DNA of 64,000 bases, from IMG/VR virus record IMGVR_UViG_3300025909_000005; one strand, written 5' to 3'. The notes beneath the pieces were generated by a model. It made no database searches and had not been told where the DNA came from. It saw only the letters and a program-made list of their open reading frames with translations. How positions within the stretch are numbered: position 1 is the first letter of the stretch; each line of letters starts with the position of its first letter. This document shows, piece after piece, positions 1-64,000 of the stretch. The DNA comes from a virus. Lineage: Duplodnaviria; Caudoviricetes. The translations under genes and the position numbers were made by a program.

Positions 1-267
1 CACCCTGCGAGTAACCCTGTCCCTGACGTTGTTGTTCCCGAGATCTTCGAGGAGCTGATGGAAGCCGACTTTGAGGAGGTCCTTCGACGGACAGTCGAAG
101 GCGTCGACGTCAACTACATCGACTTCGGCGACGATGCATCCGGTTTTCGAGTCATCTACGATACTCCTCTTGAGCCAACGCACCGGACCCGAGAACAGAT
201 TCACGCTGCCGTTGAGTCAGTTGTTAGGTCCGAGAGAGTGGCCTCACATGTTACAATTCATTCATGA
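1..267 (+). CDS. 3' end of a hypothetical protein (truncated by window start)
   Basis: Frame of ORF 58..267 is open from base 1; its stop overlaps the next start (ATGA at 264-267). Confidence 0.6.
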   Translation, partial: HPASNPVPDVVVPEIFEELMEADFEEVLRRTVEGVDVNYIDFGDDASGFRVIYDTPLEPTHRTREQIHAAVESVVRSERVASHVTIHS

Positions 268-983
268 AGCTAACACCAAAAGACATTGAGGGCCTGAGGT
301 CGGCCCTTTCAGCGACCAAGGTTGTTGGAGTTGAAGGCATTGTCTTCAACGACGGCAAGGTCATGGGTGCCCGCATCTCTCTTGATGCGGCCATCATTTC
401 AGCATCTGGCATGGACTTCAATCCCGAGTATCGACTCGGTGTCGGTCGTGTTGATGAGCTTGAGAAGCGTCTCGCACTCTTCTCTGGCCCCATCGAAATT
501 GATGCAAAGGTCTCCGATGCTGGTGACGTGAGCCTGCTCACCATCACCTCAGGCAAGACGAAGGTTCAGTTCCGCTGCACCTCTGCTGCGCTGATGAAGT
601 ACCCGAAAAAGAACAACGACCCAGCCTTCGCAGTCGTGTACCTGTCACGAGCTGAAGCTCAGCAGGCATCCAAGGCAGCGAAGAGCCTGAAGTCGGACCG
701 TCTACTTCTGCAGGTTGGACGCGACGGAAACGTCAGGTTGGAATGCGTAGATAGTTCTAATGATCGATTTGAGATCGAGCTAGCAAAGCAGGCCGACTAC
801 ATGGACGAAGCCGACAGCGCCGTTCACTCGTACATCGCGAACGTTCTCACAGACGTGTTGGACGCAGCTGCCAAGGACGCTGAAGAAATCAGCCTCATTC
901 TTGGTGCAGATGGCTCGATCACAACCACCGCGCGTGGTCACGAGCTCATCGTGTTCCCGCAAATCAATGGAGAAGAAGAATGA
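264..983 (+). CDS. Putative DNA sliding-clamp-like protein (gp45/PCNA-like)
   Basis: 239 aa with a two-domain beta/alpha pattern and clamp-like size, in a replication context. The fold call is inference. Confidence 0.45.
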   Translation: MKLTPKDIEGLRSALSATKVVGVEGIVFNDGKVMGARISLDAAIISASGMDFNPEYRLGVGRVDELEKRLALFSGPIEIDAKVSDAGDVSLLTITSGKTKVQFRCTSAALMKYPKKNNDPAFAVVYLSRAEAQQASKAAKSLKSDRLLLQVGRDGNVRLECVDSSNDRFEIELAKQADYMDEADSAVHSYIANVLTDVLDAAAKDAEEISLILGADGSITTTARGHELIVFPQINGEEE

Positions 984-1342
984 ACCAAGACTTCGAGAAG
1001 TCGCGCGTCGAGTACGTCACCCGCATCGAGCTGATCAACCAGACGCTGCAGCGTGAAGTCGCCGAGCTCAAGCTCATCGAGAAGTGGGAGCCTCGCGTCG
1101 CCACCGTTCTCGATCCTGCCAACAACGAAGGTCGTCTCACGCTGTCCTTCGGCGGCCACAACATGACCGTGCAGCTGCCATACTCATCGCTCGCCGAGGT
1201 AGACACTGCAACGCTGGTTAACGCGGTGCTTGACTCTGTCTTTGCCAACCTCGTTCGTGACCGTCTCCGCACTGTCATCGAGCCTCAGGTGAAGAGCATG
1301 CAACAAGGGGTGCAGGCGACAGCAGGAGCCGGCAAGTGGTAA
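980..1342 (+). CDS. Hypothetical protein
   Basis: 120-aa ORF coupled by ATGA overlap; genome-typical codons. Confidence 0.75.
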   Translation: MNQDFEKSRVEYVTRIELINQTLQREVAELKLIEKWEPRVATVLDPANNEGRLTLSFGGHNMTVQLPYSSLAEVDTATLVNAVLDSVFANLVRDRLRTVIEPQVKSMQQGVQATAGAGKW

Positions 1343-1644
1343 AGAACCTGCTACAGAAGGCGCTTAACTGGCGTCACAACGCGTCTACAGATCCATGGGC
1401 TTCCTTCGAGATTATGGGCTTCGAGCCTGATGGTCGCATCAAGGTTTCCACAAACTGGAACGACGCCTTCATCAAGAAGATCCACGCGCTTGGCTTCCAG
1501 GCTGAAACGCCAGAAGAGAGCGTCCAGCTCTTCTTCTACACCGCGCAAGCGCGTCCAACCGAGATGGACTCTGTAGATCCAGGTGAGGCCATCTCTAGTG
1601 GCCACCCGAACCTGTCAGCTGACACGAACATGCTGAGGACGTGA
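1336..1644 (+). CDS. Hypothetical protein
   Basis: 102-aa ORF with GTG start, overlapping the previous stop. Confidence 0.75.
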   Translation: MVKNLLQKALNWRHNASTDPWASFEIMGFEPDGRIKVSTNWNDAFIKKIHALGFQAETPEESVQLFFYTAQARPTEMDSVDPGEAISSGHPNLSADTNMLRT

Positions 1645-1817
1645 TGGAAATCGAAGATGACTGGGTCGCGATGATTGAGCCACGTGAGGGTCAAGAATAT
1701 GAATGCAAGTTCTGCTTCGACTACGGTGGGCTCATGCTGAAGAACGCAAGCGACGACAACGGCGAACCCTTTACGCAGACCTGCTGGCACTGTCAGACAC
1801 CTTCCGATCTGGACTAA
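1644..1817 (+). CDS. Small zinc-ribbon protein (not in ORF track)
   Basis: Manual translation MEIEDDWVAM...CKFC...CWHC...DLD*, 57 aa with two CxxC; TGATG overlap with the upstream gene. Confidence 0.65.
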   Translation: MEIEDDWVAMIEPREGQEYECKFCFDYGGLMLKNASDDNGEPFTQTCWHCQTPSDLD

Positions 1818-1818
1818 A

Positions 1819-2121
1819 ATGTACGAAACCGAACTGGACATTGAGGAATACACAAAGGTCCTCGATGATGTGTGGGGCCTGCTAGAGTGCCACGACATCT
1901 TCCGCTCCTTCAACGATGACTTGAACTTTGCTGCGCTTGATGCACGCCTGGCCGAGATTGACGCGGAGCAGATGCACATCGAACGCCTCGTCAGCTACCT
2001 TCGATTCAGCTGGCGCTACAAGGAACACCTACCTCACTGGCAGCCCCTTCTTGAGGCGTCGCATGTTAGAATTATACAAATGGGCATCGATCCAAGAGAA
2101 TTACTAGAAGGAATGCTATGA
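1819..2121 (+). CDS. Hypothetical protein
   Basis: 100-aa ORF that fills the operon gap and overlaps the rnh start. Confidence 0.7.
   Translation: MYETELDIEEYTKVLDDVWGLLECHDIFRSFNDDLNFAALDARLAEIDAEQMHIERLVSYLRFSWRYKEHLPHWQPLLEASHVRIIQMGIDPRELLEGML
2064..2072 (+). promoter_or_regulatory. Extended -10 promoter (TGTTAGAAT) upstream of rnh
   Basis: TGn-TAnAAT match 45 nt upstream of the ATG at 2118. Confidence 0.4.
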
Positions 2122-3137
2122 AGAAGCGTATGGTTGTTGACACCGCGAACATTCTGTTTCGCGTTGCGTCAGCTCATGGAAAGTATAATCAAGGCGGCTC
2201 AGCGGAAGACCAAGCAGGTCTGGCCCTCCACATGGCTCTCCAAACCCTGAAGTCGCACTACAACCGCGTCAAGCCAGACCAGGTTGCCCTCACGTTCGAA
2301 GGTACGAACAACTGGCGCAAGACCTACACGAAGTCAGATGAGTGCGTATCGAAACGGATCTACAAGGCAAACCGAGTCAAGGACGACTCAATGATTCCGT
2401 TCTTCGAGCTCATCAAGGCCTTCGAACAACTCGCACGCGAACACACCTCACTCGTCTGCTTGTCGAACCCACTCTGTGAAGGCGACGACCTGTTCGCGGC
2501 CTACGTCGAGAAGTACACGGGTGAGGGCGACGAAGTCGTCGGTCTCTCAGGCGACAAGGACTTCGTGCAGCTCATCAAGTACCCGAACTTCACGCTTCTG
2601 AACCCAGACAAGCTGGGAGCCGATCGCCACACCGACAAGGATGGCAACAAGATCGACCCAGAGTACTTCATGTTCGAGAAGGCGTTTCGCGGAGATTCGG
2701 GCGACAATGTCATGGCAGCGTATCCACGAGTTCGCTCGACTCGCCTGAAGAAGGCGTTCACGGATCACTTCGAGCTGACAAACATGCTGAACGAAAGCTG
2801 GACGTTCAATGAGCCATCGACGGGCGAGGAACGCATCTTCCGTGTCGGTGACCTCTACGAAGAGAACCACAAGCTCATGAACCTCTCACGGCAGCCTGAC
2901 TACGTGCGTGATGAGATGTTCCGCACCGTCAACGAGAGCGCAATCGACCACGGTCACTTCAGCCTATTCCACTTCCAGAAGTTCTGCGGCAAGTACGGCC
3001 TCAAGAAGATCAGCGAAGAGGTCACCAACTTCGTACCGCTGTTCTCCAACTCTGGCAAGAACTCTGAGCACCGTGAAGAAACAAAGGCGCTGCACGTCGC
3101 AAAGAAGGCCGCACGTTCGACGACCATGGAGTTCTAA
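2118..3137 (+). CDS. rnh: T4-type RNase H / 5'-3' exonuclease (PIN/FEN-like)
   Basis: Acidic motifs VVDTAN, EGDDL, SGDKDF and GDSGDNV typical of the T4 RNase H/5'-3' exonuclease family. Confidence 0.9.
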   Translation: MKKRMVVDTANILFRVASAHGKYNQGGSAEDQAGLALHMALQTLKSHYNRVKPDQVALTFEGTNNWRKTYTKSDECVSKRIYKANRVKDDSMIPFFELIKAFEQLAREHTSLVCLSNPLCEGDDLFAAYVEKYTGEGDEVVGLSGDKDFVQLIKYPNFTLLNPDKLGADRHTDKDGNKIDPEYFMFEKAFRGDSGDNVMAAYPRVRSTRLKKAFTDHFELTNMLNESWTFNEPSTGEERIFRVGDLYEENHKLMNLSRQPDYVRDEMFRTVNESAIDHGHFSLFHFQKFCGKYGLKKISEEVTNFVPLFSNSGKNSEHREETKALHVAKKAARSTTMEF

Positions 3138-3139
3138 TG

Positions 3140-3148
3140 TGATATAAT
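3140..3148 (+). promoter_or_regulatory. Extended -10 promoter TGATATAAT, 5 nt before an ATG (leaderless candidate)
   Basis: Perfect TGn-TATAAT; no SD before ATG 3154. Confidence 0.6.
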
Positions 3149-3153
3149 GGGCC

Positions 3154-3351
3154 ATGACCAAGACCATCGCAGCCGAAGCCACTGAGCTCTTTGACCAGTT
3201 TCTGGAGACGCTCGAAGACGATCCGATTCCCCTCCTGGAGGTGAACTGCCGCCTGGACGTCTGGACGCGGGAGGTGGTTCCTGTCACTCACCCGAAGCGT
3301 GACCTGCTCATCGACGCCATCTACGAACGGTATGATGAGCATTGCTCTTGA
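3154..3351 (+). CDS. Hypothetical protein
   Basis: 65-aa ORF directly after the promoter. Confidence 0.65.
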   Translation: MTKTIAAEATELFDQFLETLEDDPIPLLEVNCRLDVWTREVVPVTHPKRDLLIDAIYERYDEHCS

Positions 3352-3604
3352 CATCATCGGCTGGCTCGGGAGCGCCATGCTGATGGTGTGCGCGATCCCC
3401 GAAGCTATTCTCGCCGTGAGGCGTAAGCACACCCACATGCCCTGGAACATGATCATCCTCCTTGGTGGGGGAGAGTTCTTCATGTTCATCTATGTCCTGC
3501 CAAAGCTGGACTGGCCCCTCATTGCCAACTACGGCGTGAACATCATCTCGATGTCGGTGATCCTCTACTACAAGACGAGGAAGCACCCGCACAATCGCGG
3601 GTAA
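3335..3604 (+). CDS. PQ-loop (SemiSWEET/MtN3-like) small membrane protein
   Basis: Three hydrophobic helices and an IPEA PQ-loop-like motif. Start is ATG 3332 or 3335. Confidence 0.65.
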   Translation: MSIALDIIGWLGSAMLMVCAIPEAILAVRRKHTHMPWNMIILLGGGEFFMFIYVLPKLDWPLIANYGVNIISMSVILYYKTRKHPHNRG

Positions 3605-3605
3605 T

Positions 3606-3623
3606 AGCATTAGTGGCTAGATA
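3606..3623 (+). repeat. 18-bp dispersed intergenic repeat AGCATTAGTGGCTAGATA, copy 1
   Basis: Identical copy at 9529..9546. Confidence 0.85.
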
Positions 3624-3653
3624 GCGGGTGCGGAAAGGTGACCTCCGATCTGC

Positions 3654-3661
3654 TATAAATA
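3654..3661 (+). promoter_or_regulatory. T4-like late promoter TATAAATA
   Basis: Exact T4 gp55 consensus in an intergenic region; a gp55 homologue is encoded in the window. Confidence 0.8.
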
Positions 3662-3730
3662 CCTCTGAGAACAGGTTCGGCACTCGCCGATAAAACGTAC
3701 TACGTTGACCTGGCCTACGGAGAATAAACT

Positions 3731-4228
3731 ATGGCTAACCAAGAACAACTCGCTATCGGTTCGTCCGGTGCCAAGGCAGCCCCAGCCCGCATCGAAAAGC
3801 GTCCGACAGACATGCACCACGTCTTCCTGATCGACTGGAACGACGACGGTCGCCCACGTGAAATCGCAGTCGTCATGGAAGCACCAGACGGCACGATCTA
3901 TGGCATCGAAATCGAGCGCCTCCACCCAATCGACAAGGCCCGCCTGAAGAAGTTCCTCGTGTCCATGCACGCGGACAAGTACCCACTGTGGGAACTTCTG
4001 GCCAACGGTCAGCTCAACAACGGCATCAACCCGCTGGACTTCTTCCACATGAACTACGTTCGTGTCAAGCGTCCTCGTGGCGCCATCCTCGGTGGCGGCC
4101 TGGCTTCGGTTGAGGTCTACTCCGGTTCCGACAAGCAGATCGGCTCCCAGTTCTCTGACCCACGTGGTGCGGTTGTGACGAACGAGAAGCCAGTTCTCGG
4201 CGGTGGTAGCGGCAGCAGCTTCTCGTGA
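3731..4228 (+). CDS. Hypothetical late protein
   Basis: 165 aa with a GGAGA SD and strong codon bias. Confidence 0.8.
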   Translation: MANQEQLAIGSSGAKAAPARIEKRPTDMHHVFLIDWNDDGRPREIAVVMEAPDGTIYGIEIERLHPIDKARLKKFLVSMHADKYPLWELLANGQLNNGINPLDFFHMNYVRVKRPRGAILGGGLASVEVYSGSDKQIGSQFSDPRGAVVTNEKPVLGGGSGSSFS

Positions 4229-4446
4229 TCAAGGAAGTCGACCTAGCGAAGGACGACATCGTCGTTTTCTACGTCGATGTCGGCAACCTGCCTCCAGCTC
4301 GAGTCAAGGAGTACCTTGGGAACATCAAGGCAGAGGTTGCAGCGAACATCTTCGGCACCGAACAGAAAGTCATGTTTGTGCCGCGGGTTCGAGAAGCAGA
4401 CGGAATCAGGCGCGATACTGACATCACGATCATTCACCGCGTCTAA
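4225..4446 (+). CDS. Hypothetical protein
   Basis: 73 aa, GTGA overlap, followed by a terminator. Confidence 0.65.
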   Translation: MIKEVDLAKDDIVVFYVDVGNLPPARVKEYLGNIKAEVAANIFGTEQKVMFVPRVREADGIRRDTDITIIHRV

Positions 4447-4464
4447 GGTCTTCGACCTAGCAAT

Positions 4465-4485
4465 AAGGGCCTTCGGGCCCTTTTT
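4465..4485 (+). terminator. Rho-independent terminator
   Basis: AAGGGCC-TTCG-GGCCCTT stem with a UUCG loop and a T run. Confidence 0.9.
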
Positions 4486-4514
4486 CATTCCCCCTTCTCT
4501 TTAACACGCCGTTC

Positions 4515-4531
4515 ACACGGTAGTGTAAAAT
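4515..4531 (+). promoter_or_regulatory. -10-type promoter with upstream ACAC-N4-GTGT palindrome
   Basis: ACACGGTAGTGTAAAAT, with a similar architecture at 6785 and 20619. Confidence 0.45.
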
Positions 4532-4602
4532 GTTCTTTCAGCTGATGAAGGCTGAGGCAAGTACTTTGCCCTTTCCAGGTCAGAGCAACTACAGGAGATC
4601 AG

Positions 4603-5229
4603 ATGACAAAGGTAATCGCAATCATGGCGCTAGTCGTGACGGCAGCCACATCCGCAGCGTACAAGCTTTACCAGTACGTCCCACAACCCGTTCCAACCGC
4701 CGTCATCGGCGAAAAGCAAGAGAAGACCCTCGGTGGTTCCGCCGCAGTTCTGCTGCCCGAGAACCTGAACAACAAACAGGCCGTGCTACTGAACTCAGCC
4801 TACGCCATCGCCAAGGCAGAAGGCTTCAAGAACCCTGAGATCGTGCAGAGCATCCTACTTCAGGAGACACGAGCCGGTGGCATGAAGTCCTACAACGTGG
4901 CGAACGCAGGACCGGACGCGTACTACGGTCCGATGCAGATCAAGCTTGCGGCAACCCGTGACGTGCTCGCACGTGATCCGTCTCTCTACACGAAGTACGA
5001 CTTCCACACCCACACCGACGATGAGGTCAAGGCCAACCTGATCCTCAACCACGACTTCAACATTCGAGTTGCAGTTCGGTACCTCGAGATTCTGCAGAAG
5101 ACCTACGGTCTGTCGGGTGCCAACCTTGTGAACGCCTACCAAGCCGGCCCTGGTGGACTCGGCACTTCAGACGGCTCCTACGCACGTGGAGCTGCAGAGA
5201 AGCTGGCGGCGTACAAGCACAGGACGTAA
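4603..5229 (+). CDS. Lytic transglycosylase (SLT/lysozyme-like) with an N-terminal signal/anchor
   Basis: LLQET catalytic-Glu motif, GPMQI and AYQAG motifs; hydrophobic Ala-rich N-terminus; AGGAG SD. Confidence 0.75.
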   Translation: MTKVIAIMALVVTAATSAAYKLYQYVPQPVPTAVIGEKQEKTLGGSAAVLLPENLNNKQAVLLNSAYAIAKAEGFKNPEIVQSILLQETRAGGMKSYNVANAGPDAYYGPMQIKLAATRDVLARDPSLYTKYDFHTHTDDEVKANLILNHDFNIRVAVRYLEILQKTYGLSGANLVNAYQAGPGGLGTSDGSYARGAAEKLAAYKHRT

Positions 5230-5232
5230 ATA
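5227..5232 (+). promoter_or_regulatory. Late-promoter core TAAATA (formed by stop codon + ATA)
   Basis: Sits immediately upstream of the MKVSDLLE/MKVSELLE gene pair. Confidence 0.55.
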
Positions 5233-5256
5233 GGGGATCCCAACCAAGGATCCCAA

Positions 5257-5601
5257 ATGAAAGTATCAGACCTTCTTGAAGACTGCGACTGCTCAAAGAG
5301 CGACAGCGCAAACCGCGATGACGAAAAGCTGGCGCTAGCCCGCAAGAAGACGAAGGACGAGATCGCAAAGATGCGTCAGTCCTATGCCGACAAGCGCCGT
5401 GCACGTTCCACCGAGCAGACGACTGAGGCCCTCGTTGGTGCAGATGGCAAGCTTGGCACTGGCGGTGGCAAGAAGACCGCACCAGCCCAATCGAAGAAGA
5501 CCATTGCCGCAAAGCGTGCAACCGGCGAGATCATGCCGAAGGGTCACTTCCACAAGAAAGGCGAGGACTGGGAGTCAACCAAGGTTACGAAGGCCAAATG
5601 A
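5257..5601 (+). CDS. Putative head-packaged internal protein (MKVSDLLE leader), very basic
   Basis: N-terminal motif shared with the dispersed family; Lys/Arg-rich body. Confidence 0.6.
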   Translation: MKVSDLLEDCDCSKSDSANRDDEKLALARKKTKDEIAKMRQSYADKRRARSTEQTTEALVGADGKLGTGGGKKTAPAQSKKTIAAKRATGEIMPKGHFHKKGEDWESTKVTKAK

Positions 5602-6761
5602 AAGTCTCTGAGCTTCTCGAGGGCTTGAAGGATATCGCCGCTGAGCTTGATGATGAGAAGCACTTCTCCATGGAGAAGATGCAGACATCAATCGAGAATG
5701 GTGTCGTTGTTCCCTTGTCGAAGCTTGACTTCCTTTCAAAGACTCAACTCGCAAAGATCGATGGGTGGATTCATGATAGCGACTGGGACCTCGGCCCATG
5801 GCTCGCTGCCGAAATCCTTGGTCTGAAGAACATGAACCAGTTGGAGCTCGTTGATAAACCATCTGACAGCTCCTACACCAGTTCTTCCTTCGACAACTTC
5901 TCTAGAGCAAGCGGCCTCCCAACTCACGATGAGACCTGGGACGCACTCATGGACTCGTTCAAGGTCACTCAGGGCGAGACTGAGGGCGGCAAGCTCTTTC
6001 ACGTTACCACACAGGTCGGCACTGCTACGCCATTGAAGGGCAAGTCGCAGAGAGTTGTTCTCACGAAGGAGAACGGCAATGTGTGGTTTGCTTGGGCAAA
6101 GAAGCCAAAGGTCAATGAGGCGCTGAAGGACCTCGCCTCGCTGGCAGATCAGCTCAGCGCGCTCGAGATCATCGCCGCTGGTGTGAAGGACCGCTTCAAG
6201 GAGCAGGCCGATTACATGAAGCAGTTCTTCCCTGGAGAAGATCCAAAGGACCATGCTGAAATGGTCCTTGCCAAGATCAAGGAATACAACGGTGAGAAGG
6301 TCCTCATCCTGAAGCCTGATCCTGAGTGGCAAGAATGGGGTCGCGGTAGTGCAAAGTGGTGCAGCAACCGTGTGCAAGCAGTAGCCCGTGAGAACAACAT
6401 CAAGGTGCGCTCACAGATGAACCCATACAATCGTCATGAGGTTGACGTCACGCTGATGTCATCTGGTGCCTCTGTCTCTCCTGAGAAGTTCGACTCCATC
6501 TTCAAGAACGTCGAGAGTGACATCCACGACAGCACCGTCGAAAAGGCGACAGCCCACCTTGACTCTGGCAAGTCGATGACCATCACGTGGGACCAGAAGC
6601 CGAAGAACAAGCGTTACGCCCACTTCTGGGAATCGAATGCTCGCAGCCTGTCCACCTCATACCGTGGTCTGGCTGCCAAGGCCGGCTTCCGGATCAAAGC
6701 AACTATCGACAAGCAAGCGAAGACCCTGACGATCACACCTGCTGACCAAGGTCGCGAGTAA
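5598..6761 (+). CDS. Putative head-packaged two-module polyprotein (MKVSELLE|GLKD... KVNE|ALKDL)
   Basis: Family leader plus an internal VNE|ALKDL repeat at aa 172-179. Confidence 0.65.
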   Translation: MKVSELLEGLKDIAAELDDEKHFSMEKMQTSIENGVVVPLSKLDFLSKTQLAKIDGWIHDSDWDLGPWLAAEILGLKNMNQLELVDKPSDSSYTSSSFDNFSRASGLPTHDETWDALMDSFKVTQGETEGGKLFHVTTQVGTATPLKGKSQRVVLTKENGNVWFAWAKKPKVNEALKDLASLADQLSALEIIAAGVKDRFKEQADYMKQFFPGEDPKDHAEMVLAKIKEYNGEKVLILKPDPEWQEWGRGSAKWCSNRVQAVARENNIKVRSQMNPYNRHEVDVTLMSSGASVSPEKFDSIFKNVESDIHDSTVEKATAHLDSGKSMTITWDQKPKNKRYAHFWESNARSLSTSYRGLAAKAGFRIKATIDKQAKTLTITPADQGRE

Positions 6762-6784
6762 CCAGACTTCAGGACATGTCCTTG

Positions 6785-6802
6785 ACACGTGAGTGTTACA
6801 AT
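6785..6802 (+). promoter_or_regulatory. Extended -10 promoter with ACAC-N4-GTGT palindrome (leaderless candidate for primase)
   Basis: ACACGTGAGTGT-TACAAT, 5 nt before ATG 6808; no SD. Confidence 0.6.
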
Positions 6803-6807
6803 GGTAC

Positions 6808-7815
6808 ATGCTCAAGCAAAAGACACTTGAAGACCTCATTCGTGAGAAAGTATTCCTAGGAGGCGTTAGCGGCTCCGGTTGGTACTACCTCAACTGCCCG
6901 CTCTGCGGGGACTCACGGCTGCGTGGGGGCTTCAAGTTCGACGGTGACAACACGGGCTACTCCTGCTGGAACTGCAGCGCAAAGTTCAAGTACGAGGAGG
7001 GTTCAGGCAAGCTCTCGAAGAACGCGAAGGAGATCCTTGAGGCATGTGGAGTTTCTCGTGAGGACCTGCAGGAGCTGACCTCACCGATCTTCTTGAAGAA
7101 GGCCGAGGAACCGACGATCACGATCGACAACTTGACGAAGGTCAAGACTCACACGCCTGAGGTTGCCTTCCCAGATCGCAGTCACCCCCTGCTCTCCTCA
7201 GTTCAAGAGGACATGCAGGCACCAATCCTTGAGTACCTCCTTGCACGACAGATCGACCCACTCAAGACGACGTTCTACTTCAGCCTCGACCCGAAGTTCC
7301 TACGTCGAGTCATCATCCCCTACTGGCGTGATGGCAAGCTCATCTACTGGCAGGCCCGAACGATCGATGAAGGTGTGAAGCCGCGCTACAGAAACTGCGA
7401 GATTGCCAAAGATGCAGTCATCTACGGTTACGACAAGCTGTTCACGCACGAGAACTCTCCGCTGTTCGTGACCGAAGGCGTCTTCAACGCGATCATGGTC
7501 GATGGCATCTCCGTGATGGGTGCCACGCTGAACGCATCGAAGATCGAGCTACTGAAGAAGACGAAGCGGCGCCTGATCTTCGTTCGTGACCGTGACTCTC
7601 AAGGAGACGTCCTCTCGAAGCAGGCGCTTGAGAACGGGTGGGAAATCACCACCGTGGACAAGCGAGTGAATGACATCAACGAATCAGTAACCACATTTGG
7701 GTTGCCCTACACCGCGTACAGCCTCATATCCAACGCGCAGCGACCATCTGACAAGTTACAATCTTCTGTTAGCCTGGATATTTGGGGCCTGGAAGACCGA
7801 CTGAGAAAGCGATAA
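6808..7815 (+). CDS. gp61: DNA primase (gp61-like, TOPRIM)
   Basis: Zn finger CPLC...CWNC, EGVFN and DRD TOPRIM motifs; lies next to the helicase. Start chosen at ATG 6808. Confidence 0.88.
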   Translation: MLKQKTLEDLIREKVFLGGVSGSGWYYLNCPLCGDSRLRGGFKFDGDNTGYSCWNCSAKFKYEEGSGKLSKNAKEILEACGVSREDLQELTSPIFLKKAEEPTITIDNLTKVKTHTPEVAFPDRSHPLLSSVQEDMQAPILEYLLARQIDPLKTTFYFSLDPKFLRRVIIPYWRDGKLIYWQARTIDEGVKPRYRNCEIAKDAVIYGYDKLFTHENSPLFVTEGVFNAIMVDGISVMGATLNASKIELLKKTKRRLIFVRDRDSQGDVLSKQALENGWEITTVDKRVNDINESVTTFGLPYTAYSLISNAQRPSDKLQSSVSLDIWGLEDRLRKR

Positions 7816-7818
7816 AGC

Positions 7819-9174
7819 ATGAACGTTCCACTGATGGATGAAGACGCGCAGCGTCTCTACATCAACTCGATGATCTCGAACCCTGAGCTCTTTACTCAGG
7901 TGAACGCGATCCTTCGTCCGACGTACTTTGACCCGCACCTTGCGAAGGGCGTCAAGTACTTGCAGGACTACTTCTACGAGAATCACGCGGTGCCTGATGC
8001 AGCGATCTACAAGGTCGCAACGAAGCTTGACACCGAGTTTACACCGCTCCTTCCTGCAGACAAGGAGTTCGTGGCGAACCAGATCGCCGAGTTCTGCAGG
8101 TTCCAGGCCTGCATCGACGTGATCAAGAAGTCTACGGGCAAGGACGGCTACTTCGAGAAGGGCGACCTCGGTTCGATGGTCGCTGAGATGAAGAAGGCGT
8201 CTGAGATTGGTCTCGACACCGACTTCGGCATCAACTACTTTGAGAACGTCATGGAGCGCCTCGTGAACAACGAGGTTGAGGACCCTGTCATCTCAACTGG
8301 CTGGACCACGATCGACGAGGTGATCGGTGGAGGCATCGGTCTTGAGGAGCTTGTGCTCTTCCTGGCTCCATCTGGCGGTGGTAAGTCGGTCTCGATGCTG
8401 AACCTTGCATACAACCTTCTCGAGCAGGGCTACGACGGCGTCTACATCTCGTTGGAAATGCGGGACACGAAGGTCTCCAAGCGCGCCGACCAGATGATTG
8501 CGCGGATCGCCAGCAACCAGATCCCAGACAACAAGGCGATCGTTGCAGATGAGATTGAGAAGTTCCACCAGAAGTCTGGTGCCGACTTCTTCATCAAGCG
8601 CATGCCTGCGGGTACGACGAATGCGAACGACATCATCGCGTACATCCGCAAGCTCAAGGCGGCAGGTCACCTCAAGAAGCTGGGCTTCATCGTCGTTGAC
8701 TACCTCGACATCATGGCACCAGTCCAGCGTGGCGCTGGCGAGTCGATGTTTCTGAAGGACAAGTACGTCTCTGAAGAGGTCCGTGAAATCGGCCACCTCT
8801 TCAAGTGTATCATGATCTCGGGCTCTCAGCTCGAGAAGGGCGCGACGGAGAAGATCAACGACGGTCAGAAGATGCACCAAGGTAACGTCCAAGGTGGCTC
8901 CTCGAAGACAAACACGGCCGACTTGATGATCGCAACGGTGAAGACAGACGCAATGCACGAGGCAGGCGAGTACCGCTTCGAGTTCCCGAAGGCACGCAAC
9001 TCGGATGCAGGAACCAAGCAGGTCACGATGGCTTGGAACAAGGTAACCCTGAAGATCTCGGACCTGGGGACCCAGCTTGTTCTCAAGAAGAAGGCGAGCA
9101 GCCTGACCCTAACCGCAGGAAAGCCAGGAGAGAAGAAGCAGACCCTCGATGAGTTCGCAAAGAAGTTCGAGTGA
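7819..9174 (+). CDS. gp41: DnaB-like replicative helicase (gp41-like)
   Basis: Walker A APSGGGKS, YISLEM, VVDYLD and SGSQL motifs. Confidence 0.93.
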   Translation: MNVPLMDEDAQRLYINSMISNPELFTQVNAILRPTYFDPHLAKGVKYLQDYFYENHAVPDAAIYKVATKLDTEFTPLLPADKEFVANQIAEFCRFQACIDVIKKSTGKDGYFEKGDLGSMVAEMKKASEIGLDTDFGINYFENVMERLVNNEVEDPVISTGWTTIDEVIGGGIGLEELVLFLAPSGGGKSVSMLNLAYNLLEQGYDGVYISLEMRDTKVSKRADQMIARIASNQIPDNKAIVADEIEKFHQKSGADFFIKRMPAGTTNANDIIAYIRKLKAAGHLKKLGFIVVDYLDIMAPVQRGAGESMFLKDKYVSEEVREIGHLFKCIMISGSQLEKGATEKINDGQKMHQGNVQGGSSKTNTADLMIATVKTDAMHEAGEYRFEFPKARNSDAGTKQVTMAWNKVTLKISDLGTQLVLKKKASSLTLTAGKPGEKKQTLDEFAKKFE

Positions 9175-9190
9175 CCTCACTTTCTGATCG

Positions 9191-9197
9191 ATAAATA
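9191..9197 (+). promoter_or_regulatory. Late promoter ATAAATA
   Basis: Intergenic, 35 nt upstream of ATG 9233. Confidence 0.7.
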
Positions 9198-9232
9198 GCC
9201 CCATCGAATAACCAAACCCAAAGGACTCCACC

Positions 9233-9520
9233 ATGGAACCAACACGCACCATCACCCTCGACGGCATCTCGTACGACGTTACCCAGTTCTCGCAGGGTGT
9301 CCAACAGGCGGTCATGATCTACAACAAGTTTTCTGCGCAGCTGCAGGACCAGCAGCTCGAGGTCATGAAGACCCAGGCCGCCATCTCCCAGGTCGGCAAC
9401 CAAATCTCCGAGGCAGTTCAGAAGGAACTCGCTGCGAAGAAGGCTGCTGCAGCACCGGCCGCAAATGATCAGGTCGAAGACGCACAAGTTGCGAACGGTG
9501 CCGATCACCACCCAGTCTGA
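9233..9520 (+). CDS. Small coiled-coil hypothetical protein
   Basis: 95 aa, AAGGA SD, flanked by a late promoter and a terminator. Confidence 0.8.
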   Translation: MEPTRTITLDGISYDVTQFSQGVQQAVMIYNKFSAQLQDQQLEVMKTQAAISQVGNQISEAVQKELAAKKAAAAPAANDQVEDAQVANGADHHPV

Positions 9521-9528
9521 GCGCCACA

Positions 9529-9546
9529 AGCATTAGTGGCTAGATA
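9529..9546 (+). repeat. 18-bp dispersed intergenic repeat, copy 2
   Basis: Identical to 3606..3623. Confidence 0.85.
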
Positions 9547-9570
9547 AGGGGCACTGAGTGCCCCTTTGTT
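9547..9570 (+). terminator. Rho-independent terminator
   Basis: GGGGCAC-TGA-GTGCCCC-TTTGTT. Confidence 0.8.
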
Positions 9571-9581
9571 GTACCTGGCTC

Positions 9582-9588
9582 ATAAATA
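9582..9588 (+). promoter_or_regulatory. Late promoter ATAAATA, 5 nt before ATG 9594
   Basis: Consensus match directly after the terminator. Confidence 0.7.
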
Positions 9589-9593
9589 GGCGC

Positions 9594-10013
9594 ATGAAAC
9601 TCAAAGATCTCCACGAAGCCAGCATCCTTGGCCGAATCTCCAAGGACTACGACGCAGATGACGCACTCGTCTACCTGCTCTTCCTTGCCACCTCAGACAT
9701 CGGTGATGTTCGGCGTCAAGTTGATCAGAATGAAGACCTGCCAGAGAGCAAGCGCGTCATCGACGGTTCGATCTACGCAGTCTACGAGAAGTTCATTCCG
9801 TACAAGCTGCACAGCATGACGGAGCACCAGAAGGAAGAGCTCTACGACAAGATCTGCCAGGACGAGATTCCATCTCAAACTTCTGACGAGTCTGTCGATG
9901 TGCTGCTTGACCTGGATGGAGACGTCTCAGCGGTCTACACGAACTATGACAAGCGCGAGAAGTTCCCGCACAAGGTTCTGACCATTGAGCTTGACGAGGG
10001 CTACTCAGCATGA
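9594..10013 (+). CDS. Putative head-packaged protein (MKLKDLHE|A leader)
   Basis: Start re-assigned to ATG 9594; leader variant of the family. Confidence 0.6.
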   Translation: MKLKDLHEASILGRISKDYDADDALVYLLFLATSDIGDVRRQVDQNEDLPESKRVIDGSIYAVYEKFIPYKLHSMTEHQKEELYDKICQDEIPSQTSDESVDVLLDLDGDVSAVYTNYDKREKFPHKVLTIELDEGYSA

Positions 10014-10438
10014 TCCTCGAGGATCTCAAGAAGCTTTCTGCGGTCGCTGATGCTGGCGGTGGTGAGATCCACGTGATCCCTATCACTGAGAAGATCATCA
10101 ATGAAGCTGTTGACTGGGATTGGCGGCCAGGTCATGGTGAAGCGACCATCCATTCTTGGCTGATGACTCAGGGCACCTTCAAGAAGCTTACCTTTGCTGA
10201 CTCAGCAAAGGAGTTCAATGAGAAGCCTGGCATGAGGAAGCGCCACTTTCAACAGCAGCTTGAACGACCAAGCGCCAAGGAAGTTTCTGAGAACCACATC
10301 AAACAAGGCACGGCCTTCGTGACTTTCAAGTACGCCACGCCAATTGCCGCCTTCGATAAGAAGGGCGGTGAGAAGCTCAAAAACGTCTACTTCATCGACA
10401 TCGATGACTCGTGGACTGACCGGGACATTCCAGACTAA
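10010..10438 (+). CDS. Hypothetical protein, possibly head-packaged (IINE|A site)
   Basis: 142 aa, ATGA overlap. Confidence 0.6.
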   Translation: MILEDLKKLSAVADAGGGEIHVIPITEKIINEAVDWDWRPGHGEATIHSWLMTQGTFKKLTFADSAKEFNEKPGMRKRHFQQQLERPSAKEVSENHIKQGTAFVTFKYATPIAAFDKKGGEKLKNVYFIDIDDSWTDRDIPD

Positions 10439-10439
10439 C

Positions 10440-12800
10440 ATGGGCATCGCACACCTAGAAGACCTCCCACTTGGCGAATTCATCCACGTCGTCAAGAACA
10501 TCGGCTCGATGCACGCATCTGAGAAGCTGGACGGCGCGAATCTCTGGATGGGTCTTGACGAACAGGGAAAGCTCTTCACCTCCCGACAGGGCAAGCGCAA
10601 GGGCGCCAAGAACTTCTACAGCGAGGCCGAGTACCCGTACTTTGCCGCGTACAATGGCTTCCGTGCGGCACAGGCCGCCTTCGAAGAGAAGATCGAGGAT
10701 GTCAAGCGCATCATGCAGCCTGGCCAGACGGTCGAGTGCGAGGTTCTCTTCGGTCGCCAACCGAACGCGGTCACCTACGGCGCCGACGACAAGTCCTACA
10801 TCGCGTTCCTGCGCGGCGTAGATGGCACTCCTGACATCGTTGCAGACCAGCTCTCTACATCCCTCGGTGGTCAGTCGGTCACCGTTCGCGTCAAGATCGT
10901 GGACACGACTGATGGCGAAGACCTCGAGCTCGTTGACACAGATGTCACGTACCAGTTCACGGGTGCGCAGCAGATCCCAACTGAGAAACTCAAGGACGTC
11001 GACCTGAACAAGCAGGTCGAGGAGCTTGAGAAGTTCCTTGAAGCACCAGCGGGGCTTGAATCCCACCCAGAGCTGACCAACTGGCAGCTTATCACGAACT
11101 CGCTCGGCACGATCCCAATTGACGTGCGTCCTCAGGCCAAGGAGCTGAAGGCAGACATCATGGCACGCGTCATGACTGACTTCAAGCTGCCAATCAAGAA
11201 GGACCTCCTTCTAAACTACGTCGCGAAGATCAAGCCACAGCTTGGCGCGGCCGACGTTACAACTGATGAGGACGTCGGCATTGAAGGTGTCGTGCTTCGG
11301 GATCCTACGAACGGCGACATGATTAAGCTCGTCGACAAGGACACCTTCACGACCATCAACACGTTCAACCACTCGGTTCGGAACCAGATCTCTGGTGTCG
11401 TTCGCACGCTTGACTCAACCGCGCCGCTTGAATCACGTGGTGGCATCCTCGGCAACATGAAGATCCAGATCGCTGACCTGCTCGGTGAGCCAGACCTGGC
11501 CCGCGGTGGCCCAGGCAAGAAGCTCATGGACAAGGCACGTGGCAAGGATGCAGTCGAGACCGTCAAGCGCTTCGCAGCCAACCTGGACATCGAGGACTTC
11601 CAAGGCACGAAGCGCAAGGTGCTGGCCTTGATCGCACAGGCGGCCAAGGAAATTCATGAGCTGCTCGTAGACTTCAAGGCCCACGTCGGTGACTTCCAGC
11701 TGAAGCTCAAGAATGGCAAGGTTATCGGCATCTCTCCTGAGATCCAGAAGCGCACGCTGCTGGTGTTCGCTGAAGCTCGTCGTAACGTCTCTGACCAGTT
11801 CAACAAGGTCAAGGCGTGCAAGACACCTGCCCAGCTCATCGCAGTTCTCTACGGCCACTACGCAACCGCTCTCTTCTCGGACGTTAACGACGATACCCCT
11901 TCCGAAGTTCAGGAATCCCACCTGATCCGCGAGTTCGAGGAGATGCTGACTGAGAAGAAGAACGACACGGACAAGGGTCGGTACAAGGGCAAGCAGGCCA
12001 AGACCCTGCTCGACTACTACTTCGCAACGGTGTTTATGTCTGTCCTGTTCTTCAAGGCAGACGACGCAGTCGGCATCAAGATGCTGCGTGACAAGGTTCA
12101 CTACATGATGGATGCCTGGTCTCCACAGATGTCCCAGCTAAACTTCTGGGGCTACCCAATCTGGCACGCGTCTCAACCTGTGGTGAAGAAGCTGGTCGGT
12201 CCAAAGGCCACAAGTCAGATCTTCAAGATCACCCGTCAGATCCCGCTGACCAAGTGGCGCTCTCTGCACAAGGACCTCTCCTTTGGCAAGGACAAGTCGT
12301 TCGACTGGACAGAACACAAGCACGTCCTACAGCTCCTCCAGCAGTTCGACGGGATGAAGACGGACCGCATAAATACCCTGATGGATGGTGTGTTCAAGTT
12401 TGATAAGCTCGACCATGATGATAAGGTCAAGCTGTTGGACAAGCTGCACACCTATGTGGCAATGACCCTTCCTAACTCGCCGCTGTTCACTCGCTTCAAG
12501 ATCCTTCAGAAGGCAATCAAGCGCGAGGACGATGATGACGAGAAGGATGACGACACAGTCAAGGAAATGAGACTCTTCAATACAATCAACGCGCTCGTGG
12601 AAGATGAGACCAGCGATGCTGCGAATGCTCAAGCAGCTGGACCTCAGGTTGACATGGTGAACCTGGCAACTCGCAGCGCGGACGTGACAGACAAGACCTC
12701 TGCTCCCACTGTGAACAAGAATCGACATGTCGTCAAGCGTCGTCGGAACCCGGCCGTCAAGAAGGCAAAGTTCCCGAAGCCAGAGGACTCCACGGTATAA
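10440..12800 (+). CDS. RNA-ligase-like nucleotidyltransferase fused to C-terminal domains
   Basis: Covalent-NTase motifs EKLDGAN (I), EGVVL (IV) and KLVDK (V). Start re-assigned to ATG 10440. Confidence 0.65.
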   Translation: MGIAHLEDLPLGEFIHVVKNIGSMHASEKLDGANLWMGLDEQGKLFTSRQGKRKGAKNFYSEAEYPYFAAYNGFRAAQAAFEEKIEDVKRIMQPGQTVECEVLFGRQPNAVTYGADDKSYIAFLRGVDGTPDIVADQLSTSLGGQSVTVRVKIVDTTDGEDLELVDTDVTYQFTGAQQIPTEKLKDVDLNKQVEELEKFLEAPAGLESHPELTNWQLITNSLGTIPIDVRPQAKELKADIMARVMTDFKLPIKKDLLLNYVAKIKPQLGAADVTTDEDVGIEGVVLRDPTNGDMIKLVDKDTFTTINTFNHSVRNQISGVVRTLDSTAPLESRGGILGNMKIQIADLLGEPDLARGGPGKKLMDKARGKDAVETVKRFAANLDIEDFQGTKRKVLALIAQAAKEIHELLVDFKAHVGDFQLKLKNGKVIGISPEIQKRTLLVFAEARRNVSDQFNKVKACKTPAQLIAVLYGHYATALFSDVNDDTPSEVQESHLIREFEEMLTEKKNDTDKGRYKGKQAKTLLDYYFATVFMSVLFFKADDAVGIKMLRDKVHYMMDAWSPQMSQLNFWGYPIWHASQPVVKKLVGPKATSQIFKITRQIPLTKWRSLHKDLSFGKDKSFDWTEHKHVLQLLQQFDGMKTDRINTLMDGVFKFDKLDHDDKVKLLDKLHTYVAMTLPNSPLFTRFKILQKAIKREDDDDEKDDDTVKEMRLFNTINALVEDETSDAANAQAAGPQVDMVNLATRSADVTDKTSAPTVNKNRHVVKRRRNPAVKKAKFPKPEDSTV
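12369..12375 (+). promoter_or_regulatory. Intragenic late promoter ATAAATA
   Basis: Encoded by the uncommon codons ATA AAT inside the ligase-like gene, upstream of the 12812 gene. Confidence 0.45.
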
Positions 12801-12811
12801 CAAGGACCCAC

Positions 12812-15283
12812 ATGTCACTACTCCAAGACATTCTCAGCACTCCACTCCAAGAAGTTAAGGCATCTCCGATTCAATTTGATCAGAAGGCGGATGCAGAACG
12901 CTTCATTGATTGGCTGACGAAGAACGGCTACGATGACTACTCGCTTGACGACATTCAGACTCAGGGTAAGGGCTTCGTGATTCCAATCCTTGATCTATAT
13001 TCTCATGACGCGAAGAAGCTCTCTGACAAGGCAATTGGGATGACAATGAAAGAAAGCCTCATTCGTGAATTCACCAGCAATCAAGCCGCGCTGAAGACCT
13101 CTGACGGTTCAGACGCGGGAAAGTCAGACGTCATCGACAAGGCGCTTGCCGGCTCTGACGTTCAGTTCTCACTCATGCGCAACACCATCAACTCTGATGG
13201 CGGCGTAACCGGTTCGGACGTCTCTGACTACATCGAACGCGCTGAAGACCTGAACGACGAGGTTGACACCGTTCCGTTCGGCCTGGAAACTGACGATGGC
13301 CAGATTGTCAAGGTCTACGTGAACGCTGAGCAGGCAGACGCCTTCGAGGGCGCCATGAAGAACATGCTTGGCATGGAAGACGACATCGAGGCTGCCATCA
13401 ACCGCCTCACGACTGAGTTCGACATCGTCGACGTGGTATGGCCATCTGGTGGTGACGAGGGTGAGGGTGAAGAGGGTGCCGAAGAGGATCCTGATGCTGA
13501 CCTGACCATCGACAACGCCGCTGACGATGACTTCTCAGATGAGTCTGATGACGACTTCGCAGACGACCAGTACGACGTGATTGCCGCAGCTGACGACAAG
13601 ACAGACGACACCACGGATGACTCGTCAGAAGACGACGGCGATGCTGACAATGACGGTGATTCCGCCGATGACGACACCGACAACGACGATGAAGAAGAGC
13701 TTGACGACAATGGCAAGCCCAAGAAGAAAAAGAAGAAGGCACAACCAGCCGAACCGTCGGATGACGACACTACCAAACAAGAAAGCCTCAACATGACAAT
13801 TGGCTCATCATTCCTCAAGCGCGTTCTCAATGAGGCGCCTGCTGCCATGAACACCGATCAGTTCAAGAAGTTCAAGAAGTGGTCAAACGACTACTCACTT
13901 GCGCTGCTGAACGCTGGTGACAAGACTCCTGCAGCGGCGCTTGCAGCTGAAAAGAAGATCCGCGCCATGGACAACGGCGATGCTCTCATGGGAATCGCAA
14001 AGAAGGCTCACAAGACGTACATGAACCTGGCCGGTCCAGCTCACAGCGTTGGTGGTGCCATCGATCCTGCTGACATGAAGAAGGTCGACGCGATCATTCA
14101 AAAGGCCGCCGGTCTGATGGTGACGGCAAAGCCGACGAAGGTCACTGAGGATGCCGTTGATCCATCTCCAAACACCTCTCAAGACCAGGACGGCGTCAAG
14201 GACGGCTTCAACATCCCTCTCGACTCGCAGCAGCGCGCCCTGACCGGCAAGCTGAAGCTCCCTTGGGCAAAGCGCCTCATCGCCTTCCACGCAATGTGTG
14301 GTATCCCAGGTCGCTACCTGAACAACGAAGAAGCTGAGGGCTCCATCATGGGCGCAGCTGACATGCTGCGCAAGAAGGTTTCAGTTCGCCGCGCGTTCCT
14401 TGACTTCTACGACGCCTTCGCAACTGCCAAGGGCTACACGATCCCGGCATCGGAGCCAACAGTCACCGCTGAGGGAATCATGGAAGCTTCTGTCAAGAAG
14501 CGCGGTTCGTACCTGCAAAAGCTCCTCGAGTCGGTCATGATCGAACTCGGTCTTCCACCTGCTCTAGTTGCCAACACCGGCCCATCTGCAGTTGGTACTG
14601 CGATCTACCGCACGGCTGAGATGCTCGAGCAGTCCTCAGACCTCGAACGCATGATCCGCACTCTTGCAGCACGTCTTGGCATCAAGCCAACGGATGTGGG
14701 TGCTGACGTTGATGACGAGAGGGGTGGTGCTCCTGAAGAAGACGAATCGGTCACAGAAGCCAAGAACCACCTCGGCGAGCCAGAGCAGACGACCTTCGCT
14801 GGTTGGAAGCGCGCGTGCAAGCAGCTGGACCCAAAGGTCTGGTTCGAAGGTGACAAGGACATCTGTGAAGCGTTCGTCGGTCCAAACCCATACAAGCGCG
14901 GTGAGACGAAGTCCATCGGCCAGTGGGACGGTGACAAGGGCTCCATCTACAAGGACAAGGTCACTGAAGCCGTTGACCTCGGTAGCGATGACCCGTATGT
15001 GACTGCTGTCTCGAACCTGATGTCGCAACTTGGTGTTCCGGACGTCGTGCTGAACTCCCGTCGCGCAGCTGTTGTTCAAGGTCTGCTTGCCCAGAAGCGC
15101 GCTGTACGTGCGTCGACTGTCATGACGGCCATTGGCAAGCTGTCGAACGTGATCACTGCCAACAAGATCCAGACCCCTTCGACGCAGCAGAACACGCAGC
15201 AAGGCCAACAGAACAATCAACAGCAGGGTCAGGCCAATGAGGCTGCATCCCGTTGGAAGTTCCTCTCGGCTCTCAAGGACTAA
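12812..15283 (+). CDS. Acidic prohead-core/internal-head-like protein with several Glu cleavage-like sites
   Basis: 823 aa with a long Asp/Glu tract and repeated LQE, LIRE, VLNE, KVTE, IME, SVTE motifs; AAGGA SD. Confidence 0.55.
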   Translation: MSLLQDILSTPLQEVKASPIQFDQKADAERFIDWLTKNGYDDYSLDDIQTQGKGFVIPILDLYSHDAKKLSDKAIGMTMKESLIREFTSNQAALKTSDGSDAGKSDVIDKALAGSDVQFSLMRNTINSDGGVTGSDVSDYIERAEDLNDEVDTVPFGLETDDGQIVKVYVNAEQADAFEGAMKNMLGMEDDIEAAINRLTTEFDIVDVVWPSGGDEGEGEEGAEEDPDADLTIDNAADDDFSDESDDDFADDQYDVIAAADDKTDDTTDDSSEDDGDADNDGDSADDDTDNDDEEELDDNGKPKKKKKKAQPAEPSDDDTTKQESLNMTIGSSFLKRVLNEAPAAMNTDQFKKFKKWSNDYSLALLNAGDKTPAAALAAEKKIRAMDNGDALMGIAKKAHKTYMNLAGPAHSVGGAIDPADMKKVDAIIQKAAGLMVTAKPTKVTEDAVDPSPNTSQDQDGVKDGFNIPLDSQQRALTGKLKLPWAKRLIAFHAMCGIPGRYLNNEEAEGSIMGAADMLRKKVSVRRAFLDFYDAFATAKGYTIPASEPTVTAEGIMEASVKKRGSYLQKLLESVMIELGLPPALVANTGPSAVGTAIYRTAEMLEQSSDLERMIRTLAARLGIKPTDVGADVDDERGGAPEEDESVTEAKNHLGEPEQTTFAGWKRACKQLDPKVWFEGDKDICEAFVGPNPYKRGETKSIGQWDGDKGSIYKDKVTEAVDLGSDDPYVTAVSNLMSQLGVPDVVLNSRRAAVVQGLLAQKRAVRASTVMTAIGKLSNVITANKIQTPSTQQNTQQGQQNNQQQGQANEAASRWKFLSALKD

Positions 15284-15284
15284 C

Positions 15285-15644
15285 GTGAAGATCTCTGAGC
15301 TTCTCGAAGCCAATCTTGACAAGCTCAAGGCGCATGCTGATGATCCGAAGAACCACCCGGTTTTCTCGGATCATGTGAGCAAGCGCGTTCAAGACATGGA
15401 GCAAGATGAAGCTTATGAGGCGGCCGAGGAAATCATTCGCCGACTTGCTAAGAAGGCGGGAGCTTCCTATGCTTCTGTGTCTTCCTACTGGCTCGGCGGC
15501 GGGATGCCAGGTGACGACTACGCACAGTACATGGAAAAGCAAGACATTCATCTTGAAGATGGCTGGGACTACAACAAGGAAAAGCTAAACAAGATGGGCA
15601 TGTCAAAGCAGGACTACATGATTCTTCTGAAGGCATCCGAGTAA
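15285..15644 (+). CDS. Putative head-packaged protein (MKISELLE|A leader)
   Basis: GTG start at 15285 with AAGGA SD; family leader. Confidence 0.65.
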   Translation: MKISELLEANLDKLKAHADDPKNHPVFSDHVSKRVQDMEQDEAYEAAEEIIRRLAKKAGASYASVSSYWLGGGMPGDDYAQYMEKQDIHLEDGWDYNKEKLNKMGMSKQDYMILLKASE

Positions 15645-16360
15645 TGTGGCTCCTCAAAGAAATTACCAAGGCTGACGAGCCAGTTGAGAAGGCAGATCCT
15701 GCAGAGATCTCAGACGCCCCTGCGCCTGTCGAGCCAGATGGCTGGTCCATCGGCCACCTGGCAAACCACGGCGTTCTGCTCGCCTGCGACGGTTTCCAAC
15801 TGAAGCTTGACGCAAAGCAACTTGACAAGTTCTTCGACATTGCCGAGTCTGGGGACATAGGTGAGATTCGCGACCAGTCTGGTAAGATCGTTGGCGTTGA
15901 ACCAACCTCTGACTCCATTATCCTGACACGTGTCGGTGACCCAGTCTACCCATCTGGTGTCGTGCTCGACCTTGGCACCCTCAAGGACCTTGGCATCGAG
16001 CAGGACGAACAGGAACGCCAAGATGCAGAAGACGGTGAGGACGACAACGATCCTGCTCAAGACGCGCCTGACGATCCAGCGGATGATACAATTGACAACA
16101 AGGTGGAAGAAGGCGTCCACGTTGCCTACAAGCGATCCGGCAAGAAGATCGTCAAGGGTTTCCGCGTTACCTCTGGCTACCGCAAGGGCCGAGTTGTTAC
16201 GAACCTCAAGACCGCCTACAAGCCAAAGCCGCCTGCTGCAACTCGCATGAAGCTAAGTCGTGCAGCAAAGCGCCACAAGGTCGTCCGCGTGTTGAAGTCT
16301 AAGCGCACTCGTCGAATGTCAATCAGCAAGCGCTTGAAGCGCATGAACCAGGGACGATAG
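15644..16360 (+). CDS. Prohead core protein-like (acidic middle, strongly basic C-terminus; gp68-like)
   Basis: Basic C-terminal region after KVEE|G resembles T4-like prohead core proteins. Confidence 0.5.
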   Translation: MWLLKEITKADEPVEKADPAEISDAPAPVEPDGWSIGHLANHGVLLACDGFQLKLDAKQLDKFFDIAESGDIGEIRDQSGKIVGVEPTSDSIILTRVGDPVYPSGVVLDLGTLKDLGIEQDEQERQDAEDGEDDNDPAQDAPDDPADDTIDNKVEEGVHVAYKRSGKKIVKGFRVTSGYRKGRVVTNLKTAYKPKPPAATRMKLSRAAKRHKVVRVLKSKRTRRMSISKRLKRMNQGR

Positions 16361-16379
16361 GTTCAGAAGAAAACAACAG

Positions 16380-17057
16380 ATGAAGTTCCCATACCCAGAT
16401 CTCAGCACAGAGACATACAACAATCAGAGGTGGTACGTTACGCCAACTGGTGCCTATCCTTCGATAACCACGATCCTAGGCACCACCGCCCCTCCTGAAA
16501 AGGTTGCCTCGCTGCAGAACTGGCGCACGTCCCTTGGTGCTGCCAAGGCCGATGAGGTCTCCAAGAAAGCTACCGACCATGGCACAAACGTCCACCTTTT
16601 GGCAGAACGTTATCTCAAGGGTGAGGAAGTTCTGGCTCCTATCAATGGAAAGCCAGTGCCTCACCTCGACGTTGCTGCCTTTAATGCTCTTCGCCTGAAG
16701 CTCGACAAGATCGAAGAAGTTTGGGGTCAGGAGGTCGCTCTCTACTCCACGACAATTGAGGTCGCTGGCCGCTGTGACCTGATCGGCAAGTACAAGGGCC
16801 GACCCGTGATCGTCGACTTCAAGACTGCTTCCCGTGTCAAGGGCAAGAAGGACATCGAGGACTACAACCTGCAGCTTGCCTTCTACGCCATTGCCCACAA
16901 CGAGATGTTCGGGACGGACATCCAGCACGGCGTCATCCTCATGGTCTCTGACCTTGGTTTCCCTCAGGAATTCAACGTCAACCTCCTGGACCACTACGAA
17001 GAGCTCGGAAAACGAGTCGATTCCTTCTGGTCCAAAGCGATAAATAGTGTTGCATAA
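16380..17057 (+). CDS. PD-(D/E)xK exonuclease (Cas4-like/RecB-like fold)
   Basis: PSITTIL, GTNVH, AGRCDL, IVDFKT and YNLQLAFYA motifs. Confidence 0.85.
   Translation: MKFPYPDLSTETYNNQRWYVTPTGAYPSITTILGTTAPPEKVASLQNWRTSLGAAKADEVSKKATDHGTNVHLLAERYLKGEEVLAPINGKPVPHLDVAAFNALRLKLDKIEEVWGQEVALYSTTIEVAGRCDLIGKYKGRPVIVDFKTASRVKGKKDIEDYNLQLAFYAIAHNEMFGTDIQHGVILMVSDLGFPQEFNVNLLDHYEELGKRVDSFWSKAINSVA
17040..17046 (+). promoter_or_regulatory. Late promoter ATAAATA
   Basis: Overlaps the exonuclease 3' end, 26 nt upstream of ATG 17073. Confidence 0.65.
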
Positions 17058-17072
17058 TCTCTCGGAGAAGAA

Positions 17073-17480
17073 ATGACAACACAGACCACTGATGAGGACT
17101 ACGGCGACGTCGTTGCTCTGCCAGCCATCGCCCTTGACACCACTGGTGCCACCTCTGACGCAGCTGTCGAAGTTGCACCAGACCCAGCCGTCTCGACCTC
17201 GGTCATGGCTGAAATCAGCAACACCTCCTACGGTGGTTCAGATGACCTGGCGATGTTCGACATCGTCTTCACTGTCAGCTGCTACGGACAAGGTGACAGC
17301 AAGACCTTCAAGGTTGTGAAGCGCATCTCCGTTTCCAAGTCGAAGCTGCTTGCCGACGCGACTGGAGCCACCTCCCAAACGGTCGAATCTCAAGAAGATG
17401 AGACACCGGAACCAACCGTTGAGACTGGCAAGCCACGCTACAATCTCGAACGCCTCAAGGCCCTCTCCGGTCTCAAGTAA
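17073..17480 (+). CDS. Acidic late protein ending LERLKALSGLK
   Basis: 135 aa with a GGAGA SD. Confidence 0.75.
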   Translation: MTTQTTDEDYGDVVALPAIALDTTGATSDAAVEVAPDPAVSTSVMAEISNTSYGGSDDLAMFDIVFTVSCYGQGDSKTFKVVKRISVSKSKLLADATGATSQTVESQEDETPEPTVETGKPRYNLERLKALSGLK

Positions 17481-17488
17481 GGAATCCC

Positions 17489-18142
17489 ATGGCCAAGATC
17501 ATTATCATCGCCCCATCTGACGCAGACGTTGACGACGCAGTCAAGCTCCTCAAGAACGCAGGTAACGACGTTGACGTCGAATCCCCTGACGGCAAGGCGC
17601 TTCTCCACATTCTCCTCGGCCTCATGAGCCCGTCTGCCTACGGCTTCGGTGCCGCCTATACCATCGGTCAAGTGAACCCAGGTTCCGACGATGACGACAG
17701 CGGTGACGACGATGACAAGGGCGGCAAGAAGGACAAGGGTGACGATGACACTCCTGCTCCAAAGGACGATGACAAGGGCAGTAAGGACGATGACACGTCT
17801 ACTGACGACAGCGGCTCGGATGCGGGTGGCGGTGACGACTTCAACTTCGAAGCTCTGAACCTCGCGACGACCGTTGACGGTGAGCGCATCCTAGCTGAGC
17901 GAGTCAAGTCCCCAACCTCTACGCTGCTCGTTCAAGAGCTCAAGACAGGTTCCAAGACCACGTATCAATTGAATGAGAGCATCTTCTCATTCTACCCGAC
18001 AGATGCCTCGAAGCTCGTTCAGCGCATTGACCTGAAGATCGAAGGCAAGCCAGGTCAGTCTCACGAGATCGCTATCGCGAAGTCAGAAGACGGCAAGGCC
18101 AAGATCCTGGTGGGTGACGACCTCGCAGACCTCTACAAGTGA
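17489..18142 (+). CDS. Acidic hypothetical protein with a D/G/K low-complexity linker
   Basis: 217 aa with an AAGGA SD. Confidence 0.75.
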   Translation: MAKIIIIAPSDADVDDAVKLLKNAGNDVDVESPDGKALLHILLGLMSPSAYGFGAAYTIGQVNPGSDDDDSGDDDDKGGKKDKGDDDTPAPKDDDKGSKDDDTSTDDSGSDAGGGDDFNFEALNLATTVDGERILAERVKSPTSTLLVQELKTGSKTTYQLNESIFSFYPTDASKLVQRIDLKIEGKPGQSHEIAIAKSEDGKAKILVGDDLADLYK

Positions 18143-18321
18143 AGATCAGCACAGGTCCTAAGATTCCACTTGACGGTGAAACAGGTGACCGTTGGTTGGA
18201 CAAAGACTGGAAAGATGGTCCAGTTTGGAGGATCTGTGATCGCTGGACCGCGGGTTCGCGGGTTTGGTCAATCGAAAAGAAGTCCCTAAAGAAACATACG
18301 CATAATGACAAAAAGCCATAG
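18139..18321 (+). CDS. Possible small hypothetical protein
   Basis: GTGA overlap and fills the gap to 18305; atypical codon usage. Confidence 0.4.
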   Translation: MKISTGPKIPLDGETGDRWLDKDWKDGPVWRICDRWTAGSRVWSIEKKSLKKHTHNDKKP

Positions 18322-18949
18322 CCCGTTCCATGTAGTCGAGGACTTCCTGTCCCCTGCATTCTGCGAGCACGTGATCAAAGAGTACGGCATCGCCGTTCCA
18401 TCTCTCGATGACAAGGAAAAGCCCATCAAGAATGAGCGCTTCACTGACATTGAGATCCTTGCCACTGTGCAGGATGGCCTGTACGAGCACCTCGCTGACA
18501 TTCAAGGTCGGTACAAGGGGCTCGCCAAGGAAATGGGTGACAAGACACCAATCTTCCGACAGTACTTTGAGAATCCCAAGGACGCAGCTGAACCGCACGG
18601 CTGCGAAGCCTTCACCTACTTCCGAAAGAAGTGGATCCAGAGCAAAGACGTTCACCTCGTTGGGTACATCTGGCTCAAGGACTACGGCAACGGTGTTCCG
18701 CTTGATCCACGCTTTGAGGTCTACGGTGGCAAGCTCGAGTTTCCTGGCTACGACTTCTCCCTGATCCCACAGCGCGGTACCCTCGTGCTGTTCCCTGCGG
18801 ATCCACACTTCATCACAGCCATCTCACCAATCCTGGTCGGCAGCCTTGAGCTGTTGAAGATCAGCATCAAGTTGGAGAACGCAGATGGCACTCACTGGCT
18901 CTACCAGCCAGCGAACTTCCCTGGCACCTACCAAGATTGGTTTGAATAA
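18305..18949 (+). CDS. 2OG-Fe(II) oxygenase-fold protein (degenerate active site)
   Basis: GGKLEFP and PQRGTLVLFPA double-stranded beta-helix signatures. Confidence 0.65.
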   Translation: MTKSHSPFHVVEDFLSPAFCEHVIKEYGIAVPSLDDKEKPIKNERFTDIEILATVQDGLYEHLADIQGRYKGLAKEMGDKTPIFRQYFENPKDAAEPHGCEAFTYFRKKWIQSKDVHLVGYIWLKDYGNGVPLDPRFEVYGGKLEFPGYDFSLIPQRGTLVLFPADPHFITAISPILVGSLELLKISIKLENADGTHWLYQPANFPGTYQDWFE

Positions 18950-19356
18950 TGGCATCTCTAGCAGACTTTGGCGTTCCTGGCTCCGGCTCTGGCATCCTTC
19001 ACCCGCTGATGGCCTACCGTTGGCGCATCATGTTTCCAGGTGCAGAGCTTATCACCGCGCAGGCGACGAAGATTGAGCTTGACCTCATCAACTGCTCCTT
19101 CACGCTCTACGCTGAGCAGCCGGCGATCAATGCAGAGAAGTTCCTGCATCAGATCACCAAGATCGGTGCTCGAAAGAGCGCAGGAAGCACGCGCTTCTCG
19201 ATCGATTTCTTGGATGGATCTGACGGTGTTCTGAGCCAAATCGAAGGCTACACCAAGATGCTATCGCATCAGTTCGTTCTGGACTACGCGAACACTGGCG
19301 TTGCTACGCACGTCATGAAGTTCGAGTACAACCCAGGCTCAGCGAACATTCAGTAA
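18949..19356 (+). CDS. Divergent tail-tube-like paralogue
   Basis: N-terminus MASLADFGVPGSGSGILHP...RWRIMF recalls jumbo-myophage tail tube N-termini (from memory, not searched). Confidence 0.45.
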   Translation: MASLADFGVPGSGSGILHPLMAYRWRIMFPGAELITAQATKIELDLINCSFTLYAEQPAINAEKFLHQITKIGARKSAGSTRFSIDFLDGSDGVLSQIEGYTKMLSHQFVLDYANTGVATHVMKFEYNPGSANIQ

Positions 19357-20291
19357 GGCTTCCAGTCCCCTTGGACTGAGTTGCTCCCTACCCATTCGTA
19401 GACGGTGTTGACATTGATCAGCGAGCCGTCGTACGCCTCACCGTAGTTCACGAACACGAGTGAGCGAATTGGGCCTGTCCGTTCCTGCACGGGAGTGCTA
19501 GGAAGGCCATCGCCGCCTGCGAGGTAGGTGTCGCCAAACGGAGTCAGGAACTCGGCATCCGATCCATCATCCTGAACGTCTGCGTTGGGGATCTGGGTGA
19601 CGTCAGTCGCTCCTACACCGGTCGAGCCTGGCGCAGAGTAGGCTCGTCTACCCATCATTTCGATCCACGGATTGTCAGCGTTGATCTTCGTTCGAAGGTC
19701 GTCGATGTCCCATCCCGTCTGAGGCGTTCCTCCGGGATCCGGCTGACCGTCACTTGTCGTGGGCGTCACTGTTTTTGCCACCAAATCGTACGTACGGGTG
19801 CGAGCTTGAATCGAAACGGTGTCGGTTGGGTTGATAACCGCAGTGTCCGGGGTGAGTTGAAGCCCTAGCTTGCTCGGAACGTAGAAAAGCTTGGTCCACG
19901 TAAACGGCTGCACTGAGACGATTTCGGGCGCTATCTTGCCACTAATGCTATAATTCGTGACGCGCCAGTTGCCGTCAACGTAGTCAATGATGTACTCGTC
20001 ATGCCACGTCAGCTGCTGGTCTAGAGAAAGAACAGACACCGGCCCCGTGACGTTCTCCTCAAACTTCGTATTGTGGTTCGTGACGACACACTTGCCTGTG
20101 AGCTCCCCACCATCTGGTGTCCACTCAAAGACCTCAATCGAGATGTTGTTGCCAGGAGCTCCGACGTCACGGGCACGGAAGTACGTGCCACCAGCCCAAA
20201 GACGGGCGCGGCGGGAGTTGTGTTGCTTGATATGGGGGTCGCCTCCTACGGCTGGAACGTAGGAGTACGTAGGCATCAATCCACTTGGCAT
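19350..20291 (-). CDS. Putative virion structural protein
   Basis: Real start likely ATG 20291 (TAATG overlap with the PAAR gene); beta-rich, Thr/Pro-rich. Confidence 0.65.
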   Translation of the reverse strand: MPSGLMPTYSYVPAVGGDPHIKQHNSRRARLWAGGTYFRARDVGAPGNNISIEVFEWTPDGGELTGKCVVTNHNTKFEENVTGPVSVLSLDQQLTWHDEYIIDYVDGNWRVTNYSISGKIAPEIVSVQPFTWTKLFYVPSKLGLQLTPDTAVINPTDTVSIQARTRTYDLVAKTVTPTTSDGQPDPGGTPQTGWDIDDLRTKINADNPWIEMMGRRAYSAPGSTGVGATDVTQIPNADVQDDGSDAEFLTPFGDTYLAGGDGLPSTPVQERTGPIRSLVFVNYGEAYDGSLINVNTVYEWVGSNSVQGDWKPY

Positions 20292-20587
20292 TAGGCCTCG
20301 AATGAAACAGTTGCGGCCCCTGAGCTTGCCACACCATCGTGGCAGTGCTTGTGGCAGCAGTGGCGTGAAATCTTGGTCTTGCCGTTCAACGCCACAGGTT
20401 GATTGTTTACGAACACAGTGGACGTCCAAGGACCGATGAAGACGGTTGGTGGAAAGCAGCCGTGACCTGTCGTGTTCGGCTTTCCCTTGTGCGTGATCGG
20501 CATGCCGTTGGCGAAGACGTTGGCAGACCCGACCGCTGAGTGGTCTCCACAAGTTACAGAATCTCCGATGCGAACGACGTTTCCCAT
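20291..20587 (-). CDS. PAAR-domain spike tip protein (gp5.4-like)
   Basis: RIGDSVTCG...GSANVFANGMP...STVFVNNQPVA...CHD pattern. Confidence 0.88.
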   Translation of the reverse strand: MGNVVRIGDSVTCGDHSAVGSANVFANGMPITHKGKPNTTGHGCFPPTVFIGPWTSTVFVNNQPVALNGKTKISRHCCHKHCHDGVASSGAATVSFEA

Positions 20588-20607
20588 GCTGTTCCTAAGT
20601 TGTAGTG

Positions 20608-20614
20608 TATTTAT
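20608..20614 (-). promoter_or_regulatory. Late promoter ATAAATA
   Basis: TATTTAT on the + strand, 20 nt upstream of the PAAR start. Confidence 0.75.
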
Positions 20615-20618
20615 CGGG

Positions 20619-20634
20619 ACACGTGTGTTAAAAT
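20619..20634 (+). promoter_or_regulatory. Extended -10 promoter of the early island (leaderless candidate)
   Basis: ACACGTGTGT-TAAAAT, 6 nt before ATG 20641; divergent from the late promoter. Confidence 0.6.
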
Positions 20635-20640
20635 GGGCTC

Positions 20641-20844
20641 ATGCCAACAGTACAGCCACTCTTCGGAGTGAACAGCCAGGCAGAGATCGACGTTGACTCT
20701 CTGACCTCAATGGATGCCATCGAGTTCGCCGCGCAAGCTGCGTCCGCTGGCCTGTACGTGCGCTTCTTCGCCAAGGACGATAACCTCTGGGCAATCGTCG
20801 TTGGCCCCTTCGATGAACTGTCCGACTTCCTGACAACGCTATGA
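20641..20844 (+). CDS. Hypothetical protein
   Basis: 67 aa; first gene of the coupled island. Confidence 0.7.
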   Translation: MPTVQPLFGVNSQAEIDVDSLTSMDAIEFAAQAASAGLYVRFFAKDDNLWAIVVGPFDELSDFLTTL

Positions 20845-21209
20845 AACTCCTCGAACTGCTCGACGCGCTCCATGCGGTTGCAAACGAGCAAGGCAACATC
20901 GACACGTTCCACGACGATGCCGAGTGGGGTATCGGATCGCTGAGCTTCAAGCTCGGAAAGATCATCGATCGCCCGAACGGCTCGATGACGTACAAGTCCC
21001 TGGTCTCTCAGGAGGACTACGAGTTCGCACTCGAAACGCTGGCAAACAAGCTGACGGCAGAGGAACTCGGGAAGATGTGGGATGAGTCGCCGGAAGCTGA
21101 GCGCTTTATGTCGCGTGAAGAGCTCATCAAGAACAACCTCCAGTTCCAGGCTGAGCAGGCAGATGTAGTGAAGCAGTACGAAGCTGCTCCTTGGTCGGTG
21201 GTGTTCTGA
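20841..21209 (+). CDS. Hypothetical protein
   Basis: 122 aa, ATGA overlap. Confidence 0.75.
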   Translation: MKLLELLDALHAVANEQGNIDTFHDDAEWGIGSLSFKLGKIIDRPNGSMTYKSLVSQEDYEFALETLANKLTAEELGKMWDESPEAERFMSREELIKNNLQFQAEQADVVKQYEAAPWSVVF

Positions 21210-21478
21210 TGAAACTATGGAAGCAAACCTGGCGGATCGTCAAGCTCTCCACGAAGGAGTACTTCGGCCCCATCTTCTGGTTCACGGCATGGGCGCTGTG
21301 GCTTCGCGGCCACGTCGAGTACCTCATGACGCGTTGCGTACCAGATTCCTGGACGTGGCTCGGTGAGACGATGGCCGAGGCCTACCTCGAGTCGATGCAC
21401 GATTCACAGGCCTTGCAGGAATGGGCCTGCAAGGACCTCGACGTGATTTTTCCAAAACTCTGGCCCTGGGGATTCTGA
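21209..21478 (+). CDS. Trp-rich hypothetical protein
   Basis: TGATG overlap; start re-assigned to 21209. Confidence 0.65.
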   Translation: MKLWKQTWRIVKLSTKEYFGPIFWFTAWALWLRGHVEYLMTRCVPDSWTWLGETMAEAYLESMHDSQALQEWACKDLDVIFPKLWPWGF

Positions 21479-21666
21479 TGGAAGACGCACAAATGATGGG
21501 AGCTGTCACGATCATCGTGGCCCTCCTTGGTCTCCTGATCGGTGGCTGTGTCGGTGTTCACCTCGAACACGGCTTCTCACCTGACTGCTGGTGGGGAGCA
21601 CTGATCGGCGCAGGCTGCGTGCTTGGCGTCTGCGGCGTCGACGCAGTCGGTGATGTGGACTGGTGA
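21478..21666 (+). CDS. Small two-helix membrane protein
   Basis: TGATG overlap; two Gly-rich hydrophobic segments. Confidence 0.65.
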   Translation: MEDAQMMGAVTIIVALLGLLIGGCVGVHLEHGFSPDCWWGALIGAGCVLGVCGVDAVGDVDW

Positions 21667-21827
21667 TGATCGCGACCTACGCCTTCTATGACCATCTGCC
21701 GGTGCCCTGCGAGGGAGACGATCCCATCGCCCGCTCCATGAGGGTCGAGACAACGGACGCTGAAAAGACCCGCGACCAGCTGCAAGAGGAGCACGGCGGG
21801 TGGATCCAAATCTGGGACATCGAATGA
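21666..21827 (+). CDS. Small hypothetical protein (not in ORF track)
   Basis: Manual translation MIATYAFYDHLPVP...IQIWDIE*, 53 aa, coupled at both ends. Confidence 0.6.
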   Translation: MIATYAFYDHLPVPCEGDDPIARSMRVETTDAEKTRDQLQEEHGGWIQIWDIE

Positions 21828-22069
21828 CACTTCAAGAACTCATCGACTTCTGCGATGCCGAAGGCATCAGCCGTGATACGCACATCGCAATGCGGGCGAA
21901 GGACGACTACCTGCTCGTTCCCGAGCGGATCGAGCTTGACTTCCCGTACTTCGGCAACTGCGAGTACGGTGACGAGGTGCTCGACGAAATCTGCCCACGA
22001 GATGAGGACGGTGAGCGTGACTACGACAACTCACCTGACTTCATCATCCTGAACACGGGGCGAGGATGA
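21824..22069 (+). CDS. Acidic hypothetical protein
   Basis: ATGA overlap; start re-assigned to 21824. Confidence 0.7.
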   Translation: MTLQELIDFCDAEGISRDTHIAMRAKDDYLLVPERIELDFPYFGNCEYGDEVLDEICPRDEDGERDYDNSPDFIILNTGRG

Positions 22070-22788
22070 AATCCGGTCGCAAGCACTACGTCATCAGCGA
22101 TGGCTCGCTGAGGGATGCCATTCGACACCATCGGCAGCGCCGCAAGTCGCTTGCAACTCCGATGAAACCGTGGGCGCGTGTCACGCTGGACGCGAACTAC
22201 AAGGTGGTCACTGGCCCAATCCAGATTCGCCAAGAAAACACGCGGTCTGGTATGGCACTGGCTGCGAAGAAGAACCGCGCCTGCATCTACCCGAAGCGAC
22301 CTCGCCTGCCGATGCAGAAAGCTTGGAGCGAGCGCATGAAGCCAGGCAATCAGAGCAGCGCGATCAGCCGATCATTTCGCATCAACTTCATGCCAACGAA
22401 GTCCATGCGTGACAAGCGGTACTACGACATCTTCCCTCTGTCGTACAACATTCCGCGATCGACTGCGCAGCACTTCGACAAGATCTTCATCGACCCGCGC
22501 AGCGAGTACAACCGCAAGAAGCAGTACGAGGCGTACATGAACCAGATCGTGGCAGACGGTCTGACGCGCACGCAGTTCAATTTTCGCCAGCGGGTGGAGG
22601 ACACGCGCCAGCGGTTGAGAGATGCTCAGGGCTTTGTCTTTGACGCCTCGAAGGAAGTAGAACACATAGAGGCTCAGTGCCCTCACGTGCTTGGCCCAAG
22701 CACAAATGGATCTGGCTTCGCGCCATGTCGCATCTGTGGCAGGGGCTTTGACGTGCAAACAATGCGGCCATGGCCGTCTGAAGGCTGA
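22066..22788 (+). CDS. Basic hypothetical protein with a C-terminal Zn-ribbon (CPH...CRIC)
   Basis: 240 aa, ATGA overlap. Confidence 0.65.
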   Translation: MKSGRKHYVISDGSLRDAIRHHRQRRKSLATPMKPWARVTLDANYKVVTGPIQIRQENTRSGMALAAKKNRACIYPKRPRLPMQKAWSERMKPGNQSSAISRSFRINFMPTKSMRDKRYYDIFPLSYNIPRSTAQHFDKIFIDPRSEYNRKKQYEAYMNQIVADGLTRTQFNFRQRVEDTRQRLRDAQGFVFDASKEVEHIEAQCPHVLGPSTNGSGFAPCRICGRGFDVQTMRPWPSEG

Positions 22789-22789
22789 C

Positions 22790-23101
22790 ATGAAAGGTGG
22801 ACCACAAGTGGTGAGCAAGCTCATCCCAACAAACACAGACCCGATCAAGGGAATGCTCGATCAGGAAATCAAGCCTGGCGATGCGGTGATCACCTTCACG
22901 AAGTACTACGGAGGTGCCAGGGTCTCGAAGGGAGTCTACCTCGGTTCACGTATCCTCTACATTCGTGGTGGCCGATGGGAAGAAACCCGCTACATCATCG
23001 AACGTGAAGAAGGAAAGCGTACTGAGGTGCACCACGCCAGCAACATCGTGCTTGCGAACACCCCACTGGCCGACCTTGATGGCGTAGGAGTCGGCTCTTA
23101 A
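22790..23101 (+). CDS. Hypothetical protein
   Basis: Start re-assigned to ATG 22790, just after the previous stop. Confidence 0.6.
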   Translation: MKGGPQVVSKLIPTNTDPIKGMLDQEIKPGDAVITFTKYYGGARVSKGVYLGSRILYIRGGRWEETRYIIEREEGKRTEVHHASNIVLANTPLADLDGVGVGS

Positions 23102-23691
23102 TCGTTCGGGTTGATCAGGATCGTCGGCGCGATGCCGTGCTTCTGGAACAGAACGTTACGCAGCATACCTGGGCTCAGTGTCGTCGTGTCAAACGAAAGA
23201 CCACCTGCTTCCCATGCACGTGCAGCCGTCTCAGAGCAGACTGCGCCTGACGTCGACGTGTGAACGTTGTCGTAGCCGAAGAACTCCTTCAGCGCAATCT
23301 TGGGCAGGTCTAGGAAGGAGTATGGAGTGCCAATGCCACTGAGCATGTACTCCTCTACCTTACGTTCATCGACAGAGTCAGGACGTGGCGTCACCTCGAA
23401 CTTGTGGTCCTTGAAGTGTTCCATCTTCATGAGTCGACGGCCGATACCGATTGCCTCGCAGCAGTAGAGGTACTTCTCACCTGTGCCCGACGTCATCCAC
23501 AGGGCGATGGCGCTGTGGAAGATCTTGGAACCACAGCCGTAGAGGATAGGTACCGTTGTGCAGCGGTGCAGCCAAGAGTCCTCGTGAGTGTCAAAGAACG
23601 AGAGGAGATCCCCGTTCTTGATCATGTCAACGCCGACGGCGAACGAGACTTGAACGGCTGGTGTTGGAGCAGTGGGAGAGAGCACTGACAT
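23098..23691 (-). CDS. Permuted papain-like NlpC/P60 amidase (YiiX/YebB-like)
   Basis: GDLL...HSAI...GTPYSF...VCSE...TLSPG order, with His preceding Cys. Confidence 0.8.
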   Translation of the reverse strand: MSVLSPTAPTPAVQVSFAVGVDMIKNGDLLSFFDTHEDSWLHRCTTVPILYGCGSKIFHSAIALWMTSGTGEKYLYCCEAIGIGRRLMKMEHFKDHKFEVTPRPDSVDERKVEEYMLSGIGTPYSFLDLPKIALKEFFGYDNVHTSTSGAVCSETAARAWEAGGLSFDTTTLSPGMLRNVLFQKHGIAPTILINPND

Positions 23692-23702
23692 AGGAAGGCC
23701 TT

Positions 23703-25289
23703 TTACAAAGATTGGACATATGCAAGAGACGCTCGTGCGCGCTTGAGCCAGCCAGCCAGATACTTGATCCGGTTAGGGTTCTTCGTGACAATGTTCTGCA
23801 TGAACTTGACGCGTGCCGTAGCCAGAGCCACGGCCGAGTCAGCATCACTGAGGGCGGCGATGTTCGCGTCCCTTAGAATGCTCGCGGCATTTCCATTTCC
23901 ATGGAGATAGTTGCAGTCGAAGAGCATGATTGCCGTCTTCGGCTTTGACGTTGCCAGGTCTGCAGGACCGTGGTTCAGCCAGTAGTTGTTGTAGCCGGTC
24001 TTCTTTGCAGGGTCATAGGGCATGGTCGTCACCTTGATAGATGGGTTCGGGCCCTGTGCGATGCCAAACTTCGTCTCACCACCTGGGAAGTTAGGTGTGT
24101 TGACGTAGCCGTCCTTCTTCTGTTGTGCTGTTGTTTCGATCAGACCAGCGGCAATCTCTGGATCTGAGGGTGAGCTTTGGGTCCACGCCGGACCAACCTC
24201 GTAGGTCATCGTGAAGTACCATGCACGCTCGAATGGATCCGTGATTGGTGACGATGGAACGTCAACAGGATCTGGAGCAGATGGGTCTCGTGGGTAATCT
24301 GGGCCAAAGGCCGCGCAGCCGTTCTGCTTTGCGTCTACGGTCTGCGGTGTGAGAACGCCGTTTTGAGTTTGAGGGGTGATCGTGCCCTTCGCGGTGTTGT
24401 CTGGGTTCGTGGCCTGTGCGACCTTGACCTGGCCACGAATGTACGGCAGTGGGTCAGTGATCATGCCGCTTGGCAAGAACATCTGGAAGTGGAGGTGCGG
24501 GCCCGTGGAAACACCGGTGTTGCCTTCCTTGCCGATCTTCTGACCAGCTACGACCTTCTGATCCTGCGCCACGTAGATCGAATCCAAGTGGCAGTACATC
24601 GTCGTGCAGAGGTGCTTACCTTGGCCGTTCAGGTGCTTGACCTTGATGTAGTTGCCTTCTGCACCACCTTGACCAGCAAAGATCACGACACCATCCGCGG
24701 CAGCAAGCACGTCGGCAGGCGGCAGCGGCTTCACAGAGAAGTCCACGCCATGGTGGTTGCTCGAGGCGCCAGTCGTTGGTGAGACACGAGGACCGAAGCG
24801 AGAGCTCACGTGCGCACCAGGCAGCGGGTGGACGAACGTGATGTCGTTCTTGCCAGTGCTTGGAGTTGCCGAGAAGGTGAAGGAGCGTGAGTCAACTACG
24901 CCTGCGTCGTCTGAGACGGTGACGAGCAGCGTGATTGGCTTGCCTTGAGCAGAGAGTGGGAACGTACCTGAGAGCAGACCTTGCGGGGTGAGCGTGATGC
25001 CTGACCAGCTTTGATCCATCGTCCAAGTCAGGTTGATGCTGTCAGAGCCAGGCGTCATCGTGAACTGCACGCTGACCGAGCAGTCAGCATGAACAGGAAT
25101 CTCGGTGTTCAGGATCTTGTTCTTCGGGTAGTCTGTCTTGTCGTCAAGCAGACCCGTGTCATTGCCAGACCGGGCCGCGTAGCAGTCAGCGCTCTCTCCT
25201 GGAAGGATCGAGGTGTCCTGTGCGTGGTAGTCAGCGTTGCTTGACCCACCGACAGAAATCTTGGGAACTTCTGGGCAGCACGCGGCCAT
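23703..25289 (-). CDS. Multi-domain lysin: Ig-like + M23 peptidase + GH108-like muramidase + PG-binding
   Basis: M23 motifs HHGVD, YCHL and STGPHLHF; GH108 motif GGETKFGI; C-terminal YLAGWLKR. Confidence 0.82.
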   Translation of the reverse strand: MAACCPEVPKISVGGSSNADYHAQDTSILPGESADCYAARSGNDTGLLDDKTDYPKNKILNTEIPVHADCSVSVQFTMTPGSDSINLTWTMDQSWSGITLTPQGLLSGTFPLSAQGKPITLLVTVSDDAGVVDSRSFTFSATPSTGKNDITFVHPLPGAHVSSRFGPRVSPTTGASSNHHGVDFSVKPLPPADVLAAADGVVIFAGQGGAEGNYIKVKHLNGQGKHLCTTMYCHLDSIYVAQDQKVVAGQKIGKEGNTGVSTGPHLHFQMFLPSGMITDPLPYIRGQVKVAQATNPDNTAKGTITPQTQNGVLTPQTVDAKQNGCAAFGPDYPRDPSAPDPVDVPSSPITDPFERAWYFTMTYEVGPAWTQSSPSDPEIAAGLIETTAQQKKDGYVNTPNFPGGETKFGIAQGPNPSIKVTTMPYDPAKKTGYNNYWLNHGPADLATSKPKTAIMLFDCNYLHGNGNAASILRDANIAALSDADSAVALATARVKFMQNIVTKNPNRIKYLAGWLKRARASLAYVQSL

Positions 25290-25679
25290 TTAGTGAACCT
25301 TAGTAGGCTTCATCTGAATTGTGATCCATGCAATACGAGGACCCTCTGAAAAGTGCATGCTCATGTGAAGTGGCAGACTTTTCTGTAGGTCCTTTATTGC
25401 TGCGCGGAGGCTCGCCTGCATGTCAACATCGTCTGAAACAGCGGTAACTTTTAGAGTTTGCGAGTCATGATCTTTCTCGTGGCGTGCTGACGTTCCAGCG
25501 TCGCTGTACGTGTCGTCCAGGAGTAGATTGTATTTTCGAAGAATCTTGCGCGCGCCCTTAGTCATCTCAACACCCCACTTGTCGAGACGACCAGTGAAGT
25601 GACCAAATTCTTCAGGTGCGTTCTCGTCGTAGTCCTTCGAGAGATCCTTCAGGCCTTCAAGAAGCTCATCAAGTTTCAT
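25290..25679 (-). CDS. Putative head-packaged protein (MKLDELLE|GLKDLSKDYD)
   Basis: Family leader plus the LKDLxKDYD motif; inserted between spanin and lysin. Confidence 0.65.
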   Translation of the reverse strand: MKLDELLEGLKDLSKDYDENAPEEFGHFTGRLDKWGVEMTKGARKILRKYNLLLDDTYSDAGTSARHEKDHDSQTLKVTAVSDDVDMQASLRAAIKDLQKSLPLHMSMHFSEGPRIAWITIQMKPTKVH

Positions 25680-26107
25680 TGTCCACGCAGGCGTTGAAGT
25701 GCGTTTGCGAAGCGAGAAGTTGGAGCAGATGCGGCTGAGGCAGGAAGAGCGGTCGTCTGTGGACGAATCACACGGCCTGCAGTTGGAGTCGGTGTGGCAA
25801 GCGGTGTAACCGGCTGCATCGTGCCTGCTTCTGCGGTAGTCACTGGCTTCTCGTAGAAGTTGACCAGAGTCTGGACCATCGCCTCTAGGTTTGCCACGTA
25901 CTCTTCCGTGTTGTTGATGAACTCAGCCACCTGCGAGTTGGTCGCGGTCTTTGGGTTCTGTAGCGTCGGTGGAAGAGGAGGCAGAGTCTTGAGGACGTCA
26001 GGTGCAGTGCGCACCACGTAGTGGGCGTCTAGCAGAACCTGAGTGTCAGGCTTCGTTGCGCAACCAGCGAGGGCTGCGACGGTTAGAAGTGAGATGAGGA
26101 GCTTCAT
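25676..26107 (-). CDS. rz1: Outer-membrane spanin (lipoprotein)
   Basis: Signal peptide with lipobox LAGC; Pro-rich; directly downstream of the i-spanin. Confidence 0.8.
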   Translation of the reverse strand: MKLLISLLTVAALAGCATKPDTQVLLDAHYVVRTAPDVLKTLPPLPPTLQNPKTATNSQVAEFINNTEEYVANLEAMVQTLVNFYEKPVTTAEAGTMQPVTPLATPTPTAGRVIRPQTTALPASAASAPTSRFANALQRLRGQ

Positions 26108-26574
26108 TCTTTGATCCTTGCTGACGTGGCCGGGGCCGCGTTCTGGGTATCTGGCAAGCCACGACGCATGAAGCGATCGGACTGAACTGCCTGAATCATG
26201 TTGCCAACGACAGGTGCAGCTTGAGCTGCATTGGCTGGAACACCAGCACCTTGGGTGATGATCACCTGACGTGTCTGGCTGTTGGCATGGTTCGTGTCCT
26301 TAGCGGACTGCAGCGTATTTAGCGCGTCGTTGATGTTCTGCTTTTCCTGATTCAGGTTGGCGATGACAACTTCGTTGTCCTTGTTCGCCTGAATGGCCTT
26401 GTCAAGTTGGCCTTGGATCTCAGTGGCGTGAGCGACAGCTACGTCTCGAGCATTCTGGGCAGAGGTTGCCTGGTGCTTCAGGACAGCGATGTAACCGCCA
26501 AGCGCGATTAGCAACGCCAGGATTGCGAGGCCCTTGACGCCCCCAATCAGTGCTAGAAAAGCTGTCATTCTCAA
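26104..26574 (-). CDS. rz: Inner-membrane spanin
   Basis: N-terminal TM helix followed by a coiled coil. Confidence 0.78.
   Translation of the reverse strand: MRMTAFLALIGGVKGLAILALLIALGGYIAVLKHQATSAQNARDVAVAHATEIQGQLDKAIQANKDNEVVIANLNQEKQNINDALNTLQSAKDTNHANSQTRQVIITQGAGVPANAAQAAPVVGNMIQAVQSDRFMRRGLPDTQNAAPATSARIKE
26316..26321 (-). promoter_or_regulatory. Intragenic late-promoter core (CTAAATAC)
   Basis: Encoded as CTA AAT (Leu-Asn) inside the i-spanin. Confidence 0.35.
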
Positions 26575-26583
26575 TCTCCTATG

Positions 26584-26865
26584 TTATGGCGAAGTGACCG
26601 TGGTTGTCGCAGTCGACTTCGTTGAGTCTTGTGTGCTCGTGTTCAGGACTGACTTGTCTTGGCCGTAGAGTGAGACCGAGCCCGTCACTGGAATGGAAAA
26701 GCTGACGACGATGGTGTTCGCGTCAGAGTAGGTGATGGACAGCGGGAGAATCTTCTCCCGTCCGCCATTGTAGTCGACGATGACGTCAGAAATTGGATAG
26801 CCGTTCAGGTTGTGAGCGACTGTCCAGGTGTCTGAGGCCGAGGTTTGATTGAAGGTGTAAATCAT
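26584..26865 (-). CDS. Small fibre-associated protein, single QxxASxTWxxxHNL domain
   Basis: NQTSASDTWTVAHNL motif. Confidence 0.7.
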   Translation of the reverse strand: MIYTFNQTSASDTWTVAHNLNGYPISDVIVDYNGGREKILPLSITYSDANTIVVSFSIPVTGSVSLYGQDKSVLNTSTQDSTKSTATTTVTSP

Positions 26866-27083
26866 CCAGCCACCGTTGCAAAACCCGTTTCGGGAGCTGA
26901 GAAGCCCAACGTCACGGTGTTGTTGTCGACGAATGTAACCGTCTCGGGGAGCACCTTCTGAACGGTGTCGTCAGGTGCCGTTGTGTACACGTCAATCACT
27001 GGGTACGTGCCTAGATTGTGAACGATGGTCCATGTATCTGAAGCGACGTCCTGGACGTGCTTGTAGAGCATGATAGGGCGCAT
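26862..27083 (-). CDS. Small fibre-associated protein, single HNL domain
   Basis: QDVASDTWTIVHNL motif. Confidence 0.7.
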   Translation of the reverse strand: MRPIMLYKHVQDVASDTWTIVHNLGTYPVIDVYTTAPDDTVQKVLPETVTFVDNNTVTLGFSAPETGFATVAG

Positions 27084-27084
27084 G

Positions 27085-27687
27085 TTAGATCAGCTTAGCA
27101 ATGCCTGTGTAGGCCTGTGAAAACGCGATCACGAGCTCGTTGTTGGACAGGTGCGTGATCGATTGTGGCTGAACCTCTTGATTGCCAATGAAGACGCGCA
27201 CGATCGGTTCGCGACCGAGGTTGTGCACGATGTCCCATGAAGCCGAGGCGACAGTCTGTTCGTAGATGAATGAGTATGTCGGCTTGGTATTGCCATCGTT
27301 GTGGCCAGTGAGAACGATCGCGCGGCCTGTGATGGCGGTGCTGAACGTAACGGTCACTTGGTTGGCGTCGTCGATGGTGACGGAATTTGGAATGAGAACC
27401 TGGTTGTTCACGTCGAAGATCTGAACCTGAACCGAGGTCGTGTTGAGGTCGTGAGGAATGACCCACGTGTCAGAGGCCGAAGTCACCGTGTACGTAAACA
27501 GGGTGATCTCACGGGTGAGTGGGACCCACACAGGAAGAGCATCCGCAATGCTCACGCAGATGTAGAGAATGCTGTTGCAGAAAGCAAGTCGACCCACCTT
27601 TGGGTTCGCAGGGAATGCGGTTTCAACAGGAATGACGGCCTGCTGGAGTTCGTTTTGCTGGAGGTTGGCGTTACCGTAGAACTTCAT
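27085..27687 (-). CDS. Fibre-associated protein with two HNL domains
   Basis: SASDTWVIPHDL and QTVASASWDIVHNL motifs. Confidence 0.75.
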   Translation of the reverse strand: MKFYGNANLQQNELQQAVIPVETAFPANPKVGRLAFCNSILYICVSIADALPVWVPLTREITLFTYTVTSASDTWVIPHDLNTTSVQVQIFDVNNQVLIPNSVTIDDANQVTVTFSTAITGRAIVLTGHNDGNTKPTYSFIYEQTVASASWDIVHNLGREPIVRVFIGNQEVQPQSITHLSNNELVIAFSQAYTGIAKLI

Positions 27688-27721
27688 TTCTTGTCCTTAG
27701 ATGGGCATGGGTTAGACTGGC

Positions 27722-27728
27722 TATTTAT
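27722..27728 (-). promoter_or_regulatory. Late promoter ATAAATA
   Basis: Intergenic, directly downstream of the terminator and upstream of 27687. Confidence 0.75.
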
Positions 27729-27741
27729 GGGGACGAGCATG

Positions 27742-27770
27742 AAAAAGGGCTGAAGATTTCTCTTCAGCCC
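27742..27770 (-). terminator. Rho-independent terminator
   Basis: GGGCTGAAGA / TCTTCAGCCC 10-bp stem followed by T5 on the - strand. Confidence 0.9.
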
Positions 27771-27790
27771 TGATCTAGAAGTCTAGTGAC

Positions 27791-30322
27791 TTAGGCGTTC
27801 AGGCCCATGACAACGACCTTGCAGGCGATTGCCGAGTTGAACGTGACAGTCAGAGCATTGGCGCTCGTGAAGACGATCGATTCTGGAATGACGACGTTGT
27901 CGGTTGCATCCACAACGGTGACGTTGCAGTACTGTTGGCCCAGGTTGTGGGTAACGGTGTGCGACGAAGCCGAAGCACCAGTGTACAGGAAGTACATTGG
28001 CTTGTTGGTGAAGGCGCCACCCGAGTAGACGAGTGCATCACCGGTTGCTGGGGACGAGAGCGAAACGTCCGACAGCGAGGTGAGGTCCTTCTGAACCAGC
28101 GAAACTGCACCAGAGGTAACATCGAAGTCAGTCGACGAGAAGCTTGCGACACCCTTGACAGATGTCGTAGCATCACGAACCGAGATCGAGAGCGTGGTGC
28201 CCGTGACGTCGGTCGTAACTTCATCTGTTCCACCAACAATGGCGATCGAGTCGCCAAGGTTGACAGTGTCGGAACCAGTCGTACCCGTGACAGTGATCGT
28301 CGAGTTGGCCAGCTGAGCGTTCGAGACGCCAGCATCGCTGATCGTGACGTCACCGGCGGTAACCGTGAACGAAGCCGTATTGAACTTTGCGACGCCCTTC
28401 TGAGTTGCCGAAGCGTCGTCAGCAGAGATCGTGACAGTCTGACCCGAGACTGAGGTCGTGATACCAGCAGTCGACGTACCAGCGATCTCGAGTGTCTGGC
28501 CAAGGGCCAGTGTCGAGGTGCCAGTGTCGCCGTTCAGGCCAACAGAGCTGTTTGCCAGCATCGCGTTTGAGACACCGCTTGCGGCGATGTACAGACCACG
28601 AGCAGCTTGTGCCAGGCCCGAGGTGCCATCCGTGAGGAGGGCGAGCTGAGCATCAGCGCTGGTCGAACGGGTCGAACCGTCCGTGGTCAGTGCGATACCA
28701 CCAGTCGTTGGGTTGTAGAGGTCAAGACCAACGTCAGCCGTTGGCAGTTCCGCGATACCGGCACCGAGGGCGACCGAGACCGTGTTGCCAGAGACCGAGA
28801 GACCAGTGCCGAAGCTGTAGATCTGCGAGCCAGAGAACTGCGAGTAGGCGAGAGCTGTCGTACCGAGCGTGACGCCAGATGCGGTCTGAACCCATGCGGT
28901 GTCAGCCTGCGACGTACCTTGCTGGACGAAGACCGATTCACCGTCGACTTCCGCAGCAGAGTCGGAGTCAGTTGCACGGACCCATGCACCAGCGTGGGCG
29001 ACGTAAATGCCGTTCTGAGCAGCGGCTGTTTGGTTCTTGACAAGGACGCGGTCACCATCAACCAGGGTAACGCCATCGACGGTCAGGAGACCACCAGTTG
29101 CGAGGTCAACGTTTGCCGTGGTTGCTGCCTTGACAGCTGTCTTCCAAGAAAGACCAGCGGCGACCGAGTCAACGTAGGCCTTGTTGGCTGCGTCTGTGTC
29201 GTTGGTTGGAGCTGCGACAGAAAGAACCGAGTTGCCACCCATGTTGAGGTTGCCGGTCATCGTGTCGCCAGCGACGTTCACGTACGTGGCGTCAACGAGA
29301 GCAGTGATGTCAGCAGCAACAACTGGAGTGTTGCCAGTCACGCGACCGAAGCCGTCGAGAGTAACCTTGACGAAGTCGCCAGACGAAGCTTGCGAAACGG
29401 TGTCGAGATCAACAGTTGTGTCAGAAGCAACGCCGTCACCGTTCGTGACAACCGTGTTGCCTGCAACGCCAGTGATGGAGCGCGTGGTTGCCGTGCCGTC
29501 ACCAGTGCGGACGACGTAGCCAGTGGTCGTGAGACCTTCAAGAGCTGCGAGGTCGTTGGCAAGTGCGAACGTTGGGTTGCCAGCGAGACCAGCCGGATTC
29601 GTGATCGTGAGGCCTGCTGCAGGAGCAGTGAGCGTACGAGCGTTGAACGTGTCAGCAGCTGTCTGGACGATGATGCCCGTCGTTGCAAGAGCGGCCAGAG
29701 AACCGAGACCTGCGTCGGAAGCTTGCTTGCCATCAAGCTGATCTTGGATGGCAGAGGTAACGCCAGTGACGTAGTTGAGTTCGGTTGTCGAGACCGTTGC
29801 GCCGTCGAGGATGTTCAGCTCAGCGGCAGAAGCCGTGACGCCGTTGATGTCGGTGGTTGCGAGGGTGTGGTTGACCCACTTGGTACCGTTGTACTCGAGG
29901 AACTGACCAGACGTTGGCGTGGTGAGCGTAACGTCGAGGAGTTCAGAGAGCTGGTCTTTGCCAGAGATAGCTGCGTCAAGCTGAGCAAGAACGTCAGAAA
30001 TGCTGGTTGGATTCGTTACGTTGGTGAACGTAACGCCACCAACGTTCAGGGTGCCATCGGTATTGACGAGGGCGCCAAGAGCTGTTTCGATTGCATCGAC
30101 TTCGGTCTGCAGAGCAGCAGCGTTACCGCCAGTTGCCAGTGCAATCCAAGAAGTTGCACCGCCGAGGTAGATGACCTGGGTGCCAGTGATGTAGACGAGA
30201 CGGCCAACGTCGCCCGAGCCTGCGCCTGCGTGTGTTGGCAGGGATGAGAGCTTCTCGAGGCGTAGGTTCTCAATCTGTGAGAGGGCCGACGCGTCAAAGG
30301 AAAGCTTACCATTGATTTTCAT
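27791..30322 (-). CDS. Long tail fibre protein
   Basis: 843 aa, A/T/G/S/V-rich; GDRVLVKNQ domain, xKGVAxF repeats and a C-terminal HNL domain. Confidence 0.85.
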   Translation of the reverse strand: MKINGKLSFDASALSQIENLRLEKLSSLPTHAGAGSGDVGRLVYITGTQVIYLGGATSWIALATGGNAAALQTEVDAIETALGALVNTDGTLNVGGVTFTNVTNPTSISDVLAQLDAAISGKDQLSELLDVTLTTPTSGQFLEYNGTKWVNHTLATTDINGVTASAAELNILDGATVSTTELNYVTGVTSAIQDQLDGKQASDAGLGSLAALATTGIIVQTAADTFNARTLTAPAAGLTITNPAGLAGNPTFALANDLAALEGLTTTGYVVRTGDGTATTRSITGVAGNTVVTNGDGVASDTTVDLDTVSQASSGDFVKVTLDGFGRVTGNTPVVAADITALVDATYVNVAGDTMTGNLNMGGNSVLSVAAPTNDTDAANKAYVDSVAAGLSWKTAVKAATTANVDLATGGLLTVDGVTLVDGDRVLVKNQTAAAQNGIYVAHAGAWVRATDSDSAAEVDGESVFVQQGTSQADTAWVQTASGVTLGTTALAYSQFSGSQIYSFGTGLSVSGNTVSVALGAGIAELPTADVGLDLYNPTTGGIALTTDGSTRSTSADAQLALLTDGTSGLAQAARGLYIAASGVSNAMLANSSVGLNGDTGTSTLALGQTLEIAGTSTAGITTSVSGQTVTISADDASATQKGVAKFNTASFTVTAGDVTISDAGVSNAQLANSTITVTGTTGSDTVNLGDSIAIVGGTDEVTTDVTGTTLSISVRDATTSVKGVASFSSTDFDVTSGAVSLVQKDLTSLSDVSLSSPATGDALVYSGGAFTNKPMYFLYTGASASSHTVTHNLGQQYCNVTVVDATDNVVIPESIVFTSANALTVTFNSAIACKVVVMGLNA

Positions 30323-30342
30323 AGTGTCTCCTGGGACCTAGG

Positions 30343-30570
30343 TTAGATGATCCGACGTGTAGCCGTCGTGAGTGCCTTAATGGCGTTATTGAATGAAACC
30401 GGTTCAACTAGGCACTTGCCCAAGTCGAAGTCGCTTAGAACGCTGTCATCGACGTCTGCAAAGCAGAAGATTCCTCGGTTGCCCTGCTTCTCGATGCGAT
30501 CCAGCTTGAAGTTCTTCACCTTCAAGGATGCTGCCAGGACGATGTCTGATGTTTCGATGTGGCGCTTCAT
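30343..30570 (-). CDS. Small DUF5659-like protein
   Basis: ETSDIVLAASL...FCF pattern recalls DUF5659 (from memory). Confidence 0.55.
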   Translation of the reverse strand: MKRHIETSDIVLAASLKVKNFKLDRIEKQGNRGIFCFADVDDSVLSDFDLGKCLVEPVSFNNAIKALTTATRRII

Positions 30571-30601
30571 GCCGCTTCCAGTCTGTTTTCTATGTCGAAC
30601 C

Positions 30602-30608
30602 TATTTAT
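30602..30608 (-). promoter_or_regulatory. Late promoter ATAAATA
   Basis: Intergenic, upstream of 30570. Confidence 0.75.
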
Positions 30609-30626
30609 GGGCAGACCTTAGAAAAC

Positions 30627-32585
30627 TCAGAAAAGGATCAAAATGGCGCGGCCGGCTACAGGAGTGTTGAAGGAGATGGTGACCGAATTGAAGTCCACGA
30701 TCTGGATGGTGTCCGCGTAGATGACTTCATCGGTGTTGTCCCAGACCGTGATCTGTATCCGCTTCGAGTTCTGGTTGTGGGCAATGGTCCAGAGAGCAGA
30801 AGCACTGTTCTGAACGTGCTCATGGGTCTTGACCGAGCTGGCCACAACCGTGATGGCTTCGATCTCGGTTGCCAGCTCTTCAATGGCCGACTGGACTGTG
30901 GTGCCGGTGATCGGCGCAGCGTGGGTCGGGTCAAAAGAGACCTGGATCGCAGTGTGATCAATGGCTGTCCCAGCCAGATCAGTGTGTGCATTGACCTTGT
31001 TGGCCAGGGCCGTGATGTCAATGCCGTTGACGAGCGGAGCCGTCAGGTTCTGTATGAACGTCGTGCCGTTCGGCAGGATCGAGAAGACCGAGGAGCCACC
31101 AGAGGCGACCTTGATGTCGACGAGGTTGACCGTAGGCGTGATGCCTGGCTTCGGCTCGATCAGGAACGGAACGTAGTTGCCAGCAGACTGGTGGATCTGC
31201 AGCTTGGCGGTGTTCGTCTCGGTGTCGGTGACGACAGAGGTGGAGCCGTCAACGATCAGGTTACCGGTGATGTGAACATCACCCGTTGCAGCATCGATCG
31301 AGAACGCCTTGTTGTTCAGCGCCGAGACAACAAGGCTCTTGCCCGAAGTCAGGTTGATCGTCGCCGGCGCTTGAGAAGCGTTGTACGCGGTCTGAAGTGT
31401 AACCGCCGTGGCTGCTCCACCAGATCCGTCCGTGGTCGAACCGTCTGCGAAGAGCAGGGCCTTGCCGCCGACCGTGAAGGTCGATTGGCCGGTACCACCG
31501 ATGTTGATGATCGCGCCGTCAGGCAGCAGACCAAACTCACCTAGCGTTGGAACCAGGTAGATCGGGGACAGCACTGGAACGTTGCTTGGTGGAGGAGGTG
31601 GGGGTGGCGGTGGAGCTGCCGCAACAATCGTGAACGAGACAGTTCCTGTCGAGGACAGGCCGTTCTGCGCCATGATCGTGTACGTGAAGCTGTCAGGACC
31701 GGAGTAGCTTGAGGTTGGGGTATACGTGAACGTTCCGTCTGCATTGACCGTGACTTGACCGAACGACGGCTGAGTCGCAGCAGTGAAGGTGTGGTTCTCG
31801 CCTGCAACCAAAGTCGAGTTCGTTGCTAGGTTTCCAGTGTAGGAGTGCGCCTGGTTGATGCTCGTAGAAAGCGCACCTGCGACTGGAGAGATCGGTGTAA
31901 TCGTGATAGTGACCTGTGCAGAAGATGCGTCAGCCTCTACGTGGTAGACCTCGTAGTTGAAGGTGTCTGGGCCGGTTGCGCCAACGTTTGGCGTATAGGT
32001 GAACACGCCTGAGCCGCTGTCAGGGAACACCAGCGTTCCCTTGGTTGGCTGAGTCAGGGCATGGAAGACTGCTGACTGGTCAAAGACGTCGTTCAGGCTC
32101 AGGTCAAACTGAGTTGCTCCGGCATTCTCGCTAATCGTGAAGAAGTCGGCGTTGGCAACTAGAGGTGCGCCAGAGCCGGAACCGCCAGACCCGCCAGACC
32201 CGCCGTCGGTGCCGCTGCCCGAGTACCAGATGAATGGGATCGTGGCCGATGGAGTCGTGTCGGTCATGCCAAAGCCAGCCGTGGCACCATTACCGTCGTA
32301 GCCCTTGACACCAACGTAGTACGTGTCTGCTGTCAGGTACGTCGAGATCTGTGAGGCGAGGTTGCCGCCGCTGTCATCGTCATAAGCGATGAGCGCGCCT
32401 GTCGGACCATACAGGCCCATGTACGTGTCGACTGGAGAACCGGTTGTCGAAAACGTGTAGATGCCTGTCGTGTCAACGACGATCTTGAACCAAAGCATCG
32501 TGTTCGCTGCTTTGAACGCGCCATCTGGCTGGTTGATCGGCAGCTGAACCGCGTCTGATGGTGGCGTGTAAACTGGCGTGCTCAT
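30627..32585 (-). CDS. Adhesin-like virion protein (PPC-like + two Ig/cadherin-like repeats + poly-Pro + HNL domain)
   Basis: DTYMGLY...AYDDDSGG (PPC-like); two FTYTP...GPDxFxY repeats; a P8 linker. Confidence 0.72.
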   Translation of the reverse strand: MSTPVYTPPSDAVQLPINQPDGAFKAANTMLWFKIVVDTTGIYTFSTTGSPVDTYMGLYGPTGALIAYDDDSGGNLASQISTYLTADTYYVGVKGYDGNGATAGFGMTDTTPSATIPFIWYSGSGTDGGSGGSGGSGSGAPLVANADFFTISENAGATQFDLSLNDVFDQSAVFHALTQPTKGTLVFPDSGSGVFTYTPNVGATGPDTFNYEVYHVEADASSAQVTITITPISPVAGALSTSINQAHSYTGNLATNSTLVAGENHTFTAATQPSFGQVTVNADGTFTYTPTSSYSGPDSFTYTIMAQNGLSSTGTVSFTIVAAAPPPPPPPPPSNVPVLSPIYLVPTLGEFGLLPDGAIINIGGTGQSTFTVGGKALLFADGSTTDGSGGAATAVTLQTAYNASQAPATINLTSGKSLVVSALNNKAFSIDAATGDVHITGNLIVDGSTSVVTDTETNTAKLQIHQSAGNYVPFLIEPKPGITPTVNLVDIKVASGGSSVFSILPNGTTFIQNLTAPLVNGIDITALANKVNAHTDLAGTAIDHTAIQVSFDPTHAAPITGTTVQSAIEELATEIEAITVVASSVKTHEHVQNSASALWTIAHNQNSKRIQITVWDNTDEVIYADTIQIVDFNSVTISFNTPVAGRAILILF

Positions 32586-34222
32586 TGCTTGATCCTGATG
32601 GTCATCGCAACCGCGTTGTTGTCCGGCGAGCTGTCATTCTCAGGTGAGTGCAGGACGCCAGAAAGCGTCATGGATCCGTTCACCGATGGAGCCGTGAGAT
32701 TGAATCTAGCTGTGACGTATTGGCCAGTGGCGAGCGAGGAGAGCACTGGAAGCGTAACAGTCGTGACGCCATTGGTACGAACAGAGGTGGAGCCCGTTGG
32801 AAGGCCAGACACCGTGACTGCTTGACCGCCAACATCGCTGATCTTGATGACTCGAGTTGCCTGCGTCGCGCTGAGCAGGCCTTCATTGGAGGCCGTGACG
32901 AGCACCTGAACTGTCTCGCCCTGCTGCGCGTTGAGCGGAGCAGAGAGCTGGAGCTTGAGGTTCGTGTTCTTGCCCTGTGTTGGAGGAGCCGCAACCACGA
33001 TGACGTTGGTCTTGAGCACCTCATCCTGGCCGTACACGCTCTTGACGCGGAACTTGACCGAGTAGTTGCCTGCGGCCGTGAAGGTGTAGGACGGATTCTG
33101 AGTTGTCGAGTCGACGATGCCATCGTTCTGGAAGTCCCACTCGAACTCGGTTGGGTTGTGCAACGCGGTGCTCGTGAACTGGACCGTCAGCGGCAGGGTA
33201 CCGGTGACTGGAGACGCCGTGAAGTTTGCAACAGGTGGGAGACCCGTCACTGGTGGCACGACGTACGTGATGTTCTTTTCAAGGATCGTGGCTGCCTGGA
33301 TCTCGATCCAGATGGAGTCAACGTCATAGACGTAGCCAGCGATTTGGTTCACACCGAGAGTTGGTGGAGTGGTGGTGACCTGACCGGTTGGACCACAGAA
33401 GATCGGGCGGCCGATCGCTTCGGCTGGCCAAGACCACTGCTCATTGCGAACAACGCCTGAGGTCACGACTGAGCCGACCTCAGAGGAGTAGAGGTCCTCA
33501 ACGACGATGCCGATGATTCGGCTGCGCCAGTTGTCGGAGCGAGCAAGCGCCAGCTTCCGGCCTGGCAGAACTTGAACGAAGCTGAAGGCAGGAATTGGCT
33601 CGTTTGCCATGCCTGCCAGCACCTCAGTCTCGAAGTTGACCTTTGTCGTGTCACCTGTGACAACAGACAGGCCAGACGTAGACGTGACGAACGTGCCATC
33701 AGAGGCGCGCAGCGGCTTGTTGTACTGGTCAAGAACGAGAGCGCCAGCGTCGTACGAACCGTTGTCACCGACCTGGGATCCCTTGGCCCATGGCTGAATC
33801 GTCGCACCGTTCAGGTACGTTGCAGCAAAGACGCGGAGCTTATCGAGCCACTTGTTACCGTTCCAGACCTTCATCTGGCTGATCGACGTGTCGTACCAGT
33901 GCTGGTCAACCGCTGGATTGTTCGGCGCCGTTGCTGCAACTATCAGCGGGAAGTTCGTGGCACCACGTGTCAGCGAGGCATCAAGAAGGTTGATGTCCCA
34001 GTAGAGGTACTTCGTCTGATTGGTGGTGAACGGACCCCAGGCATTCGGGACAGACCGCACCTCCTCAACCACGTACGTGGCAGAACGGTGCGCGAAGATG
34101 ATAACCGTCGGGTCTGGTGAAACGACCAGGTTGATGAAGTTACCGCTCTTCGCCAGGAATGTCGCGGTTGCATAGACATCGGTCTGATATCTTGCAATGC
34201 CTTGGCGGAAGGTCAGACGCAT
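32582..34222 (-). CDS. Virion protein with PKD and DUF11-like Ig domains
   Basis: ANFTASPVTG...WDFQNDG...QNPSYTFTAAGNYSV (PKD); C-terminal ENDSSPDNNA. Confidence 0.75.
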   Translation of the reverse strand: MRLTFRQGIARYQTDVYATATFLAKSGNFINLVVSPDPTVIIFAHRSATYVVEEVRSVPNAWGPFTTNQTKYLYWDINLLDASLTRGATNFPLIVAATAPNNPAVDQHWYDTSISQMKVWNGNKWLDKLRVFAATYLNGATIQPWAKGSQVGDNGSYDAGALVLDQYNKPLRASDGTFVTSTSGLSVVTGDTTKVNFETEVLAGMANEPIPAFSFVQVLPGRKLALARSDNWRSRIIGIVVEDLYSSEVGSVVTSGVVRNEQWSWPAEAIGRPIFCGPTGQVTTTPPTLGVNQIAGYVYDVDSIWIEIQAATILEKNITYVVPPVTGLPPVANFTASPVTGTLPLTVQFTSTALHNPTEFEWDFQNDGIVDSTTQNPSYTFTAAGNYSVKFRVKSVYGQDEVLKTNVIVVAAPPTQGKNTNLKLQLSAPLNAQQGETVQVLVTASNEGLLSATQATRVIKISDVGGQAVTVSGLPTGSTSVRTNGVTTVTLPVLSSLATGQYVTARFNLTAPSVNGSMTLSGVLHSPENDSSPDNNAVAMTIRIKQ

Positions 34223-34256
34223 TCAGGATCTCTTGTTGTCGCCTTGCGGCGAGCTG

Positions 34257-34883
34257 TTACGAAACCGAGATCGTAAGCGTGTAGACGATGGTCAGTTCGC
34301 GGTTGCCAGTATGTTCGATTGGCGAGAAGATCAGATGTGACAGCATCAGCTCACCTGCACCAGAGAGCAGGGAGGTTGGCGTAGATGGGTTTGCAGTCTC
34401 GTGTGTGAACAGACCGAGCTCATCGAAGAAGTATGGCGAGTTGAAGTTGCCAGACGTCGTAGAACCGTCGTTCGTCGTGTCAGCTGTATTCTGGAAAGCC
34501 TCGGATGCCGAGATCACGCAGGTGATGATGACGCGCGTGTTTGTCGAAGCTGGAATGTTGGTGAACGTAACCGAGTTGCCAACGCCGACACCAGCATCAG
34601 ACTCATCCACAACTTCCACGTAGGTGGCGTTGTAGAGGTTTGCGGTGTCGCCAGTCGTGATGGCTGGGCGGAACACGATCTGCTGGTTCGAGTCGATGTA
34701 CGTACCTTGATTGCCAAGCTTCAGCTTGTAGATCTGGTAGTTGCTCGTGTTCGACAGACCGCGAGCGATGGCGGTTGCCATGTTCTTCGGGTGAATGTCG
34801 TTGTGCTTGTCGACCAGCACGTTGCCAGCATCGTCCTTGATGAGTACGTGGCCAGAGACGCGGGTGCTGAGAAGTTCTTGCAT
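34257..34883 (-). CDS. Tail-collar/baseplate fibre-attachment-like protein
   Basis: FDELGLF...LSHLIFSPIEH pattern. Confidence 0.55.
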   Translation of the reverse strand: MQELLSTRVSGHVLIKDDAGNVLVDKHNDIHPKNMATAIARGLSNTSNYQIYKLKLGNQGTYIDSNQQIVFRPAITTGDTANLYNATYVEVVDESDAGVGVGNSVTFTNIPASTNTRVIITCVISASEAFQNTADTTNDGSTTSGNFNSPYFFDELGLFTHETANPSTPTSLLSGAGELMLSHLIFSPIEHTGNRELTIVYTLTISVS

Positions 34884-34910
34884 GTAGTCCTCTAGGGGGT
34901 TATTCGGCTC

Positions 34911-34917
34911 TATTTAT
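34911..34917 (-). promoter_or_regulatory. Late promoter ATAAATA
   Basis: Intergenic, upstream of 34883. Confidence 0.75.
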
Positions 34918-34920
34918 CGC

Positions 34921-37900
34921 TCAGGCCACAATGATTTGAAGCGTGGTTGGGGAAGCGAAAGAGAACTGGTAGGTGTAAGAGCCTGCAAGTTTCTGAGCGC
35001 CCACCTGCAGAGGAACGGTTTGGACAGGCAGCAGCACAGAGAAAGTAGGTGTGGACTGTGGCGCCACTGTGAACACGACCTGGAAGATGCGCGCCGGCAG
35101 TGTAACGTCAATTGTGGTTGGTGCAGACTGAATGAACGAGATGGAGGTAGACTCCGTCTGCGAGTCAAGGCCGCCAGTGTCGTAGCCAGCTGTGCCAAAC
35201 GTGTTACCGTTGTCTACAGACAGAAGCACCATCGAATCCGTGATCGAGGTGGCAACTGGTGTCGATGGACGATCGACGATGTCAAACGCGGAACCCTGCT
35301 CTGGGAAGCCGAAGTTCTGTGCCGTCAAGACGGTGTCTGCGTCCAGCGCAGCCAAGAAGTCTGGCAGGGTCGTCTGTGACAGGCTGCCGTTCACCAGGAA
35401 GTCACCAAGCAGGTCACGCAGGTCCGCGAGACGAGCTGAATCAGTTGGTGAAGGCGATGGCAGGGCCATGAGCTCCTGCGCCTCCAAGAAGTAGGCAGTC
35501 AGCGGCTGACCAAGGTCGTAGAAGCCGTTTGTCGTTTCGTTGTCGTACGGCAGGTTGTCGTAGCCGGCCAGGAAACCTGTGAATGGCCCGTCAACGATCG
35601 TGGTGTTGAAGGAGTCAACGAGGGTCTGGTTGATCGACCACTCGGTCGTGTCGACAACCGAGATGTTGGCATCATCCTCGAACATGTGGTCTTCAGCGAG
35701 TGGGCCACCATCGATAAGAAAGCGCAGGCTTTCGGCGATGCGAACTCGTGTGAGTTCGTTCCAGCTGTTGTCGATCGTGACAAGGTTGACCTGTGCGTTG
35801 AGCGGCAGGTACTTCGTGAAGAAGGCTTCGTCCCACTCAAACTCGATTGGCCAGTTGACGTTCGTGGCATCTGTCTGCTGGAGCTTGCCGATTGTCTCGC
35901 CACTTGCTGCCGTCGTGAAGACGTGTAGGGTGGTAGGGTCAGAGTACTCAGCGATGGATGTAACGCTGTCGTAGCGACCATCTGTCATTGGCAGCCAACC
36001 GTTCAGGATGGCGGTCTCTGGACTCGTGTTTGAAAGTGGAATGTCGCTGTTCGTGCTCGTCGAGATGAAGCGCGGGTCGATGTTGATCAGGTCAAGTGGT
36101 GACGTGTCAGCGGTGCTGGTCGTAATCGAGATGAGTGCGCGACCATCCTCAGACTTCTCCACAACTACCAGGTCACCCGCATCTGGCAGGCGTGGTGGCA
36201 GCGCTGGATTCAGAATGACCATGTCGGCTGAGTTCCACAGCTGGTAGCCGTGGTCAATGACCCTGAGGTGGACGACGTCCTCAGTCAGACCAGTCGACGT
36301 GGCGCTCAGGTACTTGTCGTTGAAGGTGCCGGTCGCTGGCATGAAGCCTGTCACGTTGATGTCAGAGCGCTGAACGAGGTAGCCACTCGAGGTCTTGGTG
36401 AACGTGTAGATCAGGGAGGGGCAGTCCTCACGGATCGTGTACGTCAGAGGCAGGTCTGTGCGAAGTGAGTTCGTCGTGTCAAAGAGCTGGCCAACTGGAG
36501 CGTTCAGCTTGAAGCCGATCTTGTCGTTCCAGTAGTACTCGCCAATGGTTGCTGGCTTCGTCCAGCCCGTGACAGAGCCGTGCACGAGGTACGATGGCTT
36601 CTTGTCAAACGTGTTGAACGTGAAGGTGTCGCCTGCAAAGATGCCGCCGTTTGGTACGATCGTGAAGTGAACGTAGTCGTTCTTGTACGAGAGACCCTCA
36701 GCGGCAATCAAGCCAGGAGTTGGAATCGTGTTGCCTGAGCTGTAGAAGCCCTTGTCGTTTGAGACGGTGTACGACGTGGTCGTGTCGAACTTGACAGTCC
36801 ACTTGGCTTCAGGCGCCTTGAAGAAGTCGTCGCTGTGCATGATCAGGCGCGGCAGACGGGCCGCAACGAGACCAACAGGGCGCTCAACAAGGGTGGGCAG
36901 TGGGTTGACAACCTGGAACGAGAAGACATCGCCACCTTCAACGCGAGGGTAGGTCGTGTCAGCAGCAGTTACGGCGATGAATGGCTTTGAACCTGCTGGA
37001 AGGTCAAAGCTGATGCCGTACGTGGAAGACGAGAACGACTCACCAACGTTGACGTTGCCAATGTGGTGCGAGGTCAGGAAGTTGTCGTCAGAGTAGTCGA
37101 CACTGAACGTCGTGGAGAGGTAGAGCTCCAACTCAGGAGCACCATAACGAGCTGCTGCATTCGAGGCAGGATCTGGTGACACGCCAGACGTAGCGTCGTC
37201 AAGGTCAACGAAGTCGCTAGAAGTGCCGTCCTTCTTGGTTGTGATGAGAGACGTGCTTGGCAGCGCACGGACGCGGAAGTAACGTCCGTCTTGGACTGCC
37301 TGCGTCAGTGTGAGGTTCAGCTGGGTGAGGTCATAGTCCGTGAAGCGGCCGTCATACGCGAAGTTGATCTTCGTCGTGCCGTCGGCATACGTGAGGTGAT
37401 CGTTGTCGTAGGCATCCAGGTCGTAGCCGTAGCCGAGGTCCAGGTTTTGCACTTCAGCTGGGATGTTCGCGATGCTGAAGTAGAACTTGTCACCTGCCTG
37501 GAATGGACCGACGAGGGTGAAGCCGAGCTTACCGTCGTTGAATGGAACGCCGACCTCTGCCACGCTGTAGTAGGTCGGCCCAACAACTGAGAAGTGCGTG
37601 GAATCCGTTGCAGTCATGACGAAGTCACCGATCAGGGTCTGATCGAGAAGGTCAATGTTGCCGACGGTGCCAGAGGAATCTTGAATGTGGCCGTAGTGCG
37701 AGGAGCCGTAGAACGGACGATCATGGGCAATTGGGTTGACCTTGATGATGTTCCACTGTTCGCGCAGCGCAGAGGTGCCGATCGTGATCTTGTTGTACGG
37801 CGTGAGCGCCAGCTTCTGGCCCACTGGAGGAGTGGCGAGCGACGTCAGCGTAAATGAAACGCGCGGCGAGGTGTACGTGCCTGGCGTAACGAAGGCCAAG

Positions 37901-38892
37901 AAGCCCGTCATAGAGCCGGCCAGCGTGTACGTCAGGGAGTCGGGATCAAGAACGGTGAGAGTGAACTCCTCAGCGTCAGAGCCACCACCCGTGATGTCTG
38001 TGACAGACGTGTAGGCGTCGGCAACGTCCTTGAAGACGAGCGCACCAGACTCGTAGATCTCCATGTCGCTGAAGTGGCGCAGGGCCAGCGAGGAGGTCAG
38101 CAGCTCAATCTTCTCCTGAACGCCATCACGTGCCTGCACGATGTCAGGGTTTGCAGAGGCGCCCATCCAGGCCAAGAGAGCTTCGTAGCTGGTTGGCAGG
38201 TCAGGAATTGCGATGATAGCGAACAAAGCATCGAGCTCTCGCTGTACGTCTGCATCACCGCCAACGTCAGTCACCACCGTTTGGATGTCGTTCAGGATCT
38301 TCGTGATCTGGCTGATCGCGCTCAGGGGGTTGGTCGTATCGAGCGCAGCGGCTCGTGCAATGTTCGTGGCCTCGGTGATGATGCCATCCTCGTTGGACGG
38401 GATCCACAGAGGATCAAATGGGCTTGACGAGTTGCCGGTGCCTGAGTACGTCTGCTTGATCTGAAACTGGAACGAGCCGTGGCTCTGGAAGAAGTCAACC
38501 GATTCCGTCTGCGGCTCGAGCAGACCAGCCTTCTTCACGAAGACCTGGTTCACGCCAATGGCGTCGAAGCTCTTCTTGGAGTAGACGTATGGGACCGTTG
38601 GCAGGTCGGTGTTCTCGTCCTGTCCCACCGTGAAGGTTCGAGTACGCATGAACGGCGACTGAACGCGGTGTGCAGGGAACGAACGATACAGCGGGTTCGC
38701 GCCAGAGAAGTAGTTGAAGGTCCAGGCAGGGCTGATCTTTGTCTTGATCAGCAGCTTCTCTGTGATCTTGACGTTGACGTCCTCAAAGAACTGGTACTCC
38801 TCAACGATCTCCGTCAACTTGGAGTGGTACGGCTTCGTGTCGTTGATGTAGTCAACAAGACTCTGGACGTAGAGGCTGTTCTTATTTGTCAT
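34921..38892 (-). CDS. Large baseplate/tail structural protein
   Basis: 1323 aa, beta-rich with FxxGDxF repeats, inside the baseplate operon. Confidence 0.75.
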   Translation of the reverse strand: MTNKNSLYVQSLVDYINDTKPYHSKLTEIVEEYQFFEDVNVKITEKLLIKTKISPAWTFNYFSGANPLYRSFPAHRVQSPFMRTRTFTVGQDENTDLPTVPYVYSKKSFDAIGVNQVFVKKAGLLEPQTESVDFFQSHGSFQFQIKQTYSGTGNSSSPFDPLWIPSNEDGIITEATNIARAAALDTTNPLSAISQITKILNDIQTVVTDVGGDADVQRELDALFAIIAIPDLPTSYEALLAWMGASANPDIVQARDGVQEKIELLTSSLALRHFSDMEIYESGALVFKDVADAYTSVTDITGGGSDAEEFTLTVLDPDSLTYTLAGSMTGFLAFVTPGTYTSPRVSFTLTSLATPPVGQKLALTPYNKITIGTSALREQWNIIKVNPIAHDRPFYGSSHYGHIQDSSGTVGNIDLLDQTLIGDFVMTATDSTHFSVVGPTYYSVAEVGVPFNDGKLGFTLVGPFQAGDKFYFSIANIPAEVQNLDLGYGYDLDAYDNDHLTYADGTTKINFAYDGRFTDYDLTQLNLTLTQAVQDGRYFRVRALPSTSLITTKKDGTSSDFVDLDDATSGVSPDPASNAAARYGAPELELYLSTTFSVDYSDDNFLTSHHIGNVNVGESFSSSTYGISFDLPAGSKPFIAVTAADTTYPRVEGGDVFSFQVVNPLPTLVERPVGLVAARLPRLIMHSDDFFKAPEAKWTVKFDTTTSYTVSNDKGFYSSGNTIPTPGLIAAEGLSYKNDYVHFTIVPNGGIFAGDTFTFNTFDKKPSYLVHGSVTGWTKPATIGEYYWNDKIGFKLNAPVGQLFDTTNSLRTDLPLTYTIREDCPSLIYTFTKTSSGYLVQRSDINVTGFMPATGTFNDKYLSATSTGLTEDVVHLRVIDHGYQLWNSADMVILNPALPPRLPDAGDLVVVEKSEDGRALISITTSTADTSPLDLINIDPRFISTSTNSDIPLSNTSPETAILNGWLPMTDGRYDSVTSIAEYSDPTTLHVFTTAASGETIGKLQQTDATNVNWPIEFEWDEAFFTKYLPLNAQVNLVTIDNSWNELTRVRIAESLRFLIDGGPLAEDHMFEDDANISVVDTTEWSINQTLVDSFNTTIVDGPFTGFLAGYDNLPYDNETTNGFYDLGQPLTAYFLEAQELMALPSPSPTDSARLADLRDLLGDFLVNGSLSQTTLPDFLAALDADTVLTAQNFGFPEQGSAFDIVDRPSTPVATSITDSMVLLSVDNGNTFGTAGYDTGGLDSQTESTSISFIQSAPTTIDVTLPARIFQVVFTVAPQSTPTFSVLLPVQTVPLQVGAQKLAGSYTYQFSFASPTTLQIIVA

Positions 38893-39226
38893 TCTTTGCT
38901 AGTTTCGCGAGCACGTCATTGTGCTTCTGGATGGCGCGCTCCACAACCTTCAGGTCGTCCTCAAGCTTCATGGCGCGAAGCGTGTTCTTGGTGGTGTCCT
39001 TCTTTGCAAGCAGGGCCAGCTCTGACTTGATGGCCTTCTGGCGGGTCAGCAGAGGAGCAAGCGCCTTGTTCTCGCGATTGGTTACCTTGGCCGCGTGCGT
39101 TGCACGGAACCGGACCTCATCGTCCTTCATGACCTTGTAGCTGTGGCCAAGAGCCGCAGCGCCGAGCACGGTTGCTGCGAGAGTGCTGGCAAACTTGCCT
39201 TCTTCCAGGAGTTCGTTAACTTTCAT
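38882..39226 (-). CDS. Putative head-packaged protein (MKVNELLEE|G) with a hydrophobic segment
   Basis: Family leader followed by STLAATVLGAAALG. Confidence 0.6.
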   Translation of the reverse strand: MKVNELLEEGKFASTLAATVLGAAALGHSYKVMKDDEVRFRATHAAKVTNRENKALAPLLTRQKAIKSELALLAKKDTTKNTLRAMKLEDDLKVVERAIQKHNDVLAKLAKNDK

Positions 39227-39229
39227 GTC

Positions 39230-42200
39230 TTACTCGTATGTGGCTGCAGCCGTTCCAGATTGGACAACCTTGATCGAGTAAGCAGACAGACGTGATGTCT
39301 TGAAGAGATCCGTCAGCTCGTAGTTCGAGGCGACGATGTCATTCAAGGCTGCGAAGAAGATCTCATTCACCTGCGCCACCTTTGCCTGAGTCCAGATCTT
39401 GGTCATCATGTTGCGTGCTGCCACAGGATCCGCGAACCACGTGTCGCTCTGGTCAAAGTCCAGGAACGAGATGTAATCAGGAACTGGTGAGGCACCACTC
39501 GTATCTACCAAGCTGGTATTTAGGATGGTGTAGGTAATGGAAGAAATGAGCAGATCCTGTGGAGCAAGGGTTTGCTCTGGGCCGAAGCCGAACTGGGTCC
39601 GAGTTCCATTCCGTTCATCGTACAGGGAACGCGCGATTGCAGGCACCGAGTTTCCAGCGATGTCTCGACCAGCCACCGAGTCGGTGAGCTTCTGCCACAG
39701 CGCCTCGGGGATCAAGGTCTTCTGGCCTGGACGGATGAGCGTCCATTCCGTGTGCACGTTCTTGAGGTTCCACTCCTCTGGGTCATCGCGCAGCGTGAAG
39801 TTGCGGGTGAAGCGGAGCTTGAACGTGTCGTCCTTGGTGACCACGTAGGAGAGGCCAGCAATCGTGATGGCGTCGTAGACGTGCGTGACCGGGTCCATGT
39901 TCTGGAACGTCAGGAAATTGTCTGGACCGTCACGCAGTTCCTGGACAATCGACTGCACCGAGAGCGCCTTACCACGAGCTGCTGTCGACTTGTTCGAGAC
40001 CCAGAAGTAGTAGAGCGTCGACGAGAACGTGCCATCAGCGTCGCGAACAGGTAGCGAGACGTACTCGTAGTCCTGCTTGTACTGCGTCTGAACTGCGAGG
40101 TTGTCCTTGACATCTGGATCGAAGGCAAGTTCAGCAACCGTCGGCTGGTACTTGCGCGTGATGACGACGACCTGGGAACCAGCTGGAACGGAGTTCACCG
40201 TCAGGAGCTTGCCGCTGATCGTGTACGAGGCCTTGAGCTGTGCCACGCCGTTGATGTAGACCGAGGTGGAGGTCGAGTCGAAGTTCACGTCGTTGGTGAA
40301 CGTGCAGCCTGCACCGTCTGCCACAACTGTGTAGGAGATGTCGTCGTCCAGCTTCGGGTACGTGCGCTTCTTGTCAAGCAGCACAGACCAGTCGGTCCAC
40401 GTCGTGCTGTAACGGTCAACGATAGTGCCGTCGTTCAAGGTCAGAGGCGCCTTGGAGTAGGCGATGGCGTCCTGCACCTGGACAAGGCTGCCAGGAATTT
40501 CAACGTAGTCACCGACATACGGCTTCCAGGATGAGGTTGGATAGGTGCCGTCCGCGTCAAGCTCGGCCTGAGTTGGGACAGTCCAAGCACGCCAGCCGTA
40601 GAAGGTGCCAGGATCCGCACTGTCATTCGACAGAGGGCTCGTCACGCCTGCTGGGTTTGGAACAACCGCCTGGATCGTCACCGAGTTTCGTGCGTAGAGG
40701 TTTGCAGCCAGGCCGTTCACGATTGCGTCGCGAAGGTCAGTCACGTTGTAGGTACCGTCTGCCGCGATAGTCACCGTGATCAAGATGCCAAAGGCCGGCA
40801 GTTCGACCAGAATCTTCTCACCAGCCGTGTAGGTGACCTGAGCTGGAGTCGTCGTGAGGTCAGTCGAGGTAGTCGTCGTTGCGAAGTCGGTTGAGCCGTC
40901 CTCGAGTTGGGCCTTGATACCAACGGTCGTGTAGTACGAGGTCGTGACGCCGTCTGCGTCCAGGATTGGAGCCTGATCGTAGGTCGGGTAGAACGCAAGC
41001 TGACCGGTCAGGAGGTTCGTGTTGGACACGGCCACCGAGATGTTCGAGGCGATGCCGACGTTCGTCACGTCAGCAAACGTTCCACCATTCTGATCAACTA
41101 GGACCTTCGAGAACACGTCACCGACGATGTACTCGCTCATTGGCTTTGGAATGGCGTTGAAGACGTTCCAGGCACCGATGCGCATGCCGCTCGTGATGCC
41201 GATGGTGGCGAAGTCGCTGGCACCCAGAGAGACCGTCGTGCCACTGTCGTCAAACCACAGGCGACCTGCAGCTTCAAGAGTGTGGCCGCCGTTGAACGGT
41301 GGAGTCTCCTCGAAGTCGATGTTCAGTGGAACAGGTGAGTACGACCAGGCAACTGGACGCAGGCTCCAGACGCGTTCACGTTGGTACGTCTGCTGGTTGG
41401 CAACGGTGCCGGCGGCCTTCGTGTTCGGGTCCAGCGAGGCGTCACCTGCCTGGGTTGCAGCGAGGGCGTTGTACTCAGACGGTGGAACGGTCGACTCAAC
41501 CCACTCGTAGACGTCGATCGAGGCGTAGTCAGCGAGGGCACCCCAACGAGACAGTCGATCGGCAATCTCTGGGTAGATCACGTAGTCGTAGTACGGAACG
41601 TAGGCGAGGTTGCGCGTGTCAAACCAAACGCGACCGACTTCATTCGCACCCCATGGGCGTAGCGGGTCATACGAGTTGTTGTTCACGACCTGGGTCGAGA
41701 AGTTGTACTTCGCAGGGTTCAGGTTCGACGTAATGTTGATGCACTCGAGCGCCGCCGGCGTGTGCTGCCCAGTTGCTGGGTGCCAGATTGGAATCTCGGC
41801 AACGAGCTCCTCATCGACGTAGTTGAACAGCTTGACTGGGTTGAAGCGAGGACGGGCTGGACCGTAGCCAACGATCAGAGCTGGGAAGGTCGCTGAGCTG
41901 TCGATCGTCACAGTCGTGGCGTTGTTGACCGTCACGCCCGCTGGGTAGGTCAGCTGGTCAGCAATGAACGGCAGCGTGATGGTGCCTGGACCTACTGCGG
42001 CGAACGTTCCAACGACCTCAGCTGCGAAGCCAGTGCTTGGCTGGTTCAGGTCATCGTACGAGAACCAACGGTTCTCGTCGTAGTTACGAATCGTCGTGAA
42101 GGCGGGTGCGAGCGTGTCGTTGTCGAACTGGAGCTGCGTGAACTGTGTCACGGTGTCGTTAACCGACAGCTTCAGCTCAGGGAATGACTTCTGACGAGCG

Positions 42201-45200
42201 TCACCGTACTGAGCGACCTTGTAGGCCCAGTACTCGTCGATCTTCGCGTCGTCGAAGCGGTCGTTGTTCAGGTACGCGTCGATGGACATGTTCGTGCCCT
42301 TCGACTGGATCAGACCACGCCAGAAGTTGAACTGCGTCTTCTCCGAGATGTCGAGGTTGTCGAAGTACGACTTCGTGTTGAAGCCGAGGAGAGCAAGGGC
42401 GTGACGCGACGTCGTCTCATTCTCAAACGCCTTGTTCGCGTCGTAGAAGTTGCCGAAGTTGTCAGCGCTGGCCTGCATGTTCTGCTTGACCTCGTTGCCG
42501 ACCAAGAAGTGGCCGCCAAACTCTGGACGCAGCGTGTTCGTGGCCTGCTTGCGGCCGTGGAACTTGTACGTCACGACGCGAGAACCTGAGAAGGCGTCAT
42601 AGAGCAGGCCAGAGCTGGTCGATGGTTGTGCGTAGTCAGCGAAGATGAAGACGTGTTCGAACTCATCCACCTGCACGTGAGCCGAGAAGATTGGGCCCGC
42701 TGCACCAACCGAGGATTCCTGGTTGCCACGCAGCACCTTGAGGTCGTCCTTCTTGTACTTGACGCCAAGCACGTCGAAGATTCCCGGGTGACCAGACACG
42801 TCAAACAGCGGGCTGTCTACGAACTCAGACATCAGGCCCGTCTCCTGACCGAACCAGACGCGGTCCATGAAGGAGTTCACAACGTGGCCTTGACCGAGAG
42901 TGATGCCTGCGTAGCAGCGGTCAACAAACTTCTCAATCTCAAGCTGGAAGGTGCGGGTCCGACCAGTCTCGTCATCGATGTTGTAGTCACCCATCTTGTT
43001 GAACTCCCAACCCTGGTCTTCGAGGTAGGCCTCGTAACCGAACAGGAAGTTCACGACGTTCTGGATACCGGTGATCGTGAGCGGTAGGTTCGTGTGAACT
43101 GTGCCGGTCTTGACGGTTGGGTGGAGCCAGGCCAGTGAAGTGTGGGCCTTGCCCAGCGCGTAGAAGTCAACTGGATCGGTGGCCGTCGACATCGAGTAGT
43201 ACGTGATACCGAGGTGGCGTGGGTTGTAACCTTCCACGCGAAAGATCCAATCAGAGCCATCTGTTGGAGGAACGAACGTGCCGTCCGGACCAGCGCTCGT
43301 CTGACCGAACTGGGTTACCGAGATGCGGAGGCCCTGCAGCCACTCGTTGCGGGCAATCGGGTTCTTCTTGAAGATGAGCTCGTAGGCCGACTTCGAGAGG
43401 GTGTAGGAGTCGGTGAAGATCTCAAGGTCGTCAGTTGCCACGAGACCACCAGCACGGTAGCCCATGTTGACGTCCCACTCACGGAACGCTGCAACTGCGA
43501 AGCTCGAGGTCGTGTCGATCGAGACCTCACGCAGGGCGTGCGTGAACGTCTGACCGAAACCGAGGTAGCGGTACGTGGTGATTGGCACGAAGGTGGCAAC
43601 ACCGTTAGAGATCTCGAAGCGGTCACCCATGCGGAACGGCTGACCTTCGTCTTCAATCGTGAACGTGACGCCGCCTAGAGTTGCAGCCACACCGTTTTGA
43701 GCGTAGCCGATAGTGACACCGTTCTGAGTCACCGTGAAGTTCTGCTTGTGGTCGTCATCGTACGCGGTGTACGTGGCAACGATCGAGTCAGTTCCAGTGA
43801 CAGGCATGGTTGAGCGGCTGATCAGGCTAATCGCATCGCCGTGCAGGCGGAAGCGCTTGTGACCTGGCATGTTCATGTCGAAGCCGTCGTACAGGATACC
43901 GTCAGCCTCTACCCAGTTGAAGCCCCAGCAGAAGCCGAGGAACGCTAGTGGGTCAAAGCGGAACAGCGCGCGTGCCAGAGAGTAGCCATACTCGAGCGAC
44001 GTCTTCCAGGTCGTCTCAATTGGAGACGACTGGCCGTAGGAGTAACCAAGAGACGCGCCGATTGGAATGAAGTTCGTCAGCGCGTTGCCTGCATTTCCAG
44101 ACGATGGTCGAACGTACGGTGGCAAGAGACCATCGTTGGCCACGTCAACGCTGAGCTTCAGGCTTGGGTGTGCAGCTTGAACGTCGGCCCACAGTTGGCT
44201 CGACCAGATACGGGCCTGCTTGAAGATGACTGGATCGGTTGGGCCAGCAGTTGCAGTGAGCACCCACTTCGAACCCTTCCAAAGGGCGCCAGACGAGACA
44301 GTGACTACGAGCTTCTCAACGAGTGGTGTCAGGTTGCGGGTCCAGCCACCACTGTTCGCTGCCCAAATGCCGTTGTTCTCAGGAGACATCTCGTTCTGCA
44401 GGAGAACGAGGTCACCAGACACGAGCTGCACGCCGTCAATCACAGGCAGGCCGCTCAGCATGGTGATGCCAGCGTCGGTCTTCACGACTCGAACTGTTGG
44501 ACCCGTGATGTACGTTGCGTCGATCTGATCAAGGCGAATGTATGGAGTGTAGGCCGCCTGGGTGCCAGACGACAAGGAAGACCACCATGAATCATGATCA
44601 GCAAAGCCGAACAGCTTCCACGGTTCCATGTCTGGCCGCGGTGTTGGAATGACACCAGCCACCGTGGCTTGGTGTGCCATGAGGTAGTTGAACCAGCGGG
44701 CAGGAGTCGAGGACGTGTTGATTGGAACTGGACTCGTCAGCTGTGAGTAGTTCCACGTGAACGCGTTGCCAGCGTTGTAGTCAGGCGCCAGTGGGTCAAG
44801 ACCGTTCGTGGCACCAAACGAGAAGAGCTCAGCCTCAACCTCTGCCTGGAAGGCAGCGTTGCCCTCAAGCTGGCTGAAGTCAAACTTGCGGGCGTTAGGA
44901 TTGATGCCGTCGAAGAGCTTCTCCTCAACGCGAAGCATGAGCGAGTTCAGCACGTCAGCGAGGTTCGTCGCAACCCAAGGCGCGTTGATGTTCGAGACAG
45001 TGGACCAGGTGGTGCCAGTCCAGGTGAAGAGTGTCGCCGTGCTGCGCTGCAGCCAGTAGTCACCAACCGCAGGGCTCGTAGGTGCGTTCTTGTCCGACAC
45101 CACGTTGTAGGCGTACATGATGTCGCCTGGTGGGATCCACAGCTGGCCCTTGTACGGCAAAGCAGGAGGAGTGTTCGTGAACGAACCGACGGCACCAGTG

Positions 45201-47773
45201 TAGATGCCATCCGAACGTAGGATCTGGAGTGAGGTGAGGTTGCCCAGAATCGACTGGCGGAACTCATCGCTGTCCACAACCAGCGGCGACTCATGACCGT
45301 CATGGTGGACAAGCACAAGCTGGTTCAAGACGCCATCGAGACGGATCGTCGGCTGCACGAGGTCGAGAATGCCAAGCTGTGGCAGCGTGGCTGGGAAGCC
45401 CACGACCGAGGCAGTCGAGTCGTAGAGAACCGTTCGAACGTCATTGTCAGCAGCACGCACCGACTCCACGTACGCGAGCAGGGCGTCAAGGTCGTTGATG
45501 TCCGTCACTGGACCGTTGTTGGCCATGTACTGGACGATGTGCTGCTGGTAGATGTCACGGACCGTGTTCAGCGCGACCTCGTACTGACGTTCGGCAAGGT
45601 CGATCATCGAGATCGGGGTCATGTCACGCTGCATCAGCAGGGAGGCGAGCAGGGTCTGCTGCTCAGACCAGAGCTTGATCGAACCACCGAACGCGAGGTT
45701 CAGCTGGCTGTTTGGAAGCTGGTTCTGGAGGATGCCGCGGAAGTGGGAGTACAGCGTGCCTTCCAGGAGAGGAGACTGGGACTCGTTGTATGGGTTGTTG
45801 TAGAACGTGCGCGGAACCTGCCATGCACCGACGCTGTTCGTGTCAGCTTCTGGACCACCGTAGAAGTCCACGATGTTGTTGTCAGCATCGCGGAAGACGT
45901 AGCGTGGCGATTCAAGGTTGCCGACGGCGATCAGGAACGTGTCGCCTGGCGTGAATGGAATCGAGCCTGCGTTGATCGTGAACGAGATGTAGCCGTTGTT
46001 GAATGGTACGCCAACTGTAGCGATGTCGGGAACGTCAGGCATCTTAGAGCCCTGCATGCTGAACGTCGTTGACGTCTGTGCAGTGAGGGTCCAGATCTGC
46101 TGCTGTGAGAAGTTGATCGCGGCAGCGTTCGTGATCGTGCCGTTGCCAGCTCCACCGTAGTAGATCCCAGCAATCGTCGGAGAATTGTAGCCAGCGTGCC
46201 AGATCGTCTTGAGCTGGTTGCCTGCCTTGACAAACAGGAGCTGGCCATTGGCATCAGCCATGCCGTGATTGAACACGAAGTCAGCAGAGTCGTTGTTCGA
46301 CTGGAGTGGACGCTTCTGCAGGTCGATGTCAAGGGTTGCAGTTGGGTCTTCCTCGTAGAAGAAGACCGAGCTCACGAGACCAGAGTGGGTGCCATCGTAG
46401 CGGAAGAGGTCAAACATCGGAAGCTGGTTGAATTCCGTCTTGACTTGCTTGAACGCAGCACCACTGTCCGAAGGACGGCCGTTTTTGACGAAGCCATTCA
46501 ACTGCAGGTCAGAGGTGTACTCGATGATTGGACGGACGGCCTGGATGGTCGTCGAGCGGCTCAGGCCAAGACCAGCGAGGTCGTCGCCATGGACCCAGTA
46601 GTTGCCTTCCTGCCAGGAGTTCGTGTTAGAAAGGGATGGCACGCCTGTCCAGCCCGTACCACCGAAGGCAGAGGTGAAGAGCATGCCACCGTTTTGGGTA
46701 CCAGAGGTCACGTAGACTCGAGCGCCATCGGCGATGTAGGAACCAGTGTAGTCAGCGGCTCGGGCCCAGACGCCAGGTGCCACGACGTAGATGCCCGTGT
46801 CGGCTGGATTGCCGTCCTTCACGAGAACACGGTCACCAAGCTGGAGCTGCACACCGTCGATCGTCTGGTACTCGTTTAGCGACGAGACCTTGTAGAGCTT
46901 GCCCTTGACACCCTCAGTGCCGACGAACGACACGATGTAGTTGTGGGACAGGAAGGTCGGTGTAACCGTGAAGTAGTCGCCAGCGTCGAACGAGGCGGTG
47001 CCGATGACGTCACCGTTGTAGTTGATGATCGGTTCACGGGCAATGTTGAACGTGAGCAGGGTCTTGCCGCTAGACGCGAATGAGAACTGGTCGTCGTTTG
47101 TCGTGAGGTCACCGCTCCAGGTATCTGGAATGACGCCAGCTGGCTGGGGCGTAACCGTGAAGTGGGTAGGTGTGGTGAACAGCACCTTGAACGACATGGC
47201 TGGGAAGCCCGTGCCGGTCATGACAATCGAGCCCGTCGTGGCCACACGGGCGTTCAGCTTGTTCTGGTCGCCTGGACGTGGTGTCGCAATCGTGTAATAC
47301 TCTGGCAGGAGCTCAGGGTTCCAAGGCATGTCAGGGGTTGCAGCAACCGCCTTGGCCGTCCAGTAGTAGTTGAAGAAGTTCGTGAACTTGTCGAAGTCGA
47401 TCGGTGGGGCGAAGTTGTTGCCCTGCGAGTAAAGCCACTGCTGACCTGCGTCAGTGATGCCGATAGCCTCAGCCTTGCGCACGAGATCCTCAACGGTGAA
47501 GGCGAACTTCTCGGTACCGAGGGTGAACGAGATGACAGGGACGATCGAGTTGATGTCGCGCTCAACGTTCATCTGCGGGACGCGTGGCGAACGATCATCC
47601 TTGCTGGTTGGCTTGACACCAACGTAGCCGTAGAGCGGCACGCTCTCGTCATGAGTCATCTGCCGATTGAACAGGTTGTCGATCAGCGAGGTGATGACCT
47701 CGTCCCTCAGGTTCAGAGGAACGTAGTTGATGAGGTCATTGAAGGGAAGTTTGAAGTCTGGTGCTTGAGCCAT
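39230..47773 (-). CDS. Giant baseplate wedge-like structural protein
   Basis: 2847-aa ORF downstream of the gp6-like gene; contains GD[RL]VL fibre-type domains and PxxGDxW repeats. Confidence 0.75.
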   Translation of the reverse strand: MAQAPDFKLPFNDLINYVPLNLRDEVITSLIDNLFNRQMTHDESVPLYGYVGVKPTSKDDRSPRVPQMNVERDINSIVPVISFTLGTEKFAFTVEDLVRKAEAIGITDAGQQWLYSQGNNFAPPIDFDKFTNFFNYYWTAKAVAATPDMPWNPELLPEYYTIATPRPGDQNKLNARVATTGSIVMTGTGFPAMSFKVLFTTPTHFTVTPQPAGVIPDTWSGDLTTNDDQFSFASSGKTLLTFNIAREPIINYNGDVIGTASFDAGDYFTVTPTFLSHNYIVSFVGTEGVKGKLYKVSSLNEYQTIDGVQLQLGDRVLVKDGNPADTGIYVVAPGVWARAADYTGSYIADGARVYVTSGTQNGGMLFTSAFGGTGWTGVPSLSNTNSWQEGNYWVHGDDLAGLGLSRSTTIQAVRPIIEYTSDLQLNGFVKNGRPSDSGAAFKQVKTEFNQLPMFDLFRYDGTHSGLVSSVFFYEEDPTATLDIDLQKRPLQSNNDSADFVFNHGMADANGQLLFVKAGNQLKTIWHAGYNSPTIAGIYYGGAGNGTITNAAAINFSQQQIWTLTAQTSTTFSMQGSKMPDVPDIATVGVPFNNGYISFTINAGSIPFTPGDTFLIAVGNLESPRYVFRDADNNIVDFYGGPEADTNSVGAWQVPRTFYNNPYNESQSPLLEGTLYSHFRGILQNQLPNSQLNLAFGGSIKLWSEQQTLLASLLMQRDMTPISMIDLAERQYEVALNTVRDIYQQHIVQYMANNGPVTDINDLDALLAYVESVRAADNDVRTVLYDSTASVVGFPATLPQLGILDLVQPTIRLDGVLNQLVLVHHDGHESPLVVDSDEFRQSILGNLTSLQILRSDGIYTGAVGSFTNTPPALPYKGQLWIPPGDIMYAYNVVSDKNAPTSPAVGDYWLQRSTATLFTWTGTTWSTVSNINAPWVATNLADVLNSLMLRVEEKLFDGINPNARKFDFSQLEGNAAFQAEVEAELFSFGATNGLDPLAPDYNAGNAFTWNYSQLTSPVPINTSSTPARWFNYLMAHQATVAGVIPTPRPDMEPWKLFGFADHDSWWSSLSSGTQAAYTPYIRLDQIDATYITGPTVRVVKTDAGITMLSGLPVIDGVQLVSGDLVLLQNEMSPENNGIWAANSGGWTRNLTPLVEKLVVTVSSGALWKGSKWVLTATAGPTDPVIFKQARIWSSQLWADVQAAHPSLKLSVDVANDGLLPPYVRPSSGNAGNALTNFIPIGASLGYSYGQSSPIETTWKTSLEYGYSLARALFRFDPLAFLGFCWGFNWVEADGILYDGFDMNMPGHKRFRLHGDAISLISRSTMPVTGTDSIVATYTAYDDDHKQNFTVTQNGVTIGYAQNGVAATLGGVTFTIEDEGQPFRMGDRFEISNGVATFVPITTYRYLGFGQTFTHALREVSIDTTSSFAVAAFREWDVNMGYRAGGLVATDDLEIFTDSYTLSKSAYELIFKKNPIARNEWLQGLRISVTQFGQTSAGPDGTFVPPTDGSDWIFRVEGYNPRHLGITYYSMSTATDPVDFYALGKAHTSLAWLHPTVKTGTVHTNLPLTITGIQNVVNFLFGYEAYLEDQGWEFNKMGDYNIDDETGRTRTFQLEIEKFVDRCYAGITLGQGHVVNSFMDRVWFGQETGLMSEFVDSPLFDVSGHPGIFDVLGVKYKKDDLKVLRGNQESSVGAAGPIFSAHVQVDEFEHVFIFADYAQPSTSSGLLYDAFSGSRVVTYKFHGRKQATNTLRPEFGGHFLVGNEVKQNMQASADNFGNFYDANKAFENETTSRHALALLGFNTKSYFDNLDISEKTQFNFWRGLIQSKGTNMSIDAYLNNDRFDDAKIDEYWAYKVAQYGDARQKSFPELKLSVNDTVTQFTQLQFDNDTLAPAFTTIRNYDENRWFSYDDLNQPSTGFAAEVVGTFAAVGPGTITLPFIADQLTYPAGVTVNNATTVTIDSSATFPALIVGYGPARPRFNPVKLFNYVDEELVAEIPIWHPATGQHTPAALECINITSNLNPAKYNFSTQVVNNNSYDPLRPWGANEVGRVWFDTRNLAYVPYYDYVIYPEIADRLSRWGALADYASIDVYEWVESTVPPSEYNALAATQAGDASLDPNTKAAGTVANQQTYQRERVWSLRPVAWSYSPVPLNIDFEETPPFNGGHTLEAAGRLWFDDSGTTVSLGASDFATIGITSGMRIGAWNVFNAIPKPMSEYIVGDVFSKVLVDQNGGTFADVTNVGIASNISVAVSNTNLLTGQLAFYPTYDQAPILDADGVTTSYYTTVGIKAQLEDGSTDFATTTTSTDLTTTPAQVTYTAGEKILVELPAFGILITVTIAADGTYNVTDLRDAIVNGLAANLYARNSVTIQAVVPNPAGVTSPLSNDSADPGTFYGWRAWTVPTQAELDADGTYPTSSWKPYVGDYVEIPGSLVQVQDAIAYSKAPLTLNDGTIVDRYSTTWTDWSVLLDKKRTYPKLDDDISYTVVADGAGCTFTNDVNFDSTSTSVYINGVAQLKASYTISGKLLTVNSVPAGSQVVVITRKYQPTVAELAFDPDVKDNLAVQTQYKQDYEYVSLPVRDADGTFSSTLYYFWVSNKSTAARGKALSVQSIVQELRDGPDNFLTFQNMDPVTHVYDAITIAGLSYVVTKDDTFKLRFTRNFTLRDDPEEWNLKNVHTEWTLIRPGQKTLIPEALWQKLTDSVAGRDIAGNSVPAIARSLYDERNGTRTQFGFGPEQTLAPQDLLISSITYTILNTSLVDTSGASPVPDYISFLDFDQSDTWFADPVAARNMMTKIWTQAKVAQVNEIFFAALNDIVASNYELTDLFKTSRLSAYSIKVVQSGTAAATYE
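39517..39522 (-). promoter_or_regulatory. Intragenic late-promoter core (CTAAATAC)
   Basis: CTA AAT codons about 290 nt upstream of the MKVNELLE gene. Confidence 0.4.
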
Positions 47774-47798
47774 GTCAATCGCTGATCAGAGGATCAGG

Positions 47799-47805
47799 TA
47801 TTTAT
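47799..47805 (-). promoter_or_regulatory. Late promoter ATAAATA
   Basis: Intergenic, upstream of 47773. Confidence 0.75.
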
Positions 47806-47835
47806 GACCTAGCAGGTTTCCCCTCGGGGTGACTT

Positions 47836-49059
47836 TCAGGACTTGACTGGCTCGAAGTTCGCAAGGAACTTCGCATCGCCGACCTCAAACTTGGCGCCCT
47901 TAGTTGTCGCCTTCTTATCGAAGTAGGTGAACGGCTCATCGAATGTAAAGCCAATCCAATAAGAGCTTAGCGAGGATGTTGGGTCGACGTACTTGATCGT
48001 CACGACCTTGCCAATGGCGTTCTCTTTTTCCGTCTTGAAGCCAAGCATGTCATCCACAGGATGGTGTAGGAACACGTCACCTGTGATCTTCCACTTCTGA
48101 CCTACCTTTGGCGCCTCGTCCTTTAGCTTCGAGAGAACGCCCTCAGTAACTGGCTTTGCCTGGCCTCTCATCCACTTTGCGCCATCTTCTTCAAGGTACT
48201 CACCAAGTTTCTCAAGGTTTTCCAGAGAGCCAGTGAACGTTACAAGAGGGTAGCCGTGTTTGTCCCTGCTCGTGTGGTCTACATGAGCTTCGAGATTGTA
48301 CTCACGGGCCAGGCGATTGACGGTCTTTTCGATTCTATCGTGGTCATATCGACCGTAATCTTCTGGTCGTTGATTCGTCTGGAAGTTGAATGGGCTGAAG
48401 TTTCTAGTTTCGAACTTCCACTTGACAACCTTGTCGTAATCCTTCTTAAGGTCCTTTAGACCTTCCTTCACCTTGTTGGCCCGCTTGGCGTGCTTCCTGA
48501 AGTAGCGCTTTGCTGCCTGGGAATCCTCATCATAGTAGACGTACTCAAGTACGTCGATCAGAGCATTGTAGGTTCCCATCAACGTGAAGACGTTGCCGTT
48601 TCGATGAATGGACCGAGCACCCCAGATCTTGAACTCCTCTTCGATGTCATTGAGGTCGTAGGACGTGAAGTCAATGTCCATGAGCCACAGGTCATCATCT
48701 GAGTCGAAGTCCTTGGCCAAGTCCTTGAGCGCTTCCTGCACCTTCTTTTTCTTGACGCGCTTTGCGCCAGACTTGAAGTTGTACTCAGCTTGCCAAGCGC
48801 GTTCACCATCATCCACTACGTGGAGGAGTACGTCCATCAACCGTTCCTTGGTTCCCTCAAGCTCGTACCTGTAGCCATTGTGAGACAGCACAACGACGCC
48901 GCGCTTCTCAATCGCCTTCACGAACTTATCTTCGTTGGCCTTGTGCTTCTCGTCGTCAGCCGTGCGATCGTCATTGATGACAGCGATTCGCCACTTGTCG
49001 GCGTCATCGTAGTCCTTGGCCATGTCCTTCAGACCTTCAAGAAGTTCGGCAACTTTCAT
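47836..49059 (-). CDS. Putative four-module head-packaged polyprotein
   Basis: LLE|GLKDMAKDYD, VQE|ALKDLAKDFD, VKE|GLKDLKKDYD and VTE|GVLSKLKD junctions. Confidence 0.75.
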   Translation of the reverse strand: MKVAELLEGLKDMAKDYDDADKWRIAVINDDRTADDEKHKANEDKFVKAIEKRGVVVLSHNGYRYELEGTKERLMDVLLHVVDDGERAWQAEYNFKSGAKRVKKKKVQEALKDLAKDFDSDDDLWLMDIDFTSYDLNDIEEEFKIWGARSIHRNGNVFTLMGTYNALIDVLEYVYYDEDSQAAKRYFRKHAKRANKVKEGLKDLKKDYDKVVKWKFETRNFSPFNFQTNQRPEDYGRYDHDRIEKTVNRLAREYNLEAHVDHTSRDKHGYPLVTFTGSLENLEKLGEYLEEDGAKWMRGQAKPVTEGVLSKLKDEAPKVGQKWKITGDVFLHHPVDDMLGFKTEKENAIGKVVTIKYVDPTSSLSSYWIGFTFDEPFTYFDKKATTKGAKFEVGDAKFLANFEPVKS

Positions 49060-49394
49060 TTGATCAGCTGCTTGTCTGAGGTTACAGGCTTGGCGAATTC
49101 GTCAAAGAACTCCTTGTCTTCACCCCAGTGACGTTCGACCATGTCTAGCAGACGATAGTCCTTACCAACGAAGTGAACAAGCGGATTGCCGCCGCCCGGC
49201 CCAACGAGCTCAATCACCTTGGCCTTCACGCCACAGTCATTTGCAATGATGTCAGCGTCATGCTGCGCTACGCTCATGCTCGAGTTGTCGCTGTTCGCCA
49301 GGTCAAGGTCGATGTACCAAAGATCTCCGTACTTCCTGGCTTCGCTCTCAAGATCCTTGAGCTTACCTTCGAGGAACTGCTTGAACGTGATCAT
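49056..49394 (-). CDS. Putative head-packaged protein (MITFKQFLE|GKLKDL), paralogue of the polyprotein modules
   Basis: Leader close to the T4 IP MKTFKEF/MKTYQEFIAE; GNPLVHFVG matches GYPLVTFTG of module 3. Confidence 0.7.
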   Translation of the reverse strand: MITFKQFLEGKLKDLESEARKYGDLWYIDLDLANSDNSSMSVAQHDADIIANDCGVKAKVIELVGPGGGNPLVHFVGKDYRLLDMVERHWGEDKEFFDEFAKPVTSDKQLIK

Positions 49395-52300
49395 TTGGAT
49401 TGCCTGATGACGGTTGAAGTGAGTGCCTCGACGACGTCGATGTCAGAGATCTCTGCAGCAGATTGGAGGATCTCGTCAAAGCCGGCCTCTACGGTGAAGA
49501 GAGAACCGAACGAGTTCGTGGAGTAGACAGGGACTGGCACGACTGCAGCGACGTCTTCAGGCAGGCGCTGGTGAATCAGGGCGATGAGCTTCGTGGCGTA
49601 GAACGTGTCGCCGAAGTCCCAGTTGTCGATGTCGAAGAACGTGTTGATGACGTCGAGAACCTCTTCCTTGATGCGCTCGTCGGTCAGAGTGCCAGTCAGG
49701 GACTTCACAACCTTGAACTTGGCGCGCAGCTGTGGCTCGGCCAGACCACCAAAGAGTAGGCGGATCTTGCCAGAGTGCATGACGACCGTGTCAGAGAGCA
49801 TCTTCTTGCGAAGCAGATCGCCATAGGAGTTGCGCAGCTCGAGCGGAGTTGGAGGTGTCGGTGCGTAGACAGATGTGCCACGGACGTAGTCGATCACGTT
49901 GTTGTAGTAGCCTGAGGTCAGAACGTACGCGTCGTGAATGTTGGTTGGCGTTGGGTCGATGATGTTCGTGAACGGCGTGAAGTGCTGCCACATGAAGTCG
50001 AGACCCGTGTTGCCGCTGTCTAGAGCTGGCATGCGCTGTCGACGACCATAGACGAGTGAGTCATCAACGAAGGCGCCTGCACCCCATGTCATGCCAGCGG
50101 CGGTTGAAGCTGCAATGCCCGTCAGAGTGACAGTCGGGTTCGAGATGAGGAAGTACTCGTAGGACGGTTCAGTGCCACCCGAGAACGTCTCGTACTGCAG
50201 GAGGCGGTCAGGAACGAGGTCACCTGAGTCGTCTTCCTTGAGCAGGTCAGATGGAACGATCTGGAGCTGGTGAACGTCAAGCACACCGTCAGAGTCCTTG
50301 ACAGGACCGACGACGTCGTAGATCTGGTTCTTCTTCAGCTGAATGCCAGCTGAGTTGAAGTTCGAGCCAAGGATCTTGATGTTGTCGTAGACGACGTCCT
50401 TCGTCTCATTGTCTAGAAGCTGATCAACCGTGTTGAACCAGAAGTTCGTGTCCTCAGAACGGATCGTGAGTGCAACCTCGCGGTTGTGAACCTCGTAGCC
50501 GATGATCGTGGAGTTCTGGCGGAGCTTTCGGATGAAGATCACCCAGCTGTAGCGACGAACGGAAGGTGTGAACTTCTGGTCGTGGTACAGGGAGGAGTCA
50601 GGACCGTTGGCGAACTCAGACGTCAGGTCAGCTGCTGAGATGATTTCCCACCAGCCGTTGAGGTTGACGATGTTGTTTGGGTTGCCGTCCGAGAACAGGC
50701 GCTGCGTGACCGAACCATCTGAGTTCGTGTCAAGAATGAACGCGTCACCAGGCTGGAGTGGGTTGGTCGTTGAGGACGTGACGGTGAAGAACTCCTTAGA
50801 GCTCGTCTCACCTGGCAGCAGGATGCTGTACACGTCACCAATGGCACCAGTCGGAAATGAACCACGAAGGTTCGAGCGGACGTAGAGGGAGCCTCCATCT
50901 GCAGCGACCTCGATGGTCCAGACTTCTGCGACCGAGGTCGAGGTTGCTGGGATCGAGCTCGTGAAGCCTGAGACAGGAGTGATCGTGCCGGTACCAATGC
51001 CAGCGAAGTAGCGGTTGTAGCGGAGCGCGAAGTAGTCTTGGTCAGCGATTGGCTGGAGACCCGAGCCGATGTCGCCTGGTGGGAAGCGGTTCACGCCGTC
51101 GATCGTACGTGGCACCGTGGCCGCGTAGATCTTGGAGTCGTCCTTCGGGTTCAGGTCAGGATCCGGAATCTGAGCAAGAACTGTGCCGTCAGCGGCTTGG
51201 ACGTACTGCAGTGGCTCACCGTACCAGTGGCGGTCGATCAGGCCCTGAATGGACGTCTTCTCCTTGAGAGAGCCGTCGCCGATCAAGGTGCCAGTCGCGT
51301 CAGAGTAGATGCCGCCGCGGTTGTCCTCAATGAACTTGCGACGAGGAGCCGACACAACGCCCTGCATTCCAGGCGTGGTGGCCGAGGAGTGGAGCAGCGT
51401 ATTGATGACGCCAGAGGTGCTGAGCAGTGGCTCAATGACTGAGTCGATGAGGGCCTGGCCAGAGACAGAGGTCGTCTGGCTAGACAGAGAAAGCTGGTAC
51501 CGCATCGTGGCATCGTCACCGAAGAGCTTGACGTTCTCGTAGGTTCCAGAGGCGTCGTTCCAGTCGATGTACTTCGGCTGACCTGCAAAGGTGCGGTTGA
51601 TCGTGTTCAGGCGGAGGATCGATGGGTCCTCAAGCAGCAGCGTGTTGTAGTCCTGTCCGTTGACCATGCGGTCTTGGACGTAGAAGCTGCCAGGCATCGA
51701 CTGACGAATATGCTCGATCGTTTCAGTTGCCGAGCCATTCTGCAGGGTCGTCGTCAGGCTGAACGTCATCGAGCAGGACTCGGTGTTGTTCAGCGTGGAG
51801 GTGTACGAGAAGTTGAACGGTACGTTCTGAACCTTGTTCTTCTGGACAACGATCGAGCGGTTCGCCGACTGACGCATCCAGAACCGGAACAGGCCCTGAG
51901 GAATGTCCGAGAAGTCACCGTCACCGAAGATCAAAGTGATCTTGTCATTCTCACCCGTGTCAACTTCAAACTTCTTACGCGTGTTGCGGATCGAGTTGAA
52001 GACGAGGTTCTCAGAGAGCGTGTCAACCTGTGTCCAGCGTTCCGAGATGTTGGAGTTCGAGTCAAGCTTCTGAACCCAGATGTCCGTGTGGTTGACGTTC
52101 GTTGGGTCGAAGTCGAGGCGACGGTCAGGCAGAGCGTCAGCGATGTTGTAGTCGATGCGTGTCAGGGCACCCTGCTTCACGAAGCCAAGGAAGCCGGTGT
52201 AGTCAGAGCCATCACCGATACCGTCGTTCGCGTAGATGATCGAGAGCGGGGAGGTCAGGTCTGGTTCACGCTCGAACGGACCGTTCGAGTCGATATCAGC

Positions 52301-52936
52301 GGGCACGACCTCCATTGGGTAGGAGTCTTGACCGGCCTGAGCCGTGAATGGGAAGACGCCGTTCGTGAAGGAGCCAGAAGTGTTGCGCAGACCGTAGAGG
52401 TCCATGACAACGTCACCAATCTGGAAGGTCTTGGAGGGTTGACCGAAGCGGGTGTTCAGGACGCGGTTCATCACGAGGATGAACTGCTCCTTCCAGTTCG
52501 AGTTGTTCGGGTCGTTCCACTTGATTGTCAGACCAGCCAGGTCGGTGCCACGTGAGTCGACGACGCGTTCGGTGGTCGAGACGGTGTTGAACTTGATCAG
52601 GCCACGAACAGGAATGTTGCGGGTTGGCTTGTACGAGACGAGCTTGGCAAGGCGGAGGATCGACTGCTTACGCTGAGCAGTGGTCACGAAGTTCTCGTGA
52701 GCCATCATGTCGACGCGATAGGCCAGCTGCTCAGCGACGTAGGCGAACGACTCGATCAGGGCAATGAACTCGGACGACTCGATGTAGTCGTTGAAGACCT
52801 CTGGGTAGTAGGTCTTGGTGTAGTCGATCAGCGACTGCTTGATGCTGTCAAAGTCATATGAGACGAAGCTGACCTCGCTGAAGGCCTGGTAGATTCGATC
52901 CCAGGTCTCGGCCGAGTAAGTGGTACGGAGTGCCAT
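49391..52936 (-). CDS. gp6: Baseplate wedge protein (T4 gp6-like)
   Basis: YDFDSIKQSL...AYRVD..AHENF..TAQRKQSILRLAKLVSYKP N-terminal signature; VNGQDY. Confidence 0.88.
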   Translation of the reverse strand: MALRTTYSAETWDRIYQAFSEVSFVSYDFDSIKQSLIDYTKTYYPEVFNDYIESSEFIALIESFAYVAEQLAYRVDMMAHENFVTTAQRKQSILRLAKLVSYKPTRNIPVRGLIKFNTVSTTERVVDSRGTDLAGLTIKWNDPNNSNWKEQFILVMNRVLNTRFGQPSKTFQIGDVVMDLYGLRNTSGSFTNGVFPFTAQAGQDSYPMEVVPADIDSNGPFEREPDLTSPLSIIYANDGIGDGSDYTGFLGFVKQGALTRIDYNIADALPDRRLDFDPTNVNHTDIWVQKLDSNSNISERWTQVDTLSENLVFNSIRNTRKKFEVDTGENDKITLIFGDGDFSDIPQGLFRFWMRQSANRSIVVQKNKVQNVPFNFSYTSTLNNTESCSMTFSLTTTLQNGSATETIEHIRQSMPGSFYVQDRMVNGQDYNTLLLEDPSILRLNTINRTFAGQPKYIDWNDASGTYENVKLFGDDATMRYQLSLSSQTTSVSGQALIDSVIEPLLSTSGVINTLLHSSATTPGMQGVVSAPRRKFIEDNRGGIYSDATGTLIGDGSLKEKTSIQGLIDRHWYGEPLQYVQAADGTVLAQIPDPDLNPKDDSKIYAATVPRTIDGVNRFPPGDIGSGLQPIADQDYFALRYNRYFAGIGTGTITPVSGFTSSIPATSTSVAEVWTIEVAADGGSLYVRSNLRGSFPTGAIGDVYSILLPGETSSKEFFTVTSSTTNPLQPGDAFILDTNSDGSVTQRLFSDGNPNNIVNLNGWWEIISAADLTSEFANGPDSSLYHDQKFTPSVRRYSWVIFIRKLRQNSTIIGYEVHNREVALTIRSEDTNFWFNTVDQLLDNETKDVVYDNIKILGSNFNSAGIQLKKNQIYDVVGPVKDSDGVLDVHQLQIVPSDLLKEDDSGDLVPDRLLQYETFSGGTEPSYEYFLISNPTVTLTGIAASTAAGMTWGAGAFVDDSLVYGRRQRMPALDSGNTGLDFMWQHFTPFTNIIDPTPTNIHDAYVLTSGYYNNVIDYVRGTSVYAPTPPTPLELRNSYGDLLRKKMLSDTVVMHSGKIRLLFGGLAEPQLRAKFKVVKSLTGTLTDERIKEEVLDVINTFFDIDNWDFGDTFYATKLIALIHQRLPEDVAAVVPVPVYSTNSFGSLFTVEAGFDEILQSAAEISDIDVVEALTSTVIRQSK

Positions 52937-52961
52937 TGCTGTCCTGTTCTAGGTGTACGTC

Positions 52962-52967
52962 TATTTA
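52962..52967 (-). promoter_or_regulatory. Late-promoter core TAAATA (stop codon + ATA)
   Basis: 25 nt upstream of the gp6-like start. Confidence 0.55.
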
Positions 52968-53207
52968 CAGCGACACGAATTCGCCATCGGTTAGGTATCC
53001 GTGCCAGCCACAGCAGCGCTGAAGCAGCGAAGGCGTCAGAGTTGGCTTCTCTTCGTTACCGTTCCAGGTCCAGCCGTCATTGAACTCCTTGTCGATTGGA
53101 ACGTAGGAGTCGTCCCCACAGCCAGGACAGTCAAAGGCCACGCCACCAGGCCGGCCATCAGGATACTTCCGAATGGCCCATCCGTTTGGTCGCGGTTCCT
53201 TCCTCAT
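52965..53207 (-). CDS. Small Cys/His protein (DUF6527-like)
   Basis: CPGC...WNGNEEKPTLTPSLL..CCGWHGYLTDG pattern. Confidence 0.6.
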   Translation of the reverse strand: MRKEPRPNGWAIRKYPDGRPGGVAFDCPGCGDDSYVPIDKEFNDGWTWNGNEEKPTLTPSLLQRCCGWHGYLTDGEFVSL

Positions 53208-53560
53208 GCAGTGGCGAACTCGAGGCGCAGGGTGTCCACGATTCCCAGTTCGATGTAGCGAAGGTCAAGAACAGCCACGATGGCGTTGTTCTCAGGAAGG
53301 GCCATGACAGCGATGTCAATAAGCTGAACGCGAGGGTCGTAGTCGACGACCTCCCGCAGGTCTGACTCAACGTCCTTTAGTGTGAGCTGGTCCAGAGGTT
53401 CAAAGGCGATCAGTGGGATGCGCGTGCCAAAGCCAGGCATCATGACGCGCTCGCCCTTGAGAGTGTAGATGTGGTTTAGGAGGTCTCGGTTGATGAGCTC
53501 TGCGCCCTTCATGCCGAAGCCTTTCTTCGCCTTGGTGGAGAAGCCGAGGTACTTACTCAT
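53204..53560 (-). CDS. gp25: Baseplate wedge subunit (gp25-like)
   Basis: DLLNHIYTLKGERVMMPGFGTRI...FEP...YDPRV; start re-assigned to ATG 53560. Confidence 0.9.
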   Translation of the reverse strand: MSKYLGFSTKAKKGFGMKGAELINRDLLNHIYTLKGERVMMPGFGTRIPLIAFEPLDQLTLKDVESDLREVVDYDPRVQLIDIAVMALPENNAIVAVLDLRYIELGIVDTLRLEFATA

Positions 53561-53951
53561 CAAGTTCCCTAATATTGATGCGAACACGATTGGTGGACTC
53601 TGGTTTGCCTGTGTCGAAGTTGAAGGGGTTCCAAGAAGCAAACTCATGTAGGCCCAAGTTCGTTGACTTTGCCTCAATAGTCTTGCATAGCTTCGTCATG
53701 TTCCTGGCAACTTCCAGGTCATGTGCTCGATTTTGATCGTCATCCTCGATCGGGCCCGGCGAGGGGTCCCACTCAGGCACCTTCAGCGTCAAGTAGGAGT
53801 AACCGTCCTTATCGGGCTTTGTCAGCCCGAGGAACTTGTAACCAGGACCGAAGTTCAGTCTCTTAAGGAGGTCGTTGAAGATCGGAAGCTTCGTCTTCGG
53901 TATTGAAGCCTTGAGCTTTGCCAGGTCCTCAAGAAGTTCGGTGACTTTCAT
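53553..53951 (-). CDS. Putative head-packaged protein (MKVTELLE|D)
   Basis: Family leader; inserted between the gp5-like and gp25-like genes with overlaps at both ends. Confidence 0.62.
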   Translation of the reverse strand: MKVTELLEDLAKLKASIPKTKLPIFNDLLKRLNFGPGYKFLGLTKPDKDGYSYLTLKVPEWDPSPGPIEDDDQNRAHDLEVARNMTKLCKTIEAKSTNLGLHEFASWNPFNFDTGKPESTNRVRINIRELDE

Positions 53952-55048
53952 TTCTTCCAGTTCTTGTTGCGTGCGAAGACACCGTCAGGGCGGGTCCATG
54001 GTTCATGGTCAGGTGTGATGTCTGGTTTGTCAGCGCACGGTGCAGACTTGGCAGGCGGGCCATTCAAGTGGATCTGAGATCCGGTCTGGTGAATGTAACC
54101 GCTAGCCTTGAGGTCGACTGCTGCCGTGCTCTCGATATTTAGGCCCTTGCCGGAAAGAGAGATGTCGCTGCAGGCGGAGCCGCGCAGCCAACCGCCAGAA
54201 CTCAGGTTGATGTTACCACCAGCCAGAAGATTGATGTTGCCGTTCGCTGTGAAATTCATGTCGGCGCCCGAGCTGACTGAGATGGATGAAGCTCCGTACA
54301 TGTGGACGTGACCATCAGAGTCCATCTCGATCCAGGTGTTGCCCTTCGCGGTGCTGATGTAGATGCGTTCGTTCGCGTCGTCTAGAATGATCTGGTGACC
54401 GTCAGCTGTCTTGAGGCGCATGCGGCCTGTTGCAGGGTTGTCCTGCATGATGATAGCGTGTCGGCCTGGCGTGACCAAGCAGTACGTCTGTGGGTCCAGG
54501 CCGGCATCTGGAACGACGCTATTCTGGTACCCCTCTGAGCCATCTCGGTTGTCCACGCCTTGCGCAACAGACCGCTCGTAGACACCACGAGTCAGGGCCT
54601 CAGGCGCATCCAGCTTTCCATTGAACTGCTGGCTCAGGTTCGTGTTCTGCGGTTCAACTGAGTCAAAGGTGTCAGAGAGTGGAACGTTGGCCAGGTCAGA
54701 GCGGTTTCGACCCTGTGGCAGGGAACGGTTGCCGTGTGGTCGGAAGATCGAGCCGAGGTAGTGGCGCTGCATCGGGTCACCGTACATCAGCGCAATCATG
54801 ACGATCGAGCCAACCTTCGGGATGGCCCAGAAGCCATACGACATGTGGCCTGTGGTGGGGGTGCCAGAGGATCCAGCAGGGTAGTTCGAGGTCTGACCAC
54901 CTAGAGGAGAGACGTACGTCGCCCAAGGAATGTTCTCGGGCCGATAGTCATCGCCATCAAGGGCAGGGCACCAGACCCGGACACGACCCATCTGCTGAGG
55001 ATCGCTGGAGTCGATGACGACGCCTTCAATGAGGCTGTGGTGAATCAT
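53948..55048 (-). CDS. gp5: Baseplate central spike (gp5/VgrG-like OB-fold + beta-helix, no lysozyme domain)
   Basis: DPQQMGRVRVW...IPWA...P.VGS OB-fold; C-terminal beta-helix repeats. Confidence 0.82.
   Translation of the reverse strand: MIHHSLIEGVVIDSSDPQQMGRVRVWCPALDGDDYRPENIPWATYVSPLGGQTSNYPAGSSGTPTTGHMSYGFWAIPKVGSIVMIALMYGDPMQRHYLGSIFRPHGNRSLPQGRNRSDLANVPLSDTFDSVEPQNTNLSQQFNGKLDAPEALTRGVYERSVAQGVDNRDGSEGYQNSVVPDAGLDPQTYCLVTPGRHAIIMQDNPATGRMRLKTADGHQIILDDANERIYISTAKGNTWIEMDSDGHVHMYGASSISVSSGADMNFTANGNINLLAGGNINLSSGGWLRGSACSDISLSGKGLNIESTAAVDLKASGYIHQTGSQIHLNGPPAKSAPCADKPDITPDHEPWTRPDGVFARNKNWKK
54136..54141 (-). promoter_or_regulatory. Intragenic late-promoter core (CTAAATAT)
   Basis: CTA AAT codons about 185 nt upstream of the MKVTELLE gene. 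Confidence 0.4.
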
Positions 55049-57192
55049 ACGGTCTTCACTGTCTTGGTTGTGGCGCTGTTCGTTGTCTTGCCCAGGCCAA
55101 ACACGTTGTGGAGGTAGAGCTCAAGCGTTTGCGTGAAGCTTGAACCTTCGATGTGGTTGGCGACCTTGAAGACGACGTAGTAGTTGTCCTTGAGAACCTC
55201 CGTGGCGTAGTTCGTGCCAGAGATTGGTTTGCCACGGAAATCGACGTTCGGACCCTTGATGTTGATGAGCACGAAGACCGGCGCGGAGGCGTAGCCCGTG
55301 CTGCCAAGCGTGTTCTGCAGCACGAGGGTGCCGTCCTCTCGCCTGAAACTGTTAACCTGCTCGCCTGTTGTAACGTTCGACGTCACCGTGTTGTTGCGGA
55401 TGATCTTGTCTACGAACCACTGACGATATGCCGTCTTTACGCTAGGGGCAACCGATGACGCTGTTCCACCAGCCGAGACAGTGCTGTCATTCGTATGGCG
55501 AAGCAAGGTATCGTAGTTGAACTTCTGCATGATCGTTGGGTTTCCACGAATCGTGATCAGCGCGGTGACGGGACTGGTGGCGTAGAAAGCTGACAGGTTC
55601 TTGGTGTAGTCCTGTGCCGACTTCTGGTGTTCCTTTGCATCCTTCGTTGACTTGAGTTTGCTGAACCGAGAAAAATTACGAAGCTCCTCACCCGTAGAAT
55701 GTGGCAGTAGAATCGCGTCGTAGGCACGTGCCTGAATCAACTCGGCTGTTCGATCAACAGGGTTCTTGGGATCCTCTTGGCCGTTATCAGAAATTCCTGC
55801 AAGAGCAGCAGCACCCACGTTCAAGTTGGCCTGGTACAGGTACTGGAGGTTCTGGATCTTGAGATCGAAGTTCAAGATGTCCTTGTTCATACCCGTGTAG
55901 ATGTAGTCAAACTCGGCGTAGTTCAAGGGGATCCGGCGACCGTCATCCCCGACGGGCTTGTAGAACTGCGAGGCATCCGAGTTGGCCTGCGAGTGAGCAT
56001 TGGCCTTCTGCACTTCCACGTTGGGCACAACGAACTCCACCACGTCAACGTGCACGCAGATCGTGTCATCGTCACTAGACAGGCCGATGATGTGGTTGTA
56101 GAACTTGATCACGTCCTTATCATGGACGCCAGCACCCAGGTCCTGAATGGCGGGGACAGAACGAAACAGTGCGTCAAGAGCGTCGGTGATCTTCGATTCA
56201 GGCTGAAATGAGAAGTGCGTATCAATGATCTTTGGAGATTCAAGAGTTTCCGGCGCCTGATTTTGGGCCTTCTTGATCTTTTCATTGGCGGCTGCTGACT
56301 CAGCGTCCCGTTTGAAGATGATCTCCTTCGCGTTAGCAACTGCGTGAGCGGACAGCTCAAAGTCGGCCCAGCGGCCTGGCGATCCAACTGCTAGCTCATC
56401 GCCAGGCAGAGTGATCATGTACTTTACCAGCCGGCCGAAGTGGCCGTTGCCGCCCTTTGCTGCTTGAACGTCATTGTAAAAATCTAGGGACTTCTTGTTG
56501 AGCACCGCCTGAAAGTTCTCCACGATGCTGCCTAGGGTGTTCGATCCAACCTTGGAGAAGATGGTAGCTGCTGAGGTGACACGAAGCCAGTCTGTATCCA
56601 CAACGGCATCGAAGTTCAGGTATGGCAGCCACTCGATAGTATAGACTCCCTTCGAGAAGTCAAGGTTCAACTCCAGCTTCTGAAGCATGAGCGGCAGAGT
56701 GATTGTCTGAACCGTTTCAGTGCCGTACTTTCCGGTCTTGGAGTTCTTGCCCTCACCAACGAAGATCACGCGGAGCATGAAGACGATGCCGTTGAAGTTG
56801 CACTGCATCTGCTCGTCAACAAGGTACTGCAGGAAGTTTACAAACGAGATGCCTACGGCATCCAGCATGGTCATTGAGACTTTGCTGACTACGTTCGAGT
56901 GTGCGTTTCCAGCGGCCAGACCGTTGATCAAGACCTCGTAGTCAAGGTGTTGAATGCTGAACTGGGAGAAGCGGCGGGTGTCCATGACCAGAAACGCGGC
57001 CCGCTTCTTGTTTAGGTACTCGATGGGATCACCAAGCTGTGAGGTGCTGTTGATCGCCTCGAGTGTGGCGTTCTGAACGTTACGGTCCTCGGAGACAAAG
57101 TCAGCTGCGTCCTCAGTCGTCCTTGTAGCGACCATGACGTAGTGGACCGAGTAGCTCTCGAACTCATCAAGCGGATTGTAAAGGGATGCCAT
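55045..57192 (-). CDS. Baseplate hub-like protein (gp27-like by position)
   Basis: 715 aa between the LysM-like wedge gene and the spike; ends FTQTLEL. Call is inferred from synteny. Confidence 0.55.
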   Translation of the reverse strand: MASLYNPLDEFESYSVHYVMVATRTTEDAADFVSEDRNVQNATLEAINSTSQLGDPIEYLNKKRAAFLVMDTRRFSQFSIQHLDYEVLINGLAAGNAHSNVVSKVSMTMLDAVGISFVNFLQYLVDEQMQCNFNGIVFMLRVIFVGEGKNSKTGKYGTETVQTITLPLMLQKLELNLDFSKGVYTIEWLPYLNFDAVVDTDWLRVTSAATIFSKVGSNTLGSIVENFQAVLNKKSLDFYNDVQAAKGGNGHFGRLVKYMITLPGDELAVGSPGRWADFELSAHAVANAKEIIFKRDAESAAANEKIKKAQNQAPETLESPKIIDTHFSFQPESKITDALDALFRSVPAIQDLGAGVHDKDVIKFYNHIIGLSSDDDTICVHVDVVEFVVPNVEVQKANAHSQANSDASQFYKPVGDDGRRIPLNYAEFDYIYTGMNKDILNFDLKIQNLQYLYQANLNVGAAALAGISDNGQEDPKNPVDRTAELIQARAYDAILLPHSTGEELRNFSRFSKLKSTKDAKEHQKSAQDYTKNLSAFYATSPVTALITIRGNPTIMQKFNYDTLLRHTNDSTVSAGGTASSVAPSVKTAYRQWFVDKIIRNNTVTSNVTTGEQVNSFRREDGTLVLQNTLGSTGYASAPVFVLINIKGPNVDFRGKPISGTNYATEVLKDNYYVVFKVANHIEGSSFTQTLELYLHNVFGLGKTTNSATTKTVKTV

Positions 57193-57566
57193 TAGACGAT
57201 AGGTAGGATGGTGGTCGGAATCTCACGGGTAGATGGGATGCCGCCAGTCTTTCCGCTGAGAATGACCTCAAGACGGGATGATGATGGGATAGCGATTCTG
57301 GCTCCAGCGACGATCTCGCTGAATGGATCTAGGATGTTGTTGTACTGAGCGAGAACCCACCAGTAGTGAGGATCACCCAGGAACAGGGCAGCAATCAGGT
57401 CAAGGCGACCCGAGAACTTCTGCTCCACCATGTAGACGATGTCGTCGGGCGCTGCAGAGAAGTTGTTGCGTTCCCACCACTCAATGGAGTTCTGGCCCAT
57501 CTCACTGCTGCCGCCTGAGACATAGCGGGTCTTGCTGTTCAAGACGGAGTTGCGTTGTACTGTCAT
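57192..57566 (-). CDS. gp53: LysM-like baseplate wedge protein (gp53-like)
   Basis: GRLDLIAALFLGDPHYWWVLAQYNNILDP signature. Confidence 0.78.
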   Translation of the reverse strand: MTVQRNSVLNSKTRYVSGGSSEMGQNSIEWWERNNFSAAPDDIVYMVEQKFSGRLDLIAALFLGDPHYWWVLAQYNNILDPFSEIVAGARIAIPSSSRLEVILSGKTGGIPSTREIPTTILPIV

Positions 57567-59003
57567 TTAGCTTCCACGTGAGTTGACAACGTGGCCCTGC
57601 GCATTCAGCGAACGGCCCTTGCTGTCTGTGCTGACGGCATCCTGACTCTCGCTCGGATCAGCAGGGGTACCAAAATCTGAATCCATCTCAGCTGGAGCTT
57701 GAACATTTGTTTCAGTCTGAGTTGGTGACTTGTCAGTGTCTGCTGTGATGTCGCGAGATGGCGTGCCGAATGGGCTGTACGCGCCAAGCATGTCACCGTT
57801 GCGGTAGGCTGTGAGGTCGAACCCGTTGAACTCTTCAACCGAGAAGCTCTCGACGAGGGTCATGTTGACCTGCAGCACGACTGGCCATGGAACGTAGTTG
57901 CCATCGTACTCATTCGTATCTGTCGTTGGAATGTAGTCGACGTCCTTCGGCCAGTCCCAGTTCAAGGACGTGATGACGACAGGAACCTCACCCACAACAC
58001 CACGAAGGCCGAACAGGGACAGCACTGGAGGTGGGGCGCCGAGTCGGTCTGGGTTGTCGGTCGCGAGAATTTCTTGACCAAAGTACGGCATGGTCCAACC
58101 ACGGAGCATGTTTAGGTAGCCACGGTTCTTGGTAGCCTCAGACGACGTGCGCGACACGAAGGTGGCGCTAACCGTCCATTGAACCGATTCCGTTCCTTCG
58201 TACTTCTGAAAGGCACCTGGAAACTGAGCTGGTGAAACTGGAGTGTACTTGACAACGTGCGACTCAGTGACCTGAGGCATGATCTCGAAGATGACGACGT
58301 TCTTGAGGTCATCTCGCTCTGTCAGCGTGAAGACGTGGGCAGATGAACGGCCCTTGGCTCCGGCTGCTCGAATGATTGCAGAGGCTGATGGTTGTGCGGT
58401 TCCAGTGTTGCCGACGATCGTCGACTGCGCCTTCGGTGTGAGCAGGCCTGCCATACCGCCTGCGGTAGAGCCGCTGTTTCCTGTCATGATAGCGCTCTTC
58501 ATGCTCGAGAAGCCGGGCAGGTTTGCGCCGAGCGTGCTGAAGGCCGAGGTTGTGTCTAGGCCGAACTGATCAAAGGTGCGGTTGCTGGCTTCAGCCAACT
58601 TCGTCGTCGAATCTGTCAGCGTGAAGCTGCTGGTTGTTCCAGTTGGAACGTCCAGTGGCTGAGCGTCCAGGAACTGCTTCTTGACGAACTGCTGTTCTTC
58701 AGTCAGCGTCGCGTTGCCGTTTGGATCGACGTACGCGGTTGCTGGATCCTCTGTCTCGGTATCTGCAGAGCCGTTGTCAACGTCAACAGGAGGACGTGGG
58801 GATCCGGGCGGCGTGCTTGCGACCTGTGCTCGAACTGCTTGAAGGTCAGCAAGGTTCGCTGTCGCGTACTGGTAGCTTGAGGAGGTTTGATCCAGGCGTG
58901 GCAACACGTTCTGAATGCCAGAGATCTGCTTGTCGACCGCTGCGTACCATTCAGGTGAGCCAGGTGCTGTGCCACCGCCAATGGCGGATGGATCAATCGG
59001 CAT
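57567..59003 (-). CDS. Baseplate/tail-tube initiator-like protein
   Basis: Start re-assigned to ATG 59003; APPPVLSL...VPVVITSLNWDW tube-initiator-like pattern. Confidence 0.55.
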   Translation of the reverse strand: MPIDPSAIGGGTAPGSPEWYAAVDKQISGIQNVLPRLDQTSSSYQYATANLADLQAVRAQVASTPPGSPRPPVDVDNGSADTETEDPATAYVDPNGNATLTEEQQFVKKQFLDAQPLDVPTGTTSSFTLTDSTTKLAEASNRTFDQFGLDTTSAFSTLGANLPGFSSMKSAIMTGNSGSTAGGMAGLLTPKAQSTIVGNTGTAQPSASAIIRAAGAKGRSSAHVFTLTERDDLKNVVIFEIMPQVTESHVVKYTPVSPAQFPGAFQKYEGTESVQWTVSATFVSRTSSEATKNRGYLNMLRGWTMPYFGQEILATDNPDRLGAPPPVLSLFGLRGVVGEVPVVITSLNWDWPKDVDYIPTTDTNEYDGNYVPWPVVLQVNMTLVESFSVEEFNGFDLTAYRNGDMLGAYSPFGTPSRDITADTDKSPTQTETNVQAPAEMDSDFGTPADPSESQDAVSTDSKGRSLNAQGHVVNSRGS

Positions 59004-59697
59004 CAGTCTTCTCCTCTTCTTGTGGCAGAACTGCCTTGATCTTGTTGAACATGAGCTGCGCCAGCTTCGGCTTGTTCTCCAAGCCAGTGATGTGGGCAAA
59101 CTCCTTCAGGTAACCGAGTTCGACGGCACGACGGGCCATGGTACCAGAAACTTCTGAGTCGTCAAGCACGTCACCCTTCTTGAGGGCAGCGAGTGCCTTC
59201 TCCATGGCCCCCTTCTTGTCTTCAGAAGGACCTTCCTGGTTTTCACGAGGCAGGTCAATCTTCGTGTGAGCAATCTTGCCACCATCTGGCGTGGTGAAGT
59301 ACTTGTTCAGGATCTTGATGTAGTTGTCAGCCCGGTCAGAGCCGGCGGCGACAGAGATTGGTTCGTAGCCTGCACGTCGCACGGCCTCAAAGGCGGCGAA
59401 GCCGGATGGTGCAGTGAGGAACTTCACACCATTTGCCTGGCCAGAGGCCTGCATAAACTTGATGCGGTCCTCAGCTGAGAGTGGATTCTTCGACTTGTCC
59501 TGACTGGTCTTCTCACCTTCTACAACCACGACGACGGGGGCAGCCAGGTTCAGGTCAGGGTTGTTCCGCATGTAGGCCTTCATGGTGTCGATCACCCTGT
59601 AGTGGCCACGGGTTGGCGGGTTCATTCGGCCAACCATGACAGCAGCCCGCTTCTTCTGCATGCCAACTGTCTCTTCGATGATAAATTCTTCTGTCAT
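58993..59697 (-). CDS. Cytidyltransferase-like (HIGH-superfamily) nucleotidyltransferase
   Basis: GRMNPPTRGH, KNPLS and AGSDR motifs, C-terminal SGTMAR; start re-assigned to ATG 59697. Confidence 0.82.
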   Translation of the reverse strand: MTEEFIIEETVGMQKKRAAVMVGRMNPPTRGHYRVIDTMKAYMRNNPDLNLAAPVVVVVEGEKTSQDKSKNPLSAEDRIKFMQASGQANGVKFLTAPSGFAAFEAVRRAGYEPISVAAGSDRADNYIKILNKYFTTPDGGKIAHTKIDLPRENQEGPSEDKKGAMEKALAALKKGDVLDDSEVSGTMARRAVELGYLKEFAHITGLENKPKLAQLMFNKIKAVLPQEEEKTDAD

Positions 59698-59879
59698 TTG
59701 GTGAACACCACGGCAATAGCAAAGATGACTAGGATGAGAGCCCAAAGCCCAGCGGCGAAAAGAATCGCTCCCTCCTCGCTTTTTAGCTGCTTTTCGCATT
59801 CACACTTTAAAATGAACGAAACAGAGAAGTACAGCCCAAGACCGGCCATGAGAATGAGAAATGCTGCGAACCAGTACAT
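59694..59879 (-). CDS. Small two-TM membrane protein
   Basis: 61 aa with two hydrophobic helices; ATGA overlap; AGGAG SD. Confidence 0.6.
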   Translation of the reverse strand: MYWFAAFLILMAGLGLYFSVSFILKCECEKQLKSEEGAILFAAGLWALILVIFAIAVVFTK

Positions 59880-59899
59880 ACGTGCTCCTTGCGATCGGA

Positions 59900-59906
59900 T
59901 ATTTAT
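59900..59906 (-). promoter_or_regulatory. Late promoter ATAAATA at the head of the baseplate operon
   Basis: Intergenic, upstream of 59879. Confidence 0.75.
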
Positions 59907-59945
59907 GGACCATCCAGATCCCCTCGGTTCACCCTTTTCTCGTCC

Positions 59946-59969
59946 TAAATATGAACGCGATGTTACAAT
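59946..59969 (+). promoter_or_regulatory. TAAATA (late) plus TGTTACAAT (extended -10) upstream of the late sigma gene
   Basis: Both motifs lie in the divergent intergenic region. Confidence 0.45.
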
Positions 59970-60018
59970 CTATCTAACGTCGCATCAACTCTAAAATCCC
60001 GTAGGAAGGGTAAGATCC

Positions 60019-60501
60019 ATGGCGACGACTCCACAAAAGAAAATTGTACCGATCAAGAAGGCAAAGTCTACGAGCACTCGTGGGCACTACGTCACAAATG
60101 CACAGCTCCTCGAAGCCATCGCGGCTGACAAGGCCAACGGAAACAAGCTGAGCGAGAAGCTCGGCAACTACCTCTACATGATCGCTGAGAGGTACTCGTA
60201 CAGCTCGTCGTTTGCAGGTTACTCGTTCCGCGAAGACATGGTGTCCTTCGCAGTAGTGAACCTCTGCGCGAACTGGTACAAGTTCGACCCGGCAAAGTCA
60301 GACAACCCATTCGCATTCTACACCACAGCAGCCTACCGCTCGTTCCTTCAGTACCTCGCTGACGAGAAGAAGCAGCGCGACATCCGTGACAAGATGCTCG
60401 TCGATGCCGGCGCAAACCCATCCTTCTCGTACCAAGAACGGTCGAAGGCCAACACGTCCACATCAGACGACACGGCGTTCCGCTCCTCCGCAACGGAGTA
60501 A
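60019..60501 (+). CDS. gp55: Late-transcription sigma factor (T4 gp55-like)
   Basis: HYVTNAQLL, FAGYSFREDM and FDPAKSDNPFAFYTTAAYRSFL signature; gp55-gp47-gp46 synteny. Confidence 0.93.
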   Translation: MATTPQKKIVPIKKAKSTSTRGHYVTNAQLLEAIAADKANGNKLSEKLGNYLYMIAERYSYSSSFAGYSFREDMVSFAVVNLCANWYKFDPAKSDNPFAFYTTAAYRSFLQYLADEKKQRDIRDKMLVDAGANPSFSYQERSKANTSTSDDTAFRSSATE

Positions 60502-60503
60502 GC

Positions 60504-61571
60504 ATGAAGGTCACGTCAACGATGGCCGAGTTCAAGAACATCCGAAAGCTGGCGATGTTCACGGACATTCACTTCGGCGCGCGCAACAACTCGGACCAGC
60601 ACAACCTCGACAACCTCGACTTCGTGGACTGGTTCTGCAAGATGGTCAAGGACGAGCAACCGAGTCACATCGCTTTTCTAGGAGACTGGTTTGAGAATCG
60701 GAATCAGATCAACATTCGGACCCTTCACCGTTCGAATGAGGCCTGCAGGCGTCTCAATGCGCTTGGGCTTCCCATTATCTTCATCGTCGGGAATCACGAT
60801 CTCTACCACCGTTCCGATCGCTCAATCTTCTCGACCGACATCTTCAGCAACTTCGAAAACTTCCACCTCATCTCAGAGCCGACGTCCCTCGGTAAGGATT
60901 GGTTTGTGGCACCGTATCTGTTCCGTGCTGAGTATCCAAATCTGGTAGCAGACATCAACACGGCGAAGTACGTGCTCGGTCACTTCGAGTTTCGTGGCTA
61001 CGTTGTGACTGGTGCAGACCGAGTGATGGACCATGGTCCAGATGCAGAGGACTTCAAGGGCCCGAAGTACATCTTCTCTGGTCACTTCCACAAGCGTCAG
61101 GCCAACAAGAACATCATCTACATCGGCAACACGTTCCCAACGAACTACGGCGATGCAGGTGACAAGGAACGTGGCTGCGCCATCTTCGACGTGGAGAAGG
61201 ACGAGATCTGGTTCCACGACTGGGAGGAAGCTCCGCTGTTCTTCAAGACGCGGCTGTCTCGCGTGCTTGGCGGTGAGGCTGACTTTCCACCGCGTTCACG
61301 CGTTCGCTGCGTGATCGACATGGACATCGGCTACTCAGACGTGCAGGCTCTCAAGGAGGAGATGCTCAAGGGCTTCGAGCTCCGTGAATTCTCGGTTGAG
61401 GAGGACATGGCCACTCGTAAGGAGATGATCGCAGAAGGCATGGAGCTGGAAGGTGACCTGGACCTGTCTTCACTTGACAACACAGTGCGCCAGCTGATCA
61501 CCGAAGGTGTGGCCCCATCGGCAACGATCGACCCCACCCACCTGATCAAACTCTATGAGGAGCTCGCATGA
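60504..61571 (+). CDS. gp47: Recombination endonuclease subunit (gp47/Mre11/SbcD-like)
   Basis: TDIHFG, LGDWF, VGNHD and SGHFH phosphoesterase motifs. Confidence 0.93.
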   Translation: MKVTSTMAEFKNIRKLAMFTDIHFGARNNSDQHNLDNLDFVDWFCKMVKDEQPSHIAFLGDWFENRNQINIRTLHRSNEACRRLNALGLPIIFIVGNHDLYHRSDRSIFSTDIFSNFENFHLISEPTSLGKDWFVAPYLFRAEYPNLVADINTAKYVLGHFEFRGYVVTGADRVMDHGPDAEDFKGPKYIFSGHFHKRQANKNIIYIGNTFPTNYGDAGDKERGCAIFDVEKDEIWFHDWEEAPLFFKTRLSRVLGGEADFPPRSRVRCVIDMDIGYSDVQALKEEMLKGFELREFSVEEDMATRKEMIAEGMELEGDLDLSSLDNTVRQLITEGVAPSATIDPTHLIKLYEELA

Positions 61572-61999
61572 TTCTAAGTTTGACCTACATGGACAGTGAA
61601 CTCAACTCGACGTCTCAGGACCTCCACATCCACTGGAAGTCAAGGTGCCTGGACTACGTTGAGGTGTTGAACACTGAGCTGCACCCAGAGACCTGCAAGT
61701 TTCGTGAGAGCATGTTTGAGACGCAGGCCATTCGACAGGCACGAGGTGAGGACATCGCCGCAGAGGAGCTCGCGACTGAGGACATGTGCCTTCGCGAGTA
61801 CGTCAACTGGAAGCTTGGAAAGCCAGCTGTGATGTATGGCATCGACATGGAGGTTGAGCTTTCCCAGATCTACATGGAGCGGCTCAACGACCGCACATCT
61901 GACAAGGAGCTCATGGCATATGGACGTCGCTTCAAGAACATCCTCAAGCTGATGGTCGCAGAGAAGGAGCACAACATGAGACTGGCAGGTGAGCTGTGA
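61568..61999 (+). CDS. Hypothetical protein
   Basis: 143 aa, ATGA overlap. Confidence 0.7.
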   Translation: MILSLTYMDSELNSTSQDLHIHWKSRCLDYVEVLNTELHPETCKFRESMFETQAIRQARGEDIAAEELATEDMCLREYVNWKLGKPAVMYGIDMEVELSQIYMERLNDRTSDKELMAYGRRFKNILKLMVAEKEHNMRLAGEL

Positions 62000-62151
62000 A
62001 GATCAAGACGCGTGACAAGCCGATTCAGTCCACGGGCGGCATCAACTTCGTGGCTCCCAAGACGCCGAAGACCTTCGCAGAAAAGGTCAAGGAGTGGCTG
62101 AAGCGGAAGCCAAAGGAAGAAGCAAAGCTTGATTGGGATTCCCTTGACTGA
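61996..62151 (+). CDS. Small basic hypothetical protein (not in ORF track)
   Basis: GTGA overlap; MKIKTRDKP...DWDSLD*, 51 aa. Confidence 0.45.
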   Translation: MKIKTRDKPIQSTGGINFVAPKTPKTFAEKVKEWLKRKPKEEAKLDWDSLD

Positions 62152-62428
62152 CGCGTCTGATTACTTCATGAAGCACCGATGGGGCGTGTGCGCAATGTGC
62201 GGACCAGTCGTCATCTGTGGGAAGTGTGGTAACAACTGCTGCAATGGCGGCTACGGCGAGATCTTTGGCCCAGAACCTGGCGTCATGGTGCCGTGTGACA
62301 TGTGTCCCTCGGCCTATGACCTCCAAGACATGGGCAATGAACCAACAGGGGTAGCGGACCAGTTCGTGGAACCGATCCCTCCCCTCAATCCCAGCCGGTA
62401 CTGGGAAGGCAAGAACAGAAAACGATGA
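62129..62428 (+). CDS. Cys-rich zinc-binding hypothetical protein (start may be ATG 62168)
   Basis: CAMC...CGKCGNNCCNG...CDMC. Confidence 0.6.
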   Translation: MIGIPLTDASDYFMKHRWGVCAMCGPVVICGKCGNNCCNGGYGEIFGPEPGVMVPCDMCPSAYDLQDMGNEPTGVADQFVEPIPPLNPSRYWEGKNRKR

Positions 62429-64000
62429 GTACACCTCTTATCTTCAAGACCATCTCAATTCGCAACTTCATGTCCTTCGGCAATGTCGAAAGCACGATCG
62501 AGTTGGATGGTCAAGGCACAGTGACGATCACTGGTGAGAACATGGACAAGGGCGGTTCGAACGGCTCAGGCAAGACGACCATCATCAATGCCCTCTGCTA
62601 CGCGCTCTACAACAAGCCCTTCGACAACATCTCGAAGGAGCGGCTCGTCAACACGACGAACGCGAAGCAGAACACCCTCATGGAAGTTCGTCTCGTCTTT
62701 GAGAAGGACGGCATCGAGTACGAGATCTACCGCGCTCGTGGTGAGGAGTACCGCATCGAGGTTCGCAAGGACGGCGAGGACATCACTCCTGGCAAGGGCG
62801 TCTACGAAACTGATGACATGATCCAAGAGATCATCGGCATCTCGTACGAGCTCTTCACGAAGACAATCATCTTCTCAGGCAACGCACAGCCGTTCCTGCA
62901 GCTTCCGATTCACCAACAGCGGACGCAGATCGAAGAGCTCTTCAACATCACGATGCTCTCTGAGAAGGCGAAGCAGCTCAAGGAGAAGATTCGCGAGACT
63001 GAGGCGAACATCAAGATTGCCGAGGCAGTCGTGAAACAGCAGGAAGTCGCCATCGACCTGCACAAGAAGCACGTGCGAGAAGCACAGCATCGCATCGATC
63101 GTTGGGAAGAGTCTCGTAACGACGAGATTGCCGACATCGAAGCAACCCTTGCCAAGATCGCCACGATTGACTTTGAGGGCGAGCAGGCACTGCACGATGA
63201 GAAGGTCGAGCTTCAGCAGAAGGGCGCGTACCTTGCCGCGAAGCTGGCACCGGCCCGTAAGGACCGAACTATCCTGACAAGTCGCGTCGAAGCTCTCATG
63301 AAGGAGCACGCTCACCTGGCAGACGCGAAGTGCCCGTACTGCTCGCAGCAGTTCGCTGATGCTCCTCACAAGATGATCGGCATCGATGCCGAGCTCGAAG
63401 AGAAGGGTGCGAAGCTGCTTGAAGTAGAGGAGCAGGTTGAGCTGCTTGAGAAGCAGGATGACGTTCGCAAGGAGCGCCTGGCCGAAGTCACGAGCCAGAT
63501 CAAGCACACCGACCTGTCTGAGCTTTCCAAGGCCCGCACGAACTCGTCAGTCCTGCAGACGAAGCTCGAGGAGCTCCGAGTTGCCACGAACCCCCACACC
63601 GAGGCGTATGAGAAGCTGGTCGCTGAGGGCTGCGATGCAGTCGACAACACCAAGGTTGACAAGCTGAAGAAGCGCGCGGATCACCAGTCGTTCCTGCTCA
63701 AGCTCCTGACCGACAAGAGCTCGTTCCTGCGCCGGAAGATCATCAACAAGACGATCCCGTTCCTGAACAACCGTCTCAACCACTACACGAACGCTCTCGG
63801 TCTGCCGCACATCGTGAAGTTCGATGCCGACATGTCCTGCACAGTGGCTGAGTTCGGACGAGAGTTGGACTTCGGTAACCTGTCGGCGGGTGAGAAAAAG
63901 CGCGTGAACACGGCAATGGCCCTGGCCTTTCGAGATGTGCTCCACCACCTGCACGCGAAGACGAACCTGCTGATCATCGATGAATTGGATGGTGCTCTTG
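62425..64000 (+). CDS. gp46: Recombination ATPase (gp46/Rad50/SbcC-like), truncated by window end
   Basis: Manual translation: Walker A GSNGSGKT, Zn hook CPYC, signature LSAGEKKR, Walker B LLIIDELD. Confidence 0.93.
   Translation, partial: MSTPLIFKTISIRNFMSFGNVESTIELDGQGTVTITGENMDKGGSNGSGKTTIINALCYALYNKPFDNISKERLVNTTNAKQNTLMEVRLVFEKDGIEYEIYRARGEEYRIEVRKDGEDITPGKGVYETDDMIQEIIGISYELFTKTIIFSGNAQPFLQLPIHQQRTQIEELFNITMLSEKAKQLKEKIRETEANIKIAEAVVKQQEVAIDLHKKHVREAQHRIDRWEESRNDEIADIEATLAKIATIDFEGEQALHDEKVELQQKGAYLAAKLAPARKDRTILTSRVEALMKEHAHLADAKCPYCSQQFADAPHKMIGIDAELEEKGAKLLEVEEQVELLEKQDDVRKERLAEVTSQIKHTDLSELSKARTNSSVLQTKLEELRVATNPHTEAYEKLVAEGCDAVDNTKVDKLKKRADHQSFLLKLLTDKSSFLRRKIINKTIPFLNNRLNHYTNALGLPHIVKFDADMSCTVAEFGRELDFGNLSAGEKKRVNTAMALAFRDVLHHLHAKTNLLIIDELDGAL

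Follow-up and report, generated by a model that had tools for sequence, protein, structure and literature searches.

Nine genes dispersed over a 64,000-nucleotide stretch of phage DNA (the window) begin with closely similar peptides, and the question is what purpose a common N-terminus serves on proteins whose bodies are largely dissimilar. The window is part of an uncultured jumbo myovirus of approximately 376 kb carrying T4 core genes, whose closest cultured relative is the Ralstonia phage RsoM2USA. A first-pass annotation of the window had likened the peptide to the capsid-targeting leader of T4 and proposed that foreign domains acquire it as an address tag upon insertion into late operons.

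A common peptide at ORF starts

All nine leaders were confirmed by translation and read as first annotated, with the gene at 15285 starting at GTG and the ATG at 9594 being internal to an ORF that opens with GTG at 9558. Eight of the nine conform to M-K-[VIL]-x-[ED]-L-[LH]-E, while the remaining leader (49394) reads MITFKQFLE and represents a second tag type. Residues 6 to 8 are L-L-E or L-H-E in the eight genes and F-L-E in 49394, and the next residue is G, A, D or E. The tag thus ends in the recognition motif of gp21, which cleaves after L/I-X-E (PMC9026906).

The motif was confined to ORF starts. A six-frame search of the window with K.{1,3}[ED]LLE returned seven matches, every one at residue 2 of an ORF, and the pattern suggested in the first-pass annotation as a check on enrichment (M[KI].{1,3}[ED][LF][LH]E) returned eight, again all at starts. 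When a looser 7-mer was searched in six frames across the window and 1.26 Mb of related loci, 54 of 92 matches stood immediately 3' of a start codon in an ORF of at least 40 aa. PA5oct, a T4-core jumbo phage of 287 kb used as a negative control, gave 95 six-frame matches, none of them at an ORF start.

Comparison with T4 (NC_000866) revealed a likeness to experimentally defined propeptides, namely those of IPII/III (MKTYQEFIAE), IPI (MKTFKEF), Alt (MELITELFDE) and gp24 (MAKINELLRE). MITFKQFLE, together with the MKTFKQFL found in RsoM2USA and the related genome G001, is a near-copy of the IPI and IPIII N-termini. The main tag is best matched by the gp24 and Alt propeptides, both removed by gp21, through the core ..x-E-L-[LF]-x-E, although in T4 an additional residue precedes Glu-Leu and gp24 is a shell protein rather than cargo. 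Regexes derived from the clade, when applied to the ORF starts of 43 kb of T4, recovered only IPI-III, Alt, alt.-1 (a truncated copy of Alt), gp24 and one antisense TTG ORF. Like the tag described here, the capsid-targeting sequence (CTS) of the T4 internal proteins is short, sits at the very N-terminus of small proteins that are otherwise unrelated, and terminates in the hydrophobic-x-Glu motif cut by gp21. In IPIII the first 10 residues are enough to target the protein, and the CTS is possibly a general route by which T4-like phages load varied proteins (PMC9026906). The two systems differ in that nine or ten tagged genes lie within 64 kb here versus three internal proteins in T4, in that the main tag is shorter (eight residues, MK[VIL]xELLE), in that some cargo is multi-module with internal tag-derived junctions, and in that packaging and cleavage are predicted here.

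We consider it likely that the common N-terminus is a T4-type capsid-targeting and processing tag, a head propeptide with a maturation-protease site, placed on variable cargo. By analogy with T4, a protein bearing such a tag would have an affinity for the prohead's scaffolding core during assembly and would be enclosed as the shell forms. A gp21-like Peptidase_S77 protease would then cut after hydrophobic-x-Glu (LLE↓G/A/D, the arrow marking the predicted cut), and the freed body would remain in the head, probably to be ejected with the DNA. We infer that packaging, cleavage and ejection occur in the window phage.

Synonymous differences between the leaders had been taken as evidence that selection acts on the peptide. 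Between genomes this view stands, as the peptide is conserved across a range of 41-57% GC whilst its codons vary. Within the window genome it is weakened, the leader codons being both variable and strongly biased, and unusually uniform in their use of AAA, CTT and GAA: Lys2 is AAA in seven of eight leaders versus 4% in gene bodies, and CTT and GAA are over-used. It could be argued from this bias that conservation lies at the level of nucleic acid, with an AT-rich unstructured 5' stretch (ATG AAA ... CTT CTT GAA) favouring initiation or reinitiation at ATGA-coupled starts, of which there are five, or supplying micro-homology for cassette exchange, and the peptide arising as a by-product. A preference for AAA at codon 2 is seen in G001 too. 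We nonetheless hold this explanation to be very improbable, since the related genome G002 uses AAG, the Leu and Glu codons vary freely in G001, G002 and RsoM2USA with the residues kept, the second tag type differs in DNA but shares the hydrophobic-x-Glu ending, and untagged genes with Lys2 mostly use AAG. The uniform codons are also consistent with recent copying within the genome or with selection acting at the 5' end of the mRNA.

Tagged genes and their slots

The window is collinear with positions 42.9-100.4 kb of G001. Homologues in three relatives (G001, G002 and RsoM2USA) were absent for 10 of 10 tagged genes, compared with 11 of 48 other ORFs (Fisher p = 7e-6). The tagged genes are also more AT-rich than their neighbours, as had been judged by eye for several of them (GC 0.523 versus 0.560 in 46 other ORFs; Mann-Whitney p = 4e-4). 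Together, the lower GC and the absence of homologues suggest that the cargo domains may be foreign, as had been proposed.

Four tagged genes on the + strand sit among primase, DnaB helicase and exonuclease genes, and for these the earlier assignment to late operons does not hold. The first (5257-5601, 114 aa, MKVSDLLE↓D) encodes a basic body (pI 9.8) of low complexity without a match in Pfam or PHROG or a homologue in the three relatives, and the equivalent slot of G001 is occupied by four other tagged genes. It is followed by a two-module gene (5598-6761, 387 aa, MKVSELLE↓GLKD). The third (9594-10013, 139 aa, MKLKDLHE↓A) is the weakest member of the set; a ATAAATAG motif stands 5 nt 5' of its ATG, and no homologue was found in the relatives. 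The fourth (15285-15644, 119 aa, (M)KISELLE↓A) has AAGGA at about -10 of its GTG and starts 1 nt past the stop of an 823-aa gene. A possible tenth member (20841-21209, 122 aa, MKLLELLD) belongs to a + strand island whose ORFs lack homologues in the relatives. The location of the four genes in the replication block is weak counter-evidence to head packaging because ipI-III and alt of T4 also lie outside the late operons, scattered away from the head operon.

On the - strand, the proposed insertion into conserved blocks was borne out by synteny at three sites. The gene at 25290-25679 (129 aa, MKLDELLE↓GLKDLSKDYD) separates the spanin genes (25676-26574) from a peptidase/endolysin gene (23703-25289), and these flanking genes are directly adjacent to each other in G001. 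Likewise adjacent in G001 are the genes for the 2847-aa (giant) and 1323-aa virion proteins, between which lies the gene at 38882-39226 (114 aa, MKVNELLE↓E), whose basic body (pI 10.0) includes a hydrophobic stretch of 16 residues. The gene at 53553-53951 (132 aa, MKVTELLE↓D) stands between gp5-like (53948-55048) and gp25-like (53204-53560) genes that abut in G001 and several IMG/VR relatives; an identical copy occurs on L069, another contig from this phage. The gp25-gp6 and gp6-giant slots were also variable across IMG/VR loci. Tight joins of the ATGA or abutting kind, as first described, were found at seven starts: a 4-nt overlap with the stop before it is seen at each of 5598, 25679, 49059, 49394 and 53951, and the starts at 15285 and 39226 fall 1-3 nt past a stop.

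Equivalent slots in the relatives hold tagged genes with different, unrelated bodies, so that variable genes occupy fixed positions in a collinear conserved backbone, as at the plastic loci of T4-like genomes. Despite gp6 identities of only 42-70% between the phages, the tag is kept and the bodies behind it are exchanged for others; T4 internal proteins similarly vary between related phages behind a retained tag. In the relatives, the tag stands ahead of the first strand in folds that are unrelated to each other, that of a Zeta-toxin-like P-loop kinase and that of a cytidylyltransferase, and in another instance it accompanies a weak ART-PolyVal match. Furthermore, both tag types alternate inside single paralogue families (phrog_11975 in G001; ORF88-90 and ORF274-283 in RsoM2USA). 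The tagged genes constitute the plastic part of the genome, confined to a few slots in the backbone and usually joined to a neighbour by an ATGA overlap, and their bodies are exchanged between related phages with retention of the tag.

Shared modules and internal junctions

The earlier description of the bodies as mostly unrelated applies to five or six of them, in which no similarity extends past residue ~10. The other four (5598, 25679, 49059 and 49394) have in common a module that starts LKDL..D[YF]D directly after the tag. Some of the tagged genes form a genuine family of paralogous modules. The four-module gene at 47836-49059 (- strand, 407 aa, MKVAELLE↓GLKDMAKDYD) encodes modules 1-3 that align with the product of its neighbour at 49056-49394 (- strand, 112 aa, MITFKQFLE↓GKLKDL), which consists of one copy of the repeated module and whose gene immediately follows that for the gp6-like wedge. 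An AlphaFold2 model of the latter (pLDDT 81) predicts an N-terminal helix at residues 4-22 and then a beta-alpha-beta-beta-alpha core; structural matches were restricted to uncharacterised small phage proteins. As the tag runs straight into the conserved LKDL..DYD helix in these four proteins, forming one continuous helix in the model, the likeness of their tags is in part ordinary paralogy.

This raises the possibility that the common N-terminus is throughout the opening helix of paralogues that have spread by duplication and diverged, with only the start still recognisable and no role in addressing. The shared module, the continuous helix, the closely similar leader codons within the window genome and the module gain and loss visible in two related proteins (P0002 and P0124) are in keeping with such descent. 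We consider it unlikely for the set as a whole, given the dissimilarity of the other bodies, the unrelated Pfam folds behind the same tag, the interchange of two tag types within one family, the persistence of the tag as bodies are replaced and its match to T4 propeptides of unrelated proteins.

The multi-module proteins contain degenerate copies of the tag at their internal junctions. The 47836-49059 product has three (the arrow here marking the junction), VQE↓ALKDL (E109, 48735-48733), VKE↓GLKDL (E199, 48465-48463) and VTE↓GVLSKLKD (E306, 48144-48142), and the 5598-6761 product has one, KVNE↓ALKDL (E174, nt 6117-6119). P0002, an 87%-identical variant of the former product, is without module 1 and carries a full tag at the position of the first junction. 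For the 5598-6761 product, a search of 1.84 billion representatives returned only itself and one 153-aa protein, which has the same tag and ends at residue 168. It is possible, if doubtful, that 47836-49059 and 5598-6761 encode capsid-packaged polyproteins formed when adjacent tagged genes fused in frame, in which the prohead protease would cut the degenerate-tag junctions (KV-x-E↓[AG]-LKDL) and release several small domains in the head; the tag codons might also serve as a cassette-exchange junction between slots or phages. Full tags exactly at the junction positions of the single-module relatives P0002 and P0124 fit this suggestion without proving it.

Head maturation and known loading systems

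The protease, scaffold and capsid genes lie outside the window. A Peptidase_S77 prohead protease is encoded in four related genomes (G001-G004) and in RsoM2USA, and adjoins scaffold and capsid genes on a 40.6-kb contig carrying the capsid protein P0017. P0017 is also present on a contig of 376,608 bp that, judging by its size and GC, is probably the window's own phage. On this basis the window phage probably encodes a gp21-type protease with T4-type scaffold and capsid. The tag ending recurs in the capsid protein itself: LLEG occurs within the first 30 residues of 115 of 120 clade capsid proteins (..KEALLEGL..), the major capsid protein of the clade having K-E-A-L-L-E-G-L near its N-terminus where T4 gp23 has PLLEGEGL.

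Evidence from virions comes from RsoM2USA, in which the only MKTFKQFL genes, ORF89 and ORF132, encode two of the ten virion proteins reported as abundant (PMC8504454), with calculated masses that agree with that report. These data comprise ten gel bands, and the tagged proteins among them are of the MKTFKQFL type only, whereas the MKVxELLE type dominates the window. The XacN1 virion enzymes named in PMC5852040 lack the tag, which is thus not required for virion presence in the wider group.

An address or interaction peptide could instead serve a partner other than the prohead, such as a phage chaperone, a host target, the baseplate or tail, or a degradation or secretion system. Several of the genes adjoin baseplate or tail genes (gp5-gp25 and gp6-giant), one lies inside the lysis cassette, four are among replication genes, and the cargo of relatives includes cytoplasmic-type enzymes. 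Gene position is no predictor of destination in T4 either, and the nearest matches in sequence are specifically to T4 head proteins that gp21 processes; with LLEGL in the capsid protein and tagged proteins abundant in RsoM2USA virions (PMC8504454), we judge a non-prohead partner improbable. The interpretation first proposed is partly supported, by the propeptide matches, the gp21 site, the protease of the relatives, slot exchange and the RsoM2USA virion proteins.

Other giant phages (phiKZ, 201phi2-1 and SPN3US) also load many head proteins, including paralogous families, which a gp21-related protease trims after Glu (PMC9026906, PMC10052503). They belong to a different lineage without the T4 core genome, and have an S/A-x-E cleavage motif and long propeptides rather than a common tag of 8-10 residues. 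A phiKZ/SPN3US inner-body type was ruled out, the tags here having an L/F-x-E ending and the backbone being that of a T4-core phage (Gp23-family capsid protein, gp5, gp25, gp6) rather than a chimallivirus-type head gene set. The effector-type domains behind the tag in relatives (Zeta-toxin-like kinase, weak ART-PolyVal match) recall the polyvalent proteins (Pfam ART-PolyVal, Zeta_toxin and others); those are single giant multidomain proteins, whereas here separate small genes each have their own tag. Domains of this type are typical of proteins delivered with DNA. T4 Alt is likewise an injected enzyme, resembling the enzyme cargo of relatives, and no Alt homologue was identified in the 64-kb window.

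These small genes, nine or ten in number and specific to the lineage, probably encode variable cargo of the virion. Loading on this principle has been published before for T4, and the gain lies in breadth rather than in a new mechanism. Should the tag mark proteins packaged in the head, a simple rule on sequence would identify the injected proteins of a large and for the most part uncultured clade of T4-core jumbo phages related to RsoM2USA and common in soil and rhizosphere metagenomes, and the slots would show how cargo is exchanged. Head-packaged proteins act ahead of any phage gene expression and are for that reason prime candidates for counter-defence and host takeover; in T4, IPI* blocks a restriction enzyme and Alt modifies RNA polymerase. 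The window cargo, being without known family, would provide a compact list of testable candidates.

Tagged genes and their genomic setting

The DNA is part of a jumbo myovirus possessing T4 core genes. Its gp6-like wedge protein (49391-52936) shares 42% identity with the counterpart in RsoM2USA, the nearest cultured relative, and approximately 40% with those of XacN1, PA5oct and Atu_ph07. When positions 47000-54000 were compared by megablast with 50,697 phage genomes, none proved nearly identical.

All nine tagged starts reported in the first-pass annotation exist and translate as written there. Translation of the window showed that eight of these genes begin with M-K-[VIL]-x-[ED]-L-[LH]-E and that the ninth, at 49394, reads MITFKQFLE. 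Gene 15285 uses a GTG start codon, and the ATG of gene 9594 is internal to an ORF opening at GTG 9558. A six-frame search of the 64 kb with K.{1,3}[ED]LLE returned seven matches, all of them at ORF residue 2; the pattern search proposed in the annotation, run on the window, returned eight, every one at an ORF start. A tenth candidate, MKLLELLD, was found at 20841. It resides in a plus-strand island (20641-23101) of about five ORFs between two minus-strand blocks, none of which has a homologue in three relatives (the phage genomes G001 and G002, and RsoM2USA).

According to PHROGs, genes 5257 and 5598 immediately precede those for primase and DnaB helicase, 9594 follows the helicase gene and 15285 precedes an exonuclease gene. 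Gene 25679 is located between the spanins and a peptidase/endolysin, 53951 between gp5-like and gp25-like genes, 49394 and 49059 between gp6 and a 2847-aa protein, and 39226 between the latter and a 1323-aa protein. Thus, the earlier description of insertion into late operons holds for the five genes in structural or lysis operons, but not for the four among replication genes. The tight stop-start joins claimed previously were recovered as 4-nt overlaps with the preceding stop at five tagged starts (ORF coordinates). Similarly, the impression that these genes are more AT-rich than their neighbours was borne out by calculation (GC 0.523 versus 0.560 for other genes, p=4e-4; GC3 0.648 versus 0.695).

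Other features of the window were also recorded. The sequence [CG]ATAAATA[GC] occurs in 11 copies, including those at 3655, 9191, 9582, 17040, 20614(-), 27728(-), 30608(-), 34917(-), 47805(-) and 59906(-); ATAAATAG alone accounts for 6 copies against 0.08 expected. The majority are located 5-70 nt ahead of a gene start, among them copies before the 2847-aa protein and tail-fibre-like genes. Given its likeness to the T4 late promoter TATAAATA, this motif may be the late promoter of the phage. Three consecutive tail-fibre-like proteins (27085-27687, 27791-30322 and 30627-32585, minus strand) possess a common C-terminal domain of approximately 60-120 aa (phrog_21918), and the 843-aa tail-fibre-like protein has further matches to families of head-decoration and Ig-like virion proteins. 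Two small neighbouring paralogues of 93 and 73 aa (26584-26865 and 26862-27083, minus strand) have ..SDTWT[VI].HNL..YP in common and are kept in all three relatives.

Retention of the tag and exchange of the body

A scan of IMG/VR with gp6 yielded 79 related loci, in which the slots between gp25 and gp6 and between gp6 and the giant protein hold zero to five genes. These begin MKLAQLFEA, MKVSELFEA, MKITELLAE, MKLNELFK, MISFKQFIAEGK and so on, with differing bodies. Across the window and 1.26 Mb of related loci, a loose 7-mer matched 92 times in six frames, and 54 of these matches directly followed the start codon of an ORF with 40 aa or more. In the window itself, the gp25-gp6 slot, where relatives have tagged genes, is instead occupied by an untagged 80-aa Cys-rich ORF (52965-53207, minus strand; CPGC ... 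CCGWHG) for which no homologue was found in G001, G002 or RsoM2USA.

Whole relatives were then compared: G001 (349,660 bp, 51% GC), G002 (342,591 bp, 57% GC, with terminal repeats) and RsoM2USA (41% GC). Both tag types were found at ORF starts in all three, and matches to the MKTFKQF-type pattern were at starts in 5 of 6 cases in G001 and in every case in RsoM2USA (2 of 2) and the window (1 of 1). PA5oct, a T4-core jumbo phage outside the subgroup, served as a negative control and gave 95 six-frame matches with none at a start; lacking such tags, it was ruled out as a test of the tag through its 93-protein virion proteome.

A tblastn of all window ORFs revealed collinearity with G001 at 42.9-100.4 kb. 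At a threshold of 1e-5, 10 of 10 tagged ORFs had no match in G001, G002 or RsoM2USA, compared with 11 of 48 other ORFs (Fisher p=7e-6). The synteny check bore out the claim of insertion into conserved blocks, since the genes flanking three tagged slots (spanin and lysin, giant and 1323-aa proteins, gp5 and gp25) directly adjoin in G001. Furthermore, the G001 slot ahead of primase holds four other tagged genes (MKVSDLFEG, MKLEQLFEAK, MKLQELFKSA and MKVAELFEAE). These comparisons show the tagged genes to be the plastic portion of a conserved backbone, in which the tag stays and the body is exchanged, because they are without homologues in the relatives and differently bodied tagged genes occupy the same slots. 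Our literature search brought up no description of these tags for the clade.

Codon usage in the leaders bears on whether the signal might act at the nucleic-acid level. Lys2 is AAA in seven of eight window leaders, although AAG supplies 96% of Lys codons elsewhere, and CTT and GAA are over-represented. Across relatives, however, the residues are constant and the codons free to vary: leader position 6 in G001 uses six different codons, and the Lys2 codon of G002 is AAG. Selection is thus on the peptide, as the first-pass annotation had proposed, and we regard a nucleic-acid signal as very improbable. The codon uniformity within the window suggests recent intragenomic copying, a 5'-end effect, or both.

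Likeness to T4 head proteins and presence in RsoM2USA virions

T4 N-termini were taken directly from record NC_000866 (↓, putative cleavage point). Those of the internal proteins are MKTYQEFIAE↓A (IPII and IPIII) and MKTFKEFTS (IPI); the others are MELITELFDE (Alt), MAKINELLRE↓S (gp24), MLKEQLIAE↓A (gp22) and MNEPQLLIE (the prohead protease gp21), and gp23 contains KAELLNKWKPLLEGEGL in its N-terminal region. Both the window MITFKQFLE and the MKTFKQFL of relatives almost reproduce the IPI/IPIII tag, and the nearest T4 likeness of MK[VIL]xELLE is to the gp24 and Alt propeptides. When clade-derived patterns were run on 43 kb of T4, the ORF-start matches were limited to IPI-III, Alt, alt.-1 (a truncated Alt copy), gp24 and one antisense TTG ORF. 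In T4, gp21 cleaves after L/I-X-E, the first ten IPIII residues are enough for head targeting, and the capsid-targeting sequence (CTS) is perhaps a general means of loading varied proteins in T4-like phages (PMC9026906); the T-even internal proteins are a diverse set with the CTS as their sole common feature (PMC3012670).

The clade possesses the corresponding head machinery. Peptidase_S77, the gp21 family, was found in G001-G004 and RsoM2USA. A clade major capsid protein, P0017, shares 89% identity with its G001 counterpart and is present on a 376,608-bp contig; the 407-aa tagged protein of the window (47836-49059, minus strand) is present on one of 376,619 bp. P0017 also occurs on a 40.6-kb contig with the gene order portal, acetyltransferase, Peptidase_S77, scaffold and Gp23-family capsid protein. 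We infer that this head module belongs to the window's own phage. In this part of the contig (genes 6241-6678 and 6715-7335), the acetyltransferase gene, of the GNAT type, lies between those for portal and prohead protease. The capsid protein N-terminus reads MTLIENWSETKEALLE↓GLSGSK, and 115 of 120 clade capsid proteins carry LLEG within the first 30 residues; LLE↓GL is thus conserved in the capsid protein as well as in the tag, its T4 gp23 counterpart being PLLEGEGL.

Ten abundant RsoM2USA virion proteins were identified by SDS-PAGE and LC-MS/MS, including ORF89 (28.57 kDa) and ORF132 (76.64 kDa) (PMC8504454). ORF89 and ORF132 are the only RsoM2USA genes to start with MKTFKQFL, and their calculated masses agree. 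The presence of both among 10 detected of 486 ORFs is unlikely by chance (~4e-4), a figure that concerns the second tag type only. The main type is reached indirectly, through families of paralogues within which the types alternate: phrog_11975 in G001, and ORF88-90 and ORF274-283 in RsoM2USA. The last is a tandem array of ten paralogues of ~200 aa (MG752970.1, 175363-181454), whose N-termini switch between MKLxEI.. or MRLTEI.. and MSFKQWLKE or MRFKKWLSE, representing both types. Two virion enzymes of XacN1 named in the text of its paper are without the tag, and the published MIJ3 proteomics lists four proteins.

We consider the best explanation, and a probable one, to be a tag of the T4 type, for capsid targeting and processing, on variable cargo. 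The cargo-loading idea first put forward is supported in part: the likeness to T4 tags and the tagged RsoM2USA virion proteins favour it, but late-operon placement fails for four genes. That the tag might address a partner other than the prohead is, in our estimate, improbable.

Cargo bodies and possible polyproteins

Neither Pfam nor PHROGs returned a significant match for any of the ten tagged window proteins, an ESM Atlas feature search gave no usable match, and the 407-aa protein gave none when compared by tblastn with 50,697 phage records; the window bodies are orphans. All-against-all BLASTP confined similarity almost entirely to the first ~20 residues. The earlier view of mostly unrelated bodies agrees with this, but needs qualifying for 5598, 25679, 49059 and 49394, which share an LKDL..D[YF]D stretch after the tag. 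The bodies of 5257 and 39226 are strongly basic, resembling T4 internal proteins, which are described as basic (PMC9026906).

A model of the module (pLDDT 81) begins with an N-terminal helix and continues into a beta-alpha-beta-beta-alpha core. Foldseek against the PDB found nothing significant, the hits being small alpha/beta folds of a generic kind (E>0.008), and matches in BFVD were limited to uncharacterised small phage proteins. The tagged bodies of relatives include unrelated folds, with the tag placed ahead of the first strand. These are a Zeta-toxin-like P-loop kinase (G001 342524), a cytidylyltransferase (IMG/VR locus L051:840), DUF6934 and, as a weak match, ART-PolyVal. Plain paralogy of an N-terminal helix would account for likeness at the start of these proteins; set beside such differing folds, we consider it unlikely.

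The 407-aa protein contains three to four repeats of a module present once in 49394. Apart from the protein itself, its homologue search retrieved a single variant, P0002 (87% identical), which is without module 1 and carries a full tag, MKVAELLEGLKDMAKSFD, where the 407-aa protein has the junction KKKKVQE↓ALKDLAKDFD. For the 387-aa protein (5598-6761, plus strand), the one sequence besides itself that a search of 1.84 billion representatives retrieved was a single-module protein of 153 aa. This relative bears the same tag and stops exactly at the onset of the second module (KVNE↓ALKDL). Since both relatives match the junction positions, the internal junctions appear to be degenerate tags. The long tagged proteins have the look of tagged genes fused in frame, and the 407-aa and 387-aa proteins are possible polyproteins.

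The mechanism itself is already known from T4. What is new is its membership and scale in an uncultured jumbo clade, together with possible polyproteins.

Follow-up and report, generated by a model that had tools for sequence, protein, structure and literature searches.

A putative capsid-targeting leader and a leader relic in a two-module protein of an uncultured jumbo phage

Introduction

What does it mean for a phage protein to carry, well inside its sequence, a version of the motif with which it begins? The question is raised by a reading frame in a 64,000-nt stretch of DNA from an uncultured virus of the Caudoviricetes (IMG/VR record IMGVR_UViG_3300025909_000005; the whole stretch is hereafter the window), whose product opens with MKVSELLE↓GLKD and contains a related sequence, KVNE174↓ALKD, further in (arrows mark proposed boundaries). 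The original prediction, made from the letters alone, took this for a polyprotein of two cargo domains in which LKD(L) serves as a recognition element. The window encodes a T4 gp6-like baseplate wedge protein (848 bits), a gp5-like hub, a primase and a DnaB-type helicase, and its nearest cultured relatives are jumbo myoviruses, the Ralstonia phage RsoM2USA (42% amino acid identity) followed by XacN1 and PA5oct; we take the source to be a T4-related soil jumbo phage of roughly 377 kb. The reading we favour, with a probability of roughly 0.55, is that a T4-style capsid-targeting leader heads a fusion of two cargo proteins; the leader would be removed at E8, and a further cut at E174 is probable.

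A reading frame in two parts

The features of the locus are collected in Table 1. Residues 1-19 of the product read MKVSELLEGLKDIAAELDD and residues 167-184 read AKKPKVNEALKDLASLAD, with the codon of E174 at positions 6117-6119, and the two glutamates divide the protein into parts of 166 residues (9-174) and 213 residues (175-387), just as had been predicted. In the fused form of the gene there is no internal start codon for the second part, module B. Both halves are real coding sequence, as judged from half B, where a codon-by-codon comparison of the window with the sister sequence L008 gives 40 synonymous differences against 7 non-synonymous ones.

Table 1. Positions in the window of the target reading frame, its proposed parts and the neighbouring features
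Feature	Position	Strand	Basis or relation
Target ORF, 387 aa, ATG start	5598..6761	+	Cassettes 2 (module A) and 3 (module B) fused in frame
Leader MKVSELLE, putative capsid-targeting tag, to be cut off after E8 as proposed	5598..5621	+	Leader pattern match
Module A, residues 9-174, 18.4 kDa, acidic, pI 5.1	5622..6119	+	Stand-alone gene in L008/P0003
Junction KKPKVNE, residues 168-174, proposed internal cut after E174	6099..6119	+	Module B leader remnant
Module B, residues 175-387, 24 kDa, basic, pI 8.8, predicted alpha/beta	6120..6758	+	Stand-alone 221-aa genes
Membrane-anchored SLT-type transglycosylase, conserved left flank	4603..5229	+	Pfam SLT E=1e-4; synteny
TAAATA, T4-late-promoter-like core	5227..5232	+	24 nt upstream of first cassette gene
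Cassette 1, 114-aa basic protein, pI 9.6, start MKVSDLLE	5257..5601	+	L008 counterpart 121 aa
DNA primase gene, conserved right flank	6793..7815	+	phrog_47 E=1.6e-37; synteny

The motif E[AG]LKD is found six times in the six-frame translation of the window, against a mean of 0.03 and a maximum of 1 in 200 shuffles, and every copy lies within a long ORF: two in the target, three in ORF 47836..49059 (minus strand) and one in ORF 25290..25679 (minus strand), which opens with it. The second of these ORFs, with N-terminus MKVAELLEGLKD, carries KKKKVQE↓ALKD at 48735 and NKVKE↓GLKD at 48465, bearing out the claim that the same junction grammar recurs on the opposite strand; its three modules are tandem domains homologous to one another. 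The halves of the target had been described as unlike each other and unlike these 47.8-kb modules, and the profile-profile comparison agrees, similarity being confined to a leader region of about 20 residues, with profiles so shallow (Neff ~1) that the negative is weak.

A leader of the form M-K-(V/L)-x-(E/D)-L-x-E opens seven ORFs in the window, compared with 0.02 expected from shuffles, and the bodies of the ORFs so tagged are unrelated to each other in both profile and slot comparisons. A second leader type is present in ORF 49056..49394 (minus strand), which opens MITFKQFLE↓. The four internal junctions of the module family in the window all retain a hydrophobic-x-Glu directly before a small residue. 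As three of the internal junctions may descend from one ancestor, their common KVxE form is not an independent sign of selection. The looser pattern K[VLI]xE[AGS] was also considered as independent support and rejected, as it is just mildly enriched in window proteins (8 occurrences, 2.55 expected) and three of the eight are the junctions themselves.

Leaders of the same kinds are found in relatives. In G001, an IMG/VR genome of 349,660 bp (97% complete) that is syntenic with the window at 50-81% amino acid identity, eight ORFs of each of the two leader types were found, all with the leader at the ORF start and unrelated residues after it, and RsoM2USA has three and four ORFs of the two types, partly in tandem arrays (ORF88-90, ORF254-258). 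These genomes do not support LKD(L) as a general recognition element, and this part of the original prediction was rejected: E[AG]LKD is absent from G001, its single match in RsoM2USA equals the control, and the leaders of both relatives (MKVxELFE, MxTFKQFLxE) precede unrelated residues, so that the conserved signal ends at the Glu. The LKD helix appears to be peculiar to this lineage, spread by descent or recombination.

Fused, split, deleted and exchanged forms

When metagenome contigs were scanned for the leader coding pattern, seven were returned, six of which are 92-99% identical to parts of the window. L008 aligns to window positions 3936-5585 and 6117-10053, with flanks that are 93-95% identical at the nucleotide level, and diverges in between. 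Its gene A encodes 153 residues, 49% identical to half A, ending ...WFCWKK before a TAA stop, while its gene B encodes 221 residues, 95% identical to half B, and starts MKLHELTE↓ALKDLASLADQ. In metagenome relatives 92-95% identical to the window the two genes are thus separate and translationally coupled, the stop of A in L008 overlapping the ATG of B in TAATG. Aligned as DNA, the window and L008 become homologous again exactly at codon E174, and an 8-nt indel, together with substitutions, sets the fused junction apart from the split one.

Both arrangements recur. An exact-sequence look-up found six sequence variants of the fused 387-aa form, drawn from several sources, and one of these variants lies on a contig of 376,619 bp. 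It also found stand-alone A as P0003 (153 aa, three contigs) and three variants of stand-alone B, each of 221 aa and each with a leader of its own (P0004, P0008 and P0009), P0004 alone being on five contigs. The occurrence of the halves as separate genes had been fixed beforehand as the test of their independence, and on this result the halves are independent. Multiple contigs and several variants of each form also make the difference between fused and split a population polymorphism rather than an assembly error. A short indel at the junction is what one would expect had an assembly mistake or frameshift created the fused ORF, or conversely the split form, but the chance of this is very small indeed: besides the recurrence of both forms, in the split form gene A closes with a proper TAA and gene B opens with an ATG that overlaps it, followed by the rest of an entire leader, and no sequencing error yields a module A that is 49% identical.

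The stand-alone variants also show how the junction relates to a leader. P0008 reads MKVSELLEGLKDIA and then directly SLADQ..., with module A missing; to judge from its sequence, it is a form in which crossing-over at the pair of LKD repeats cleanly excised module A. In P0009 the protein opens (V)KVNELIE↓GLKD, and KVNE equals residues 2-5 of that leader, from which it follows that the junction KVNE↓ALKD is a leader minus its Met and LIE. Near-identical genomes differ by exchange or loss of half A, the break falling at E174↓A. From A175 onwards the sequence is 95% conserved and under purifying selection, whereas the eight residues before E↓A vary freely between variants, which makes the first eight residues a detachable tag outside the B fold and would place the boundary between tag and mature protein exactly at Glu↓Ala/Gly. 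Module A, absent from P0008, is dispensable, and products that the window encodes in one ORF are encoded as separate genes in sister genomes.

We are confident, on these grounds, that the target ORF is an in-frame fusion of two adjacent leader-tagged cassette genes of a variable locus. The term 'polyprotein' survives in part: the halves are indeed separately encoded elsewhere, but what stands at the junction is the part of the second gene's own N-terminal leader that the fusion left behind.

A variable slot between transglycosylase and primase genes

The SLT gene is syntenic in L008, G001, G003, G004, G005 and RsoM2USA, and in seven genomes this gene and one for a small protein with an IDWNDDG motif are conserved upstream of the primase gene. 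What lies between the SLT and primase genes is not conserved. The slot holds two genes in the window, the second being the A-B fusion, with the stop of cassette 1 overlapping the target ATG (ATGA); it holds three genes in L008 and four ATGA-coupled leader genes in G001 (starts MKVSDLFE, MKLEQLFE, MKLQELFK and MKVAELFE), none of the latter with detectable similarity to the window cargo. It contains zero genes in the more distant relatives G004, G005 and RsoM2USA, and three leaderless ORFs in G003. The locus is in this sense hypervariable, with conserved flanks and exchangeable, unrelated leader-tagged genes among close relatives. Separately, the G001 slot has an extra short ORF of 70 residues directly after the SLT gene.

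The hexamer TAAATA, which matches the core sequence of T4 late promoters, TATAAATA, is found 22-24 nt before the first cassette in the window, in L008 (position 1292) and in G001. It occurs 17 times in the window where 2.08 are expected, an eightfold excess, always co-oriented with the local genes, and stands upstream of baseplate and other large structural genes as well. The leader genes of the window sit in TAAATA-headed units together with baseplate and other structural genes. Its position 24 nt upstream suggests that the cassettes are co-expressed with structural genes.

Protease and virion proteins in relatives

A prohead protease of the Peptidase_S77 (T4 gp21) family is encoded in G001, G005 and RsoM2USA (E 8.7e-27 to 2.5e-30). 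G001 has a T4-like gene order of portal, protease, scaffold-like ORF and Gp23-family capsid protein. When the capsid proteins of G001 and XacN1 are aligned to T4, both have L-A-E↓T at the expected maturation position, presumably the equivalent of the T4 gp23 maturation site. T4 gp21 cleaves after L/I-X-E (PMC9026906), and a reading of the Glu boundaries as protease sites fits this context.

The link to the virion comes from the sibling leader. RsoM2USA ORF89 opens MKTFKQFLSE↓S... and has a computed mass of 28.56 kDa, and ORF89 (28.57 kDa) is among the ten virion bands assigned by LC-MS/MS (PMC8504454). The chitinase, lipase and M23 peptidase confirmed in the XacN1 virion have no such leader; with leaderless chitinase and lipase in the virion, the tag is not the sole route into these particles.

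These data also bear on the alternative that the leader is no capsid tag at all, being instead a helix that docks a partner or chaperone, a localisation signal or an element of translation initiation or coupling, on what would be a late two-domain accessory protein outside the virion. One could cite for this that the virion evidence in the clade concerns ORF89 with its sibling leader and not the exact family of the target, that the cassettes adjoin replication genes, that the first codons of the leaders are fairly similar in DNA, and that the cargo is an orphan with just two clusters among 1.8 billion representatives. We nevertheless consider it improbable. The idea that the start codons share a conserved RNA element was rejected, the sequence upstream being unconserved and the synonymous sites of the leader copies varying, and both observations count against this alternative. 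The MxTFKQFLxE leader fits the T4 capsid-targeting sequence in length and pattern and its carrier is a virion band; conservation ends at the Glu, as for a propeptide that is removed; and the leader genes share their TAAATA-headed units with structural genes. Capsid targeting by the leader is, in our estimate, probable.

Searches for the cargo

Neither half, nor cassette 1, nor the other LKD genes matched any entry of Pfam or PHROGs. Among 50,697 phage records tblastn and blastn found zero matches, a word-indexed search and an exhaustive phmmer search of the 1.8 billion representatives returned just the target's own cluster and stand-alone A, and the ESM Atlas feature search gave no usable match. 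The AF2 model, built on a 6-row alignment, is poor (pLDDT 50; below 50 throughout half A and 50-80 in half B), and at this low confidence it places the junction within a single long helix, residues 169-210, rather than in an exposed linker. Compared with 48,161 PDB chains by VIA-align, the best result was Z 8.6 over 80 residues to a generic alpha/beta sandwich, which is background level, and Foldseek found none at E <= 0.001 in BFVD. The second cassette of G001 matches ART-PolyVal weakly, below threshold (E 0.0056; 17.9 bits, the cut-off being 31.2), and this match was set aside. If T4 IPI*, Alt and other internal protein (IP) variants are taken as a guide, a role of the cargo against host defences or in host take-over is plausible.

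A proposed route into the head

Our proposal is that of a hypervariable, late-transcribed locus in which each cassette opens with an eight-residue M-K-(V/L)-x-(E/D)-L-x-E. The N-terminal leader would bring the chain into the prohead core, and a gp21-type prohead protease would remove it after the hydrophobic-x-Glu, at E8. In the fused gene the second cassette lacks a start codon and three residues of its leader and retains V-N-E174 before its mature N-terminus ALKDLAS...; its own full leader being lost, module B would enter the head on the leader of module A. A second cut, at the leader relic V-N-E174↓A, would then yield an 18-kDa acidic and a 24-kDa basic head-internal protein, both probably injected with the DNA. 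As the fused form has no internal start, proteolysis would be the sole way to free B, if B must act alone. In this scheme leader removal at E8 is inferred, as are injection of the cargo and an anti-host role.

We would place the second cut slightly below even odds. The leader might be removed at E8 with KVNE↓ALKD left as a mere relic, and the packaged product would then be one undivided chain of about 42 kDa with two domains. Such a relic needs no function in order to exist, having arisen by gene fusion, and the poor AF2 model draws one helix through the junction; T4 gp21 itself leaves many L/I-X-E sites uncut. The internal P3 residue is moreover Val, when the published T4 motif is L/I-X-E (PMC9026906), a point that also tells against our preferred reading as a whole. 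Set against an uncut chain are three observations: every internal junction in the window holds a hydrophobic-x-Glu before a small residue; this junction dropped the Met and three further residues yet retained that element; and B is a separate polypeptide in sister genomes, with purifying selection equal in both forms. We regard an uncut, two-domain protein as unlikely, although less so than a leader unconnected with the capsid.

The preferred reading, a capsid-targeted fusion that loses its leader at E8 and is probably cleaved again at E174, also has to accommodate a leader of 8 rather than 10 residues, a target gene that adjoins replication genes and cargo that has no recognisable family or fold. 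Extended to the clade, it would mean that these phages load the head with a large and fast-changing cargo set by means of an 8-10-residue tag, alternating freely between coupled separate genes and strings diced by the protease at leader relics, which we offer as a tentative generalisation. If it holds, fusion would let untagged modules share one tag and would fix their stoichiometry, and modules would be gained, lost or exchanged by recombination at the repeats close to the leaders.

Significance

Hypervariable head-internal proteins tagged with a capsid-targeting sequence (CTS) are known from T-even phages. What is new here is the existence of the halves as independent genes, the derivation of the junction from a leader of which it is the relic, the four population architectures, the SLT-primase cassette slot with its late-promoter-like element and the link to a proteomically detected virion protein of a cultured relative. 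Should this reading be correct, a short tag is enough to tell from sequence which proteins an uncultured jumbo phage packages and probably injects, and the fused/split polymorphism is a natural experiment that separates a variable tag from a conserved mature protein; it would suggest that a leader relic suffices for processing and a single full leader for loading. The T4 capsid-targeting principle, already in use for protein delivery, would extend to shorter tags and multi-cargo strings. Cultured relatives with the same leaders exist, Ralstonia phage RsoM2USA among them. Should the junction prove uncut, the finding becomes a simple gene fusion in a hypervariable accessory locus.

Comparison with known systems

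The closest parallel is with the internal proteins of T4. The CTS of T4 is MKTYQEFIAE (PMC8442874); the first 10 residues of IPIII are sufficient for packaging, targeting depends on residues 4 and 7 of the CTS and processing on residues 8 and 10, and an Asp at the P1 position prevents processing (PMC9026906). Removal of the CTS by the prohead protease gp21 is attributed to Mullaney & Black 1996, as reviewed in PMC9026906. Like T4 IPI, IPII, IPIII and Alt, the proteins described here have in common a short leader that ends in hydrophobic-x-Glu on otherwise unrelated small bodies, a gp21-family protease is encoded within the clade, and a T4-type late-promoter-like element lies upstream. The sibling leader MxTFKQFLxE (MITFKQFLE in its window copy) resembles the T4 CTS in length and pattern; MKVSELLE has M1, K2 and the terminal hydrophobic-x-E in common with it, a loose resemblance in a sequence two residues shorter. 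The T4 proteins differ in having a leader of another sequence, far fewer tagged genes and a single cut, compared with the two fused cargo modules and intervening leader relic of the present putative system.

The T-even IP loci are, by the accounts in PMC3012670 and PMC2839356 and as credited to Repoila et al. 1994, highly variable, with more than 30 IP variants in which the CTS alone is conserved. The slot described here is similar in its conserved flanks and leader, in its unrelated and exchangeable cargo and in the differences between close phages. It is dissimilar in its location between the SLT and primase genes and in its cassettes, which are coupled (ATGA/TAATG), can be fused in frame and can be excised via leader-proximal repeats.

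A second group of jumbo phages, phiKZ, 201phi2-1 and SPN3US, has inner-body or ejection proteins that are processed by gp21-related proteases at (S/A/G)-X-E or A-X-E, some of them at multiple sites (PMC5694885, PMC9026906). Common to these and the present clade are jumbo genomes and the conserved N-termini of diverged paralogs, along with, as we propose, a Glu-specific prohead protease, head-internal proteins and several cuts per precursor. No sequence similarity was found between the phiKZ-type inner-body and ejection proteins and the target. Their propeptides are usually longer than 100 residues and their P3 residue is small, whereas the clade of the window is T4-like.

Polyvalent proteins, reportedly described by Iyer et al. 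in 2017 and mentioned in PMC7824862, are said to be large proteins with known enzymatic domains, found in phages and conjugative elements. The A-B protein would resemble them in placing independent effector modules in one polypeptide that is delivered with the DNA; unlike them, it consists of two small orphan domains with zero matches in Pfam or PHROGs, and is not a domain fusion in their sense.

The last comparison is with engineering. In T4, passengers fused to the C-terminus of IPIII are packaged, according to the review PMC9026906 and its citation of Hong & Black 1993. As in such IPIII/CTS constructs, a passenger would follow a CTS-bearing protein, and A-B would be the natural version; unlike them, it is polymorphic in the population and retains a putative second processing site between the carrier and its passenger.

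Leader-tagged genes and the module chain

Further leader-tagged ORFs occur in the window and in its lineage (see the table), among them a 129-aa gene that lies immediately upstream of an M23-peptidase/endolysin-like gene and whose version in the metagenome contig L009 is 144 aa long, with the middle part exchanged. Three other window ORFs (leaders MKLKDLHE, MKVNELLE and MKVTELLE) had no Pfam match at threshold. The contig L006, which carries a family member, has no nucleotide match to the window and probably derives from another region of the same phage lineage.

Polymorphism is also found in the 47.8-kb module chain, where the three LKD modules of the ORF are homologous tandem domains. The chain in L007 lacks module 1 (306 aa, against 407 aa in the window), a loss that is consistent with crossover between leader copies. 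The upstream module in L010 differs from that of the window and is a separate gene that runs from MITFKQFLE/GLKDLAKQVD to an end in AKPVTDDAEIK.

Features, with a slash marking the proposed cut after Glu
Feature	Location	Strand	Sequence or counterpart
Leader-tagged gene, 129 aa	window 25290-25679	-	MKLDELLE/GLKDLSKDYD
M23-peptidase/endolysin-like gene, 528 aa	window 23703-25289	-	
Leader ORF	window 9594-10013	+	MKLKDLHE/A, SKDYDAD further downstream
Leader ORF	window 38882-39226	-	MKVNELLE/E, then hydrophobic stretch
Leader ORF	window 53553-53951	-	MKVTELLE/D
Family member, ~140 aa	L006:365-862	-	MKIAELFE/GLKDMVSKQNG...
Module chain and upstream gene	window 47836-49394	-	L007:1101-2060, L010:441-1135
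G001 cassette 2, 158 aa	L031:15102-15575	-	MKLEQLFE/A...
Inverted repeat	window 5233-5256	+	GGGATCC ... GGATCCC
Full T4 consensus	window 3654-3661		TATAAATA
RsoM2USA tandem arrays	MG752970.1: 65163-67654, 164332-167473		ORF88 MKLHEISE, ORF89 MKTFKQFLSE, ORF90 MSFKTFLE; ORF254-256, ORF258

Putative expression signals

The late-promoter-like core TAAATA is eightfold over-represented in the window, with 17 sites whose orientation is strictly that of the local genes in both arms; most have the form (A/G/C)TAAATA(G/C), and a single one carries the full T4 consensus. The stretch that separates TAAATA from the start codon (ATG) of the MKVSDLLE gene holds a perfect 7-bp inverted repeat, kept in L008, which contains the AAGGA Shine-Dalgarno sequence and could act as a translational gate.

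Relatives and known systems

Leader-tagged genes also form tandem arrays in the Ralstonia jumbo phage RsoM2USA, whose published virion bands include ORF89 and ORF257 (ORF89: PMC8504454). Being cultured, and combining leader arrays with these bands, this phage offers a practical test system for the tag.

In the ~350-kb relative G001, leader-tagged cassette 2 matched ART-PolyVal, the ADP-ribosyltransferase of polyvalent proteins, below threshold (E 0.0056; score 17.9 bits, cut-off 31.2). If real, this match would provide a parallel to T4 Alt, a packaged ADP-ribosyltransferase.

What the first reader, a model, noticed from the sequence alone, without database searches (positions are those of the whole stretch)
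47836..49394. Candidate capsid-packaged polyprotein: four ~100-aa modules joined by repeated protease-site-plus-LKDL junctions
Seen: the 407-aa protein repeats its own N-terminal motif internally, as LLE|GLKDMAKDYD (E8), VQE|ALKDLAKDFD (E109, codon 48735-48733), VKE|GLKDLKKDYD (E199, 48465-48463) and VTE|GVLSKLKD (E306, 48144-48142). Each internal junction follows a basic linker (KKKK, KRANK, AKP). The modules are 101, 90, 107 and 101 aa and only distantly alike. The upstream gene (MITFKQFLE|GKLKDL) looks like a free-standing module: GNPLVHFVG...FAKPVT versus GYPLVTFTG...QAKPVT in module 3. Known: the T4 prohead protease gp21 cleaves after Glu in (I/L)-x-E contexts, and T4 internal proteins carry a ~10-aa capsid-targeting leader (MKTYQEFIAE). 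Inference: one leader loads a concatenated cargo into the prohead, and maturation releases several small proteins with a common (G/A)LKD N-terminus for co-injection with DNA, possibly as anti-defence effectors.
Basis: partly seen in the sequence, partly recalled or inferred. Interest (0 to 1): 0.88.

Follow-up and report, generated by a model that had tools for sequence, protein, structure and literature searches.

The report
Tagged four-module phage cargo chain
An uncultured soil jumbo phage encodes a 407-residue chain of four small, swappable protein modules, each preceded by a motif like the tag-and-cut signal that phage T4 uses to load proteins into its head; the chain is probably packed and cut into separate proteins, but no cutting or packaging has been measured.

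Summary
ORF 47836-49059(-) is 407 aa, and an aliphatic-x-Glu|(Gly/Ala)-LKD motif sits at E8, E109, E199 and E306. ORF 49056-49394(-) is a free-standing module.

New here:
- The leader MK(V/L)xELLE starts six ORFs in the window, against 0.00 expected. The extended E|GLKD helix recurs on ORFs 5598(+) and 25290(-), and ORF 5598 has its own internal junction.
- Modules 1-3 and the upstream protein share one small alpha/beta fold. Module 4 differs.
- Related rhizosphere contigs lack exactly module 1 (303 nt). Both forms coexist in one sample.
- Modules diverge independently: 76-98% identity, against 99% in the flanking genes.
- The upstream tag MITFKQFLE resembles T4's capsid-targeting sequence MKTYQEFIAE.
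- In the relative RsoM2USA, two of four ORFs with that tag are published virion proteins.

Most likely this is a late-expressed head cargo of the T4 internal-protein type, fused into a chain whose seams keep the protease site. Cleavage, packaging and function are all untested, and the phage's own protease lies outside the window.

The scan has noted similar "cargo polyproteins" in at least 19 other genomes, none tested by experiment.

Verdict: first reading partly supported; new variant of a known kind.

The parts
49056..49394 (-). 112-aa free-standing module ('U'). It has the leader MITFKQFLE|G, then the KLKDL helix, then a small alpha/beta core.
   Evidence: AF2 with a 9-row alignment gives pLDDT 82: helix 4-21, then a beta-alpha-beta-beta-alpha-alpha core. 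Orthologues are P0004 (99%) and P0005 (47-50%).
49036..49059 (-). N-terminal leader MKVAELLE of the 407-aa protein (residues 1-8). The proposed cut follows E8.
   Evidence: The same leader pattern occurs 6 times in the window, against 0.00 expected.
48733..49035 (-). Module 1 (residues 9-109), ending in the basic linker KRVKKKK and the junction VQE|A.
   Evidence: It is absent from six related contigs as an exact 303-nt indel. Both forms occur in run X3, and the 4-module form occurs in independent run X2.
48463..48732 (-). Module 2 (residues 110-199), ending in KRANK and the junction VKE|G.
   Evidence: 36% identical to module 1. 33% identical to the free-standing 110-aa protein P0003, which starts MRFKQFLE|GLKDM. 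It is the first module in P0002 and L019.
48142..48462 (-). Module 3 (residues 200-306), ending in QAKP and the junction VTE|G.
   Evidence: It has the same helix-strand-helix-strand-strand-helix order as modules 1 and 2 and U in the AF2 models.
47839..48141 (-). Module 4 (residues 307-407), with a weak junction motif GVLSKLKD and a different, beta-rich, poorly modelled body. It is the most variable module.
   Evidence: 76% aa identity to relatives, against 99% in the flanking genes. pLDDT is below 35.
52962..52967 (-). TAAATA, a T4-late-promoter-like motif about 25 nt upstream of the wedge gene. It heads the translationally coupled run wedge, 112-aa gene, 407-aa gene.
   Evidence: Its function as a promoter is inferred.
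47799..47805 (-). ATAAATA motif in the 62-nt gap after the 407-aa gene, upstream of the 2847-aa virion protein gene.
5598..6761 (+). Second chain of the same kind: 387 aa, MKVSELLE|GLKDIAAELDD at the N-terminus and an internal junction AKKPKVNE|ALKDLASLAD at E174.
   Evidence: Against homologue P0007, 27 of 30 differences lie after the junction. A TAAATA motif at 5227 heads the 5257/5598 gene pair.
25290..25679 (-). 129-aa ORF starting MKLDELLE|GLKDLSKDYDE, a single module with a different body.
   Evidence: No Pfam or PHROG family.
5257..5601 (+). 114-aa ORF with the leader only (MKVSDLLE).
9594..10013 (+). 139-aa ORF with the leader MKLKDLHE|A, directly behind an ATAAATA motif.
38882..39226 (-). 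114-aa ORF with the leader MKVNELLE, followed by a hydrophobic stretch.
53553..53951 (-). 132-aa ORF with the leader MKVTELLE, lying among baseplate genes.

Best explanation
The 112-aa and 407-aa genes belong to a lineage-specific arsenal of late genes whose products carry a T4-style N-terminal tag: a short amphipathic leader ending in hydrophobic-x-Glu followed by a small residue.

Proposed mechanism:
1. The tag brings the protein into the assembling prohead core.
2. The T4-type prohead protease then removes the tag after the Glu.
3. The 407-aa protein is a fusion of four such cargo units. Each seam keeps the part of the tag that the protease needs (Val-x-Glu|Gly/Ala behind a flexible Lys-rich linker).
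4. The chain is therefore loaded once and cut into four proteins of about 10-12 kDa, each starting with the (G/A)LKD helix.
5. The same conserved seam serves as a site of homologous recombination, so modules are gained, lost and swapped between related phages.

Shown here: the motif, module homology and autonomy, the natural 4-versus-3 polymorphism, module-wise divergence, the late-operon context, and the likeness to verified T4 sites. Shown by others' experiment: virion presence of tag-bearing proteins in a related cultured phage.

Inferred: packaging of these particular proteins, cutting at any site, delivery into the host, and any anti-defence role.
For: - Motif and module anatomy.
- Hydrophobic-x-E|[GAST] occurs only at the leader and the three seams of the 407-aa protein.
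- At all five internal seams seen (three here, one in ORF 5598, one in L019), P3 is Val, P1 is Glu and P1' is Gly/Ala, while P2 varies (Q, K, T, N, G). That is the pattern expected of a T4-type site.
- The module 2 body occurs behind an internal seam (this window), behind the MKVAELLE leader (P0002, L019) and, as a distant free-standing homologue, behind MRFKQFLE (P0003). The seam Glu is therefore positionally equivalent to the leader Glu.
- The T4 record checked by tool gives ipII/ipIII MKTYQEFIAE|A, gp24 MAKINELLRE|S, gp22 ...LIAE|A, gp21 ...LLIE|T and gp23 FLTE|A.
- RsoM2USA, whose wedge protein is 42% identical, has a Peptidase_S77 prohead protease. It also has four ORFs starting M.TFKQFL.E. 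Two of these, ORF89 and ORF132, are among the ten virion proteins identified by SDS-PAGE and LC-MS/MS in PMC8504454. My rough estimate of the chance of that overlap is about 0.003.
- Late context: the genes are translationally coupled to the wedge gene behind a TAAATA motif, and the leader genes that sit inside the replication block have TAAATA motifs of their own.
- Linkers are modelled as disordered and modules as separate small domains.
- The N-terminal 20 or so residues lie outside the core fold.
- Hypervariability resembles T4 internal-protein loci: module 1 indel, module 4 at 76%, module 2 at 92% and the U orthologue at 50%, against flanks at 99-100%. PMC3012670 describes T-even internal proteins as diverse bodies behind a conserved capsid-targeting sequence.
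Against: - There are no protein-level data for this phage. It is an uncultured rhizosphere contig, and its head genes lie outside the window and could not be fetched.
- Most of the conserved motif, (G/A)LKDLxKDYD, lies downstream of the proposed cut. It is better explained as the first helix of each unit than as a protease or targeting signal. AF2 models leader plus LKD as one continuous helix across the proposed site.
- The seams could be inert relics of fusing separately tagged genes.
- P3 is Val at all seams, whereas the known T4 N-terminal sites checked here have Leu or Ile.
- Some leader-bearing ORFs have Asp or Glu after the Glu, and one has a hydrophobic, membrane-like segment. The leader may therefore not always mean packaging.
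- Other family members do carry hydrophobic-x-E-small sites inside their bodies.
- The MK(V/L)xELLE leader is nearly absent from the cultured relatives, so the RsoM2USA virion evidence bears directly only on the xTFKQFLxE tag of the 112-aa neighbour.
Confidence: 0.42

Rival explanations
1. The protein is packaged through its N-terminal tag and loses only that tag. It stays an uncut four-domain chain, a small 'polyvalent' virion protein. The internal seams are relics of gene fusion and act only as recombination sites.
For: - The seams align with N-terminal leaders of free-standing homologues, as expected if separately tagged genes fused.
- The seam is where the natural 303-nt indel occurs.
- Packaged multidomain proteins that are not processed are known, for example the N4 virion RNA polymerase discussed in PMC5512222.
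Against: - The upstream half of the leader (MKVAEL) was lost at every seam, yet Val-x-Glu-Gly/Ala was kept in five independent seams with a free P2.
- Lys-rich, low-confidence linkers precede each seam.
- No other hydrophobic-x-E-small site occurs in the chain.
Confidence: 0.2
2. The protein is not packaged. A lineage-specific family of small late proteins shares an N-terminal amphipathic helix that serves another purpose, such as docking to a common partner, oligomerisation or efficient translation start. The 407-aa protein is simply a tandem-domain member.
For: - The conserved part extends 10-12 residues past the Glu and is modelled as one helix.
- Leader genes are scattered through replication, lysis and baseplate regions.
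- Several have an acidic residue after the Glu, and one has a hydrophobic segment.
- The MK(V/L)xELLE leader has no experimentally studied counterpart in relatives.
Against: - Synonymous differences show that selection acts on the peptide rather than the mRNA.
- The two leader types are interchangeable in front of the same GLKD helix (P0003, P0005), and one of them closely matches the proven T4 capsid-targeting sequence.
- Proteins with that tag are in RsoM2USA virions.
- Leader genes within the replication block have their own late-promoter-like motif.
Confidence: 0.22
3. The two genes encode baseplate or fibre accessories, such as assembly chaperones or decoration for the neighbouring 2847-aa virion protein, with repeats that bind repeated sites on it.
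For: They lie between the gp6-like wedge gene and the giant virion protein gene and are co-transcribed with the wedge gene. Variable genes are common near receptor-binding proteins.
Against: - The pair is absent from the same position in RsoM2USA, XacN1 and PA5oct, where the giant gene follows the wedge gene directly.
- The giant protein is 99.3% conserved while the modules vary.
- The same leader and seam occur in genes at unrelated loci.
Confidence: 0.08

Closest known systems
Phage T4 internal proteins IPI, IPII and IPIII (and Alt), with the capsid-targeting sequence removed by prohead protease gp21
   Same: - A short N-terminal leader ends in hydrophobic-x-Glu followed by a small residue: T4 MKTYQEFIAE|A against MITFKQFLE|G here.
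- Diverse, fast-evolving small bodies sit behind a conserved leader (PMC3012670).
- The genes are late and lie outside the head cluster.
   Different: - Several units are concatenated in one reading frame with internal leader-derived seams.
- The conserved motif continues about 10 residues past the cut.
- A second leader type, MK(V/L)xELLE, is closer to the T4 gp24 N-terminus than to the IP leader.
- There is no sequence or clear fold relation of the bodies to IPI-III.
- Nothing has been shown experimentally.
Polyvalent proteins of phages and conjugative elements (Iyer et al. 2017, PMC5512222)
   Same: Several independent domains sit in one polypeptide, encoded among late or virion genes. They are proposed to be packaged, delivered with the DNA and sometimes proteolytically released.
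   Different: - Those proteins are large and built from recognisable enzyme or effector domains. Processing is proposed to rely on their own MPTase peptidase domain.
- Here the protein is small, all modules are orphans, it has no peptidase domain, and the proposed cutter is the prohead protease.
Multiply cleaved head and ejection proteins of phiKZ-like phages (SPN3US gp53/gp54; PMC10052503)
   Same: A prohead protease cuts after Glu at several sites within one head protein.
   Different: In those phages the multiple cuts degrade long propeptides and leave one mature fragment. The motif there has a small residue at P3 (sites such as AQE and ARE are cited). Here P3 is Val or Leu, and every piece would be a folded domain.
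Small uncharacterised alpha/beta proteins of T4-like and jumbo phages (BFVD hits, e.g. Erwinia phage Yoloswag; '8.8 kDa protein in frd-Gp32 intergenic region')
   Same: The core fold of the module is similar at a weak level (Foldseek E 2e-4 to 6e-3, TM 0.5-0.7).
   Different: No sequence similarity, no known function, and no shared leader was checked.

Membership tests
T4-type capsid-targeted internal proteins | N-terminal leader of about 10 residues resembling MKTYQEFIAE and ending in (L/I)-x-E followed by a small residue | tested here: met
   The 112-aa protein starts MITFKQFLE|G, against T4 ipII/ipIII MKTYQEFIAE|A read from NC_000866. The 407-aa protein starts MKVAELLE|G. This is a looser match, closer to T4 gp24 MAKINELLRE|S.
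T4-type capsid-targeted internal proteins | The phage encodes a T4-type (Peptidase_S77) prohead protease | not testable with these tools
   The head genes are outside the window and the contig could not be fetched. The relative RsoM2USA has one at 103 bits. An unchecked first-stage note places one about 13 kb beyond the window.
T4-type capsid-targeted internal proteins | Late expression together with virion genes | tested here: inconclusive
   The genes are translationally coupled to the wedge gene behind a TAAATA motif, and other leader genes have TAAATA motifs of their own. This is sequence-level evidence only. No RNA holder was listed.
T4-type capsid-targeted internal proteins | Physical presence inside the capsid and removal of the leader after Glu | not testable with these tools
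   This needs virion mass spectrometry. The only indirect evidence is that tag-bearing ORF89 and ORF132 of RsoM2USA are virion proteins. Their N-termini were not mapped.
T4-type capsid-targeted internal proteins | Conserved leader on diverse, rapidly changing bodies | tested here: met
   There are eight leader ORFs with unrelated orphan bodies. Divergence is module-wise, against 99% flanks.
Polyvalent proteins (Iyer et al. 2017) | Two or more recognisable conflict or effector domains (MuF, MPTase, ART, nucleases and others) in one polypeptide | tested here: not met
   No Pfam or PHROG domain was found in the whole protein or in any module. No informative fold match was found.
Polyvalent proteins (Iyer et al. 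2017) | Encoded among late or virion genes of a portal-terminase phage | tested here: met
   The gene lies between the wedge gene and the giant virion protein gene.
phiKZ/SPN3US-type protease substrates | Cleavage motif with a small residue at P3 (as in AQE and ARE) | tested here: not met
   P3 is Val or Leu at all sites here. The motif examples come from PMC10052503.
Tandem repeat of one domain family | All modules homologous to one another | tested here: inconclusive
   Modules 1-3 and U align and share secondary-structure order. The body of module 4 does not align and is poorly modelled.

The most novel reading that the evidence does not exclude
The signal has two parts. A removable leader brings the protein into the prohead. 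A retained (G/A)LKDLxKDYD helix becomes the new N-terminus of every released unit and acts as a second address, for example for ordered exit through the portal and tail, for docking on DNA or the core, or for recognising a common host target. On this reading the phage mass-produces interchangeable 'cartridges', and the seam is at once protease site, address and recombination joint.
Probability: 0.12. Interest if true: 0.85.

Novelty: new variant of a known kind. Interest (0 to 1): 0.62.

Why it matters
If the chain is loaded and cut as proposed, a T4-type head would act as a general loader. One tag would bring in several proteins, and the phage population would shuffle them as cassettes at a fixed seam.

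That would extend the T4 internal-protein paradigm of single tagged proteins to concatenated cargo. It would also give a sequence rule for predicting injected proteins in uncultured jumbo phages, where most genes are orphans.

The natural 4-versus-3 module polymorphism, and the swap of the neighbouring gene for a 50%-identical allele between identical flanks, mark this as a fast-evolving host-interaction locus.

There is a practical use too. The tag and seam could be used to load several foreign proteins into phage heads from a single construct, as the T4 capsid-targeting sequence already is for single proteins.

Tried and rejected
- No family match. Pfam and PHROG searches of the whole protein, each module and six other leader ORFs gave only a weak phrog_5922 hit (E 0.006) on the 112-aa protein.
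- No match in the 50,697 phage records by blastn or tblastn, and none in IMG/VR.
- The exhaustive HMMER search of 1.84 billion representatives found only P0002 and P0003. Profile and word searches added only P0004-P0007.
- The window's own contig is not held. No genome was available and three exact-protein look-ups failed. The phage's own protease, capsid protein and the leader ORFs noted by other first-stage readers could therefore not be checked.
- The full-length AF2 model was poor (pLDDT 46) and was used only for secondary-structure order.
- Foldseek against the PDB gave nothing at E <= 1e-3. The ESM Atlas gave only generic ferredoxin-like or KH-like resemblances.
- The E(G/A)LKD helix and the MK(V/L)xELLE leader were sought in RsoM2USA, XacN1 and PA5oct and found only at chance level.
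- Internal translation starts at the seams were considered and rejected. Only two of five seams use GTG for the Val, and none has a clear ribosome-binding site.
- No RNA holder was listed among public runs.
- No complex prediction was run, because the protease sequence of this phage is not available.
Full report
**What is there**

The window is part of an uncultured jumbo myovirus. The protein index lists its longest contig as 376,619 bp. It occurs in rhizosphere metagenomes.

The finding lies in a minus-strand late block of baseplate and fibre genes.
- The gene at 49391-52936 is a gp6-like baseplate wedge subunit (phrog_10646, E 2e-254).
- The gene at 39230-47773 is a 2847-aa virion protein.
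- Further baseplate genes lie upstream.
- Between the first two sit ORF 49056-49394 (112 aa, called U here) and ORF 47836-49059 (407 aa, called P here). Each overlaps the preceding gene by 4 nt.

In Ralstonia phage RsoM2USA the wedge protein is 42% identical. There, and in XacN1 and PA5oct, the giant gene follows the wedge gene directly. U and P are therefore an insertion in this lineage. Their G+C content is lower: 0.51, against 0.56 for the window and 0.57-0.58 for the neighbouring genes.

**Check of the observation**

- the motifs at E8, E109, E199 and E306;
- the basic stretches before the internal motifs;
- module lengths of 101, 90, 107 and 101 aa;
- the likeness between U and module 3.

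Modules 1 and 2 are 36% identical over 98 aa. U and modules 1-3 align with an invariant E, L, K, D and a C-terminal Ala.

AF2 gives each of them the same order of elements: an N-terminal helix, then strand-helix-strand-strand-helix.
- The full-length model is poor (pLDDT 46). Confidence is low in the stretches around the seams, 81-122 and 194-212, and from 305 through module 4.
- U folded with a 9-row alignment reaches pLDDT 82.
- The ESM Atlas model of P has pTM 0.27, as expected for beads on a string.

Module 4 shares only a weakened junction motif, and its body is different. Hydrophobic-x-E followed by G/A/S/T occurs in P only at the leader and the three seams, against 1.8 sites expected by shuffling.

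**The motif is not confined to this gene**

A six-frame scan found the extended motif on two more genes.
- ORF 5598-6761(+), 387 aa, starts MKVSELLE|GLKDI... and has its own internal seam, AKKPKVNE|ALKDL, at E174.
- ORF 25290-25679(-), 129 aa, starts MKLDELLE|GLKDLSKDYD.

The bare leader MK(V/L)x(D/E)L(L/H)E starts further ORFs at 5257, 9594, 39226 and 53951. The DNA pattern for the leader matches six times in the window, against 0.00 expected. It matches only once in about 1.0 Mb of RsoM2USA, XacN1 and PA5oct combined.

The copies differ at synonymous sites, so the peptide is what is conserved. None of these ORFs has a Pfam or PHROG family.

First-stage notes on the same genome list many more such ORFs beyond the window, of both leader types, and a portal-protease pair about 13 kb away. 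I could confirm only those inside my window.

**Relatives and natural variation**

Homologues are extremely rare. The exhaustive HMMER search found two and the profile search added two more.

Six rhizosphere contigs that are about 95% identical in DNA carry the same wedge-U-P-giant arrangement, but with a 306-aa P that lacks exactly module 1. The leader of module 1 is joined to the body of module 2 within the repeated motif.

Contigs laid on the region show three things:
- the 4-module form occurs in an independent run, X2;
- both the 4-module form and a joint skipping exactly 303 nt (101 codons) occur in run X3;
- the two forms therefore coexist in nature.

Amino-acid identity between the window and contig L016, by segment:

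| Segment | aa identity |
|---|---|
| wedge | 99.5% |
| U | 99.1% |
| giant | 99.3% |
| module 3 | 98.1% |
| module 2 | 92.5% |
| module 4 | 76.0% |

In contig L019 the wedge C-terminus is 100% identical, yet the U gene is replaced by an allele only 50% identical. That allele starts ITFKQFLE|GLKDLAK. The next seam in L019 reads RANRANQVGE|GLGD, so Val-x-Glu-Gly is kept while the LKD motif has changed to LGD.

P0003 is a free-standing 110-aa relative of module 2 that starts MRFKQFLE|GLKDM.

ORF 5598 behaves the same way. Against a 92%-identical homologue, 27 of 30 differences lie after its seam.

Three conclusions follow. Modules are autonomous units. The seam is a recombination joint. The two leader types are interchangeable in front of the same helix.

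**Comparison with T4, checked on the T4 record**

| T4 protein | Site |
|---|---|
| ipII, ipIII | MKTYQEFIAE\|A |
| gp24 | MAKINELLRE\|S |
| gp22 | MLKEQLIAE\|A |
| gp21 | MNEPQLLIE\|T |
| gp67 | MEGLIE\|A |
| gp68 | MLLIPE\|T |
| gp23 | FLTE\|A at residue 65 |

That gp21 cuts at these places, and that the IP leader suffices for capsid targeting, is established knowledge (reviewed in PMC3012670).

U's MITFKQFLE|G is a close look-alike of the IP leader. P's MKVAELLE|G resembles the gp24 N-terminus. The internal seams (V-Q-E|A, V-K-E|G, V-T-E|G, and V-N-E|A in ORF 5598) fit aliphatic-x-Glu|small, with a free P2.

**Experimental link through a cultured relative**

RsoM2USA encodes a Peptidase_S77 prohead protease. 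It has four ORFs that start M.TFKQFL.E.

Two of the four, ORF89 (253 aa) and ORF132 (674 aa), are among the ten proteins identified in purified virions by SDS-PAGE and LC-MS/MS (PMC8504454). With 486 ORFs, I roughly estimate the chance of that overlap at about 0.003.

This supports the view that the xTFKQFLxE tag marks virion proteins in this clade. The N-termini were not mapped, and the evidence does not bear directly on the MK(V/L)xELLE leader of P.

**Timing**

A TAAATA motif, the core of the T4 late promoter TATAAATA, lies about 25 nt upstream of the wedge gene and of the giant gene. It also lies upstream of the leader genes at 5257/5598 and at 9594, which are embedded among replication genes. 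Promoter function is inferred, not shown.

**Weighing**

The anatomy, the population variation, the T4 likeness and the RsoM2USA proteomics together make a T4-style capsid cargo family the best reading. The seams look like retained protease sites.

The main weakness is that most of the conserved motif lies after the proposed cut, and AF2 models it as one helix together with the leader. A removable address does not explain that. The motif may be the first helix of each unit, or it may have a second function. The seams could also be inert fusion scars.

No fold or family gives a function. Foldseek against the PDB found nothing at E <= 1e-3. BFVD gave only weak matches to small uncharacterised proteins of jumbo and T4-like phages.

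My estimates:

| Reading | Probability |
|---|---|
| Packaged and internally cut | about 0.4 |
| Packaged but left uncut | about 0.2 |
| Not packaged | about 0.2 |
| Baseplate or fibre accessory | under 0.1 |

**Novelty**

T4 internal proteins and their capsid-targeting sequence are textbook knowledge. Multidomain packaged 'polyvalent proteins' have been described (PMC5512222), and so have multiple prohead-protease cuts within one head protein (PMC10052503).

I found no paper describing a chain of tagged cargo units with leader-derived seams.

Within this scan, similar 'cargo polyproteins' were noted in at least 19 other genomes of large T4-like phages, none tested experimentally. This case adds three things:
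- a natural 4-versus-3 module polymorphism exactly at the seam;
- free-standing homologues behind either leader type;
- a published proteomic link in a cultured relative.

Noticed in passing
window 52962-52967, 47799-47805, 5227-5232, 9582-9588 and others: (A)TAAATA motifs lie about 5-30 nt upstream of many start codons on the coding strand, including the wedge gene, the giant gene and ORFs 5257, 9594, 17073, 27687, 34883 and 59799. ATAAATA occurs 11 times, where roughly 3 would be expected from base composition. This is probably the phage's T4-like late promoter.
   Followed up: partly
L023 3520-3747 (RsoM2USA ORF381, record 260019-260246): This 75-aa ORF lies between the prohead protease and scaffold genes. 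It ends ...RLGLRE|SEQITFKDFIIAE|GET, which places a capsid-targeting-like motif near its C-terminus rather than at an N-terminus. That could be a mis-called frame or another internal tag.
   Followed up: no
L023 4787-6022 (RsoM2USA major capsid protein) and L015 2946-4511 (T4 gp23): Both capsid precursors carry (A/P)LLE|G(L/E) near residue 16-18 of the N-terminal propeptide. This resembles the ELLE|GL of the leader family here. The leader may imitate a capsid-precursor element.
   Followed up: no
window 5598-6761 (+): A second two-module chain with the same leader and seam lies in the replication gene block, between an exonuclease and a primase. Its second module evolves about seven times faster than its first when compared with homologue P0007.
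   Followed up: partly
window 47916-48036: In run X3 a contig skips or replaces 119 nt inside module 4, and relatives differ there by 24% in amino acids. Module 4 seems to exist as distinct alleles.
   Followed up: no
window 52965-53207 (-): An 80-aa ORF with paired Cys motifs (CPGCG ... CCGWHG), matching phrog_15183, lies between baseplate genes. It may be a small zinc-binding protein.
   Followed up: no
window 38882-39226 (-): This leader-bearing 114-aa ORF (MKVNELLEE) continues with a hydrophobic, Ala/Gly-rich segment that looks membrane-spanning. That is odd for a capsid cargo.
   Followed up: no
window 23703-25289 (-) and 26104-26574 (-): A 528-aa M23-peptidase/endolysin-like protein and an Rz-like spanin candidate flank the leader-bearing 129-aa ORF at 25290-25679.
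   Followed up: no
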